Assembly: GCF_021869535.1 (NCBI RefSeq) | Contig: NW_026262690.1 | Coordinates: 69,378,001-69,442,000 of the forward strand | DNA length: 64,000 nt | Reading direction: 5' to 3' | DNA from: Mytilus californianus | Lineage: Eukaryota | Shown: positions 1-64,000 of the stretch, piece after piece | How the letters are laid out: every line of letters starts with the position of its first letter | Position numbering within the stretch: position 1 is the stretch's first letter | Translations under genes and position numbers: made by a program | Notes under the pieces: model-generated | Told to the model about the DNA's origin: nothing | What the model saw: the letters and a program-made list of their open reading frames with translations, nothing else | The model's database searches: none

Positions 1-424
1 AATACTATGTCCCCCCTAGGGTCGGCCTTTTTTTTAACCCCCACCACCCACAGAAATAAAAATAAATTAAAACAACACTCCCTTTGCATTTTGGTATTTC
101 AAATACAACCACCCACATAAAATTAAAAAAAATTGCCTTCCCTGGGTTGGAACATAGTATTTTTTGGAACAGCCCTCAGGTCTATTCAGGTGGAAAATAA
201 AAAAATTGAAATCCTTGTTTGTATTGGTTAAATGGATTTTCATGTGAATATAAAAAGGACACGAGGGGATTTTACACCAAAGTTCTTTAGGCAAGAAGGC
301 ATTGAGTGTGCTGCACCACAGTAGTTGATAAACTTCAATAACTATATAAAAATTCACATTATTTTTAGTGAATTTATGAAAGTGCTCGTGATAAAATTGT
401 TTCATTTAACCTTGACATCAGTAA

Positions 425-570
425 AAAATAAGAAGATGTGGTATGATTGCCAATGAGACAACACTCCACCAGAGATCAAATGATGTACACATTAGCAACT
501 ATAGGTCACTGTAAGGCCTTCAACAATGAGCAAAACCCATACTGCATAACAAGCTGTAGTTATTTGAACT
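425..570 (+). repeat. Fragment of an abundant unclassified interspersed repeat (aataagaagatgtggtatgattgccaatgagacaact... family)
   Basis: Homologous copies within the window at ~6045-6420 (+), ~10320-10690 (-), ~25050-25145 (-), ~30850-31430 (+), ~46780-47150 (+) and ~48230-48290 (-). Confidence 0.8.
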
Positions 571-671
571 TCGAAATAATTAAAACATTTAAACAGACAA
601 GACATTTTGTAGTGTCGTCAATAGTTTTCTTTGATCATTATGTCAAATTTGATTTATATTCTTATTTTCAG

Positions 672-794
672 ATTTGGAAACTATTCCAACATCAACTGGG
701 AATAGGTTATTGGTATCAGGATGGTGGGGATTATGTAGGAAACCAAACTACCTTGGTGATATCATCATGTCTATAGCTTGGTCATTACCATGTG
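672..794 (+). CDS. LBR: Penultimate coding exon of lamin B receptor / delta(14)-sterol reductase (ERG4/ERG24 family; LBR or TM7SF2 orthologue)
   Basis: Acceptor ttattttcAG (670-671) and donor GTatgt (795). Reads (x)[40 protein letters not shown](G), matching the LBR/TM7SF2 motif [24 protein letters not shown]. Not in the ORF track in this frame. LBR and TM7SF2 cannot be distinguished from these exons alone. Confidence 0.92.
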
Positions 795-1492
795 GTATGT
801 ATTCTGGAATTAGTGTTAAATAGTGTCCATATTAAGTGTTGAAAATTTTCTCATAGGCATATAGAACTATACCAGCACTGCCCATTTAAATCTAAGCTTC
901 TTAAGCATTAGTAATGAAAATTGGGACATTAAGTTAACAGGAAAAGACAACTATAAATATTGGTTCACCTAACTATATACACTATAGCGCTATTCATTCC
1001 AATCTGTATAAGTTCTGAAATTACACAACTTTTTCATCCAGTTGAAGGTATCTCTGGCCCTGTTTACACAATGTAGTATCTCAGAGACAGGTTTAAACCA
1101 TCGTAAACACTTCAAACAAAACATTTTTATGATTTTAATTGGTGTTTGAAGAAAGTTGATCAAAATGTTAGCTTTCTTAACTTTTCCCTCCCTCAGCTCG
1201 TTACTGATGACCATTGATTTGCAACAGGAAGTTGTCTTAAGTGACTTTTTTTTCCAGATTGGACTAAATAACAATAAGCTTTTGAAGCCCATTTTAGCTT
1301 ACTTCTTACAAACTCATTATTCAGGTTATACTACTGGAAGGTAGTTTAAGCATCATAATACTATAGGAATTTGGAGATAAAATTGTTTCCAAATAATAAT
1401 TTTCGCTTGCTTAAGCAAATTTAACTGTCACATCCTTCTAGTATTGCAAACATTATTCATTTTGCTATCAGTGTGCTGTTTGAGGAACATCC

Positions 1493-1620
1493 CAGAGGCA
1501 GATTTATAGGGTTTTCCAGGTCCCCCCTGAAGCATGACTGGAGCGGGCCCCTCTTAGGCAGTCAGTGAGCCACCACCACCATCCCCACCCCCTCTTATGA
1601 AATTTCACGATCTGCCACTG
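1493..1620. mobile_element. 128-bp MITE (ApaI-repeat-like family) in the last LBR intron
   Basis: TIR CAGAGGCAGAT...ATCTGCCACTG; 5-bp TSD CATCC at 1488-1492 and 1621-1625; internal ctgaagcatgactggagcgggccc shared with the copy at 26718-26877. Confidence 0.85.
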
Positions 1621-1733
1621 CATCCTATGGCAGTGCTGACATTTTACTAGTAATTAACCTGACATGCCTTCAGAAAGTTGTTTGATATAAACGTATATTG
1701 ACAACATCCACTCATCATTTATTTCTTTTTCAG

Positions 1734-1894
1734 GGTTTTCCACGCCAGTTGTATGGTTTTATCCAATATACTTCACAATTCTGCTCATTCATCGTCAGAG
1801 AAGAGATGAAGAAGTATGTGCAAAGAAGTATAAAGCAAGCTGGGATCGTTACTGTGAGAGGGTACCATACAGAATATTTCCAAAAATCTACTAG
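1734..1894 (+). CDS. LBR: Last coding exon of LBR/TM7SF2-type sterol reductase
   Basis: Acceptor atttctttttcAG (1732-1733), phase compatible with the previous exon. Reads [53 protein letters not shown] (TAG 1892-1894), the typical family C-terminus HR..RDE..C..KY...[13 protein letters not shown]. Confidence 0.93.
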
Positions 1895-3719
1895 TGCAAA
1901 TCTGACCAATCCAGGGCAACATTCTCTTATATTTTGTTAATAATCATGTCCATTGATATGTTGTATTAAATTTTATTTTTGAAGCTTATTTCCTTTATCA
2001 TTATTTTTAATCTTAGATGTATTGCTAAATTTATTTTTGAAAGTTTTTAATTTTTTTGTAAATTATTTTTAAACTACTTTTATTATATATTTTTTTTTAA
2101 ATTATTTTGTTTTAATGAGCAAACATGGTTAAACAGACTGAAATACAGGTTTTCAAATCTGATAAGATAGAGAGAATACTCAAGTTCTTTATGATCTCAT
2201 CTTTAATGATAGCACTGCCTAGGAAATAGTCTAGCTCTTAACATTATTCTGTTTTGATTTTTGAGAATTTTCATACTATAGTCCAAATTTCCATGCAAGT
2301 ATGTTGTGTATGTTATAAAGGGTAGATTAGAAAAGGAAGGGACTTTATTGTTTTTCTTTCTTTTTTGTTTCCTTTGGTAAATAACATTGTTATTTGGTTT
2401 TGTTTTTAAGTGCACTCACATCTCTATGAGACATAATTTATTATTTGAAGTCAAGAAAGTACCAACCACCAAAACCCTTCAACAGTTTTTAAATCATTTT
2501 TTAAATCATTTATTTGTTTGGATAGTGCCATTGTTTATATATAAAGACAGAATAACATTTTCATATACATATTGCATGTTTCGAATTGACTTCTATATTT
2601 TCTATTTTCTAAATGAAAAGTTTTGCATGGCAAATGAAAAACAAAAAATACTAGCAGTGTAGTTCATTTATTCATATTTTAACATTTACATGAAATTGCT
2701 TTTTTCATTTTAAGAAAATGGCAAGATGTTAATGTAAATATGTACATATTGTAAAACAACTGTTAGACCAGATTCCTAGTTGTCAAATCATGTATATTTT
2801 GATGAGTTTTATATAATTTTATGTATAAGACTTTGTAAATAGTAGTGTAAATAATGTACATAACTTTATAATTGTAAATGTGTGTAGCTGTATTGTAAAA
2901 ATCAAAAGAAGAAATTGTTAAACAAAATAACTGAAATCATTTTGGGTATACAATTCAGAATAGTTACCTCTCTAAAAAAAAAAAAATATATAGCTTTAGA
3001 TTGCCCAAAAAGTCCTCCAAATTAAATTAAAGTTTGCATTAAAATTACTGATAGCTTTATACTTAGTCACAAGATAGGTCTTTCAATTGTTTTCAATATT
3101 CAGAGATATAACTTTTTTCAAATACTGAAAAAGTTAGCATAGTTAGTAATAATTCGTATTGTGAAAAAAAAAAAACAGAATCTATGAACATCTTGAAAGT
3201 GCTTTAATAGGGCCTTTCCATGATGTCATGGGTCCTAACTACCTGTCAATAGTTCTGTTCTTTCTCCAGTTTAAATGTAAGCAAAATATTAATTTCTATA
3301 TAAAAGTTGAAATAGATGTGCAACATTGAATAAGGCTCTAACACACAATGTCTTTTCAATGTTATGGACATTCTGATGATTTACTTGCAACAATTTTCTT
3401 TTTGTGAATGATTCCAATAAAGTAGTTCAGTGCTGTAAAAAAGGTCATTTATTTATGTAGAACTATAGTTAGATACAGATGATCTTTTTCAATAAGTTTA
3501 AATGTTGTTATCCTTATCCATAACATTGTTGTACTTTTTGATAAACCAATTAAAACAAATTATAATACTACTGGATTTGATGATTATTTAGCCGCTGAAT
3601 GTTGTATCCAACACAAAGCCACTTTGGTAGGGATTCCAAGACTCTTTCCAAACATTGCAAAAAATATAAAAACTTTAAGCTATCAACAAAAAATAAGAGT
3701 TTGTCAATTACTTTTAACA

Positions 3720-5290
3720 ATGCAACAGCCAAATGGACAAATAAAATATAATGACACAGGTGTATGGACAAATCAAAAGAAATTAAAAAGTTGTATTGAC
3801 AAATCAAAAGCAATGAGACAGGTGTATGGACAAATCAAAAGAAATTAAAAAGTTGTATTGACAAATCAAAAGCAATGAGACAGGTGTATGGACAAATCAA
3901 AAGAAATGAAATACTTGTTTTGACAAATAAAAAGCAATAAGACAGGTGTATGGACAAATCAAAAGCAACAAGACAGATATATGGACAAATCAAAAGAAAT
4001 GACACAGGTGTATCAGTGTGTAAGGAAAAAGAAATGAAACTGTCATATTGACAAATCAAAAGCAATGAGACAGGTGTATGGACAAATCAAAAGAAATGAC
4101 CAAGGTGTATGGATAAATCAAAAGAAATGAAACAGTTGTTTTGACAAATCAAAAGCATTGAGACAGGTTTATGGACAAATCAAAAGCAATGAGGCAGCTG
4201 TATTGACATCAAAAGCAATGAGACTAGTATTGACAATGCTGAAGCAATGGCAGGTATATGGACAAATAAAAAAAAATGACAGTAGTATAGACAAATCAAA
4301 AGCAAAGAAACAGGTGTATGGACAAATAAAAAAAATGACACGTGTATCAGTGTGTAAGGACAAATCAAAAGAAATGAAACCGTCGTATTGACAAATCAAA
4401 AGCAATGAGACAGCAGAATGGACAAATCAAAAGTAATGACATAGGTGTATTGACTTTTGAAAGCATTGACACAGGTGTATTAACAAATCAAAAGCAATGA
4501 CAGTGGAATGCACAATCCAAAAGAAATGAAACAGTAGAATGGACAAATCAAAAGAGATGTAACAGGTGTATGGACAAATCAAAAGCCATGAAATAGGCAA
4601 CTGCACGAAAGTTATATTGACAAATCAAAAACAACATAAGTGTATAGACAAATTAAAAGCAATGAGATGGGTGACTGTATTTATCAACGAAACAGGTATA
4701 TGGACAAATCGAAAGAAATGAGATGGTTGCATTGACAAAACATAAGCAATGCTCCGGAAATATTGACAAATCAAAAGCAATGACACAGGTCTATGGACAA
4801 ATCAAAAGTAATTGCTCAAGTGTATTGACAAATAAAAACATTGACAAATCTAAAGCAACGACAGGTGAACGGACAAATCAAAGTGATGACACAAGTGTAT
4901 TGACAAATCAAAAGCAATGATAGTAGTATGGACAAATCAAAGACAATTGACACTGGTGTATGGACAAATTAAAAGTAATGACACAGGTGTATTGACAAAT
5001 GAAAGCATTGGCACAGGTTAACAAATCTAAAGCAATGACACGGGTGTATGGACAAGTAATGACACAGATGTATTGACAAATGAAAGCATTGTCACAGGTT
5101 ATTAACAAATCTAAAGCAATGACACGGGTGTATGGACAAATCAGAAGTAATGACACAGGTGCATTGGCAAATGAAAGCATTGGCACAGGTTATTAACAAA
5201 TCTAAAGCAATGACACGGGTGTATGGACAAATCAGAAGTAATGACACAGGTGTATTGACAAATGAAATCATTGGCACAGGTTATTAACAA
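3720..5290. repeat. Degenerate 31-bp minisatellite (~50 units) with higher-order substructure
   Basis: Unit gacaaatcaaaagcaatgagacaggtgtatg. Alternating A/B dimers near 3770-3900 and repeated ~91-bp trimers near 5100-5290. Confidence 0.9.
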
Positions 5291-6044
5291 ATATATCCTA
5301 TTTATGTATGTTTTTTCTTTAATCCCGGAGATGTAAGCATTATCATTTGGTTTTCATCTTCATATCGGGGATACCTGATATTTATTGTGGGGAAAACAGA
5401 TTCTTCCACTAACAAGGTTAGTATGATTAAATTTGCACTGGCCGGGAAATAATCCCAGGCTTGGTCCTCCCATTAACTTTTCACAAGATTGTTGTTATTT
5501 TATCCAACTTTTTATCATTTTGGTATCATAAGCTTATTGTATCATCTACATAATTTCATTTTCAACTTGGTATAACTATACCTTATTCCTGTGTATTGAT
5601 TTTAAGGCTTATTTATTTGGATGAAAAGTCTGCCTTGATTTAGTTACATGAATGCCATCTCTCCTGGTGGTTTGTGCATTTTTTCGGAGTCATACCCCAG
5701 AATAATAATTTCTCTAGATATATATATGCTATTTGTCTTCAAGGGTTTCATTTTATTTTGCCGTTGCTATTCCTACACCATGGTTATGGTCTTAGTTGTG
5801 GATTTAGGGTTGAACTATTAACACAAATCTATATTTTGCTTCCTATGAGGATTCGTCTTGCGGCTAAGGTTTCCAATATATAATTTGGTGTTTCTAAAAC
5901 CAACACGGCGAATCAATTTAGTCCTATATTGGCGTCAGCTGAGCACCTTACCATACAAAAGAGGAGATGTCGCTAATATTGTATTATTTTCTTATCCGAG
6001 GTTTTAAAGAGATCAGATTTATTTTCGAGTAATTATAAATATAA

Positions 6045-6420
6045 AAATAAGGAGATGTTGTATGATTGACAATGATACAACTATCCTCCAGAGATAAAGT
6101 GAAGTAAATGTAAGCAATTATAGGCAAATGTGCGGCCTTCAACAATGAGAAAAACTCATACAATATAGTCGACTATAAAAGGCCCCGACCTGAAAAATTT
6201 GAAACAATTCAAACGAGAAAACTAGGCCTAATTTATAACAAAACAATTTACGAAAAACGCATATGACAGACATGAACCAACGACAATCACTGAACTACAG
6301 GCTTCTGACTTAGGACAGGCTTATAAAGAATGTGGCGTGGTCAACATGTTTGTGACGCTCAACCCTTTGGTTGAAGTTTTGGGTATTAAGAAATTCACAC
6401 GTCACATATCTGATACGGAA
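6045..6420 (+). repeat. Longer copy of the abundant unclassified interspersed repeat
   Basis: Collinear with 30850-31200 (aataaggagatg...ggccttcaacaatgagaaaaa...aaaggccccgac...actacaggct.ctgactt.ggacagg). Confidence 0.85.
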
Positions 6421-6546
6421 AAAATTTAAAACACCACATTTTTTAAAATGTCTCTCGGATCGTGAATAAATTTTAGAAACAATCCCAAATATATAAGCAT
6501 TTGAGAGCATAAAAAGTAACAAGTGTCCTATTTAATGTGACCACAG

Positions 6547-6774
6547 CAGGGGCGTTTCTAGGATATTTGAAAGAGGGGGCGTATAATGAAATCTTTCGCC
6601 GAGCGGAGCGAGACGAAAAATGTTTTGGACTTTTTTTTTACTAAAAAGCATAAAATAATAGCAGTAGACCAATAACCAATACAGTATTAGCAGATAACGA
6701 TAGTTTTCTTTCTTTTTTTTTAAAGGGGGGGGGGGGGGGCGTACGCCCATTACGCCCACCTGGACCCGCCCCTG
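6547..6774. mobile_element. 228-bp MITE with CAGGGGCG...CGCCCCTG termini
   Basis: 8-bp perfect TIR. Flanks CACAG/CAGAG are a 5-bp TSD with one mismatch, or a 3-bp CAG. GC-rich island in AT-rich DNA. Confidence 0.7.
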
Positions 6775-7462
6775 CAGAGTCCCCAATAAATCAAGCTAAT
6801 TCAAAACTCTTTTTCGGAACATGCTCGTCTCCTTATACTAGACCGAATCAAACTTTATTAATGCAATCACATAAATGTTTAATGTAGGGTGTGATCTTTC
6901 CAACAAAGAGCAAAATTGACAGAGACTTTTGTAAACAAATCCACGTGGACAATGGACAGCAAAAGAACTGTTACCTCACAGGTATGTGTTTACTATTATA
7001 AAATGATTTGAGTTATGATAATTTACTGCATTTACCTGAAAATAATTTTACTCGTTCGACAGTAAAGTCTTGTCACAGTGTGACCTAGTAGCTGCGGAAC
7101 CGTAGCTGTTATCGGGTCCTTATGATATTTTTGGACAATAATTTTGCGGACCACAAGATCTACGATGCCGCAGCTAGGTTTCACCAGACCCATATGCCAT
7201 AGCAGCTTTTTGACATCATATAGCAAATATACAAAAATATGGAATACAAAAAATTTGACAATCTATGTTTAACTACATTTATAAATACATAAATTTGAAA
7301 AAAAAATTTACCAGGTATGCGCCGGAAAGTAAACATCAGTATGTTGATGGTTTTCTGAAACTGAAGAAGAAGATATAGCGACATTGCACATTTAAATCCG
7401 AGCCGTCCTATCGCAAGTGTTTATTTTTCTTGCAGCGGTTCACTGGCCGATTCGGACCTTAA

Positions 7463-8044
7463 GGTTCATGTGGACCCTTCGTCTAAAATGGCTGCATTTT
7501 CACCTCAAAATTTACTCTGAGTACAGACAAACCTGTGCATCTGGAAAAGTTTTAAGGCATAGCATGCCCTAGATAAATAAAATTCAAATATATTTTATGT
7601 TTTAGAAAATTAAAAACTTAACCGGATTTTGCAGTGCACTTTTTTTCATTCCACCAGAAGGTGCCAAAATAAACAAAGTTGGGAAAGAGGTTTGAGAACT
7701 TCCCCACAGGTAATAATTGAAGTGAACTGTTTTGATTGACATGGACAATAGATGGACAATAGATACCTGACAATAATTGGTGATTTAAACTGTGTACCTG
7801 AGTGGACCATATCAAGTGAAACTCAACTGTTTGTTAATTTTATCATCTTCTGCAGGGACGAAAAAAAGTGCACTGCTAAATCCAGTTAAGTTTTAAATTT
7901 TCTAAAACATACAATGCATTAGAAGTTTATTTATCTAGGGCATGCTATGTCTTAAAACTTTTCCAGATGCGCAGGTTTGTCTGTACTCAAAGTAAATTTT
8001 GAGGTGAATATGCAGCCATTTTAGCCAAAGGGTCCACATGAACC
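7463..8044. mobile_element. 582-bp non-autonomous Kolobok-type MITE with ~190-bp TIRs
   Basis: TTAA|GGTTCATGTGGACCC...GGGTCCACATGAACC|TTAA (TTAA at 7459-7462 and 8045-8048). Inverted similarity runs ~7463-7650 vs ~7860-8044. RR..YY termini with TTAA fit Kolobok rather than piggyBac. Confidence 0.85.
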
Positions 8045-8594
8045 TTAATCAATATTGTTCAGCCGCGGGTTCAATAAAATTGCTACAGGTGACTCTTCAT
8101 GAGTTCCAGAGTTCAAATTCTGACATTGCTCTGAAAAAATACTTATATGCTTTAATATAACAGAAGGAAACATCTGAATTTCTCTTATTTTTTTCACTGA
8201 GTCCCCGCCTTGAAGAAGAAAAATGAATTCAAGACCTTCCCTTCCAACAAGGATTTGTATTTGTATAGTATACAAATCCCATAAATTACACCCCAAACAC
8301 TTTTCAATATTTTTATTATTTACAACAAAAAATTCATGCATACAATTTCTATTTATATTATTATTATTCAATAAAATAGTGCATCAGTTGTGGAAATAAA
8401 GCTTCAAGTGCAAAAGTGCGTGCAGACAAAGGGACCTGTCTTCATGCACCTATATGTTCAAGTGGAAAAGTTGTTTGTGACTTCAGGGGACTTTATTTAG
8501 ATATGCCGTTATGGTCTCATTGACATTTGCTACACCTTCTTTCAATTTCAGCATATTGTTCCTATCCTTTATATTAACCTTTGCATTCATATTT

Positions 8595-9789
8595 TCAGTG
8601 ATTAGATTCTAGTTTGTGCTTTTTGAAATCAGAATGCTTATTAAATTTCTTTCCACATTCTTTACACTGATAACGAGGTTCTCCAGAGTGCACGTGCATA
8701 TGAAACTTCATTGTTGACAATTGTGTGAACGATTTGTCACACAGACTGCACGTGTACGGTTGTTCTTTTGTATGAATTCTTCGATGACGAGCATAAGATG
8801 CATGGTAAGTAAACATTCTACCGCAAAAATCACATTTATACGGTTTTTCCCCAGTATGTAAGCGAACATGTCGTACGAGGTGATGCTTTTCGGTAAATTC
8901 TTTTGAACAATGTTCACATTTGTATTCTTTATTGACCGGTGGGAAGTGACATTTCATATGGCGAATAAGCTGATGGCTTTGTCCAAAATCTCGACCACAT
9001 ATATCACATTGGATAATCTTTCCCTTGTGTAAGGCCAATTCCCCAGTGTGTACGAGACTGTGTCGCCTCGGATAACTCTTTTGTTTGAAGGAGCGGTCAC
9101 ATATATTACAGTGAAAAGGTCGTTTGTCTGTATGGACTCTCATGTGAGTTTCAAAATCTCTTTTGTCCGGCTCATACTTTCCACATACGTCACATCTGAA
9201 CTCGTTATCCCCTTTTATGTTAGAATTTTGAGTTGTTCTATTGTGAACTGGTTCCCTCGCATGAACAGCCATATGTGTCTTTTTAAATTGCTTTTACTTG
9301 AAAGGGTTTTAAAGCAAATTTCACATTCCGAAGTTTTATCTTTTGTTGTTGTTTTTATTTGAGTACTAATCTCGTAATTTTTTCTTTTTATTTTCTGTTT
9401 TTTTCTGTTTTTGTTTTGTTGTTTCCTCTTCATGTGACAGTCGGTGTTGCATCATTGTGCGCCTGTTTGAAAACTTTCGAAGACAAATGTCACATCCTAC
9501 ACGCATTCTCCGGTACGTTTTCACACCTTTCTTTTGGTCTCATTAAAATCTCTGTGATCATAATCTAGGGATAGTTGATTATCAATGTTGTAGATGTCGG
9601 GCTCTTTCGATGCCTGAACTGTATGTACGATAAATTTTCCATTAATATACTCTTGTTTGACGTGATGAAATAAACTTGCACAATTTTCGTTTCGGTAATT
9701 TTGTCATCTATCGGTATTTCGTTCTCATTTGTTTCATAAAACTCAGGATCTCTTATAATGTAATTTCCATCGTCTTTAATGCGAGCCAT
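8595..9789 (-). pseudogene. ZNF paralogue 1: frameshifted C2H2 zinc-finger pseudogene
   Basis: Collinear with paralogues 2 and 3 from MARIKDDGNY to HKLESNH*, but with indels at ~9692 (-1), ~9528 (-1), ~9376 (-2) and ~9271 (+2), an in-frame 63-bp deletion of finger 3, and L->P in the finger 5 helix (SYPRRH). Residual 225-aa ORF at 8595-9272. Confidence 0.85.
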
Positions 9790-10319
9790 AATTCATGTAT
9801 CACAAAAACATCCTGTGAAATGAAAATAGCACAAAGTTACAATCAAGCTTCAGGAAAACCCGGACAAGTTATAATATGAAAAACATGAAATACTGCAGCT
9901 ATTAAAATTAGAGTGGCATTACAATTAGAGTTACATGCAGTTAGCTTACACATGAGATTTTTTTATTTTATTCATTATTTATTGAAAGAGGATTGCCAAC
10001 AGCCAGAGGCTACGTGCAGCTTTGGTTCACGACAGATTAAAGCTTATCTTCAGAAGAGACACTTTTATTCTGTCACTGCAGCAACAGCAGGCGAGTCACA
10101 TTGTTCTGCGGAACCCTTTTTATTTTTCTCATTAAAAATAGAATATGACAAAATATTAAATATATTGTAAAGCATTAATTTTGTTAGTTGAAATCGGGTA
10201 TGAAATAGCTTTCGGTAACTGCAAGTTATCTTAGATCGGTAGTTTGTATCTTATGTCTTTTTGTTATTTATTATGTACTAAGTACTATTTTTTAGTTTTT
10301 TCTTACATTTCTTTGTTAC

Positions 10320-10690
10320 ACCACTGTCCCAGGTTAAGGGGAGGGTCCGGCGACCAGAAACCTGTTAAATCCCGCCCTTTCTTTATGCTATGGTCCCAAG
10401 CAGGAACAATATAATCCGAGTGCTGTCGTTTATTGCTGTCTTCCATGTTTGTTTTTCCGTTCATTGTTGAAATATAGATAAAGTCATTTGTTTCTTTTTA
10501 GATTTTTCTTCTTCAAGTTTTGACATACCGGAGCCTTATATTTATTGCTTACTATAAGATATGAAATTGCTCATTGTTGAAGTCTGTACTCTGAACTGTA
10601 ATTGGCGTATTGTTTACATCTTTTTCCTTTGGTCTTGATGGGTAGTTGTCTCACTGGGAGTGGCAATCACACCACATGTCCTTATTTTTA
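10320..10690 (-). repeat. Reverse copy of the abundant unclassified interspersed repeat
   Basis: Reverse complement matches the 30850-31200 copy (e.g. ctcattgttgaag, agttgtctca, cacaccacat, cttattttt). Confidence 0.7.
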
Positions 10691-11849
10691 TATAAAATAT
10701 ACTAATAAAAGGTTGGTATCATAGATTATTCCATATACTAGTAAAAACTGAAAACCTCAGATAAAGTTTGGTAGATAACTAGCAATCTAGTACTACAGAT
10801 TTTTATTATTTTTTTTGCATTTATGTCCGTTGTCTCAATTATAATTAATTGGTAAAACATTAATAACCTTCCTTGTTTCTATCGTCATCTCGTCGTTGCC
10901 TCGTTCTATACATTTCCGCAATAACAACATATACTTTGGAAATTGTATTTGCTTGGTGGTACTGGGTTATAGAATGAGGACTTTTGTATTTCTTTGAAAT
11001 TGTTGAAATTGAAATTTTGAGTTCTTCTTCAATATCGCCCTTCATTACTCCAACATTCTTAAATTTTTAAGGAGACACTCCTCGTTTATATGAAATCTCA
11101 ACATCTTTATATAATGTGCATTGCATGAACAGATACAGTCCTATTGATAGTGCCTTACATTATATACCTTGAAGACATACCTTAAGCTAACATTTCTCCC
11201 ACACCATATTATAGCACTAACAAAAGTCTTGATATTTAAACACACAGAAACATTTCAGGCATTTACCAATATACTTATAAAATAAATCTAATTATCCAAC
11301 TGCATTCATTATTCTTTTACTGTATAGTATCTATATATATAAGTAATTACTCAATTAATTGAGTACTAGTACTGATTTGTCAACAATAAGAAGCTTTTGA
11401 GGTATCCTACTCTTTCATTGTTTGTCTATAATTAATTATTCATCTGTACTAGCTGTAGGGGGTTACGCAACTGATGATGTGTATTTGGTGTATACTTTGA
11501 AGCTAATTAAAAGGCTGACATTCAGATATTGCAAGAGTCAAGCAGCGGCATTATGTTTGTCCGAATGAGTCTATATATGGGTTGTATTGTCAATCGTGTT
11601 AAACATAGCTATAAAATAAATGTTTTAATTTTGTAAATGTCGCGTTACTGAATTCAATTTCAATTTATTATTTGATACTTTTAGCAAATAATGCATGGTT
11701 AATAACTGTATTTCATAATTTTGCATTCTGTTCTGATTATAATCGTTTACCTAGCTCCGTTAGATTCGTCTGTCGGTCGTTTTACCAATCTTATTAAAAT
11801 CAGATCTTTCACTTCGAAACAGATCAGATTGGTATAATTTGGAGGAGTT

Positions 11850-12100
11850 TCCGTCCCCGAGGATATCATGAGCCCACCAGTCAGCTGCTCTCTATTGTGA
11901 TGACATGACGTATCATTGATATGGTCATCCTTATAAATTAACTGTTCACAAAAATTTGAATTTTTCGAAATAATAAGGATTTTCTACACCAGGAATAGAT
12001 TACCTTAGCAGTATTTGGCAAAACTTTTCGGAAGTTTATGTCCTCATTACTCTTAAACTTCGTACTTTATTTGGCCTTTTTAATTTTTTGGATTCGACAG
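11850..12100 (+). mobile_element. Internal fragment of a Penelope/retrozyme-like element
   Basis: Its 5' end (gtccccgaggatatcatg) matches 52473-52490, and its 3' part matches 14350-14495 (ggaatagattaccttagc...ttggcaaaac...cgtactttatttggcctttttaa). Confidence 0.7.
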
Positions 12101-12315
12101 TTAAAAAAAGAATAGTGCTTTGAAGCACCGTGGCCAAGATATATGTTTATGACTCAGAATTTTTTTACCGCAATAAAATGTAGGATTAATCTCCTACAAC
12201 TGTTAAATTCTAGGGAATTTTTTGTTCGACCCTTTTTCGTATGCAACTGATTGTGACGTACTATGATTTAGTGGTATTACACCTTATATATCGGAAAGTG
12301 AAGACTATATTGCAG

Positions 12316-12346
12316 CAAGGATTTGTATACACTATACAAATCCTTG
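12316..12346. mobile_element. 31-bp hairpin micro-element with 7-bp TSD
   Basis: CAAGGATTTGTATA-cac-TATACAAATCCTTG (14-bp perfect arms) flanked by ATTGCAG at 12309-12315 and 12347-12353; a degenerate second copy starts at 8248. Confidence 0.8.
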
Positions 12347-13238
12347 ATTGCAGTGAAAAAATCCTTTATATATTCCAACCTGTTTGCCCTTTTGACAGAA
12401 CATGTGCGTTTTGATTTGAATGTTTATTAAATATGTATCAAGTATAATGATAACACAATTGTGTAATTTAGGTTTTTAGACGGTCTCTATACGCGTTGTG
12501 TATGTAGTATTTAAAACAACGTGCTATTATGCATTGTTAAAATAAACCTGGGAATAGTATACCGTGGAAGTATTATATTGATACTTCTATGGGTATACTG
12601 ACAATATATTATGTTCCAGAATAAGCTGATTATTTCTGAACGTTTGCCAGGTGATATTTTGTATTTCCATCATAGCCTGAGCAAATGCCGGAAAGCAAGA
12701 AGAAATTCAACAAAAAGATATTTCTGTCAAAATATTTAATTCATTAATATAGATAGACCAAGGAAATATTTATTAAAATTATTAAGTTTAAACTGAGACT
12801 AAATTTATCATTAATAGAATATGATAAATAATCATAGTTATATTATGTCCCACAAATTTAAAAGTGAATACATTGACGAAAATTATATGCAACAAATTAG
12901 CACAAATTATCAGGGATGCACAGAAATGAATTGGTATCTAAAAGTTAAACTGTATTGAATGAAAAACAAAATAGTTGCATGGCCTTAATTCACAAAGATT
13001 TTAAAATCCTAGCACCTCACAAACAACATAATTAGTATTTTACAATAATTATTTAAATACTACGCTAATTGTTTTAGTATGGTTTTATAAGTCTCTGCTT
13101 ATATTATGTATAGTAATATATTCATAAAATGGAAAGTTCGACTTGAAGAAGAGAATAATTTGACAGAAAAATGTCCGTCAGTAAATACTTGACGTTTGTG
13201 TTTATTGATAGTGTATTTCAAATTTTCCAAAAAGATTT

Positions 13239-13922
13239 ATTAACGGGATTGTATGTTAATTAAATTTCAATTTTGTGTTTTTTTTTTAATAGTTCAACCT
13301 TACACATGTTACATGATCTAAATGTTTGCAAAATGGTGCAATTTTGAAAATTTAATGCATTGATTTACATTATATTGCAACCTGTTCACACGACACAACA
13401 CAATCGGATTTAAAATCGGATCTGACAACAATATCGGTTTGCGTTCACACAATTGCCGAATTAAATGGCAAAGAATCCAGAGTCAAACCACTTGAGGTAG
13501 ATAGTTTGACATCCGAATTCAACTAACACTCGATATATGATATTAGAGAATAAAAATATGGTAATTCTTGGTCTTCTTCCGACCGGCAGTATTAACAGGA
13601 TTGTATGTTAATTAAATTTCTAGTTTGTTTGTTGTTTTGAATATTTCAACCTTACAGGATCTAAATGTTTGCAAAATGGTTCGATTTTGAAAATTTAATA
13701 CATTATATTGCAACCTGTTCACACGACACAACAAAATCGGATTTAAAATCAGACTTGACTACAATATCGGTTTGCGTTCACACAAATGCCGGATTAATTG
13801 GCAAAGAATCCAGAGTCAATCACTTGAGGTAGATAGTTTGACATCCGAATTCAGCTAACACTCGATATATGATATTAGAGAATAGAAATATGGTAATTCC
13901 TTGTCTTCTTCCGACCGGCAGT
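13239..13922. repeat. Tandem direct duplication, period ~352 bp (two units)
   Basis: Units begin attaac.ggattgtatgttaattaaatttc at 13239 and 13591, and both end cttcttccgaccggcagt. Confidence 0.9.
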
Positions 13923-14059
13923 AAACAAGTCTTTAAAGGATTCGTAGGTGGCCTGTTGTAAGGCACAATTTCTGTCCCTATCCAATATAACCTCATTTTC
14001 TAGTGGCAGTCTACTATTTCCCCGACCTTCATCCCGGACGGCTTCAATGACCTATTTTA

Positions 14060-14146
14060 TTTATTGTTAAGATGTTCTCGTCCTGAACATACATGAAAAT
14101 TTGCCACTGGACTTTTAGCAACCAACAGTCAATCAATCAATCAATA
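14060..14146 (+). mobile_element. 3' end of a tRNA-derived SINE with (CAAT)n tail
   Basis: ctcgtcctgaacatacatgaaaatttgccactggac...caatcaatcaatcaat. The same segment occurs in reverse at ~59230-59290 and degenerate at ~45620-45660 and ~58415-58500. Confidence 0.6.
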
Positions 14147-14349
14147 CTATTTCTTGTGCAAGAAAACAAATGCATGCATAGATATTAATTTCACTCACGG
14201 GATGTGAATTTTCGCATTTCTTGACTAAATTCAGGACACGGCAGTAAGAGCTTGACATGTGACTTTGCAGCATTGTCATCAATAAGGTATTCTGATCTTT
14301 AGTTTTTTTATTTCTTTTTCTTCTTTGTTTTTGAGTGACTGTCCCATTA

Positions 14350-14575
14350 TAAACTTTGAAATTCTTGAAATACTAAGTAATTTCTACCCTAGGAATAGAT
14401 TACCTTAGCTGTAATTGGCAAAACCTTTCGGAATTTTGGGTCCTCAATGCTCTTCAATTTCGTACTTTATTTGGCCTTTTTAACTTTTTCGATTCAAGCG
14501 TCAATCATGAGTCTTCTGTAGACGAAACGCGCGTCTGGTGTACAAAATTTTAATCCTGGTAACTATGATTAGTTT
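14350..14575 (+). mobile_element. 3' fragment of a Penelope/retrozyme-like element containing a degenerate minimal type I hammerhead ribozyme (14498-14541)
   Basis: GCGUCA-[AUCAUGA]-GUC uucugua GAC-GAAA-CGCGCG-UC-UGGUGU. Stem I, stem II, GAAA and a palindromic stem III with a GUC site are present, but the core CUGAUGA is mutated at two positions. Confidence 0.75.
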
Positions 14576-15638
14576 ATGGACTTTTTCCATATCTTTTAAC
14601 ATAAATTGGTTCAATTGAGAGCATGTCCAGGTATTCATAGAAGATCTGAAATCAAGATATTCTCCTGAAAATATTTGGATTGATTTAAGTAATTTCAAGA
14701 AATCCTTAAAATTAAAGATGTTTTATTAGACCAAAATAATTGTGAGTATATAAGAGGTCCTAATGAAGTTGGTGTGTTACCCTCAAGAACAAAATACGAA
14801 ACCTTCTTACAAGTTGTGTGATACAGAATTACACTTCACCTGGAAATTGGACCTTCAATTTCTCTATATCACCTCTGTCATGAGTATAGATAGCTTCAAT
14901 AATGAGTATAAGAATAATTGAAGGCATCCTGGAAATAAACATGAAGCTATGAAAGATAAAATAAATGCATCAACATTATAAAGCAAAATGAGTGCACAAA
15001 TTTATATAGCGATTTGCTTTAGACATGTTAGACATCCAGTTTGCAGAAACTGGGAATTACAAATGGACCGGGACTTTGTATATTTATCACAAAGAAAAAA
15101 AGTATGTACCTTCCAAGTAAAATTAATAAAATGGTCAAGTCTTAAAAAGTAAATTCAAATGGTAACTACACACTTTTTCTATTTACAACTAAAATCCAAC
15201 AGTGCTTTTAATTGACTTTTTACAAGAATCTACACACAATTACATATTTTCAAAAAAGGTGTTTTAACATCACCATTACCTTATTCTTCTCACAGTCAAA
15301 TATTTTAAATCAAAAGCAAAAAAAAAATCAGCAACAATTTTTTGGTGACCAGCCAGCTCAGCCAGCCAGCGGTCTCGGGTTCACGTATTGCTTTTCTTTT
15401 CTTTTTTAAAGAAAGCAACTTGGTTTTTCTATTGAAAATGGCTAACACTGCAAATTCTGTAGATACCTATCGATGTGGAACCTACCTTGTCAGACTATTA
15501 TAAAACATACATTTGTGTTATAGCAGTCTGAGATCTAATTGGTTTTAATCTGTGCTCGTCCTAATTGTGCATGAAGTATTTGCCATAGGATTTAAAGTAA
15601 ATAACAATCACATTCAATCAACATTTACATTCATATTT

Positions 15639-16895
15639 TCAGTGATTAGATTCTAGTTTGTGCTTTTTGAAATCAGAATGCTTCTCAAATTTCTTTTCGC
15701 ATTTCTTACACTGATAACGAGGTTCTCCAGAGTGCACGTGCATATGAAACTTCATAGTTGACAGTTGTGTAAACGATTTGTCACACAGACTACACGTGTA
15801 CGGTTTTTCTTTTGTATGAATTCTTCGATGACAAGTATAAACAGCATGATAAGTAAACCTTCTATCACAAATATCACATTTATACGGTTTTTCACCAGTA
15901 TGTAAGCGAACGTGACGTACGAGATGGTGCTTTTCGGTGAACTCTTTTGGACAATAGTCACATTTGTATTCTTTGTTTGTTGGTGGGTAGTGACATTTCA
16001 TATGGCGTATAAGCTGATGGTTTTGTCCAAAATCTCGACCACATATATCACACTGTATAATCTTTCCTTTATATAAGGCAAACTCCCCAGTGTGAACGCG
16101 ACTGTGTCGTCTCAGATGACTCTTCTGTTTGAAGGAGCGGTCACATATATCACAGTGATAAGGTCGTTTGCCTGTATGGACTCTCATGTGGTTATCAAAA
16201 TCTCTTTTGTCAGGCTCAAGCTTTCCACAGACCCCACATCTGAACTTATCCTCGTTAATATGACAGTTGTGAGTCTTTGTATGACTTTCATATCGGCTCC
16301 TCTTCCCAAAACATTTACCACAAATCACACATTTGAATGTTCTATTGTAAACTGGTTCCCTTAAATGAACAGCCATGTGTCTTTTTAAATTGCTTTTACT
16401 TGAAAGGGTTCTAAAGCATATTTCGCATTCCGAAGTGTTATCTCTTGTAGGTTTTTTAACTTTCGTACCAATATCGTGATAATTTTTCTTTTTATTTTCT
16501 GACATTTTCTGTTTTCGTTTTGTTGTTTTCTCATCATGCGACAGTCGGTGTTGCATCATTGTGCGCCTGTTCGAAAACTTTCGGAGACAAATGTCACATC
16601 CAACACGCCTTTTCCGATACGTTTTCACATATTTCCTTTTGGTCTCAAAGATATCTCTGTGATAATAATCTAGGTGTATTTGATTATCAATGTCGCTTAT
16701 GTCGGGCTCTTCCGATGCCTGAACTGTATGTACGATATATTTTCCATTAATATTCTCTTGTTTGACATGATAAAATAATCTTGCACAATTTTCATTGACA
16801 ATAATTTCGTCTTCTATCGATATTTCGTCCTCATTTATTTCATAAAACTCAGGGTCTTTTATAATGTAATTCCCATCGTCTTTAATAAAAGCCAT
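15639..16895 (-). CDS. ZNF paralogue 2: 418-aa C2H2 zinc-finger protein, 10 fingers, acidic N-terminal module
   Basis: Intact ORF with ten C-x2-C-x12-H-x3-5-H units and TGEKPY-type linkers; splice acceptor (ttttactttcacAG) 23 nt upstream of the ATG. Confidence 0.93.
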   Translation of the reverse strand: MAFIKDDGNYIIKDPEFYEINEDEISIEDEIIVNENCARLFYHVKQENINGKYIVHTVQASEEPDISDIDNQIHLDYYHRDIFETKRKYVKTYRKRRVGCDICLRKFSNRRTMMQHRLSHDEKTTKRKQKMSENKKKNYHDIGTKVKKPTRDNTSECEICFRTLSSKSNLKRHMAVHLREPVYNRTFKCVICGKCFGKRSRYESHTKTHNCHINEDKFRCGVCGKLEPDKRDFDNHMRVHTGKRPYHCDICDRSFKQKSHLRRHSRVHTGEFALYKGKIIQCDICGRDFGQNHQLIRHMKCHYPPTNKEYKCDYCPKEFTEKHHLVRHVRLHTGEKPYKCDICDRRFTYHAVYTCHRRIHTKEKPYTCSLCDKSFTQLSTMKFHMHVHSGEPRYQCKKCEKKFEKHSDFKKHKLESNH

Positions 16896-17540
16896 AATTC
16901 ATGTATTGCAAAAACGTCCTGTGAAAGTAAAATAGGACAAAATTACAATCAAGATTCAGGAAAATCAGGACAAGTTATAAAATGAAAGACATGAAATATC
17001 GCAGCTATAAAAATTAAAGCCGGATTGATCCTTCACAGACAATTAAAAGTTACAGGTATAAAGCTTACAAATGAAATTTGCCGCGTAGGTTTGTGACAGC
17101 TTCTCAACTTATTCTCCATCTAGAAGATTGGCTAATTGGCACGTAAAGAATGTGGTAGGGTTAAACAAGTCACATTAAACTCCAAATCATATTAATGAAC
17201 CAAAATTTAAAAAAAACATACAGGACAAGCAAAGGCCAGAGGTTCCTGACCGGGTACAGGCGCAAAAATGTGGCGGGGTGAAACATGTCTCAACCCTCTC
17301 CCTATACCTTTTAGCCAATGTTGGATAAACAAACTCGCAGCAAGACGCACAGTAAACTCAGTTTAAAAGAAGTCTGAGTCCGATGTTAGAATAAGTAACA
17401 GAAGAAACTAAGACAAATATATTCCAGTAAAAGGTTTATATCAATGAATATTTCATAGGAATACGCCACACCTCAGATAAAGTATAGTATACAAATAGCG
17501 ATACTACATATTATTATTCATTTTTCGTTGTGAATTTTGA

Positions 17541-19583
17541 TTTTTTATACGACCGCAAAAAAATTTTCGGTCGTATATTGGTATCACGTCGTCGTCGTCC
17601 GCGTCGTCCGAAGACGTTTGGTTTCCGGACAATAACTTTAGTATTAGTAAATAGAAATCTATGAAATTTAAACACAAGGTTTATAACCACAAAAGGAAGG
17701 TTGGGACCGATTTTGGGGGTTATGGTCCCAACAGTTTAGGAATAAGGGGCCAAAAAGGGGCCCAAATAAGCATTTTTCTAGTTTCCAGACAATAACTTGT
17801 GGAACGGTGTATGGATCTCTCTGAATTATACCACAAGTTTCCATACCACAAAGGGATGGCTGGGTTGGCTTTGGGGTGTTATGGCTCAAACCGTTTAGGA
17901 ATTAGGGGCAAAAAAGGGGGAAAAACAAGGTTGTCCTGGTTAATGGACAAATACTTTAGTACAAAACATAATTTAAAGCAGTGAAAGGGATAAATCAAAT
18001 ACAATATTTGAATTACCTCCCTTACACTGCTTTTAAAATATGTATAAAGTAATGGTTAATGAACAATTAAGACAATTTAAAACAGTGTAAGGGAGGTGAT
18101 CCAAGTATAATGTTTTGATTACTTCCCTTACACTGCTTTTAAATTATGTTTAAAGAAATGCATATTTATAAAGGAAGACCAGTAAAAATATCTGCAAATT
18201 TTGCATCTTTTTTTTTTACAAAAAAATCCATATGAAAGATTTGACACCCTTTTTTAAATTCTATTATATAATAGATTAAGTAAGCACTATGGTAAATTTA
18301 AATGGGTAATTGGAAATTTGAATTGCGATTATGACCATATCTTGAGGGAAAGAATGTTTTGGGGGAAAAGGGGGGGGGGGGGGGGGGGTAAAAAGAAATT
18401 GTGTGGGGTCAATTTTTTCTCATTTCAGATTTCAGAAATTAAAAAGAATTATTCTTCAAATATTATTTTTTTTCAAATTTCAAATATTGAAAAATTTCAA
18501 GAAGTTATCTTAATTGCACAGTATGGCGCATTATATTTGTAAAATCTTTGACCACATTTATTTATTTGTTATGCCGAATCTAACAGTGTATTTAGATTTT
18601 TAATTTTGGGTCCAGTTTTCAAATTGGTCTACATTAAGGTCCAAAGGGTCAAAAATTAAACTTAGTTTGATTTTAACAAAAATTGAATATATGGGGTTCT
18701 TTGATATGATGAATCTAAACATGTATTTAGATTTTTGATTTGGGCCCAGTTTTCAAGTTGGTCCAAATTGGGGTCCAAAATTAAACTTTGTTTGATTTCA
18801 ACAAAAATTGAATATATGGGGTTCTTTGATATGCTGAATCTAACCATGTATTTAGATTTTTTATTTGTGGGCCCCGCTATCAAATTGGTTCATATTGAGG
18901 TCAAAAGGGTCCAAAATTAAACTTTGTTTGATTTCATCAAAAATTGAATTATTGGGGTTCTTTGATATGCCAAATCTAACCGTGTATTTAGATTTTTAAT
19001 TTGGGGTCCCGTTTTTTAAATTGGTCTACATTAAGGTCCAAAGGGTCCAAAATTAAACTTAGTTTGATTTTAACAAAAATTGAATTCTTAGGGTTCTTTG
19101 ATATGCTGAATCTAAACATGTGTTTAGATTTTTTATTGTGGGCCCAGTTTTCAAGTTTGTCCAAGTTGGGGTCCAAAATTAAACTTTGTTTGATTTCAAC
19201 AAAAATTGAATAAATGGGGTTCTTTGATATGCTGAATCTAACCATGTATTTTGATTTTTGGGCCCCGTTATCGAATTGGTCCACATTGAGGCCAAAATTA
19301 AACTTTGTTTGATTTCATCAACAATTGAACTCTTTGGATTCTTTGATGTGCTGAATCTAACCATGTATTTAGATTTTGGATATTGGACCATAATAGGTAA
19401 ATTAAAAATTTTAAGTTTTAGACCACATTCATTCTGTGTCAGAAACCTATGCTGTGTCAAATATTTAATCACAATCCAAATTCAGAGCTGTATCAAGCTT
19501 AAATGTTGTGTCCATACTTGCCCCAACTGTTCAGGGTTCGACCTCTGCGGTCGTATCAAGCTGCGCCCAGCGGAGCATTTTAT
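17541..19583 (+). mobile_element. Helentron-type non-autonomous element (HINE-like family A, copy 1) with internal tandem array
   Basis: 5' hairpin tatacgaccg...cggtcgtata, (GTC)n microsatellite, a conserved block shared with 25686-28712, a tandem array at ~18590-19380, a 3' subterminal inverted copy tgcggtcgtat, then a short stem-loop and T-rich end. Confidence 0.8.
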
Positions 19584-21852
19584 TAATAATTGGTAAACAT
19601 GATCATCAATACGTCGACTCGTTCCATGCATTTCCCTCATAACAGCATATGCTATGTAAACTCGTGTTCACTTTTTGCATGGAACCGGGTCATAGAATGA
19701 TGCTTTGTGTATTTCTTGGAATTAATTCTTAATTGATTACTTAGCTCTGATACTCTTAATCTTTTAGGGAGTACTCCCCATGTACATCAACTTTACAGCC
19801 ACATCTGTTTTGTAAATTTACATTGAATGAATAGATACAGAATCTTATTGATAGTGCATTTCATTAAATGATAAAGACATACCTTAATAATACCTTACAC
19901 TTATTTCTCCTCCACCATATTGTAGCTCTTGATATCTAAACACACAGTAACATTCCACGCATTAATCAATATATTTATCTAATTAACCAACTGCATTCGA
20001 TATTCTTAAGTAACTCAATTAATTGAATATTGATTATCGACAATTAGAATCCTTGTCAGTCTGCTACTCTCGCATTGTTTGTCTTTAGTTAACAGGCGTA
20101 CGTGGTTTATAGGTGGTTTGTGTACTGATGGTGTGTATTTCCATTCAGTAATGTACAGTACATTTGGAAGCTAAATAAAAGACTGACATTCCGATATTGG
20201 AAGATTCAAGCATTGATACATTTCCCGATATTAGGGTTGTCTTCATGGTTCTAACAGAAGTTAGTATTGTTTACCGTTTTCAACTACGCTTTTAAAAAAA
20301 CTTTTATTTTTGTACAGCTGCTTCCGTTACTACATTCATAATTTAATTAATTTTGCAATCTAATTAAAATCATATCGTCTACTTTGCTCCATTAGATTGG
20401 TTTGTCGGTCGTTTTACCAATCTTATCGAAATCAGATACTTGAGTGAAATGTCTGATTTTAATCAGAATGATATAATTTGGATACTACACTTGCATATTC
20501 AATATTCTTTTCTACTTTGTGCACATTAAGATGTAAAATATAGAAATAATTATAACTGGATGAAGATTTTGGTAAACTGCCATGAATTACTAGTAGATGG
20601 CAATATCTAGAATGAAATTCAGACGTGGCTTGTATTGATATTTGGGTTTTGCATTTAATAAGGGTACGATTATTGTCTTCTTTGGTCTGTTTGTACGCAA
20701 AAATTGGTAAGGTTAACCCTTTGGACGAAGAAAATTGTAAAATGAATCAAACATGAATTTGAATATATTCAGTAGTTACAAACATTATGAGAAAATAAAC
20801 TGAAACTTTAATGCATTATTTGTGGTTAATAAAATTACCAGATGACAAAGTCATGGACCCTATCCTTTTTGCAAATGATTTCTCAACATTATACAGGTCA
20901 CAACCTAAATAACAAGATGATATATGCCAAAAAGTTTTTTTATGATTATTTGCTCTATTAATGAAAAATCTAGGTGTTAAATGCCATTTGAGTCTTTGGT
21001 CTATTTTTTGTTTTTGCCATGGCGTTGTCAGTTTAATGCCACTTTAGTCTTTGGTTTATGTTTGGTTTTTGCCATGGCGTTGTCTGTTTATCTTCGAAAA
21101 TATACTCCTTTAACCGTTCGTATTGGGTACACTTTTTTTGTGTGTAGAAATACACATAGACGGTAACGGGCAAACAACTTTACCTGGAGACTCAAATATG
21201 ATCGCTTCCTTTACTATACAAGTCATAATATAAAATTGTAAAATAGTTTTTGAATCTCATATTTTCGGACCAATTTCGCGAAGTTTTATGTTCTTTTGAA
21301 TTTCTTTAATCGATGCTATAATGTTGGTATTTTGGAATTAAAAATTCGCTAATGAACGTCGTAAAGATGAACTTCATAGGGTCCACGAAAAAATACTAAA
21401 AAAGGTCGGTACAATGGTACTCTTCCGATATCTATTTTGAAAGACTGAAATAACAAGACTAAAGATTTAGTCTTCGTTGATAATATAGTGTCAATGAGAC
21501 AGCCATCCAACATCACAAAAACACATCTAGAGGTCAATATTCAGACTTGAACAGATATGTATCCTAAATTTTCAGGACCAGTTGAGGTTTACATCTTGTT
21601 AATCTATTCCGTTATCTAAACACTATTGTATAATACATATTAATTCTTGACAACTGATGATATACTTTATGACAAAGCCAAGAAAAGTGAAAGGAAACTA
21701 TCACAGATTTAATATTTAACAGAAATTACACATTGCCATGGTACTAGTAGACAGCGAACCCTTAGCAACAACAAAAAAATAAATAATTACAACAAATTCC
21801 TTACAAATAGTCTACTGTTAATGCTATTTTTTGCTTTGAAATACATAAATCT

Positions 21853-23109
21853 TCAATGATTGAATTCTAGTTTGTGCTTTTTCAGACGAGTGTGCTGACC
21901 AAATTTTTCTCCACATACTTTACACTTATAACGAGGTTCTCCAGAGTGCACATGCATGTGAAAGTTCAATGTTGTCATTTGTGTAAATGATTTTTCACAC
22001 ACACCACATGTATAAGGTTTTTCTTTTGTGTGAATCCTTCGATGATTAGCGTAAACAGCGTGAAAAGTAAATCTTTGATCGCAAAAATCACATTTGTACG
22101 GTTTTTCACCAGTATGTAATCGAACATGTCGTACGAGATGATGCTTTTCGCTGAACTCTTTTGGACAGTGTTCGCATTTGTATTCTCTCTTAGCTGGTGG
22201 GTTGTGACATTTCATATGGCGAGTTAACTGATGGCTTTGTCCAAAATATCGGCCACATATTTCACACTGGATAGGCTTTCCTTTGTTTAAAAATTCTCCA
22301 GTGTGAACGCTATCGTGTCGTCTGAGAGCGCTCTTTTGTTTGAATGAGAGGTGACACAGATCACACTGAAAAGGTCGTTCGCCTGTATGAACTCTCATAT
22401 GATTGTCAAAATTTCTCTTATTCGACTCCTGTTTTCCACACACTTTACATCTGAACTTGTTATCCTCTTTTATGTCACAGTTGTGAGTTTTTGCATGACT
22501 TTTAAAATTGCTTCTCTCCCCAAATGTTTTGCCACAGATCTCACACTTGAACGTTCTATTTGAAACTGGTTCAACTAAATGGACAGCCATGTGTCTTTTT
22601 AAGTTGCTTCTACTTGAAAAGGTTATGAGGCAAATTTCACATTCCCAAGTCTTATCTTTTGTTGGTTGTTTTATTTGAGTACCAAGCTCGTGATATTTTT
22701 TCTTTTTATGTTCTGACATTTTCTTTTTTCGTTTTACTTTTTCCGCAACATGTGACAGCTGGTTTTGAATCATAGTGTGTTTGTACGAAAACTTCCGGAA
22801 ACTAATGTCACATCCAAGACGCCTTCTCCGATACTTTTTCACATCTTTCCTATTGGTCGCAAAAAAATCTCTTCGATCATAATCAGGTGGTGTTTGATTA
22901 TCAATGTCGTATATGTCGGGCTCTTCCGATGCCTGAACTGTATAAACGATGTGTTTTCCATTAATATTCGCTTGTTTGACATGATAAAATAACCTTGCAC
23001 AATTTTCGTTTACGGTAATTTCGTCCTCTACCGGTATTTCGTCCTCAGTTATTTCATAATACTCAGGATCTTTTATAATGTAACTTTCGCAGTCTTTAAT
23101 TAAAGCCAT
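21853..23109 (-). CDS. ZNF paralogue 3: 418-aa C2H2 zinc-finger protein (finger 1 degenerate, 9 intact)
   Basis: Intact ORF collinear with paralogue 2; finger 1 reads CDISF...QNQLSH (second Cys and first His lost); acceptor 22 nt upstream of the ATG. Confidence 0.93.
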   Translation of the reverse strand: MALIKDCESYIIKDPEYYEITEDEIPVEDEITVNENCARLFYHVKQANINGKHIVYTVQASEEPDIYDIDNQTPPDYDRRDFFATNRKDVKKYRRRRLGCDISFRKFSYKHTMIQNQLSHVAEKVKRKKKMSEHKKKKYHELGTQIKQPTKDKTWECEICLITFSSRSNLKRHMAVHLVEPVSNRTFKCEICGKTFGERSNFKSHAKTHNCDIKEDNKFRCKVCGKQESNKRNFDNHMRVHTGERPFQCDLCHLSFKQKSALRRHDSVHTGEFLNKGKPIQCEICGRYFGQSHQLTRHMKCHNPPAKREYKCEHCPKEFSEKHHLVRHVRLHTGEKPYKCDFCDQRFTFHAVYANHRRIHTKEKPYTCGVCEKSFTQMTTLNFHMHVHSGEPRYKCKVCGEKFGQHTRLKKHKLEFNH

Positions 23110-24102
23110 GTTTCATTGATTGAAAGACATCCTGTGAAATAATAATTGCACAAAATTACGGTCATAGTTCAGGAAAAGCCATGCATGACAAGTCAGAAAA
23201 TGAAAACAAAAACATGAAATACCACAGGTTTTAAAAAATAGAGCGGCATTATTGCTTCATAGACAATTAAAAGGTACAGTAATCTTACAAATGAGGTTTG
23301 CTGCCTAGGTTCATGACAGATACTAGTAGTCTTACCTTGAAGGAATTGGTTTCAAGTAAATAGCTCACCTCAACTTATTTCTCATCAATGAGATTGTATA
23401 ATTTCATTTAAACTTATAAACTGTGACCTGTGTCGTAAAAGAAAAATGATACTGAATTTTTACTTCAGATTTTTTTTTACCGGAATGGCTAGGCTATTTG
23501 CATGTTAAGTTCTTCATAATTGTGTCCTTTTATCTATAGCTTAAAAAAAAAAATAATTTTATATGCAACATGATTTAAGTTTTTTTATCAAACATATATG
23601 GTAAGAACACTGTCTTACCAGTATAGGTCTGTTTACCTTATAATGAATAGTGTTAACTTACCAATATGTGTGTGTGTTTACCTTATAAATAAAGTCAATT
23701 AAACTTATCAGGGGTCAAATACGTGACAAATTTAAATTTGACCAGAGATCAATACAATACAACATACAATATTTACTTCTTATATAAACCAGATTATGTA
23801 AAAATAATTTTTCATTTTAAATTCTCTTGCGACTTGTCCAGGCTTTAAACGAAAGTTGTATATCTTTAATATGTGAACATTTTTGAGACATCAACCCAAC
23901 GACACACTAAAAACTAGAAGCGTAGGATACTGGGTCCATGCTATCTTTTCCCTTGTTTTCCTTTGCTCCTTAGTGAATTATTGTTTTATTGGCATTCATA
24001 CCACATATTTATATTTTTATATTCACTCAGGAGGTTCCCATAAAGTTATCCTTCAACTTCACTTTCTTTTGTGTAGATCATATTCCTCTCCACATAATTT
24101 AA

Positions 24103-24806
24103 AGGGGCACTAGCTGTCAAATTCATGTTCACCGATTTGACTCAAATTCTCATATTCGACTTGTAACATACTAAAACGTATATCCATTATCCAAATATAA
24201 AAAAAAGTCTAAAATAAACAATGTACGATGTATAAACTCGAAATTATGTATCAGCATTTCGTGTGTATTTTAGTCTGGACGCCATCTAATTAACCATCGA
24301 GGTGACCTTCCGAAGACTGCCGACGGTCATATAACCCGATATAAACATAAACATAGATATAAATAGATAGCGAACTCATGCAATTGGATTTTTCTAGGTC
24401 TGTTTGATTTCATATTATAGGTTAAAACAATATGTTAATAATCTTTTTTACCTGTATAAGAATGAGTTTTTGTAGATCGCATCAGTCAACCAAATGGTTT
24501 ACCCTTGTTTCACTTTCAATGTTGACATTATTTTCCTTTTACTAGCTGAACACGCCTAATTCATGCGTAACCCATCTCTAGCTAAGAGGTTCAATTGAAG
24601 TTCACATGAATACGGATTTAAGGAGGTCGAATTATTCACTTGCAAGTGAATAATTCATTAGCGATGTTTCTTTGCTTATTTTGACAAAACTGAACCAGAC
24701 TGGCTGCTAAAAGCGAATTTTTATTTCACTATTTAACTTTCATTGATGATTGAACAAAAAAAATATCATTTTTTATTTTTTTCTATATCTCGTAGTTAGT
24801 GCCCCT
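24103..24806. mobile_element. 704-bp non-autonomous Kolobok-type element
   Basis: TTAA|AGGGGCACTAGCT...AGTTAGTGCCCCT|TTAA (TTAA at 24099-24102 and 24807-24810); 12/13 TIR match. Confidence 0.85.
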
Positions 24807-25908
24807 TTAAGCTACTGTGTTGATCGCATCTATATGCATTAAATGCATTGTATTTGACTTGATATATTGGATACAAGATATATATACAGTTAGGTGTGCT
24901 TTATATTTTGACTTACACCTAGAAATTGAGAGTGTAGGTCGGCGGATAACAAGACTTTACGAAAAAAGAGATTATTTCAATCTTACCATTATGAACTTAT
25001 ATGGGGCCCTTTATAGCTTGCTGTTCGGTGTGAGCCAATGCTCCGTGTTGAAGGCCGTACCTTGACCTATAATATTTACTTTTATAAATTGTAACTTGGA
25101 TGGATAGTTGTCTCATTGGCACTCATACCACATCTTCCTATATCTATTCACATTTCTATGTAGCAGCAAATTCTAGGGAGTGTGAAAAAAATCAGGTTTC
25201 CTTATACATGTACACTTATTAAAATCGGATCCGCTTAATATTTATACGGACAAGCTTACGTGATTTCATTATGTGAATTCGAGGTGTCATACAATGGAAA
25301 ATTATCCTGATTTCACCGTATACATTGTCTCATTGTTATTTTTTACTAAATGTTTTGTTAGAAAATGTATGGTTATGTATTTGAAATATATGAGTACTTG
25401 GTCACCAGTTTCATGGTGACACGTCTAACTATTTTGATTTAAAAAATCAAAAGTTGTATCCATTTTCTGTACATTTCTGTGATCTATATGATACTAATAC
25501 CGAACAAAAAAGAATTTCCACTGCGTCAATACACATATATCAGAGACAGGTAAATCCAGGTCCGTAAACTCTGATGTTTGTCATAAAACAAAATGAAATA
25601 TGACAATATAAGAATTATACGAAAGTATTAGTTCGACGGATTTGGCCATTGAAATAGATCGTTACTTTGTGTCTTTTGTCGTTCTTATACGACCGCAAAA
25701 AATTTTGCGGTCGTATATTGGTGTCACGTCGTCGTCGTCGTCGTCCGAAGACACATTGGTTTCCGGACAATAACTTTTGTTTAAGTGTATGGATTTCTAT
25801 GAAATTTTACCATAAGGTTTATGACCACAAACAGAAGATTGGGATTGATTTTGGGGGTTATGGTCCTAACAGTTCAGGAATAAGGGGCCAAAATGGGGCC
25901 CAAATAAG

Positions 25909-27484
25909 GAACTGTGAGCTTTTGCTATCACTTGGCGTCCGTCGTCGTCCGTCGTCGTCTGTCGTCGTCCGTCATCGTCCGTCTAGTGTAAACTATTTCA
26001 AACATCTTCCTCTCTGAAACTACTGAACCAATTCCAACCAAACTTTAGCTGAATGATGCTTAGGGTATCTAGAATAAAGTTTGTGTTTAATTTACTGTTT
26101 CGTCAAATAACATGGCCGCCATGGCTAAAAATAGAACATTAGGGTAAAATGCAGTTTTTGGCTTATATCTCAAAAACCAAAGCATTTAGAGCAAATCTGA
26201 CATGGGGGTTAAAGTGTTCATTAGGTGAAATTCTATCAGCCCTGAAATTTTCAGTTTAATCTGATAACCCATTGTTGGGTTGCTGCCACTAAATTGGTAA
26301 TTTTAAGGAAATTTTGCAGTTTTTGGTTATTATCTTGAATATTATTAATGATACAGATAAACTGTGAACAGCAAAAATGTTCAGCGAGGTAAGATCTACA
26401 AATAAGTTCATATGATCAAAATTGTCAATTGAGAATGACCCCTTAAGGAGTTATTGCCCTCTAAGGACATTTTTACACAATTTGTTTATCATGTTTTCTA
26501 ACTTAAAAAAATCTTCTTCTCTGAAACTTTTGAACCAATTCCAACCAAACTTAAGCTGAATGATTCTAAGGGTATCTATAATTAAGTTTGTGTTTTATTT
26601 TCTGTTTCGTAAAAAAACATGGCCGCCATGGCTAAAAATAGAATGTAGGGGTAAAATGCAATTTTTGGCTTGTATCTCAAAAACCAAAGCATTTAGAGCT
26701 AATCTGATGAGAGGTAACATAGGCGGATCCAGGGAGGCCCTGGGGGCCCAGGCCCCTCTTTTGTGGGAAAAATTTGGTTGATAATATAGGGAATTACTGA
26801 AGCATGACTGGAGCGGGCCCCCCTTAGGTCAGTCAGTGGCCCCCCCCCCCTAATGAAAAGTTTTGGATCCGCCACTGGGTAAAAATTTTTATTAGGCCAA
26901 GCTCTGTCAGCCCTGAAATTTTCAGATGAATCTAACAACCCATTGTTGGATTGCTGCAACTTAATTGGTAATTTTAAGGAAATTTTGCAGATTTTGGTTA
27001 TTATCTTGAATATTATTAATGATAAAGATAAACTGTAAACAGCAAAAATGTTCAGCAAAGTATGATCTACAAATAGGTTGGTATGACCAAAATTGTCAAT
27101 TGTCCCGTTAAGGAGTAATTGCCCTTTAAAATCAATTTTTAACAATTTGTTCATTTAGTTTGCTTACTTTAAAAAATCTTCTCCTTTGAAACTGCTGAAT
27201 TAATTTCAGCCAAACTTGGGCTGAATGAGTTTCAGAGTATCTAGTATAAGTTTTGTGTTTTATTTTCTTGTACGTCAAGAAACATAGCCACTATGGCTAA
27301 AATGAAACATAGGGTAAAATGCATTTCTTTGATTTTGAAGAAAATATGACAGATACAAAGAACATTTCAATGGAAGTTTTAAGCCATTCATTAATATATA
27401 TTGAAAAGCAAAAATAATCATTGATGAAAGATTTAAGCAAAAAAATTACAGGTGAGCGATTCAGGCTCTTGAGAGCCTCTTGTT
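25909..27484 (+). mobile_element. HINE-like family B, 5'-truncated, nested in family A copy 2, with long internal repeats
   Basis: Splits the host sequence cccaaataag|...|ctagtttccagac, which is nearly contiguous at 17761-17790. Has a (GTC) microsatellite, two to three long repeat units, and 3' end caggtgagcgattcaggctcttgagagcctcttgtt. A reverse 3' fragment lies at ~39355-39390. Confidence 0.75.
26718..26877. mobile_element. 160-bp MITE (ApaI-repeat-like family) nested in HINE-B
   Basis: TIR CATAGGCGGATCC...GGATCCGCCACTG; 5-bp TSD GGTAA at 26713-26717 and 26878-26882; absent from the sister repeat unit at ~26200. Confidence 0.88.
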
Positions 27485-30103
27485 CTAGTTTCCAGACAAT
27501 AACTTGTGAAAAGGTGTATGGATCCCTCTGAAATTATACCACAAGTTACCATATCACAAAGGGATGGTAAGAATTTGCTTTGGGGGGTTTAGGCTCAAAC
27601 TGTTTAGGAATTAGGGGCAAAAAAGGGGAAAAACCAGGGTTTTCAGGTTAATGGACAATTACTTAAGTACAAAACATAATTTTAAAGCAGTGTAAGGGAG
27701 GTAATTCAAACACATATTGTCAAATTACCTCCCTTACACTGTTTGTAAATTATTTATAAAGAAATGTATTGTCTTTAGGTGATTAGCTGTCAATTTATTT
27801 TTAGAAGTTACTATTTTAAAATTGTTTGATAAAGTTTATTTAATTATAGCCATGATTATGTATGTGAAGGAATTTTATTTTTAGATATTACTATTTAATG
27901 TTGCTGATGGAGGCTTTTTAATTTTAGGCATGATTATGATGTCATTTTCTATTTTAAAAACTATTTAATTATAGCCATGATTATGTATGTGAAGGAATTT
28001 TATTTTTAGATATTACTATTTAATGTTGCTGATGAAAGTGTTTTAATTTTAGGCATGATTATGATGTCATTTTCTATTTTAATACTTTTATGATGTATTT
28101 AAATGGGTTTTTATGGTTGCAAAGTCCTAGATGTCAATTTATTTTAAGAAGTTACTTTTAAATGCTGATGAAGGAATTTTATTTTTAGCCATGACTATAA
28201 TGTCATTTTCTATTTTAATACTTTTGTGATGTATTTAAATGGGCTTTTATGGCTAAAAAAAAAACATTTTTCTAGTTTCCAGACAGTAACTTGTGATTAA
28301 GTGTATGGATCTCTCTAAAATTGTACTACAAGGTTCCATACTACAAAGGAAAGACTGCAATTGAGTTTGATGGTTAATGCTAAAAGGGGGATTCAAAAAG
28401 TTTGGGGAGAAGGGAGGGTTTCCAATTTTTTTTTTAAAGGGTTCATATTTTTTTTTTTCAAAATTTTCAAAATTTCAAATTTTTGAAAAGTTTCAAGAAG
28501 AAATCTTCAATTGCACAGTATTGCGCATTAGATTTGTTAGATCTTTGACCACATTTATTTTGTGGCAGAAACCTTTATTATGTCAAAAATTTGATCACAA
28601 TCCAAATTCAGATAGTATCAATCAAGCTTGAATATTTTGTCCAAATTTGCCCCAACTGTTCAGGGATCGACCACTGCGGTCGTATCAGGCTGCGCTCAGC
28701 GAAGCCTTTTATTGTTATTTGTTTGAATTTGCCTAGTGACTTAAAAAAATGAAATCTCTGTCGCAAATCAATCGATTTTGATTATATATTTTCATCCTGA
28801 ACGTCTGAAGTGCTCTAATATGCGGAGAGTCGATATGTTTCGGTATCTTATAAAGCCAGTAGAAAAATGAACTGAAGTTGGTTATTGAAGAATTTATTCC
28901 AATTTCAAAATAATTTGCACAAAACAACACGCCTACTGTCCTCATCGCTTGCTAAATAATGAGAGTAATTTTCATGTGAAACGATACAAGGGATTTCTGT
29001 TTGACAAATAAAGCAACAATTTTCGTTTTTGAATAGTCGAAAATGATTAATCAGAAAATTTTCAATTACTCCATGACCATGATGACACCAGAAATATTTT
29101 GTCAAAGTATTGCCTCATATCAATCACTATTTAAAAAGTTATCTTCAATAGAAATGTTAATGCCAATGAAATTAATCGAGGTGGAGTGTTTCTTTTGTTG
29201 AGTTTGTTTAGAATTCTTATGTTATTTATAGCGTCATTACGGAGAACGTGCAATAATAATAATAATAATAATATAATAATAATAATTTCTGTTTGACAAT
29301 AATAAATGTATGTATGAAATTTAACATTTACTAGTAAAACTTACCAATATGTCAGTTCATCCGTTTATGATACATGTGTTTTCCCCCATTGGAAATGGCC
29401 TCCAGTCAACAAAGTCCAATTATGTAATTATGACACATCTATGTTTATTTAGCGGTTGATATTGCTAATTAAAACGGATTAACAGGTGTGAAAGGCGATT
29501 TTGATTAAATTAAATTTTCAATCCTTTGACCTTACATAATTCTTTTATTTTGGTAGATCTTGGCTCCTAACTAAATTTAAGAGTGTTTGTAGTATGTTTT
29601 AGAATTTTATGGATGGAAAAAATAAATGTTGCCATAAATTCTACAAATATACGATTGATGGAATTAAAAATGGAAATTATAATACTCTTGTGTTCATTCG
29701 TTTGCTTCGAAAGTCCGAGGAACTTTACCATCTACATGCATTGCTTATCTCAGCCTCTTTCAATTAGTTGTTTAAACCACCGGCTGTTGATGTAGACTTC
29801 GCATGTTTGAAGAAAGTCATTGTTGTTATTTGGAACTTTATTTCCACCTGCCCTTTGAAGTTTTTTCGTTTTCATCTGACACAATCATGTTGGCAGAAGA
29901 CTTAGGCATTATTACACAGGCACTTAATTGTCTCTTGATTTTTTTTAACCTGTATACCTTTATACATTTTTTTACTCTGACAACACATCCTGTATTTTTT
30001 GTCTCTTTGAAGAGATTCCTTGAACAGCACCCGTCAACTACATCAACATTATAGATATATATCAACTGCATGTTATGTTAATAAGGTGCAACGAATAAAA
30101 CGA

Positions 30104-30400
30104 AAATGTCCTGTATAAAAAGCGCAAATGTCCTGTATATAAAGCGCAAATGTCCTATGAAGTGAATCGTAAATGTCATATAAAGTGAATCGTAAATGTT
30201 CTTTGAAGTAAAGTGTAAATGTGTTATAAAGTGAATCGTGAATGTCCTATGAAGTGAATCGTAAATGTCATATAAAGTGAATCGTAAATGTTCTTTGAAG
30301 TAAAGCGTAAATGTGTTATAAAGTGAATCGTGAATGTCCTATGAAGTAAAGCGTAAATGTCCTATACAGTGAAGCGTAAATGTCCTATAAAGTGTCCGCG
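30104..30400. repeat. 23-bp minisatellite with a 4-mer (92-bp) higher-order repeat
   Basis: Unit aaatgtcctatgaagtgaatcgt; variant order A-B-C-D-A-B-C-D-A'. Confidence 0.9.
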
Positions 30401-30848
30401 CACACGTCCCGTGCCAATTATAAGGATGTCTATGATGTGTTATGAAGTAACATCGCATCTCAAACGTGACCTCAAAGAAATACCTTGTAGAATTTACTAG
30501 GTAAACAAGTAAACTAACTGTCTTTTGGATAACTAGCCATTCTACTAAATCTTACTCGGTAGAAAGTAATCTTACCAGAATGACTAGTACATCTACTAGA
30601 AAAAAAATAGTAATTTTAACCAGAAAGACATAAGTACTTGATTAAATTTCTCTGTTTCTGTAGGTAAGCAAGTACATCTACTGGGTATTTCTTTCAGTGT
30701 AGCATTGTATAAATAAACCAATTAAACTGATTTGGGTGTGAAAGGATTGAACTACTTTTAAATATTTTTTTAATTTCCGGGTCCAAATACATGCTCCTAA
30801 CATCACGATTCCATTTCCTCTCATTTACAACTCTGTCACAACATCATA

Positions 30849-31430
30849 AAAATAAGGAGATGTGGTATGTGTGTCAATGGTACAACTATACACCAAAGTT
30901 CAAATAAAGTGGATGTTAGCAATTAAAGGTAACCGTACGGCCTTCAACAATGAGAAAAACCCATACCGTATGGTCTGCTATAAAAGGCCCCGACATGAAA
31001 AATATGAAACAATTCAACTGAGAAAACTAACGGCCTAAGTTATAACAAAACAATTTACGAAAAACAAATATGACAGACGTGAACCAACGACAACCACTGA
31101 ACTACAGGCTCCTGACTTGGGACAGGCACATAAAGAATGTGGCGGGGTTAAACATGATTGTGAGCGCTCAACCCTCCCTTTACCTGGGACAGCGGTGTAA
31201 CAGCACAACATAAGAACAAACTATAAAAATCAGTTGAAAAGGCTTAACTCATCAGATCGATACAAAGACAAACATTAAACAAAAACACAGAGTGGACGTG
31301 GCAGGGTATATATCCATCCCTCATCCCTAACAAAAAACATACACAAGTACAGATCTGAGAGTACTCGCAGTTACTAATAGCTAGTTCAAAGCCAATAACA
31401 ACTAATTAAAAAATCATGTATCTAAGACTA
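30849..31430 (+). repeat. Most complete copy of the abundant unclassified interspersed repeat
   Basis: Covers the segments seen in the 425, 6045 and 46780 copies. Confidence 0.85.
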
Positions 31431-32016
31431 AAACATCCTTTTGTGAACGGCGTGGGATCACATCTAAATACGTTCATTTGTTACCCCATCGGAATCACTT
31501 GATTTCTATTTTATTTAGAAATTTCATGATTTAATTCTATTACAGGAGTGTTGACTACTTTGATTACCCGCGATGGTCTCGCATGGTCGGTGAGCTCAAA
31601 GATTTGAAGGCAGTGTAGAAAATATATGTACTATGGGAACAACCATTTTCTTGGGGGTGGGGTATATTCTGTTGCTATTTTAGCTTATTTTTCTTATATT
31701 ATTTTCGATTTTGCATAAAAGTATATCCTGCTTATTGGGAGGCAGAATATTCATTTTCATCTGTATTTATATTACCATGCCAGAAATTCTCAAATATCCT
31801 CCTGGACAAACCATAGCAGCAGAAAAAAAAATATTTTGAGGTTCTATTTTGGTAAAAATCACACGACGATAAGGGCATTGACTCCCCTCTTGCAAATGAT
31901 TTCACAACAATATGATTTTAACTCATCATTCAATAGTCTGTTATGTCCTAAATTTTGATTTCATGACAACTCTTATATTAATAATGTAACTGTATATATC
32001 CAGGTATACAATTCCA

Positions 32017-32510
32017 TTTTTATGGCCCCGCCACAAAGTGGTCGGGACCATATAGTGTTACTCTTATCCGTCATTCCGCCACGAACAGTTATACTGATTT
32101 TTTTTTCTAAACGCGTTCACATATTGAGCTGATTTTAAGTAAGTGATTCTACTATGATGATTTACAGATCGAGTTTACCTTTGGTTCCGCTCCGCAATAT
32201 TTGCCGAAAATAAGGGATGTGGACTTTGAAATGATTTCTTGAAAATAACAGTTATACGGACGTTTTTTTCTAAACGCCATCACATATTGAGCTGATTTTT
32301 AGTATGTGAGTCTACTATGATGAGTTACAGATCTAGATTACGTTTGATCCCGCTCTGCTGATTTTTGCCGAAATTACGGGTTTTGGAGTTTGAAAATTTC
32401 GTTTAAATAACAGTTATACGGACTTTCATTCTCAAATTTCCACTCCTAAAAATGACTTCCAGCCTTTTTTTGCGAGCGGGCCATTCTTGTCGTTCCGACC
32501 AATCTAGTTT
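32017..32510 (+). mobile_element. HINE-like family F with two internal repeat units
   Basis: ttttt-atggccccgccac...gggaccat 5' hairpin, tccgtc block, duplicated unit (catattgagctgatttt...ctactatgatga), 3' gcgggccat and terminal ctagtt. Confidence 0.6.
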
Positions 32511-34173
32511 AATTAATTCCTTTCCGGTGTAAATGTTAATTTAGAATCCCGATATTAGTGATTAAGTTTTAACTATAGTTTATGCATGCAATCCCTATTG
32601 CAAAAGTTCAGTTCTAAAATATTTTGTTCATGTAAATGTTAACATTTCCACAACAAACTGAACGAGACTAACATTCAATAAAAAGAAAAGAAAAGAAAAA
32701 GGAGCAGTTAAAAAGAAAAAGTCTAACCGTTTGGAATTAAGAATGCTGATCGAAATTCCTATATCAAGACACAAAAAGAACAACAATGACTTCAAACATT
32801 GGATGTGATAATAGTCACAGTGGGTTAATTTTTGTCTCGCTTGTGACGAATGCGAGACGAGATCTGGAAATTTTATACATATCTTTTATACAGCTGCATG
32901 ATGTTTGAAATTTCCGCCAAAGCATCTGACCTTTACCTGTTTTCGTGATTCATTGGTCAACTTTGAGTTTTCGTGATCATTCACTTTTATTCTGTGAAGA
33001 AATGATTGCAATGTGTACATGCTCGTACGGTAGGGTTCAATTGGAATTTACATCAATTTCATGGTTTATTGTTCAACGTTTCGTGTTTAAAGTTAGGTCC
33101 GTTTGTCAGATACTATTAGCTATAGGTCAACAATATTTGATATATGGAAAATTGGTGTACATGACCGTCTGGAAAGGATTCATCTGACCATTACCTGATT
33201 TCCATGCTTTTGGTTGACGTTAAGTTTTCATGATTATGTCCGTGTCGGTGTATGGAATGATTGCAAGGTGTACATGTCTGTCCAATAGGACGGTCTGGAA
33301 TTGACATTTTCATTTTTTGTTGGTCAACGTTCAGGTTCGTGATAAGATCCTTTATTAAGATACTGTAATGTCAAATGTTTGCAAGGAGGACACGTCCGAC
33401 CGGCATGGTTCACCTGACATAGACCTCATGTTCATGGTTCCTTGGTGACTTTAAAGTCTCGGCAACAGAGGGGTAAACCAAGCAGATATCTTGTATATCC
33501 CATTTGGAAGTTATGTGATAACACAAAAACAAAATATACACAGAACTTGATTGAATTTCATTTACACCAACAGAAGTTATTATATTAAATCATGTTTAGT
33601 ATTTTTTGTTGTCTTGTAGTCATAACTAAACTGTAACTATTCTGCCCTAATACGGCCACTGCGATTAGTTAATAAGATAAGATTATTTGTATTTTATTAG
33701 TATTTGTATGATACAGCTCGGTGTGTTTGATTGTTTGTAGTTTCTACAATAAGTAACATCCGATTTGTTTTATTACTGGGAAGAAGTACATTGATTCGTG
33801 TCATCAAGTTTCCTCATGTTTTATGTCTTCATACTACATAATTTGTTAGTGTCAGATATATGCTGTGTTCAATAATGTGATGTATGTTTAGGAGCGGATC
33901 TTATTAAGTTATAAATTTTGTGTCTGTATCATTTGTCATTTTAAACAATAAAATCTGCTTAAGCAAATATTATAAATAAATGATGAAGAAAACAAAAACC
34001 AAAAACTAAATGGAATTGAAGCTACAACAGCTTTGATAAATATATATATATATATTAGAAATCACAAATTACATTAATAGATGACGAAGTCGTAACAACA
34101 CTAAGAACATTTATATGACTAGAACAAATTCATTCCTAACTTATTGTCTACTTTCTATATGGTAAATACATTT

Positions 34174-35421
34174 TCAATGATAAAATTCTAGTCTGTGCTT
34201 TTTAAGATAACTGTGCCTGCCAAACGTTTCTCCGCATTCTTTACACTTATAACGAGGTTCTCCAGAGTGCACATGCAGGTGATGTTTCAACGTTGACAAC
34301 TGTGTAAATGATTTGGTACATATACTACATGCGTATGGCTTTTCGTTAGTGTGAATTCTCCGATGAGAAGTGTAAGAAGCGTGAAAAGTAAATTGTTTAT
34401 CGCAAAAATCACATTTATAAGGTTTTTCACCGGTATGTAATCGAACATGTCGTACGAGATGATGCTTTTCGCTAAACTCTTTTGGACAAAAGTCACATTT
34501 GTATTCTCTCGTAGCTGATGGGTTGTGACATTTCATATGGCGAGTCAACTGGTGGCGTTGTCCAAAATATCGGCCACAGATCTCACACTTGATAGGCTCT
34601 TCTTTGTGTAAAATTTCTCCAGTGTGAACACGACTGTGTCGTCTGAGATGACTCATTTGTTTGAATGAGAGGTGACACAGATCACAATGAAAAGGTCGTT
34701 CGCCTGTATGGACTCTCATGTGATCCTCAAACTCTCTCTTTTCCTGCACAAGCTTTCCACACACTCCACATTTAAACTTAAACTTTTTATCCTCGTTAGT
34801 AACATCACCGTTGTGAGATCTTACATGGTTATCTAGTCGGCTTTTCCTTCCAAAAGTTTTGCCACAAATATCACATTGAAATTTCTTATTGTGATTTGAA
34901 TCTCCTGTATGAATTTCAATATGCCTTTTTAAATTCCAGTTCCTTGAAAAGCTTTTATAGCAAATTTTGCATTCCAAAGTTTTATTTTGTATCAATTTAC
35001 CTAATAAAATACCATTCTCAGATTCCGTTTCCTTTTTGCTTTTTTGAAAGACATCCATTTTCTTTCTTCTTTCTGGTGTGGCCCCAGTATGCGACAGTCG
35101 ATGTCGGATCATTGTGTACCTGTCAGAGAATATTCGGAGACAAACGTCACACTCGGCTCGCTCTTTCTGAGAATTTTCCACATCTTTTTGCAGGGCGGCA
35201 ATAGTATTAATTTCAGGTGGTTTATAATCACTGTTATAGATTTCAATCTCGTGAACTGTAAATACCAGATCTAATGCACTTGTATATTCTTCTTTAATTT
35301 TATAAAATAACCTAACACATTCTTCAGTCACGTTTATTTCGTCTTCCATAACTTCTTCGGTTATTTCATAATACTCGGGATCTTGTATAAAGAAACTTTC
35401 ATCGTCTGTTTGGATCGTCAT
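34174..35421 (-). CDS. ZNF paralogue 4: 415-aa C2H2 zinc-finger protein, 10 fingers
   Basis: Intact ORF. The likely start is MTIQTDDESFFIQDPEYYEI at 35421, 16 nt after the acceptor tttttcgtttacAG; the track start at 35457 lies in the intron. Confidence 0.92.
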   Translation of the reverse strand: MTIQTDDESFFIQDPEYYEITEEVMEDEINVTEECVRLFYKIKEEYTSALDLVFTVHEIEIYNSDYKPPEINTIAALQKDVENSQKERAECDVCLRIFSDRYTMIRHRLSHTGATPERRKKMDVFQKSKKETESENGILLGKLIQNKTLECKICYKSFSRNWNLKRHIEIHTGDSNHNKKFQCDICGKTFGRKSRLDNHVRSHNGDVTNEDKKFKFKCGVCGKLVQEKREFEDHMRVHTGERPFHCDLCHLSFKQMSHLRRHSRVHTGEILHKEEPIKCEICGRYFGQRHQLTRHMKCHNPSATREYKCDFCPKEFSEKHHLVRHVRLHTGEKPYKCDFCDKQFTFHASYTSHRRIHTNEKPYACSICTKSFTQLSTLKHHLHVHSGEPRYKCKECGETFGRHSYLKKHRLEFYH

Positions 35422-35495
35422 GATCGGTAGAATCTTCCTGTAAACGAAAAATAACAAATAACTATGCGTTGATGGAAGATTTTATATAGTCTCGA

Positions 35496-36025
35496 TTTTT
35501 ATGCCCCCGCAACTGAAAGTTGGGGGCATATTGTTTTACCCATGTCCGCCCGTCCGTCTGTCCTTCCGTCCGTCCGTCCGTCCCATTATGGGTATATAGC
35601 TATTCCAGATAACTCCTCCTACAGTTTGAATGCTAGGAAGTTTTCACTTTGCTGGCTGTTTGTACATATATTGAAGGTGTGCATGTGGTCAGGGTTTTGA
35701 TTTTTATTGATATTTGCTTTTTTGGAGAGAGTTCAACTTTGTCATTTTTGGAGTATATACTTTTTCACTTTGCTGGCTGTTTGTACATATATTGAAGGTG
35801 TGCTTGTGGTGAGGGTTTTGATTTTTATTAATATTTGCTCTTTTGGGAGATAGTTGAACTTTGTCATTTTTGGAGTATATACTTGCATAAGAGGTGCATT
35901 AAACCGTTTCCGGATAACTCCCCCTATAGTGAACCATAGACAAATGTGCTCAAATGCTCAACTTTTTGTATTTTAGAATAACACTTTGCATCTGCGGGGG
36001 CATCATTTGTGTCTCCCAGACACAA
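35496..36025 (+). mobile_element. HINE-like family D, copy 1
   Basis: ttttt-atgcccccgc...gggggcat hairpin, (GTCC)n, two ~125-bp internal units, 3' gcgggggcat and terminal hairpin ttgtgtct-ccc-agacacaa. Reverse copy at 47154-47444. Confidence 0.8.
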
Positions 36026-39000
36026 TAATATCTCAAAGAAAGTCCTACATTGACTTTGTTATAATACAGTTACTTCAGAGTGGAGTGCGGGGGATTACTT
36101 TGTCTAGTTTTATGCATAACTTTTCTAGACTCTGTGCGATTTAGAGGATTTGTCTATCATTGGCAACCGTACGATGACCTCTTAATGTCTTTTAGTTTTT
36201 TAAAAGGTTGGACCTTAGTTCCAATTCTTTCCTAAGGCATGACCGGTGTAAAGCCGTGTGAATTACTGCATCTTCATGCACTGAAATATAGTTCCCAGAT
36301 ACTTTCCACACACAAGCGAACTGAGAAAAAAACTGTGTTCAATCTTTGGAGTTTTGGGGGCAATCCATCATTTAGCTAGACTAAGACCGATTCGAAAGTA
36401 GTTCTTAAATAATCCATAGTTTCTAGTAATGTGTACGAGACGAATTTATCGACCATCTACTGCATGTGTGTGAGACCAATTTATCGACCATGCATCTTAT
36501 TGTATAAACGTCTCTCAATTCGAAAAGAAGGAACAAAGACAAAGAAGCGACTGCTTATAGAACATAGAACGTTTGTGCTTTTTAAAACTAGGGACCCATG
36601 AAAATATAAGAACATGGGATTTTTTTAAAGATACGTAAGTTGTAATGTTGTGACGTTTTGGTAGTAATATATAATGTATCGATAGAAAAAAAATTATATT
36701 CATTGTAAAGTTCTAAACCAATCTGATTAAAATTTATATCTATCGATACTCGCGTGCTCGTCGAATGCTTCAATATGAGCAGATTGACTACTAAATGTAA
36801 AAAAAAAAATAGCGGGAAAATTAGTTTTGATATTTTGAAAAACTTTCAAAATTCGCATATTTAACATAAAACTAAACGGGATGCAGATGCTTATTTAGGG
36901 AGTGCCTCCTTAAAATCAAGTATTTATCAACTTGCTGGCTAGATTGGTAATTAAGGTAATTGTGAGTAAGTAAATGAAAGTACGTATATTCAATACAATC
37001 AATACATGATAATCAACAAAAAATTAAAACAAAGGTAAGTTTTAAATTTTCAGCCCCTTTTTTTAAAGTTTCTTGTCCTTGTTTCCGTAACTTGGTTTAC
37101 TTACGTTAAGTTACAAATGTTTCTCTTCCACTATAGTGTACAACAGTAGCTCTAGATGAAACCACAACTTCACAAATATATGATAAATTGGAGTACCATC
37201 GACTGATATGTACAATATTTAAATGACTCTTGATCTTAGTAGTGATCTGTCAAATTTTAGACAACTCAATTAGTATCCACTAGCATCTTTTACTCTGTCA
37301 TTATTTATGGTTAATTGATTAGATTTGTGTTATGAGTTTGTGTTCAGTCATAGGTTGTTGTATACTGGGGATGTGTATAACGTAAGCTAAATATTAGGTC
37401 ACAGTAAGCTTAATATAAAGCCAATGTTGATATGACACGACAGAAGACATGTTTTGTTGATAAAGATATTTTGATAAAATTGTTAGCAACAATTGTAGAT
37501 TAAAAAAAAGAATAAAAATTCGTATTTTTGTCGTGCTGTTTAATATTTAGATAAATTGCCTATATAATTTTTAACATTTTTATCAGGCTAGTTAAAACGG
37601 AACTGGTTCTAACTTCTAGTATTTTATTTTCTAAGCCTCGAATCTACATTACATATTTAAATCAAAGCATCGTTGATGTTGTGATCCAGCCATATTCATA
37701 GCTAGTCTGATATTCTTTCTGACCATACTTTTATCAATATTTTTCCAATCTTACTGTTAAATTTCAATGTTATTACCCACAGGTAGGGAATTTCGCAATA
37801 TTGATGCAAATAATGATATATATATATATTGATATTTCAATTTTAGACTCAATGTCAGATATTTTTTTTTATAAATATTTGCAATTTAATGGTATTGACA
37901 TGAATGGAAAGTGAAATCGTCAAACAAGTAATATATTTTTTAATATGCCATTAATCATAACTGGCTTAATAATTTCCAGAAAGAGGCCTTGGAAATGCAC
38001 TTTCTCAACAACAAAATTGAAAAAAAAAAATAATAACTAATGTTTATCTAAATTTGTGTTCATTCTTCACTAAGAAAAAATACATTTCGAATTCCTGTAT
38101 TCAAATTTAAATGTACAAATACCTAATGCTGAGATATTTCCAATTACTGTTAAATAGAAATATAATGGGATATAAATGTAGAACAAACAAATTAATTTTA
38201 TTGCAGAAAATGCTCAGGTAAGAGTTACATAATTTTGTTTATTGTTTCAACCAAATTTCTGATAATTGTAACTAATTAATTAGATCTTGATTATTGACTT
38301 ATGTCAGATGATAATGACACTGATTTTACAAGTGAAATAAAATTTGCTTGCATTTTTTATACATAATTTTACATTTTTTGTCTTTTCTTTGAAAAAAAAC
38401 CACGTCTGATTAATCATTCAGCTAGCTAGCAAAACTAACAGAATATTTTAATGTAGTGTAGATCAAAATAAATAATACATTTGTAGGTTTACTATTGAGG
38501 TCAAGAATGTGTGTATTCAGTTAGGTGTGTAATAAATTGTGCCTATTTTATTATGTAACAGGTCATGAGATATTAAATGTGGTGAATTAAGACTGGGGTT
38601 GTTTCCAATTAATACTTACACCTTTGAGTGTAATTATTAGAAAATCATGACAGTTTATAATCATACTGACTCTTACTTGCCTATGGAAAGAATTAGAGTT
38701 ATCCCATTTTAAAAAAGTGTGGGAATCAACTTAGATATATTAATACACATGTTGACCTAAATTTCATAGAACAAAAACTTACACAAGCATAAGATAATAA
38801 TAAAATACTTTCAAAAATTTTTATCAACTGATTCAATTGATGTAAAAATACTTTTTCAATTTATTTCATAAATAGTAAATCATAAATTTTGATTTACAAA
38901 GGAACTATATGCAAGTGTATATCTAAAATAAAAGGGTTGTTCGACCAATCTTTTCTTAATTTAAGGGCAAATAACATGTCAAAAGTTGGCAGTTGATGAT

Positions 39001-40729
39001 TAAAATGGTGTAGAAAGATTCTGCCAGTCATAAAAACACATAATTAGTTTCATGACATGTCTTCAACTTAGTATTCTGCACCATCTCCAAAAACAGAGTG
39101 ATCGCATAGATCCAGCATGGCTGAATCAAAAATCCAGCGTTATTTGGTAATTACCTGCAATGTATTGTACCCAATGGTTTTAACAGTAAAACTATACAAA
39201 GCCTTGTTGTACCATTTTGTACCATACACTACATTTTTTTAAGTAATTCAAAGAGAACACATGTAACCAATGCATATAGGAACTATGGAGGCAAGACACA
39301 ACGAACCTCTGACACTTTTAATTCAAACAAAAAAATTTGTTGGAGGAAAATAAAACTAGAGGCTCTAAAGAGCCTGTGTCGCTCACCTAGGTCTATGTGC
39401 ATTTTTTCTATTTACAGTTTCTCTCTATCTTAAGTTTTTGCCCAAAACACAAAAATTGGTAAAAATCGTCATCAAAGAGCAAGAACTCTTAAAACAAGTC
39501 GACTAACGATTTCGACCATGTGACTTATTTGTAGATCTTGCTAATCATTTTTGTAACATCGCGATGACCGTGAGGGCATTTCGATGTATTGCTATCGCCT
39601 AGATTTCCATTACGTAACTTTCGTTTTGGGTTTGTAACCGATCTATAAACATGATAAATACGCGGATATTAACGATTGCAAACTAACACTCCTTATCGTT
39701 TGTTATAAATACATCTCTTCAATGAATACTGATAAAAATATTTTTGTTAAGAACATAAATTGATAACATGAAAATGTTTTTTCGTTAGATATATATATAT
39801 ATATATATATTGATAATATCTATGCACACATACCGAAAAATTGTGTTAAAGCATGCGGAAGAATATCTCAAGAACGTTTTGCGACAATCCCGACAAGGAC
39901 CGGTAACTCTGTAATTGTTTTTGCGGGAAAATATGAATGCCTACTTATATCCAATCTTTTAGAAAAATCGAATTTTTACAGAAGAGTGTCCACCATGCAC
40001 TTGCACTGCACTATTATTAGAATAGTATAATAGAATAATATACAAATGGATGAAAATTATATATATATGTAACTGTTATATTAATATAATATATAACAAC
40101 AAACTAGTATATACTGATTTGTATCACTACAATCATGACAATATAATAGTTATTACGGTGAGGTCGAATTTCCTGTCATTTATTCATCATCCACGCACGA
40201 ACTTGTCTCAGAAAAAAATATATCTCTGTACATTAACCTCAGTTTCAGGTATAGAGATGTGACTTTTTTCTGTGACAAGTGCTTTTGACCATCCACAAGA
40301 ACTTGCGGTCATCCGATGTTCAGTACTTCAGTACTTTGATTATTTAAAGTGTTTATTTATCTACTCTAGTTTTCAAGATAATATGCAAATTAATGACAAT
40401 GTATTAAATTTAAAAAAATACATGTTCTTCTTAAAACATCTTTGCACGACTCCATCTCGCTAAGCAAATCTATTGGTAAGTCACAAAAAAGTATTTTTTA
40501 AAAACAAAAAGAAATATAATTTTTTTTATCAAAAAAACTAATACTGTAGATATGTCCATCAAAACGTTTAGTAAATATACTGTTTTTCTGTCTTTTACAG
40601 AAATTGGGGGTACCAGAATTCTCAAAATCAATACAGTCATAATTTACATTAGCGATATTGGACATTTTTTAAAGGATCAGTCATTACAGAAATGCCGTAT
40701 TACAGTACCATAGTATACACCTCGACATT

Positions 40730-41827
40730 TCAATGCTTGTGTTTTTTAAAATGGCTAAGTTTATCAAATTCCTCTCCGCATTCTGTGCACGTATAACGAG
40801 GTTCTCCAGAATGCACAAGCATGTGAAGCTTCAATGATGATGATTGTGTATATGACTTGTCACACAAACTACACGTGTAAGGTTTCTCATTTGTATGAAG
40901 TCTACGGTGAATAGTCAAACCAGAGTCAGTAGTAAAGCATCGTCCACAAAAATCACATTTATAAGGTTTTTCACCAGTATGTAAGCGAGCATGTCGTACG
41001 AGATGATGCTTTTCGGTGAACTCTTTTGGACAAAGGTCACATTTGTATTCCTTCTTAGCCGGCGGGTAGTGGCATTTCATGTGACGAATAAGCTGATGAT
41101 TTTGTCCAAAATGTCTACCACAGATTTCACACTGTATAAAACTTCCTTCGTGTAAAAATTCTCCCGTGTGAACACTACTGTGTCGTCTGAGATGGCTTTT
41201 CTGTTTGAAAGATAGATCACACACGTCACACTGAAAAGGTCGTTCGCCTGTATGAACTCTCAAATGGTTCTCAAATCCTCTCTTATCCGGCTCTTGTTTT
41301 CCACACACTCCACATTTGAATTTTAACTGTTTATCATCTCTTACAACATCACCGATGTGAGATCTTTCGTGATTTACAAGTAGGTAAATCTTCTCAAAAG
41401 TCCTTCCACAAATCTCACACTTAAATTTCTTACTATTACGTGATTTCCCTCTATGAGTAGTCATGTGACTTCTTAAATTGCTGAAACTTGAAAAATCTTT
41501 GGAGCAAATTTCACATTCATTACTACAATCATTTGTACTAATCTCAAGACCATTATCCGTACCGATTTCATCATTTTCTTTCTCAAACTTTACGTGCCTT
41601 GGCGAATCCCCAATAAGCGAATCTTGTGCGCATGTCGAATGACATTCAGATACAGATGTTACATTAAATACAGATTTGACTTTTTCTGTTCTATTATCCT
41701 CAATATTAGTCTGTTTGTAATCAGTTTGGTATACATCGGGCTCTTTCTTCAGTCGAACTGTATTTATTTTATCTGTGGCACTCGTATATTCTTGTTTTAT
41801 CCCACAAAAACCTTGCACATTTTCCAT
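40730..41827 (-). CDS. ZNF paralogue 5: 365-aa C2H2 zinc-finger protein, 9 fingers, N-terminally truncated
   Basis: Open 365-codon frame with fingers 2-10 collinear with the paralogues. The ancestral start position reads ATA (41901) and the N-terminal module is decayed; acceptor at 41924-41926. Confidence 0.8.
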   Translation of the reverse strand: MENVQGFCGIKQEYTSATDKINTVRLKKEPDVYQTDYKQTNIEDNRTEKVKSVFNVTSVSECHSTCAQDSLIGDSPRHVKFEKENDEIGTDNGLEISTNDCSNECEICSKDFSSFSNLRSHMTTHRGKSRNSKKFKCEICGRTFEKIYLLVNHERSHIGDVVRDDKQLKFKCGVCGKQEPDKRGFENHLRVHTGERPFQCDVCDLSFKQKSHLRRHSSVHTGEFLHEGSFIQCEICGRHFGQNHQLIRHMKCHYPPAKKEYKCDLCPKEFTEKHHLVRHARLHTGEKPYKCDFCGRCFTTDSGLTIHRRLHTNEKPYTCSLCDKSYTQSSSLKLHMLVHSGEPRYTCTECGEEFDKLSHFKKHKH

Positions 41828-42492
41828 TTACTTAATATTGGTCATCGACTTCGTTGTCTTTTCTCTGTCATTGAACTACCGTTGTCTTTGATGAAAGTTA
41901 TAACTTTTGATTTTAAATATTCTCTGGAAATATAAAAAGTCGATAAATTACAATATAGGACAGACCAACGATGTAGATTATTGTAGGACGGTCCTAAATT
42001 TCAGAATGTTTAAAACTAAGGATTACTCTGAATTCAGAATGATACGATATATGGAAATGGGGGAGGGGTGTAAGTGTTAATAGCAAAAACAACTATATAC
42101 GCAGAATGGTGCTCTACATTATAATTCACTAGACACAGTTATTTCTATGTACCAAGTAAAAGTTTGGGTTGCAACCCTTAATAACCACTTACAGATAGAA
42201 ATCGGAAAGTGTCGTGCATTGCCAATCTGATAAAAAATTCAGATCTAGTGTGACTCGCGTACCATAGTCGAAGCACAGACTGGTTTTAAAAAAATAGTAC
42301 ATTGAAGATACGCACCAAGATTAAATAAATGAGAAAAAAAATATGTACAATTTATTATATCTATGTGCTGCTGTTACTTTTTCCTCATCAAACAGAAAGT
42401 GTATGAGCTACCATCAATCTGATTGATAAACTCTGCAGCGATCAATTAAAGAAAAAAAATGCTTCAAAATCAGACTTGCGTAACCCTGGACG

Positions 42493-43562
42493 TTTTTTGT
42501 CGAGCCTTCGACTTTTGTCGAAAAAGCGAGACATAGCGATCCTACATTCCGTCGGCGTCGTCGTCGTCGTCGTCGGCGGCTGCGGCGTCCACAAATATTC
42601 ACTCGGTGGTTAAAGTTTTTGAAATTTTAATAACTTTCTTAAACTATCCTGGATTTCAACCAAACTTGCACAGAAGCTTGTTTATGATCATAAGATAATA
42701 TTCAAAAGTAAATTTTGTAAAAAAAATTCCACTTTTTCCGTATTTTACTTATAAATGGACTTAGTTTTTCTGCCAGGAAACATTACATTCACGCTGTGGT
42801 TAAAGTTTTTGAAATTTTAATAACTTTCTTAAAATATCCTGGATTTCTACCAAACTTGGAAAGAAGCTTGTTTATGATCATAAGATAGTATCCAGAAGGA
42901 AATTTTGTAAAAAAAATTCTATTTTTTCCGTATTTTACTTATATATGGACTTAGTTTTTCTGCCAGGAAACATTACATTCACTCTGTGGTTAAAAGTTTT
43001 TGAAATTTTAATAACTTTCTTAAACTATCCTGGATTTCTACCAAACTTGGAAAGAATCTTGTTTATGATCATAAGATAGTATCCAAAAGTAAATTTTGTA
43101 AAAATAAATTCCGTTTTTTCCGTATTTTACTTTTAAATGGACTTAGTTTTTCCGCCAGGAAACATTACATTCACTCTGTGGTTAAAGTTTTTAAAATTTT
43201 AACAACTTTCTTAAACTATCCTGGATTTCTACCAAACTTGGAAAGAAGCTTGTTTATGATCATAAGATAGTATCCAAAAGTAAATTTTGTAAAAATAAAT
43301 TCCATTTTTTCCGTATTTTACTTATAAATGTACTGAGTTTTTCTTCCAGTTAACATTACATACAGTCTGCAGTGTAAGTTTTTAAAACATTTATTAGATT
43401 CATAAACTATCCTGGATTTTTACCAAACTTGGACAGAAGCTACTTACAATCAAAAGATAGCATAGAGAGGAATATTTTTATTAATATTTTTCCTTATTTT
43501 TGTTGAGCCTGCGATTAACAGCAAAAGTAGGCGAGACACTGGGTTCCGCGGAACCCTTATTA
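42493..43562 (+). mobile_element. HINE-like family C with ~190-bp tandem array (4+ units)
   Basis: 5' tttttgtcgagcc, (GTC)n, units starting at ~42605, 42795, 42985, 43177 and 43368, then 3' ggcgagaca and hairpin gggttccgcggaaccc. Fragments at ~10080-10120, ~47915-47995 and ~48500-48540. Confidence 0.82.
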
Positions 43563-45349
43563 TTTTTTTTAAATTCGTGATGCATGCGTCTATATCGTAT
43601 ATATATGGTAAAAATAAAGAGGTCTATGTTGAAGATCGTATGTTTGCCCCAGATGATCTAATTGTAGTTTAATTAAAAAGAGATTGCATTATCAATAGAA
43701 AGAACACATACAATAAAGGCTGAACTAGAGCTAAAAATACAAATATTTATGTTACATAGAAAAGGGGATCTTGTAGCTTACTTTAGTGCCATATTAAAAT
43801 CTGTCTGTACTGAAATATTTTAACATGTTAATTAGTATACAGTGTAAACATTCCATCGTGTTACTGTGTGCATCAAATCATAATTATGTATTGTAAGTTT
43901 ATCACTGTGATAACACGATGCCCATCAAGGCCCCTTAATTAGAATAGTAAATGTTCTTTAATCTTTAATCAGTGGAAGTAAGTAGAAAACACAATATCGA
44001 AAGCACAAAAATGAGGCTAAAAATGCAATATTTGATGATTTTGCGGTATTGAAAGAAAAACAGATGTACTATGTAAAGGGAGACAACCCTATATAATTTT
44101 CTTTTCTCTGTTCACAGTGAAAAAACTGTCGGGAAGAAAATAACAAGCGAGATGGCAGGAAAACGCCATATTGATATCATAAACAGAATTATTTTATGCG
44201 CCCATATTATTACACCTTGACCTTTGCAGTTTAATCACATACCTGATTGAATTTTATATATTAATCTGATGATGATCCATTCCACGTACGTGTTCAGATA
44301 AATGTGGAACACACTAGCAACATCTCGTCCAATGAAAACACAGTATATATTTAGCCTTACTATCTTTTTTAATTTTTGCTTTCTATATATAATTTTGAAA
44401 ATATTCTGCTCATACTGCTGGTCAGATAACTATGATTTTTCGATACAAGTTAACTTACACACTTAATAATTATTATATTTTGTCGATAAAATTTACTAAA
44501 ATGTTTTAAAAATAAATATTAATGAAATACCAGTGTCCACCTCCTGCTTCCCGCTTCGATCTACAGTGTATAGATGTAATACCCACTAATGTGAATTGTG
44601 TGGAGTTAAACCTCTGTATTTTTCTTTCAGTAAAGAGAAGGAGGTATACTAGTAGATTGAACATTTTCAACTATGTAAACCACTTATTGTTGGGAGAAAA
44701 AAGTAGTCCTATAATATAGGCCTTCGTAGGTATATATCGTTGCAAAAATCTAACAAGCACTTAATTGCTATTCCCGGAGCTCTGTCTATCTGTATTTAAC
44801 ATATCATTTTCTCCTTAAGGGCCCATTTATGGTAAAGTAAAGAATTCAATATTTTTCTTTATTAAAGATTGATAAAAAGAACTCTTGAATTGACTTGGAG
44901 AAACATGTAATTAATCTTGAGACTAGCATCTAGTCTTGTGTTCTAATCTTTCAGCTCAAATTTGGATAGTATTGAATTAAATGTATAGATAAATGGGCTC
45001 TAACAATGACTACATGGAGAAAAAAATGTCTTAAAATAATGAGAAAGAGAAATAATTACGGTTTAAAAACGGTTAAACAAGAACCATCTTAGTATTTGCA
45101 TTTGCCAGAAAAAAAGAGCATTTATTTCGGGAACAGTCAGTTTCTCGGAAGCATTTCTCGAACACGAGAAATAAGTATTTTTTTTGCATTTTGGTTTGCC
45201 GTTAAGGAAGTATGATGATTTCCTTTTTTGTTGTCCAATAAAATTCCTTTGTCTACCCAAGTCCGACTGTCAAATAGCACTGACTAACAACGTTGTCTTC
45301 ATCATATACTGTCATCTATTATTAAATTATTTATATTTAAATTATCAAC

Positions 45350-45665
45350 AGTTTCGTCGATGGTATATTGGTATCATGCTCAATTGCGTGCAAGATGTCA
45401 TGTGTTCGATTCCCGACCGGTTCGGGTACGTTAATGTCTTTTGGGAGTTAGACCAAAGACCGTCAGCACAATGTTTACTGGTAGGGTGATATGTCTTATC
45501 ACACACCGTTGGCTAATATAATAGATTATAAAAGATTCGACTCAACATGTGTATCTATATATACATATGAAGTTTACATGTGAAGTTTATATATGCTTGT
45601 TATCGTTAGGAATATGCATGTTATGTTTGCCGCTGGATGCTTAGCAGCAATCATTTAATCATATT
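45350..45665 (+). mobile_element. Degenerate tRNA-derived SINE
   Basis: B-box-like gttcgattcc near 45410 and the SINE-type 3' end tttgccgctggatgcttagcagcaatc near 45625; heavily diverged. Confidence 0.4.
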
Positions 45666-45781
45666 GAATCTCCCTGTCTCTTTCCTGAAAAGTCGGTTCT
45701 CCCAAGATTAAAAATCACTTATAGTGCTGATAAAATCCATAATACTAGTATTTAGATTTCATGAAAAAAACCCAAGAATCA

Positions 45782-48700
45782 TATGGAACGCCACAGCTGT
45801 CTTATGTGGAACTCTGATATTACTTTATGTTGTTTTATTATTACTTGATGATATTTTGTCTTTACTTAATATGGTTTTGACATTACGTAATGATGTTTTG
45901 ATATAACTCAATATGGAATAGTCATTACTTAATGATATTTCGATATTACACGATATGGTTTCGTATTGACTTGATATAGTTTTGTCATTACTCAATATGG
46001 TTTTGTCATTACTCGATGTGGTTTCACCATTATTTAATGTGGTTGTGTCATTAGTCAATGTGGTTTTAACATTACTTGATGTGAATGTGACTTAACGTTA
46101 TGTAGTTGTTTCATTACATGATGTGGTTTTGTTATTTTGTAATGATGATTTGCCTATTCTTTATATGGTTTTAACATTACGTAATGATGTTTCAAAATTT
46201 GACGATTTTACACTACATGATGTGTTTGTTTCATTATTTGATGTGGTCCTGTCATTCTTTGATGTGGTTATCCCATTACTTGATGAGGTAAAATCACGTG
46301 ACCAATTCGGAAAAACCTGTTCTATTTTTAGATAGATTTCCATGTTGTATGTGCCTTGGATGAGTGTGGCCATCCATCAAATTAGAGTTCAAATTAAAGT
46401 TCGGGTTACTGTTTGAGTTAAACTTTGAGTTAGTCTTCGATTTCGAATTCAAGTCATTATTAGAATTAAAGTTTTAGTTAGCATTGAGTCTCGAGTTGGA
46501 CTTCGAGTTTGAGTCACATTTAACTGAGGTAGAGTTCTAGTTACAACATTAAATTTGAGTCACTTTTTGAGGTAGAGTTTGAGTAAGATTCGAATTTAAG
46601 TCTCATTTAGATTAATTAAGATTTTGAGTTGAAATTCGAGCTATCTTACATGAGTTCGTAATTAAATTTTCTATCGCGGAACAAGGACTTTTGCTCGGGC
46701 TTCCGAAAAGAGGGCCCCGGGGTATGCGTACAAAAGATAAACACTGTTACAGTATACAAAACGCAACATAGAAGTTGAAATAAAGTTAGATGTGGTGTGA
46801 TTGACAATGAGACAACTATCCATCAGAGTTTAAATGCAGTGGATGTAAGAAATCATATATAGGCAACCGTACAGCCTTCAACACACCGTATAGTCAGCTA
46901 CAAAAGGCCACCATGCAACATGTGAATAAATTCAAACGAAAAAACAAACGGTCTTATTTATAAATAAACAATCTACAAAAAAAAAAATAACACACATTTA
47001 TACGACAACAATTGAACTTCATGCTCCTGACTTGGGGCAGGTACATAAAGAAATTGCACGTGGCGGAGTTTAACATGTATGTGAGCGCTAAATCCTAACC
47101 TTACATCGGACTGTTACAGTTGTGTAACAGCACAACACGAGAAAAAAATGTAAACTAGACAAAGTGATGCCCCCGCACTCAACTCATTTAACCGCTTATA
47201 CCCCAAAAATGACAAAAAAAAGTTCAATTATCTCCCAAAAGAGCAAAAAAAAAAACCTGACCAAATGTACACCTTCAATATATGTACAAACAGACAGTAA
47301 AGAGAAAACTTCCTAGGTTTCAAACTGTAGGAGGAGTTATGCGGAATAACTATATACCCATAATGGGACGGACAGACGGACGGACGGACGGGGGTAAAAC
47401 AATATGCTCCCCCCCCCCCCCCAACTTTCAGTTGCGGTGGCATACAGAACAGTTTCATTTGGCTGTTTCAATAGATCGGTATGACTGGGTAATATAAATC
47501 CATCGGGGTGATCTCGGATGCTCCAGAAAGGCACCCGTCGTGTTTTTCGAGAAAGTACAAACCCAGTGATTTGGTTTTATTTGGTAGTTTACATTCAAGG
47601 AAAAGATGACGGTTTTATGGTTACGACCACTGGAACATGTCCGTCGTCACATATGAAACAGATATTCCAAAAAGTTTATTTTTCAATTAGTGCGAGGTAG
47701 ATCAGGGAATTCAATTGATTACAAATAAAAGATTGATATTCGTATAAGTTCAAATGATCATTTACGCTAAAAAAAAATCGGAGAATTCTTATTTTATAGT
47801 ATTGATGCTTTGTCGCTTAGTCCGAGCCCCCCTCCCCCCGTTTCCCTGTAACTTTAGTGTGAGTTGATTTGAAGTGTTTCATTTGTTAACAATAAAGTTC
47901 AAGTCTTTTGATTTGTGTCGAGCCTGCGACATCAATGTAGCGGCAGTGAGACACAAAAAACCTATATTCCGTCGTCGATAATGGCGTCGGCGTCTCCATC
48001 TCCATTTTTTAAATTTCTATTGAGTTTAACCTTTCATTATACATGTTACTAAACATGTATGCCATGTATATTACTTTTAGAATATCATACTGGATTTGTT
48101 TACCTCGACTATTGTATCTGTATTTATATTGTATGTTTCTCTGTAAACTTGTATTTAGTTTTTAGAGAATAAAGTATCTATCTATCTATCTATAGATCGT
48201 TAGGTTTCTAGGTTTTTACATTTTTCATTTCGGGACCTTTTATAGCTTACTATAGGGTATGGGTTTTGCTCATTGTTGAAAACCATACAGTTTTGTTTTA
48301 GTTAAATAAAACCGAATTTAACTGTTTTGACATGATAAATTTGTAAACCTCCATGAAGTGTTTTAAAACTTGTATAGGAGTTATTCCTCAATTTCAAGAA
48401 AAAGCATCTACAGAAAAACCTTTTTTTTTTAAATTTTTTTTCCCCGATAAATGTGGTGATAAATGTACAGCCGATCAACATGACGCTTTTACACTTACAG
48501 CAGCAATATCAGGCGAGACACAGGGTTCCGTGGAATATTTTACAAATTTATTACAAAAATACTGCTTCCGTTTGAGAACAACAGGACCAAGTGGTTTGGG
48601 ATATCCCAATTATGTCCGAAATACTGTAAACTTTTTAATACTTTTTTTCTTATTATTGTCTGCCGTTCCCCTTTTTCATACCAAATAACTCTGAACAACC

Positions 48701-49324
48701 ACTCGAACTTTAACTCAATGGATAGCGATTCCCATCCAAAGCACATTAAACAAATGATATATTGAAATCTGTTTAAAAATAGAACATATTTTTTTCCGAA
48801 TTGGTCACGTGGTTTTACCTCATCAAGTAATGGGATAACCACATCAAAGAATGACAGGACCACATCAGATAATGAAACAAACACATCATATAGTGTAAAA
48901 TCGTCAAATTTTGAAACATCATTGCGTAATGTTAAAACCATATAAAGAATAGGCAAATCATCATTACGAAATAACAAAACCACATCATGTAATGAAACAA
49001 CTACATAACGTTAAGTCACATTCACATCAAGTAATGTTAAAACCACATTGACTAATGACATAACCACATTAAATAATGGTGAAACCACATCGAGTAATGA
49101 CAAAACCATATTGAGTAATGACAAAACTGTATCAAGTCAATACGAAACCATATCGTGTAATATCGATATATCATTAAGTAATGACTATTCCATATTGAGT
49201 TATATCAAAACATCATTACGTAATGTCAAAACCATATTAAGTAAAGACAAAATATCATCAAGTAATAATAAAACAACATAAAGTAATATCAGAGTTTCAC
49301 ATAAGACAGCTGTGGCGTTCCATA
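45782..49324. mobile_element. 3543-bp non-autonomous DNA transposon with ~530-bp near-identical TIRs and 6-bp TSD (IS3EU-like)
   Basis: GAATCA|TATGGAACGCCACAGCTGTC...GACAGCTGTGGCGTTCCATA|GAATCA (TSD at 45776-45781 and 49325-49330). TIR core 45782-~46310 vs ~48797-49324, built from ~21-bp subrepeats; no transposase ORF inside. Confidence 0.85.
47154..47444 (-). mobile_element. HINE-like family D, copy 2 (reverse), inside the IS3EU-like element
   Basis: Reverse complement of 35496-36025 with fewer internal units. Confidence 0.8.
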
Positions 49325-49400
49325 GAATCAACTTAGCTGAACTTTGAAATGGACCAAACCAAATACTTTCAAATAATATTTTTATTCTTTATAATCACAG

Positions 49401-49495
49401 ATAGAAGAAATAGAACGTCAAATATCAGAATATGAGGAGAATCTTCAAGATATAGAAAAATCTCTCAGATTGGAGGAATTAACAGACCAAAAGAG
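49401..49495 (+). CDS. CCDC167: CCDC167 internal exon (coiled coil)
   Basis: ataatcacAG|...|GTaaat; reads IEEIERQISEYEENLQDIEKSLRLEELTDQK(R), 95 nt, phase 0/2; splices in frame to 53063. Confidence 0.8.
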
Positions 49496-50080
49496 GTAAA
49501 TTAAACGTGTTAAAATATAAAGCGCTAGGTTTCTGAAATCAGCATTAGAAACGTAAAACTGGTATTTAGTGTATTATTCAATGTGTATAATGTTTACCTG
49601 ATACGTGCTGAAGTCCACTGTTATTTAATACAAATCTATACACTATTGAAATGATAAATTCAATCTCGCCTGCTCTCTACTTCTCAACATTATATAGATA
49701 AAACAAAAGATGTAGAGGAACTATAAATATTAAAAAAGACCACAAAAGACTCATTTATCTTAAACAATAGACTATACCATATGTCAAGTTTTATATAAAT
49801 CCAAGTTGAGCATGAAAAAAGCTGTCATCAAAGCCAAATTATGTGAAGGATAAAAATATCAAGATATAAGAACTGAGGTTATTGACTTGTGACAGACACA
49901 TTTACTAATGACTGGGTTAATATTGTTTTTAAGTACTCAACCCCTAATAGCTTTTATCTAAATTAGGAGAATAAAAAAATGTGACCATAAAAGAACGTAT
50001 AAGAAGCAATACTATAGAACTTTGACATTACTGGCTTAAAGGCGACTAAAAAGCATAATGAGTGAAACCAGCTGAATCAA

Positions 50081-51580
50081 AGATGTTTACTGAGTTACGA
50101 ACCTGCCACTTCATTCTTTTCAATGACAACAAGACTTCCTAGATGTTTACTGAGTTACGAACCTGCCACTTCATTCTTTTCAATGACAACAAGACTTCCT
50201 AGATGTTTACTGAGTTACGAACCTGCCACTTCATTCTTTTCAATGACAACAAGACTTCCTAGATGTTTACTGAGTTACGAACCTGCCACTTCATTCTTTT
50301 CAATGACAACAAGACTTCCTAGATGTTTACTGAGTTACGAACCTGCCACTTCATTCTTTTCAATGACAACAAGACTTCCTAGATGTTTACTGAGTTACGA
50401 ACCTTCCACTTCATTCTTTTCAATGACAACAAGACTTCCTAGATGTTTACTGAGTTACGAACCTGCCACTTCATTCTTTTCAATGACAACAAGACTTCCT
50501 AGATGTTTACTGAGTTACGAACCTGCCACTTCATTCTTTTCAATGACAACAAGACTTCCTAGATGTTTACTGAGTTACGAACCTGCCACTTCATTCTTTT
50601 CAATGACAACAAGACTTCCTAGATGTTTACTGAGTTACGAACCTTCCACTTCATTCTTTTCAATGACAACAAGACTTCCTAGATGTTTACTGAGTTACGA
50701 ACCTGCCACTTCATTCTTTTCAATGACAACAAGACTTCCTAGATGTTTACTGAGTTACGAACCTGCCACTTCATTCTTTTCAATGACAACAAGACTTCCT
50801 AGATGTTTACTGAGTTACGAACCTGCCACTTCATTCTTTTCAATGACAACAAGACTTCCTAGATGTTTACTGAGTTACGAACCTTCCACTTCATTCTTTT
50901 CAATGACAACAAGACTTCCTAGATGTTTACTGAGTTACGAACCTGCCACTTCATTCTTTTCAATGACAACAAGACTTCCTAGATGTTTACTGAGTTACGA
51001 ACCTTCCACTTCATTCTTTTCAATGACAACAAGACTTCCTAGATGTTTACTGAGTTACGAACCTGCCACTTCATTCTTTTCAATGACAACAAGACTTCCT
51101 AGATGTTTACTGAGTTACGAACCTGCCACTTCATTCTTTTCAATGACAACAAGACTTCCTAGATGTTTACTGAGTTACGAACCTTCCACTTCATTCTTTT
51201 CAATGACAACAAGACTTCCTAGATGTTTACTGAGTTACGAACCTGCCACTTCATTCTTTTCAATGACAACAAGACTTCCTAGATGTTTACTGAGTTACGA
51301 ACCTGCCACTTCATTCTTTTCAATGACAACAAGACTTCCTAGATGTTTACTGAGTTACGAACCTGCCACTTCATTCTTTTCAATGACAACAAGACTTCCT
51401 AGATGTTTACTGAGTTACGAACCTTCCACTTCATTCTTTTCAATGACAACAAGACTTCCTAGATGTTTACTGAGTTACGAACCTGCCACTTCATTCTTTT
51501 CAATGACAACAAGACTTCCTAGATGTTTACTGAGTTACGAACCTTCCACTACATTCTTTTCAATGACAATAAGACTACAT
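50081..51580. repeat. Highly homogeneous 60-bp tandem array, 25 units, in a CCDC167 intron
   Basis: Unit agatgtttactgagttacgaacct(g/t)ccacttcattctttttcaatgacaacaagacttcct; one dimorphic site, and only the last unit is otherwise diverged. Confidence 0.97.
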
Positions 51581-51581
51581 A

Positions 51582-51790
51582 GATATTCGTGCGTCCGAAG
51601 CGTTTTTCTGAATTTACCTTCACCAAGAACGCCCAATCTAAACCATTGAATGCCAGTGATGTATAAATACGTAGACACTTTAGAAGGTTAATAACCGAAA
51701 TACTAGCAAAATTGGTCTAAGGTCTACTTTGACCGAGGGAGTTAACCTTGTCTAAGACGGAAACGCAAAGAATACTTTGCCAAACAAAAT
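51582..51790 (-). mobile_element. Penelope/retrozyme-like terminal fragment with degenerate hammerhead motif (51591-51632)
   Basis: Minus strand reads GCGUUC-[UUGGUGA]-agguaaauuca-GAAA-AACGCU-UC-GGACGC; homologous to 52210-52410 in opposite orientation. Confidence 0.65.
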
Positions 51791-52209
51791 GCAGGAACAT
51801 TTTCCGTTTATATACATTTGTAAAATTACATACAAAAAGTTTATAACCGAAGTTGCACCTTATAATTAAATAATATTCGTGACTAATAAACTTATTTGCG
51901 CTGACAAAGGCAATAGTGGATATATGACTTTGTGTCGATCCCTAACAAAATAATTCGTGATATCAATTTATCAATAGACGATATGATGCTTATGATAAAA
52001 ATTTTATAAGTGGTCATAAAATCTTATTACTTACTAATCGCTGACGTAATTTTTAATATAGCGATTATATATAATATATATAACCGTTACCAAGTATTAT
52101 ATGAAATGTATAGTTGGTAACGGTTGTGTACAGATATACAAATATTTAATATACTTAATCGGAATGATCGTTCACAAATCTATCATTAAATAGACATTCA
52201 TTATTACAT

Positions 52210-52495
52210 AGACCATTTTTTGGGATTTTCGAAAGTTAGCAACTCCGTCAGGCAAAGTTTTCCTTAGATGTATTTGGGTATTCTTTCTATGTCCATTGTG
52301 GTTATTGAGCTACTAACAATTCTACGTGTTTATACATCTGGCTCTCAAATGTTTACGTTTGAGCGTTCCTGGTGAAAGTAAATCTAGAAAAGCGTTTTGG
52401 ACGGCACGAAATTTTTTAAGTGTTTTTTGCATGTACTAGCACTGGGTCGATACCATTAGTGGTGAACTGTTAGTCCCCGAGGGTATCATCATTAT
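52210..52495 (+). mobile_element. Penelope/retrozyme-like 5' fragment with degenerate hammerhead motif (52363-52404)
   Basis: GCGUUC-[CUGGUGA]-aaguaaaucua-GAAA-AGCGUU-UU-GGACG, continuing into gtccccgagggtatcatc, which is shared with 11850. Confidence 0.65.
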
Positions 52496-52632
52496 CGAGT
52501 ATTTCAACCAGAAACTGGAAATTGGGAAACTAATTTCATCATTTTCTAATCTTCAACCAGAAATTATTACAAAATTTTGAAAACGCAGTTATCTAACTTT
52601 TACCTTTTACTCCTAGGAGCGAGAAGTAAGGA

Positions 52633-52930
52633 TTTTTATGCCCCACCTGCGATAGTAGAGGGGCATTATGTTTTTCGGTCTGTGAGTTCGTTCGTTCGTC
52701 CGTCCGTCCGTCCGTCCGTCTGTGCCGCTTCAGGTTAAAGTTTTTGGTCAAGGTAGTTTTTGATGAAGTTGAAGTCCAATCAACTTGAAACTTAGTACAC
52801 ATGTTCCATATGATATGATCTTTCTAATTTAAATGCCACATTAGAGTTTTGACCCCAATTTCACGGTCCACTGAACATAGAAAATGATAGTGCGAGTGGG
52901 GCATCCGTGTACTATGGACACATTCTTGTT
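52633..52930 (+). mobile_element. HINE-like family E (~300 bp)
   Basis: ttttt-atgcccca...ggggcat hairpin, (GTTC)/(GTCC)n, 3' tggggcat plus gtgt-actatgg-acac hairpin and terminal ttcttgtt. Confidence 0.78.
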
Positions 52931-53062
52931 AGCTATGGTTTCAGTTTTTTAGATGATGTTATCCATAATTTTAACTTTGGCTGCAACGATGGAAAACATA
53001 TTTGATACAAGAATAAATGCAACACACACATGATTAATATTCATTTCTGGTTTTCTTTTCAG

Positions 53063-53115
53063 GAGAGAACTGACTGAGGAACAGAAGCGACTGAAAAAAG
53101 ATATAGCAATTCAAG
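53063..53115 (+). CDS. CCDC167: CCDC167 internal exon
   Basis: ttttcttttcAG|...|GTtgat; reads (R)RELTEEQKRLKKDIAIQ(D), 53 nt, phase 2/1. Confidence 0.78.
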
Positions 53116-53492
53116 GTTGATACTTTTCTCTGTTATTACCTACAAATGACGAATCTGTTGGGGATGGTACTAGCATTTCTGTTCATTTAAGTGGGGCATG
53201 GTTAAGTCTTTTTCGGCGGTTATAAGCTTATTTTTCTGACTTAATACGTATACTATTCATTGTTTTTTTTTTGTTCAGACATTTTGTCGTCCGGGTGAAT
53301 AGTACTACATTAAAAATTTAAAAAGAATAGTCCGAGCTGTCCATGGAGATTGTATTGTTTAAATTATAGTAGTATTCTAAAAGCATTATATATTTTATAA
53401 ACTATATCGCGTTTTGTTTTGTATTTGAAGATGGTCAAATATTCGTATGATAACATTATTGAATATATGTTTGCAATATTGTATATTTTCAG

Positions 53493-53599
53493 ATTCTGCA
53501 CTGAAACAGCTTCGGAAAGAGAACTGGAAAAATGCCATTTTATCCTTGTTATTCATGGCACTGATATATTTAGCGTATCATTCAATATGGGCTCCTTAG
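53493..53599 (+). CDS. CCDC167: CCDC167 last coding exon (LRxEN motif plus C-terminal transmembrane helix)
   Basis: tatattttcAG|; reads (D)SALKQLRKENWKNAILSLLFMALIYLAYHSIWAP*, resembling the CCDC167 C-terminus (LRQENRKNMLLS...TM). The first coding exon was not located. Confidence 0.82.
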
Positions 53600-54505
53600 A
53601 AGTATGATAAAGCTGACATTTGTATTAAGTTTAATAAAAAAAAGATAAGAAAAAACTCGATACCCTTAATTTGTTATTAATTGATATTATATATTACAGA
53701 TGCCAAAATACTTCCGTGTAAGTGTTTTATAATAAATCTCTCGTGTCTAAAATGTTTGTGACAATGTTATTCACAAGGAATACAGAATAAAGGGGTCCAC
53801 GAAAAGAATTGTTTCTGGAGGGATAACAAAATTTAATTAATTAATTCATTTCTTGACAACACGATAGGTTCAACTAGTAGAGCAGCAGCTGTTTACCCTA
53901 CCAGCGCAAAAGAGTCCGCACCACATTTTTACGGTATACATTACATGCTCAATCTTCAATTTTCTTAGATGTTTGTTTTTTTTGTTTGCTTGTCTTTGTT
54001 CTTTTACATTGCGTTATCATATTTTCTTATCTTATGGTTTTGATCCCTCCATTTACATTTGTCCACATAAAATCAAGCAACTAAGAGCAATAAAGTCTAT
54101 ATGCTTGATTAGCTCACATACACAGTAGTGTCCGGTAATTCCGGCCGTCCGGTTAACCCGCCAACTCCCATTTACTTCCGTAATTGTCACTTCCGTAAAT
54201 ATTTCGTCTGCTATTTTATTCAAAGGAACTGTACTTATCATCACTGCATGTCAAATTTTAAAGAAAAATCCTTTATTACGAAAATATCTAGTGATATATA
54301 TATAATAGTTTCTAAAGCTAACGATAATCATAATTATTATTGCCTACAAAACTCATTTCTGACTTAATTTTTTTTTTGATTATCTTGAATCCCTTCATAA
54401 GTGGTTTATTAATAGATCACCTTTTCCTTTCATTTTGAGATAAACTGGCCCTCCATACATATTTATTGCGCATGGGCGGATTTACCGGATAAACACATTT
54501 CCGAT

Positions 54506-54587
54506 TAGCCTGGGGTCCTGGCTCACTGATTTCTAACGCTGACAGTATATCGACGAAGTATAAAGATTGGGTCAGGATGCCAGGCTA
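54506..54587. mobile_element. 82-bp MITE with TAG...CTA termini and 9-bp TSD (AcademH-like)
   Basis: ATTTCCGAT|TAGCCTGGGGTCCTGGCTCA...TGGGTCAGGATGCCAGGCTA|ATTTCCGAT; TIR 16/20 match. Confidence 0.82.
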
Positions 54588-55012
54588 ATTTCCGATAAAA
54601 ACACGGATGACCCACTTGTTTTGTTGATTCAAAAATTTATTTCAGATATTTTTTGGGAAATGAGATAAACTACTCGAAATTGATTTGTCAGTGAATCGAT
54701 TTATATTAAATTTAATACAATTTGTATATAATTAAGCAGAACTACATACGATCAAAGCCTTATGTGGGCGTATTTACCGGACTGCATCGTACGTCTCTGA
54801 TAGTGTATCTCGTAGAGTGTAAAAACGTAACTGCAACAATTCTTAGCTTTTAAAAAAACTTTTCTTAATACAGCCGTGATTCATTTATAAGTACATGGTA
54901 AGAAAATTAAAAACTTGTAATATATAAACGATTTAACTGTTTAGGTACGTGACAAAGCAATAAAGTGATCATATTTCTTAAGTTATGATGTCAACTAAGG
55001 GTTGACATGTAC

Positions 55013-57960
55013 CTTCTTCTTCTTCTTCTTTAAGTTTCTAGCGATCCTTCAATTATTGAAGATTATTCGCCGGGCGTCGACTATAAAATTTTATAATTTA
55101 CATTGTAACAAGAAAAATAAAAAGAAACAAAATCAAAAAATCAAAATAATGTATGTGCATTTGTAAAATTTCATTTAGATAAAACTATATACATTTGATA
55201 ACAAAATAGTTAGGGATAGAAAATGGGGATGAGAGCAGATTCTGAGATCATACTCTTGAATCCCTGTACTGTACTGCATGATACTATTTGTTGTGGCAGA
55301 AGATTCCAATCTATAACTGTTCGTGGATAAAATGAATATTTATAACTGTCTTTAGATGTTTGTATTTGCCTAAATGAGTGTGGATTGCTATGTCTAGTTC
55401 TATTGTCTAGTGGGATCAAAAGGTTAAATGTAGGGACTGCAACAATTTCATGTATAATTTTGTAGAAGAAGACAAGTCTGTATCGTAAACGCCTAATTTC
55501 AAGTGGGTACCAATTTAAGTCTGTCATCATTTCAGTAACTGAGCTGGTGTTATGGAAGCGGTTGCATGAGAAGCGCGCTGCTCTTCTCTGAACTTTTTCA
55601 ATTTGTGAAATTTGCTGTTTTTGATGTGGATCCCAAATAGTTGAGCAGTACTCTAGTTTTGGTCGGACAAGAGCTTTAAATGCATGTGCTTTAACTTTAG
55701 GTGAGGCTATTTTAAGGTTTCTACGAATAAATCCAAGAGACTGATTTGCTTTTGATGTCATGTTATTGATATGTTTGTCCCATTTTAAATTTGATTGAAG
55801 AGTTAGGCCTAAATATTTTGTAGAGTCAACTTTTTCTAGAGAGTGATTGTGTAATTTATAAGTGAAGTCTAAAGGTTTGCGTTTTTGAGTTACACTGAGA
55901 ATGTTGCACTTATCAGGGTGAAAATGCATGAGCCAGTCCTGCTCCCATCTGCCGGCCGCTTCCAAGTCAGACTGTAATTTATATGTGTCATCTGGTTTTT
56001 TAATTTCCCTATAAATGATACTGTCATCTGCGAACAATCTTAATGTACTATGTTCAATATATTCTGCCAAATCATTTATAAATATTAAGAATAAAATTGG
56101 ACCAAGCACTGTGCCTTGAGGTACCCCAGATGTTACAGGAATTTTATTTGATGTTTCACCTTCAAGGACTACTGTTTGTGTTCTGTTTGTTAAAAAATCT
56201 TGAATCCAATGTAATGCATTGCAATTTATACCGTAGAAACCGATTTTATACATGAGATGGTGGTGTGAAACTTTATCAAATGCTTTTGCAAAATCCATTA
56301 TTATGATGTCTGTTTGAATGTTTTTATTATTTGAATTTGCAAGATCTTGAATGAATGATATTAGCTGAGTTTCACAGGAGCGAGATGATCGAAAACCATG
56401 TTGTAAGTCATATAGAATTTTATTTTTTTCCAGATGTTTCATTATATTACTAGCTACAACATGTTCTAATAGTTTGCAGCAGATGCAAGTCAATGATATG
56501 GGGCGATAGTTTATAGGGTCGTGTTTGTCGCCTTTTTTGAATGCTGGACATACACTTGCGTGACGCCAGTCATCTGGGATCTTTCCAGAGTTCAGTGATG
56601 TTTGGAATATGATTGACAAGATGGGAGTGATAGATGTCTATACTCTTTTAAAATTTTTCCATGGATGAGATCAGGCCCAGCTGCTTTGTTGATATTGATG
56701 TTATTTAGAAGTTTTTCTATGCCCTGTTTTTGTATTTTAATATCAGGCATCTGTGGATGTTTACTGACGCCCTTATCTGGTATTGGATCATCTGTTACAG
56801 GTGTGAATGCTTTTTTGAACTGCTCATTTAAAATATTAGCTTTTGCTTTTGAATCAGATGTAAGTGAGCCCTCTTTTCGGAGTGGTGGTATGTTAGAGCT
56901 TTCAGACTTTTGTGTTTTTATATAACTGAACAGATTTTTGGGGAAGCTCTTTGATATAGTAGTAGGGTTGTCATCAACTGGTATACCACATATCATATTT
57001 TCAATATAATTCCAATAAGATGTTCTTTGTTGTTTTTGTATTTCATGTTTTAATTTTTTGAGTTGGTCTTGTTTCCCTTTGCCTTTCAATTTGTACTTTT
57101 GATATTTTTTCTTGTACTTTTTCATTTGTCTTCTAAGACTGTCTGTTATCCAAGGTAGATTTTTGCTGTTTCTCATCATTTTCTGTGGTATGTTCTCAGA
57201 GATAGTGTTTTGTAATGAGTTTTTAAATATTAGCCAAAGTGTATTTGTATCTTCACTATCCTTTTTATGCATGATCTTTTGATATGTTTGATCTATATCC
57301 TCTTTTATTTTTTGCCAGTTTGCATTTTTATATTTATAGATTTTACGTGGCTTGGTTTGGCATCTTTTTAATGATAATAAACATTCTATATATACAATAT
57401 CATGGTCTGCCTCTCCTAATGGTGGTATGGTTTCAGTTTTTTCAATGATGGCTGGATAATTTGTTAACACAAGATCTAATATTTTATCATTTCGAGTTGG
57501 TATGTTTACAACTTGTGCTAAAGAATAGTCATTTATTATGTCTAAAAATTGCTGATGTTGTTTTTGATTTGTTTTTCCAGGGATGACGCTTGTTGTTTCC
57601 CAATTGATGTTCCCTAAATTAAAGTCCCCACCAATAATTATGGCTGACTTTGAGCTGGCGTTTATTCTACTTATTGATTCATTTAGCAAATCTAAAGATG
57701 TATCATCATCTGGCTGAGGTCGATAATAAGCACATATATAACATTTACGTGCATTTGATATTAAAAGTTCTACCCATATCATTTCACATCCTGTGTCTAG
57801 TTCTTTGATTTCTGTACATAAACAATTTTTTTTTTGATATAGCTATGAGTACGCCTCCATGACATTGGCCTTTTTTTATTCTTTCTGAATATGTTTGCGC
57901 GATAAACGGTTGTGTATTACTGGCCCAAAACCAGTGAGTCTTCTGGAAATATTTTCGATA
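55013..57960 (-). mobile_element. CR1/L2-group LINE (APE endonuclease + reverse transcriptase), frameshifted
   Basis: ORF 56592-57782 has the APE motifs GGDFN, LDLVLTN and DHDIV. ORF 55210-56619 has the RT motifs GVPQGTVLGPILF and LFADDS and the C-terminal FYPRTVIDWN. A -1 frameshift lies near 56630, with more indels in A-runs at ~57830-57875, where HGGVLIA is still readable. (GAA)n tail at 55013-55031. The 5' boundary is uncertain. Confidence 0.92.
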
Positions 57961-59229
57961 ATCACCCGAAAAACAAATTTTTTTTTATTAAAAGACCAGC
58001 ATCGTAACTATAACTCTTGGACGTTAAAATTGAAAATCGTAAAATCAAATTTAACCGCTTGGTAGTGATCACTTACACTTCTTTTAACTTCTAATCTATT
58101 TCATGATGCAGTTTTTAATTTAACATCTAACAAAAACATTTCTTTGCACTGTCCTTAAAACAATGCATATATCCTGTACGTCCAGTCAAATGAGAGACGG
58201 CAACTTCAAGACGCACGTAAGGAGAGCGGCGCGCTCTATGCACATTAACAAACACGAGCTACAACTCATGTGGTGTCAATATGTGACCTTTTAGCTATTG
58301 CAAGGCTTAATTCAACTCCATACGCAGGTAATTTCGAGTGGAAATAAAATTAACAACAACTTTACCCGATCTACCTTAACTTATTCATACATTATTTGTC
58401 GTCCTTCATATGTGTAAAATATTTGCCGCTGGATGTTAATCATTTAGTATGCATTAAATATTTGCCGCTGAATGTTTTAACACTGACCAACAATCAATAT
58501 AAATTATAATTAAGCAAGACAAACAACAAACGATGCATTGGTAACAATTAATATCATAGAAAGTTCACTTTAAAAATACAGACCATTCTCAACTCATTGA
58601 AAGGCTATATAATGTGTGTAAGAAAGAGTGAAATAAAAAAGAAATGGTAAGATCTTGTTGTTGTAATGGAAATGTTTGGTTGCTCACATTGACGCTGTTA
58701 CAGTATTTCTTTTTAAACCAGTTGATAATTTGTTTAGTTTCCTACTTTTTGGTGTTTGAACATTCTGCTATAACCAATGTGAAGTGTACGCATGCGCTAA
58801 TATTCAGAATTAATCACCTCATTTACTACAGCTATGTATGTATTATACGAGATAATTTAGTGTCATTAGTAATGTTTTAATTGACATTAAATATTTAACA
58901 TATATGTGTCATCTTAATCATTGTCAAGTACGCTATCCGGAGGCTTATATGTTCCATTTATCTTTATAATAAAGGATGATTAAGTTATTGAAATATTCGA
59001 AATTTTGAACATTTTTACTCTCAATTTTGTTTTCTTTAAATTTCGGACAGTATTAAAAAAAGAGTTAAAATTATATTTGCTTTGAACTTAACACCGTTTA
59101 AAAGATAATGTAGACAATCGTTTGTAAGCGTCAATGTGAGCAACCATCAATGGTCTGCATTGTAGACAATTGTTTGGATTTTCATTTTCCATATTTGTAA
59201 TAATAAATGATGGTAAAGGTTGAAGATAG

Positions 59230-59550
59230 AAGACTGTTTAACGTCCACTGACTAGTGGCAAATTTATTGAATATTCAGGACGAGATCATGTATGCGTGAT
59301 ATTAATATAAACCCCACAGTCCTCTAGAGCGACCCACTAAGCCGGATTTTAACTTGTTAGTTCACAAAAGAACAGACACTTGAAGTCACGTCACACTACC
59401 CGGACATACCATTTTGACTCCGGGCCGACCAGTCATTGCTATTAATCTTAAATTGTTTATTGGCGCGAACACAATTTAAATTTTCAAGTTTGCTTTGACC
59501 CACGAAACCACGATATCCCATCCTCGAAGCGAGCTGGCTTCCACGAGACC
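59230..59550 (-). mobile_element. Degenerate near-full-length tRNA-derived SINE (resembles bivalve RUDI-type SINEs)
   Basis: Its left end is the reverse complement of the 14060-14125 SINE 3' end, and its right end looks like a tRNA-derived head. The family name is from recollection only. Confidence 0.5.
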
Positions 59551-60133
59551 TCTGAGGTAGAAATAAAAAAAAAATGATTAGGGGTAAACATCAATGAGAC
59601 AGCAATAAGAGCAAAATAGAAATGTTATAAACTATAAAACATTGTTTTTGCATTGGGAAATTAATCTGATGAAGATAACTATTATACTACAATCAACTTG
59701 AAGAAACATAACTGAATATAAGATAAATGCTAGAAGTGACAGCGTCATTCATGGTTCGTTAACAAAGAAAAATTGCTTTAATGACAACAAAAGTCGCCAA
59801 TGCATATACTTAAATAAATGTAGATAATATGTAGGTTGTTTGTTGTACACTATTATGGGTTCATAACAAATTTGACAATCTCGTTTCCGTCAGGGTCCGG
59901 TTAACAGTTGGATTATTCATAGTCGTTCATTTCCTTAAACATGTGCACTTTATATGGGATAAACATTTATGAGCTTTGTTAATATGAAGTTATAAGAAAT
60001 ACTTTTATTTTCATTTTGTGGTTTGTGAAAGATTCAATTTATTACAATGAATCATAAGATATAAGCTGTTACTCTTGAGTAATAGAAAAATTATTTAGTT
60101 TATAGATAAGGCAGTTTAGTTGTAAGAATTAAA

Positions 60134-61327
60134 ATGGATGAAGAAGAAATTCTTGATAACTGGAACTACCAGCTCAGCAATCATTTGATCGCAAACAATA
60201 TAATATTAGTGTTCTATATGGTTATAGGATTATTTGGTAACATTTTAGTGATATTCATATACATCTTTAAGTTGAAGAAAAAAGATGACCGGTATTTCAT
60301 TCCTGTTCTTGCGACGATGGATTTAATGGCATGTTCAGTTGGTTCATCGTATGCACTAGCATTAAATCTACTTCCTGCCAAGTTTACAAGTGATATTCTG
60401 TGTAAAGTGTTATGGTATTTTAGCCAAGCTACGACTATTTCGTCTGGGCTTCTGCTTGTTGTAATTGCAGTGCAGCGTTATCTTAAAGTCTGCAAACCAA
60501 TGTTGTCACTAACCTTACGTTGGAAACGAATTGCAATATTTATGTGCTTTATTACATCATCGATATTTTCGATTCCGACGTTATTCTTTTACGGAGAACT
60601 GCAGTTTCAACATCCAATTAATTCTTCAGTTATGGGATCAAGATGTGGACAAATCGAGAGAACAGACAATTTATTCCGTAATAGTGTCATATCATACACT
60701 ATATTAGAATTCCTTGCGGCCATTGCTGGTTGTATATCATTTACCATTCTCTATGCTCTTATAGGAAAGCAGATATATAAAAAGTTTATTGTCTTCCGAC
60801 GAACAACGACTCTCAGGCGACGACCGATCGGCAAAAATAATAAACCGAAATCAACGTCAACTACAGACGACGATAAAAATAGAGCGTCGGTAGACAGCGT
60901 AGACATCATAGACATTGTGTCTTCAATTAACAATAGTCAGGAAAGCATCGTAGATGACAGTCAACCATCCCAACGGAAGAAGCGGCGATCTCTCGACGTA
61001 TTACAAGAAAACGTTTCAGCTTTAAAGCAGCATTTTCATACACATCGTTATACATACATGTTCATGGCAATTACTTTATTTTTCATGATCACTTTTACTC
61101 CTCGTATCACATTGATGGTATTGGAATCAGTGGACCATAACTTCTGGAGGAATCTGGTTGACCAACCTGAAACAATAGCTGTATGTTTGTTTTTCTATCG
61201 TTTTTACATTTTCAATCACATTATTAATCCATTTATTTATGGATTTTTTGACACTACGTTTAAGTATGAAGTTAAAAAATTATTTTGTTTGACAATTGAT
61301 TCACGGGCTCGTGACAGTGAGTTTTAA
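60134..61327 (+). CDS. Intronless orphan class A (rhodopsin-like) GPCR, 397 aa
   Basis: Seven hydrophobic segments; TM1 GN, TM2 LAxxD, TM3 Cys and QRY (DRY variant), long ICL3, TM7 NPFIY. Confidence 0.92.
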   Translation: MDEEEILDNWNYQLSNHLIANNIILVFYMVIGLFGNILVIFIYIFKLKKKDDRYFIPVLATMDLMACSVGSSYALALNLLPAKFTSDILCKVLWYFSQATTISSGLLLVVIAVQRYLKVCKPMLSLTLRWKRIAIFMCFITSSIFSIPTLFFYGELQFQHPINSSVMGSRCGQIERTDNLFRNSVISYTILEFLAAIAGCISFTILYALIGKQIYKKFIVFRRTTTLRRRPIGKNNKPKSTSTTDDDKNRASVDSVDIIDIVSSINNSQESIVDDSQPSQRKKRRSLDVLQENVSALKQHFHTHRYTYMFMAITLFFMITFTPRITLMVLESVDHNFWRNLVDQPETIAVCLFFYRFYIFNHIINPFIYGFFDTTFKYEVKKLFCLTIDSRARDSEF

Positions 61328-61504
61328 GGTGACATAGAAACAGTCCATGGCGTTGATATTTATCACTAAAGTCTTCTTGTTACATTTAAAAGCAACAGAA
61401 AAACTTTTCTATTCTAACCGCTGACGAAATTATATATTTGATACATCAAATGGCGGGGAGAGGAAATTATAAAATTGAATAAAAAAGCTGATTATAGTGA
61501 GAAT

Positions 61505-61633
61505 CAATAAAAGTTAGAATTCCTGTATTGCTGCATTGTACTCCGTCTTCAACATATTCTCCTAACTTCAATAAAAGTTAGAATTCCTGTATTGCTGCAT
61601 TGTACGCCATGTTCAACATATTCTCCTTACTTA
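61505..61633. repeat. 64-bp tandem duplication
   Basis: caataaaagttagaattcctgtattgctgcattgtac... at 61505 and 61569. Confidence 0.85.
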
Positions 61634-62800
61634 TGTTTTATTTCACTTAAAATTCAGCTTTTTATATTGTCAAGGATTTGTTCAAGTACTACAGTTAAAA
61701 GTCTGGGGTTTTGCAAAGAAAAAAGAAAGTCGGAGCCTTTAAAACTGACTTAATTTATTTCTTATTGTAACTTAGTGAAGAGCAATAATATATATATATA
61801 CATCTTCATACAAAAAATCCAGAAACATACAAAGTGCTGTTCTCGACGTTCATCAAATTTTACCCTTTTCATTTGCATATTTATTTATTTTTATTCTGAA
61901 CACATTTTCACCGTAACCTCGCAGTATCATTGTCCATTATAAACCACTAGATTCTTTATAAAACCAAGTATAGAACTTGAAGTTGTTTCATTCGTTTCCC
62001 TGAGAGCTATATTGTTTGAATTTTAATCCATGAAACCGCTGAGAATGCAATACATGACGTCATACATTTGATATTTTATAGTTTCACATGTTTTCCGGCG
62101 TTATATCATATACAATAATAATGATAGGACACTTTTGTAGAATACACAAAAAATTGAAGAAAAAAAAAATCAGACGTTTGTCATTTGCACAATAGTTCGT
62201 AATGTTACTTTTAGCGTTATTGTATTCTTCAGTATTGTTAAGAATATGGCGTGTCTGATTTGTATGTGAATTTTTTAAGAACATTTATAGAATAGAATTG
62301 ATACTGTAAATATTTGAACATTATATCCTCTTAAGGCAAAGTTTCATGATTTTGTTTTGTGATGTGTATAGATATTTATGGACCTTTTGTGTCTGGACGA
62401 TAGAATAACTAATCCAATAATTCAAATATAGAAAATTATTCCATATTGGTACTATTTTAGTAGGTATTTCTACATTAATTAGATTTTGAATAAAACAGCA
62501 TATTCACCTGAGGAAAAGTGATATTCACCGCGCTTAAATCACGTGTTAATTATGGTAAAATGTTTGGCGTACAATGAATACATTTTTTCCCTCGAAATAT
62601 GGAATAAAACAGTCATTGTCTTTTGTTTTGGTAAATATTTGGTTTAATTGAAATTTGAAAAACTGATATTCACTTCGGCCGTTGACCTCAGTAAATATCA
62701 TTTTTTCTTCTTCCAAAAGTCAATAAATAAAGACATTCTGGTATGATCTTATCTTAGCTCCGTCCAATAGTATATAGTTGGTTCTGAATATGCATTGCAA

Positions 62801-63910
62801 TTATTCCGGGTATACTCTATTCAAGTGATAAAACGAACATTTGCATTTTAGCAACATAATTGTTTTTTGTCGGAAGAGTTTGTCATAATATCCGTAAATG
62901 ACAGGATTTATAATGTTGTTTATGACGTTCATTTCACGAATTGCTGCTAACATTGCAAGTTCTCTTTTGCTTTTGTTTATCCAAAAGTTGTTTTTTCCAA
63001 CTGACGCGAACAGTAGTATGAACTGTGGGATATACGACAGGCAAAACGCAATCGCTACCATCATAAACATATAGGAGAAACTGTGAGAAAAACAATTTCC
63101 TTTCAATATTTCTGTCTTTTCCCTGTTCGGATTCTGTTCTGACATGGACGCTCCGTTCTGACTACCAGAAAAAGTTTGAAGATTATGTGTGTTCTCAGTT
63201 GTGCTTGACTGTTCAACACTACCACGAAAATTTGAAGTCATCTTTTTCCTAGCATGCAATTGCTTATAAATTGTACGTCCAATTAAAGTATTTAGAAATA
63301 GTAATCCACTCAATGTAATGAGAACAAAGATAGAAGCAAAGGCCACAAAAATAAAAAAGCCAGGATCTACTCTAGTAATATCAATGTCACAAATGTAACC
63401 CGTTACATTTAGATCAGTATTAAATAACTCCAATTCTTTATTGTAAATATTTAATACCATCGTTGGAAAAAGTGAAATTCCAATGCATAATCCAAGTGCA
63501 ACTCTCTTCCATGTCAATGACATCTGTTGCCCGAACGGATGACATACTTTGAGATATCTGTGAAATGTTATAACTAACAACAGAAGCGCAGATGAAAATG
63601 CCGTTATATTTACTGGAATCCAACATAATTTGCATAACAATGTACCTCGAAAGTTAACAGGGTAGATTTTTCTGGACAACTCGAACGATGATCTAAAGGT
63701 GCAAGCTAGAAGATCTAACAATGCAAGCCATGGAATAAAATACCGATCGTCAACATTTTGTTTCATTTTATATTTATAAACTATTAATACTATGGCATTA
63801 CCAAATATACCAAGTACAATATAGGTTATTAATAAGACATCGTTTACAATATATATCGCTGCTTGCTCATTGTTCCACTTCTCTAATCTTTGTTTTTCCG
63901 TGAGGTTCAT
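62801..63910 (-). CDS. Intronless orphan class A GPCR, 369 aa, paralogue of the + strand receptor
   Basis: TM1 GN, DDRYFIPWLALLD, HRYLKVC, TM7 NPVIY; shares DDRYFIP.LA..DL.AC and RYLKVC.P with 60134-61327. Confidence 0.92.
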   Translation of the reverse strand: MNLTEKQRLEKWNNEQAAIYIVNDVLLITYIVLGIFGNAIVLIVYKYKMKQNVDDRYFIPWLALLDLLACTFRSSFELSRKIYPVNFRGTLLCKLCWIPVNITAFSSALLLLVITFHRYLKVCHPFGQQMSLTWKRVALGLCIGISLFPTMVLNIYNKELELFNTDLNVTGYICDIDITRVDPGFFIFVAFASIFVLITLSGLLFLNTLIGRTIYKQLHARKKMTSNFRGSVEQSSTTENTHNLQTFSGSQNGASMSEQNPNREKTEILKGNCFSHSFSYMFMMVAIAFCLSYIPQFILLFASVGKNNFWINKSKRELAMLAAIREMNVINNIINPVIYGYYDKLFRQKTIMLLKCKCSFYHLNRVYPE

Positions 63911-64000
63911 TTCTGTATGGTCTTTGCAATACAGTATCCGACTGTATATAATCTGGCAAGTTGTTGTAATATAACACTTTGCATAGACAATTATAATGTT

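What the first reader, a model, noticed from the sequence alone, without database searches (positions are those of the whole stretch)
8595..41901. Tandem ZNF cluster with an unannotated acidic SUMO/SIM-like N-terminal module: candidate bivalve analogue of KRAB/FiNZ repressor ZNFs
Seen: paralogues 2, 3 and 4 (and relic 1) share a ~50-aa N-terminus with consensus M..(I/Q).DD..Y/F.I.DPE(F/Y)YEI.E.....EDEI.V.E.C.RLFY.(V/I)K(Q/E)(E/A). It does not have the pattern of KRAB, BTB, SCAN or ZAD. It carries psi-K-x-E SUMO-acceptor motifs (VKQE in 1 and 2, IKEE in 4, IKQE/LKKE/VKFE in 5; lost as VKQA in 3), preceded by acid-flanked hydrophobic stretches resembling SIMs (EISIEDEIIV, EDEITV). Established: tandem C2H2-ZNF arrays with small N-terminal repressor modules silence transposons in vertebrates, and SUMO is central to that pathway. 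From recollection, unverified: the cyprinid FiNZ domain is also acidic, begins MAFIK and contains psi-K-x-E, and paralogue 2 begins MAFIK. Inference: this may be an independent molluscan effector module, here embedded in DNA full of diverse transposons.
Basis: partly seen in the sequence, partly recalled or inferred. Interest (0 to 1): 0.78.

Follow-up and report, generated by a model that had tools for sequence, protein, structure and literature searches.

The report
Mussel zinc-finger cluster, orphan acidic N-terminus
Five neighbouring zinc-finger genes of a Mytilus mussel share a real, selectively conserved and unannotated acidic N-terminal segment with a SUMO-type lysine, but it occurs only in this one small gene cluster, so it is a private regulatory tail rather than a mussel counterpart of the large KRAB or FiNZ transposon-silencing families.

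Summary
Five tandem, minus-strand C2H2 zinc-finger paralogues lie at 8595-41901. Three are complete (418, 418 and 415 aa), one has a truncated N-terminus, and one is a frameshifted relic. The complete copies and the relic share a 60-65-aa N-terminus. It consists of an acidic, hydrophobic, probably disordered half and a predicted helix carrying an invariant lysine in a psi-K-x-E context.

The segment has no Pfam or PDB match. It evolves under purifying selection (omega 0.06-0.30) as strong as on the fingers, whereas the linker is near neutral.

An exhaustive profile search of 1.84 billion representative proteins found only:
- the orthologues of this same cluster in other Mytilus or mytilid genomes;
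- one remote environmental contig;
- one spurious bacterial hit.

No fish, FiNZ or KRAB protein was hit. The SIM consensus is not met at a conserved position. The module shares an exon with the fingers. The contact residues of the central fingers are identical in all paralogues, which is unlike an arms-race family.

My best reading is a small, Mytilus-restricted transcription-factor family with a SUMO-switchable effector tail, working like Sp3 or ATF7. The KRAB/FiNZ analogy remains untested and is weakened. Interest is modest. The scan had already noted the lost start of ZNF5 on this window.

The parts
8595..9815 (-). Paralogue 1, a relic. The N-module remnant lies at 9492-9789 and is split by frameshifts and stops. 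The third finger is deleted. The 3' 225-aa ORF (8595-9272) is still open. The splice acceptor CAG is at 9813-9815.
   Evidence: the 3' ORF versus p2 gives omega 0.23
15639..16921 (-). Paralogue 2: 418 aa with 10 C2H2 fingers. The acceptor CAG is at 16919-16921, 23 nt before the ATG at 16895. An in-frame TGA lies two codons before the ATG.
   Evidence: RNA reads have depth 1-3 with the first mate on + only, and contig X2 stops fitting at 16920.
16701..16895 (-). N-module of paralogue 2 (residues 1-65). VKQE is at 16755-16766.
   Evidence: omega 0.20-0.30
21853..23134 (-). Paralogue 3: 418 aa, with a degenerate first finger. The acceptor CAG is at 23132-23134. The N-module is at 22915-23109. VKQA at 22969-22980 is a change specific to this window, because the M. 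coruscus orthologue has VKQE.
34174..35440 (-). Paralogue 4: 415 aa from the ATG at 35421. The acceptor CAG is at 35438-35440. The N-module is at 35242-35421, with IKEE at 35287-35298.
   Evidence: versus the M. coruscus orthologue the module has omega 0.06
40730..41926 (-). Paralogue 5: 365 aa. The ancestral ATG is now ATA (41899-41901) and frame-shifting deletions follow. A new ATG at 41827 keeps only the second half of the module (IKQE at 41789-41800). The acceptor CAG is at 41924-41926. M. coruscus shares the same lesions.
   Evidence: The remnant and linker evolve neutrally (5 nonsynonymous and 0 synonymous changes; omega 1.14), while the fingers have omega 0.21.

Best explanation
This is one small tandem cluster of lineage-restricted (Mytilus or mytilid) 10-finger C2H2 transcription-factor genes. 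Each has its whole coding sequence on one exon behind a short 5'-UTR intron.

The complete members carry an orphan N-terminal effector region of 60-65 aa.
- Residues 1-32 are an acidic stretch with interspersed aromatic and aliphatic residues. This stretch has 11 D/E and 0-2 K/R, is predicted disordered, and has the invariant motifs DPE(Y/F)xE and E(D/E)EI.
- It is followed by a predicted helix from about residue 33. The helix holds an invariant lysine in a psi-K-x-E SUMO-consensus context.

Shown here: the region is under purifying selection as strong as on the fingers, it has no known relative, and it is confined to this cluster.

Inferred: the region is the non-DNA-binding effector of these factors. 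It likely works as a SUMO-switchable tail, as in Sp3 or ATF7. In that model an acidic/hydrophobic segment contacts co-regulators, and SUMO conjugation at the conserved lysine turns or limits the output towards repression by recruiting SIM-bearing co-repressors.

The paralogues probably bind related DNA motifs, because the contact residues of the central fingers are identical. They probably regulate ordinary targets rather than tracking transposon families. Paralogue 5 is a module-less variant retained since before the split from M. coruscus.

Confidence by part: about 0.9 that this is a real, constrained orphan module in a small restricted family, and about 0.35-0.4 for the SUMO-switch mechanism.
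For: - Architecture and fingers.
- One-exon CDS with a shared acceptor and an in-frame upstream stop. Contig break at 16920.
- Module omega is 0.24-0.30 between paralogues and 0.06-0.20 between species. The linker has omega 0.25-0.8, not significant, and the fingers 0.2-0.4.
- All four ORFs are intact in M. coruscus.
- In a more distant mytilid contig the module is 80% identical to p4, against 67% for the following 122 aa.
- Across the 9 aligned sequences, including the remote P0007, the Lys is invariant and psi is kept in all; p1 (VKQE) and p5 (IKQE) carry the motif too. The E at +2 is kept in all of these but one.
- No Pfam or PDB relative.
- Restricted distribution.
- AF2: residues 1-32 have low confidence, and a helix from about residue 33 has pLDDT 70-77.
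- Composition.
- Literature: IKEE SUMOylation makes Sp3 a repressor that recruits SETDB1, Mi-2 and L3MBTL (PMC2978682). SUMO motifs are needed in 149 of 166 human repression domains that contain them, and activation domains are acidic residues interspersed with aromatic or leucine residues (bioRxiv 10.1101/2022.08.26.505496).
Against: - No experiment bears on function.
- psi-K-x-E is short. It occurs in 12.3% of inactive human 80-aa tiles, and shuffles of the p2 and p4 N-termini give at least one about 23-24% of the time.
- The motif falls inside the predicted helix. Canonical Ubc9 sites are extended, although model confidence is low.
- The window's p3 has lost the glutamate (VKQA) yet stays intact.
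- The two AF2 models disagree outside residues 35-47.
- Expression evidence is thin, at depth 1-3 in one RNA run.
- Gene conversion between p2 and p3 inflates their apparent conservation. The p4 comparisons do not depend on it.
Confidence: 0.45

Rival explanations
1. The module is an independently evolved molluscan repressor domain, analogous to KRAB or FiNZ, and its ZNFs silence transposons through SUMO, SIM and SETDB1-type heterochromatin.
For: - Tandem ZNF cluster with a private acidic N-terminus and a conserved psi-K-x-E.
- FiNZ is also N-terminal and Glu-rich, and its cofactor is unknown.
- SUMO motifs are pervasive in repression domains.
- Repeats and a retrotransposon lie nearby.
Against: - The family is a single cluster of 3-4 module-bearing genes. 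No other member turned up among 1.84 billion representatives or in the M. coruscus proteome.
- No SIM consensus at a conserved site.
- The contact residues of fingers 5-7 are identical in all paralogues. Contact identity (0.50-0.72) is only slightly below non-contact identity (0.61-0.73).
- Fingers are under purifying selection.
- The module shares the finger exon, unlike KRAB and FiNZ.
- No sequence link to FiNZ or KRAB.
Confidence: 0.12
2. The module is a plain acidic transcription activation domain. Acidic residues keep aromatic and aliphatic residues exposed for co-activator binding. The psi-K-x-E lysine is incidental or only a minor brake.
For: Residues 1-32 have 11 D/E, 0-2 K/R, 3-4 F/Y and 8-9 I/L/V/M, and are predicted disordered. 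This matches the composition rule for activation domains. The window's p3 tolerates loss of the SUMO-consensus glutamate.
Against: The most conserved single element is the helix with the lysine motif, kept even in the 29-33% identical P0007. Composition alone cannot tell activation from repression, because KRAB and FiNZ are Glu-rich too.
Confidence: 0.2
3. The module is a partner-binding or self-association region. It would work like ZAD, SCAN or the disordered N-terminal dimerisation regions of CLAMP and CTCF, letting the paralogues homo- or heterodimerise.
For: A helix is predicted at about residues 33-60 with pLDDT 70-77. The paralogues have near-identical central fingers and could bind as pairs. 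N-terminal dimerisation regions are common in multi-ZNF architectural proteins (titles and abstracts).
Against: The helix is no more amphipathic than shuffled sequence. pTM is 0.29 and there is no globular fold. There is no cysteine or zinc-knuckle pattern as in ZAD, and the one Cys is replaced by Ser in a mytilid orthologue.
Confidence: 0.1
4. The region has no function of its own. It looks conserved only because the duplicates are young or are homogenised by gene conversion.
For: There is a gene-conversion signature between the N-modules of p2 and p3. p5 survives without the first half. The family is small.
Against: - Between p4 and p2/p3, dS is about 1.0-1.2, yet module omega is 0.30 and the linker 0.54-0.74.
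- Between species, the p4 module has 2 nonsynonymous against 6 synonymous changes (omega 0.06, p=0.0004).
- Once truncated, the p5 remnant drifted at omega of about 1. That is the expected pattern if the intact module is what selection maintains.
- A 29-33% identical relative keeps the motifs.
Confidence: 0.08

Closest known systems
Sp3 inhibitory domain and the ATF7 activation domain (SUMO-consensus IKEE beside an effector region of a zinc-finger or bZIP factor)
   Same: A sequence-specific transcription factor carries a psi-K-x-E lysine next to its effector region; p4 has literally IKEE. In Sp3, SUMO at this lysine recruits SETDB1, Mi-2 and L3MBTL1/2 and silences targets (PMC2978682). In ATF7 the IKEE lies inside the N-terminal activation domain (PMC1851647, abstract).
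   Different: There is no sequence homology beyond the 4-residue motif. The Sp3 effector regions are Gln-rich, not acidic. The motif here is N-terminal and within a predicted helix. SUMOylation has not been tested.
FiNZ domain of cyprinid ZNFs (PMC10547256)
   Same: Both are N-terminal, acidic, lineage-restricted and absent from domain databases, and both sit on tandemly clustered poly-ZNF genes. The cofactor is unknown in both.
   Different: FiNZ is 28 aa, on its own exon, with about 700 genes in zebrafish that are positively selected and expressed at zygotic genome activation. Here the module is 60-65 aa, on the finger exon, in 3-4 genes whose fingers are under purifying selection. The profile search hit no fish protein.
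KRAB-ZNFs (KRAB-A box, PF01352) with TRIM28
   Same: Both have an N-terminal accessory region on clustered C2H2 arrays. SUMO takes part in KRAB/TRIM28/SETDB1 silencing.
   Different: There is no KRAB profile match even at E<=10. The name 'KRAB' on the M. coruscus models is an automatic label. There is no separate exon, no large family and no diversification of contact residues.
Acidic activation domains (acidic exposure model)
   Same: The composition of residues 1-32 and the predicted disorder fit.
   Different: That class is defined by composition only. Activity has not been tested, and the conserved lysine motif is more typical of repression domains.

Membership tests
C2H2 poly-zinc-finger transcription factors | Tandem C-x2-C-x12-H-x3-5-H fingers with TGEKP-type linkers matching PF00096/PF13465 | tested here: met
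   8-10 matched stretches per protein with E 1e-33 to 1e-47; 10 fingers mapped in p2
KRAB-ZNF | N-terminal KRAB-A box matching PF01352 | tested here: not met
   No KRAB hit at E<=1 on whole proteins or at E<=10 on the N-termini alone
KRAB-ZNF | Effector box on its own exon upstream of the finger exon | tested here: not met
   The acceptor CAG lies 16-23 nt before the ATG. The module and fingers form one uninterrupted ORF.
FiNZ-ZNF | 28-aa N-terminal domain on a separate exon (PMC10547256) | tested here: not met
   The conserved stretch is 60-65 aa and shares the finger exon
FiNZ-ZNF | Sequence similarity to the FiNZ consensus | tested here: inconclusive
   The exhaustive profile search returned no fish protein at E<=1e-3. 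No FiNZ sequence could be obtained from a tool or paper for a direct alignment. The shared MAFIK start rests on memory only.
FiNZ-ZNF / KRAB-ZNF as a kind | Large, rapidly expanding family (hundreds of genes) with diversifying DNA-contact residues | tested here: not met
   Only this cluster's orthologues were found. Contact residues of fingers 5-7 are identical, and finger omega is 0.2-0.4.
SCAN, BTB/POZ and ZAD ZNFs | Match to the respective Pfam domain at the N-terminus | tested here: not met
   No such hits. Each paralogue gave a different sub-threshold noise hit.
SUMO-acceptor consensus site | psi-K-x-E at a conserved position | tested here: met
   VKQE, IKEE, IKQE or VKEE sits at one alignment column in all copies and orthologues except the window's p3 (VKQA)
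SUMO-acceptor consensus site | Covalent SUMO conjugation at that lysine | not testable with these tools
   Needs a biochemical assay. The motif lies in a predicted helix, which argues mildly against it.
SUMO-interaction motif (SIM) | Hydrophobic core psi-x-psi-psi or psi-psi-x-psi (or three consecutive V/I/L) with an acidic flank, conserved among members | tested here: not met
   Only p2 and its orthologue have 'IIV'. p3 (ITV), p4 (INV) and P0007 lack a core at that site.
Acidic activation domain | Disordered stretch of acidic residues interspersed with aromatic, leucine or aliphatic residues | tested here: met
   Residues 1-32 have 11 D/E, 0-2 K/R, 3-4 F/Y and 8-9 I/L/V/M, with pLDDT about 51. 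Only composition was tested; activity is not testable here.

The most novel reading that the evidence does not exclude
The module is an independently evolved molluscan repression domain that acts through SUMO conjugation at its invariant lysine. Its ZNFs silence repeats in mussel germline or early embryos. That would make it a miniature, early-stage counterpart of the KRAB and FiNZ systems, caught before any family expansion.
Probability: 0.1. Interest if true: 0.65.

Novelty: new variant of a known kind. Interest (0 to 1): 0.3.

Why it matters
Lineage-specific N-terminal accessory regions on zinc-finger arrays (KRAB, SCAN, ZAD, FiNZ) are how animals repeatedly built new regulator families. 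None has been described for molluscs, although molluscs have hundreds to thousands of ZNF genes.

This case supplies a well-delimited orphan module under clear purifying selection, with natural variants that are ready-made experiments. These are a glutamate-to-alanine change in the SUMO consensus of p3 in this species only, and a paralogue that lost the first half of the module before the split from M. coruscus.

It also shows that a private N-terminal region need not mark a large TE-tracking family. The value is as a testable small example and an annotation correction, not as a new system.

Tried and rejected
- Obtaining a FiNZ sequence for direct comparison failed. The FiNZ paper's held supplements are only BED tables. 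A text search for 'MAFIKE' matched the town Mafikeng, and 'MAFIKEES' matched nothing.
- ESM Atlas look-ups of the p2 and p4 N-termini gave no usable hit.
- A word search with the remote relative P0007 found only itself.
- The contig of P0001 (M. galloprovincialis) is not on record.
- P0006, a 1153-aa bacterial repeat protein that matched profile positions 28-52 six times, was rejected as a repeat-summed chance hit.
- A fold search was not run. Both AF2 models are low confidence (mean pLDDT 46.8 and 62.3; pTM 0.37 and 0.29), and the better one is a single helix, so matches would be meaningless.
- Calling the helix amphipathic was rejected, because its helical moment is no higher than in shuffles.
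- An upstream coding exon extending the module was rejected for p1-p3, because an in-frame TGA lies two codons before the ATG.
- The ORF at 50123-51649 was considered as a gene and rejected. It is a 60-bp minisatellite.

Full report
**What is there.** The region 8595-41901 holds five minus-strand C2H2 zinc-finger ORFs in tandem.
- p2 (15639-16895) and p3 (21853-23109) are 418 aa each.
- p4 is 415 aa from the ATG at 35421.
- p5 (40730-41827) is 365 aa.
- p1 keeps only a 225-aa 3' ORF (8595-9272).

Pfam sees nothing but C2H2-type fingers, with 8-10 matched stretches per protein. Ten fingers can be mapped in p2.

tblastn with the N-termini finds the p1 module at 9789-9492. It is split over three frames and carries stops, and the third finger is deleted, so p1 is a relic.

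The duplicated unit is little more than the exon plus about 200 bp upstream. The spacers do not align with each other and hold satellites and a very high-copy repeat.

**Organism and orthologues.** The closest proteins are from Mytilus galloprovincialis and M. coruscus. The M. coruscus locus is syntenic at 93-97% nucleotide identity. It holds intact ORFs of 418, 418, 415 and 368 aa for p2, p3, p4 and p5.

The deposited M. coruscus gene models are wrong: one fuses p5 and p4, and the others have false 3' ends. Their name 'KRAB' has no domain support.

A Logan contig from a more distant mytilid (83% nucleotide identity) carries the p4 orthologue. Its module is 80% identical, against 67% for the next 122 residues, and a frameshift follows the module.

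**Gene structure.** All five copies share a pyrimidine tract and CAG acceptor 16-23 nt before the start codon. In p1-p3 and their orthologues an in-frame TGA lies two codons before the ATG. The module is therefore the true N-terminus, and the whole coding sequence is one exon.

A contig from run X2, whose kind is only guessed to be RNA, stops fitting at 16920, which matches the acceptor. A stranded RNA run shows depth 1-3 over the p2 CDS with the first mate on the + strand only. This fits weak minus-strand transcription.

In p5 the ancestral ATG is ATA (41899-41901), and two deletions shift the frame. A new ATG at 41827 keeps only the second half of the module. M. coruscus shares these lesions, so they predate the species split.

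**The module.** The alignment has nine sequences: three window paralogues, three M. coruscus orthologues, the M. galloprovincialis protein, the distant mytilid and the remote P0007. It shows these invariant positions: M1, DPE at 14-16, E19, E26, E28-I29, E33, L38, K43 and T55-V56, in p4 numbering.
- Residues 1-32 have 11 acidic and 0-2 basic residues, 3-4 F/Y and 8-9 aliphatic residues.
- AlphaFold2 gives low confidence for residues 1-32. With nine sequences it predicts a helix from residue 33 at pLDDT 70-77. With six sequences it predicts a helix at 35-47 at pLDDT about 62. pTM is only 0.29-0.37, so there is no globular fold.
- The helix is not more amphipathic than shuffled sequence.
- The psi-K-x-E motif sits in one column in every copy and orthologue. 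Only the window's p3 reads VKQA, and its M. coruscus orthologue reads VKQE, so that loss is recent.

**Selection.** Nei-Gojobori estimates give the following.

| Comparison | Module omega | Linker omega | Finger omega |
|---|---|---|---|
| Between paralogues (dS up to about 1.2) | 0.24-0.30 (Fisher p 0.001-0.002) | 0.54-0.80 (mostly not significant) | 0.20-0.39 |
| Between species | 0.20, 0.20 and 0.06 (p2, p3, p4) | - | - |

In p5 the truncated remnant and linker evolve neutrally, with 5 nonsynonymous and 0 synonymous changes and omega 1.14. Its fingers stay constrained at omega 0.21. So selection acts on the intact module, and the module decays once it is truncated.

One oddity is that synonymous divergence between species is 0.17-0.21 in the module against 0.00-0.08 elsewhere. 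For p2 and p3 the site pattern fits gene conversion between the two modules. For p4 it is unexplained.

**Is it known, and how widespread is it?**
- Scanning the N-termini alone against Pfam at E<=10 gives a different sub-threshold family for each paralogue, which is noise.
- A profile against all PDB sequences gives nothing below E 0.5.
- An exhaustive HMMER search of 1.84 billion representative proteins with the 70-column profile gave six hits at E<=1e-3. Three are M. coruscus models of this cluster, and one is the distant-mytilid p4 fragment. One is a bacterial repeat protein matched six times on 25 columns, which is spurious.
- The sixth hit is P0007, a 103-aa ORF on a 6.4-kb, 32% GC environmental contig. 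It keeps DPEY.E, EEEI, ESC, VKEE and TV at 29-33% identity, but no finger lies in the 4.2 kb downstream.
- Word-index searches at 90% clustering found only the Mytilus orthologues.
- No fish, FiNZ or KRAB protein was hit.

The module is therefore an orphan and, as far as public proteins show, confined to this one cluster.

**SUMO and SIM.** The acceptor consensus is met and conserved. The motif is weak evidence on its own, however. Shuffles of the p2 and p4 N-termini yield at least one in about 23-24% of trials. It also occurs in 12.3% of inactive human 80-aa tiles. Three motifs in the p5 N-terminus are unusual (P=0.0006), but one of them is lost in M. coruscus and that region evolves neutrally.

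The SIM reading fails. No psi-x-psi-psi or psi-psi-x-psi core lies at a conserved position. Only p2 has 'IIV', where p3 has ITV and p4 INV.

**Arms-race signature.** The DNA-contact residues of fingers 5-7 are identical in all four intact paralogues (KSHR, GHQR, T/SHHR). Overall contact identity (0.50-0.72) is only slightly below non-contact identity (0.61-0.73). This is unlike KRAB or FiNZ families and suggests a shared core motif.

**Mechanism.** The composition of residues 1-32 fits the acidic-exposure rule for activation domains. The conserved psi-K-x-E fits the commonest feature of repression domains. SUMO motifs are required in 149 of 166 human repression domains that contain them, and a 10-aa IKEE tile from the transcription factor MGA is sufficient to repress.

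The nearest working models are Sp3 and ATF7. In Sp3, SUMO at IKEE recruits SETDB1, Mi-2 and L3MBTL1/2 and silences target genes (PMC2978682). ATF7 has IKEE inside its N-terminal activation domain.

I therefore commit to a SUMO-switchable effector tail on a small family of ordinary transcription factors, at about 0.35-0.4 for that mechanism. The rivals are:
- a plain acidic activator (0.2);
- a dimerisation region (0.1);
- no function (0.08).

All functional steps are inferred. Only conservation, composition, distribution and gene structure are shown.

**Verdict.** This is a new variant of a known kind: a zinc-finger array with a lineage-private N-terminal accessory region. Interest is modest.

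Noticed in passing
window 50081-51584: A 60-bp unit repeated about 25 times (98% matches) creates a false 508-aa ORF (50123-51649). That ORF gave a spurious weak Pfam hit.
   Followed up: partly
window 55210-57782 (-): A non-LTR retrotransposon. Its endonuclease ORF (56592-57782) and reverse-transcriptase ORF (55210-56619) overlap in different frames.
   Followed up: partly
window 60134-61327 (+) and 62801-63910 (-): Two single-exon rhodopsin-type GPCR ORFs (7tm_1, E 6e-26 and 2e-22) lie next to the ZNF cluster.
   Followed up: no
window 17258-19621: The spacer between p3 and p2 is a very high-copy repeat that includes a 136-bp satellite (18565-19377). RNA-seq depth reaches about 2,000 with the first mate on the - strand, which is the opposite orientation to the ZNF genes.
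   Followed up: partly
window 16701-16895, 22915-23109, 35242-35421 versus L001 and L004: Synonymous divergence from M. coruscus is 0.17-0.21 in the N-module codons but 0.00-0.08 in the rest of each gene. p2 and p3 show a gene-conversion pattern, with states shared between paralogues within a species. The p4 excess is unexplained.
   Followed up: partly
window 16896-16921, 23110-23134, 9790-9815: p1-p3 and their M. coruscus orthologues have a six-codon upstream ORF. Its ATG lies 7 nt before the main ATG and it overlaps the main ATG out of frame. p4 lacks it.
   Followed up: no
L001 and L004 (M. coruscus CACVKT020005605.1): The deposited gene models for this cluster are faulty. One 609-aa model fuses p5 and p4, and two others have false 3' exons. 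Intact single-exon ORFs exist. The product name 'KRAB' is unsupported.
   Followed up: yes
window 8595-9272 (-): The relic p1 keeps an open 225-aa ORF with seven fingers and its own ATG. Its omega against p2 is 0.23, so either the gene was disabled recently or a truncated protein is still made.
   Followed up: partly
L003 1463-2035: In a more distant mytilid (Logan contig of SRR15505939), the p4 orthologue has a frameshift directly after the module. It may be a pseudogene or an assembly error.
   Followed up: no
L002 1868-2179: An environmental contig (ENA ERZ25067879, 32% GC) has a module-like 103-aa ORF with no zinc finger in the following 4.2 kb. The module may exist outside ZNF genes, or on a separate exon in another mollusc.
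   Followed up: partly
window 3733-5292, 30119-30394, 42597-43441: Further satellites with units of 31/93 bp, 23/46 bp and 191 bp flank and interrupt the cluster.
   Followed up: no
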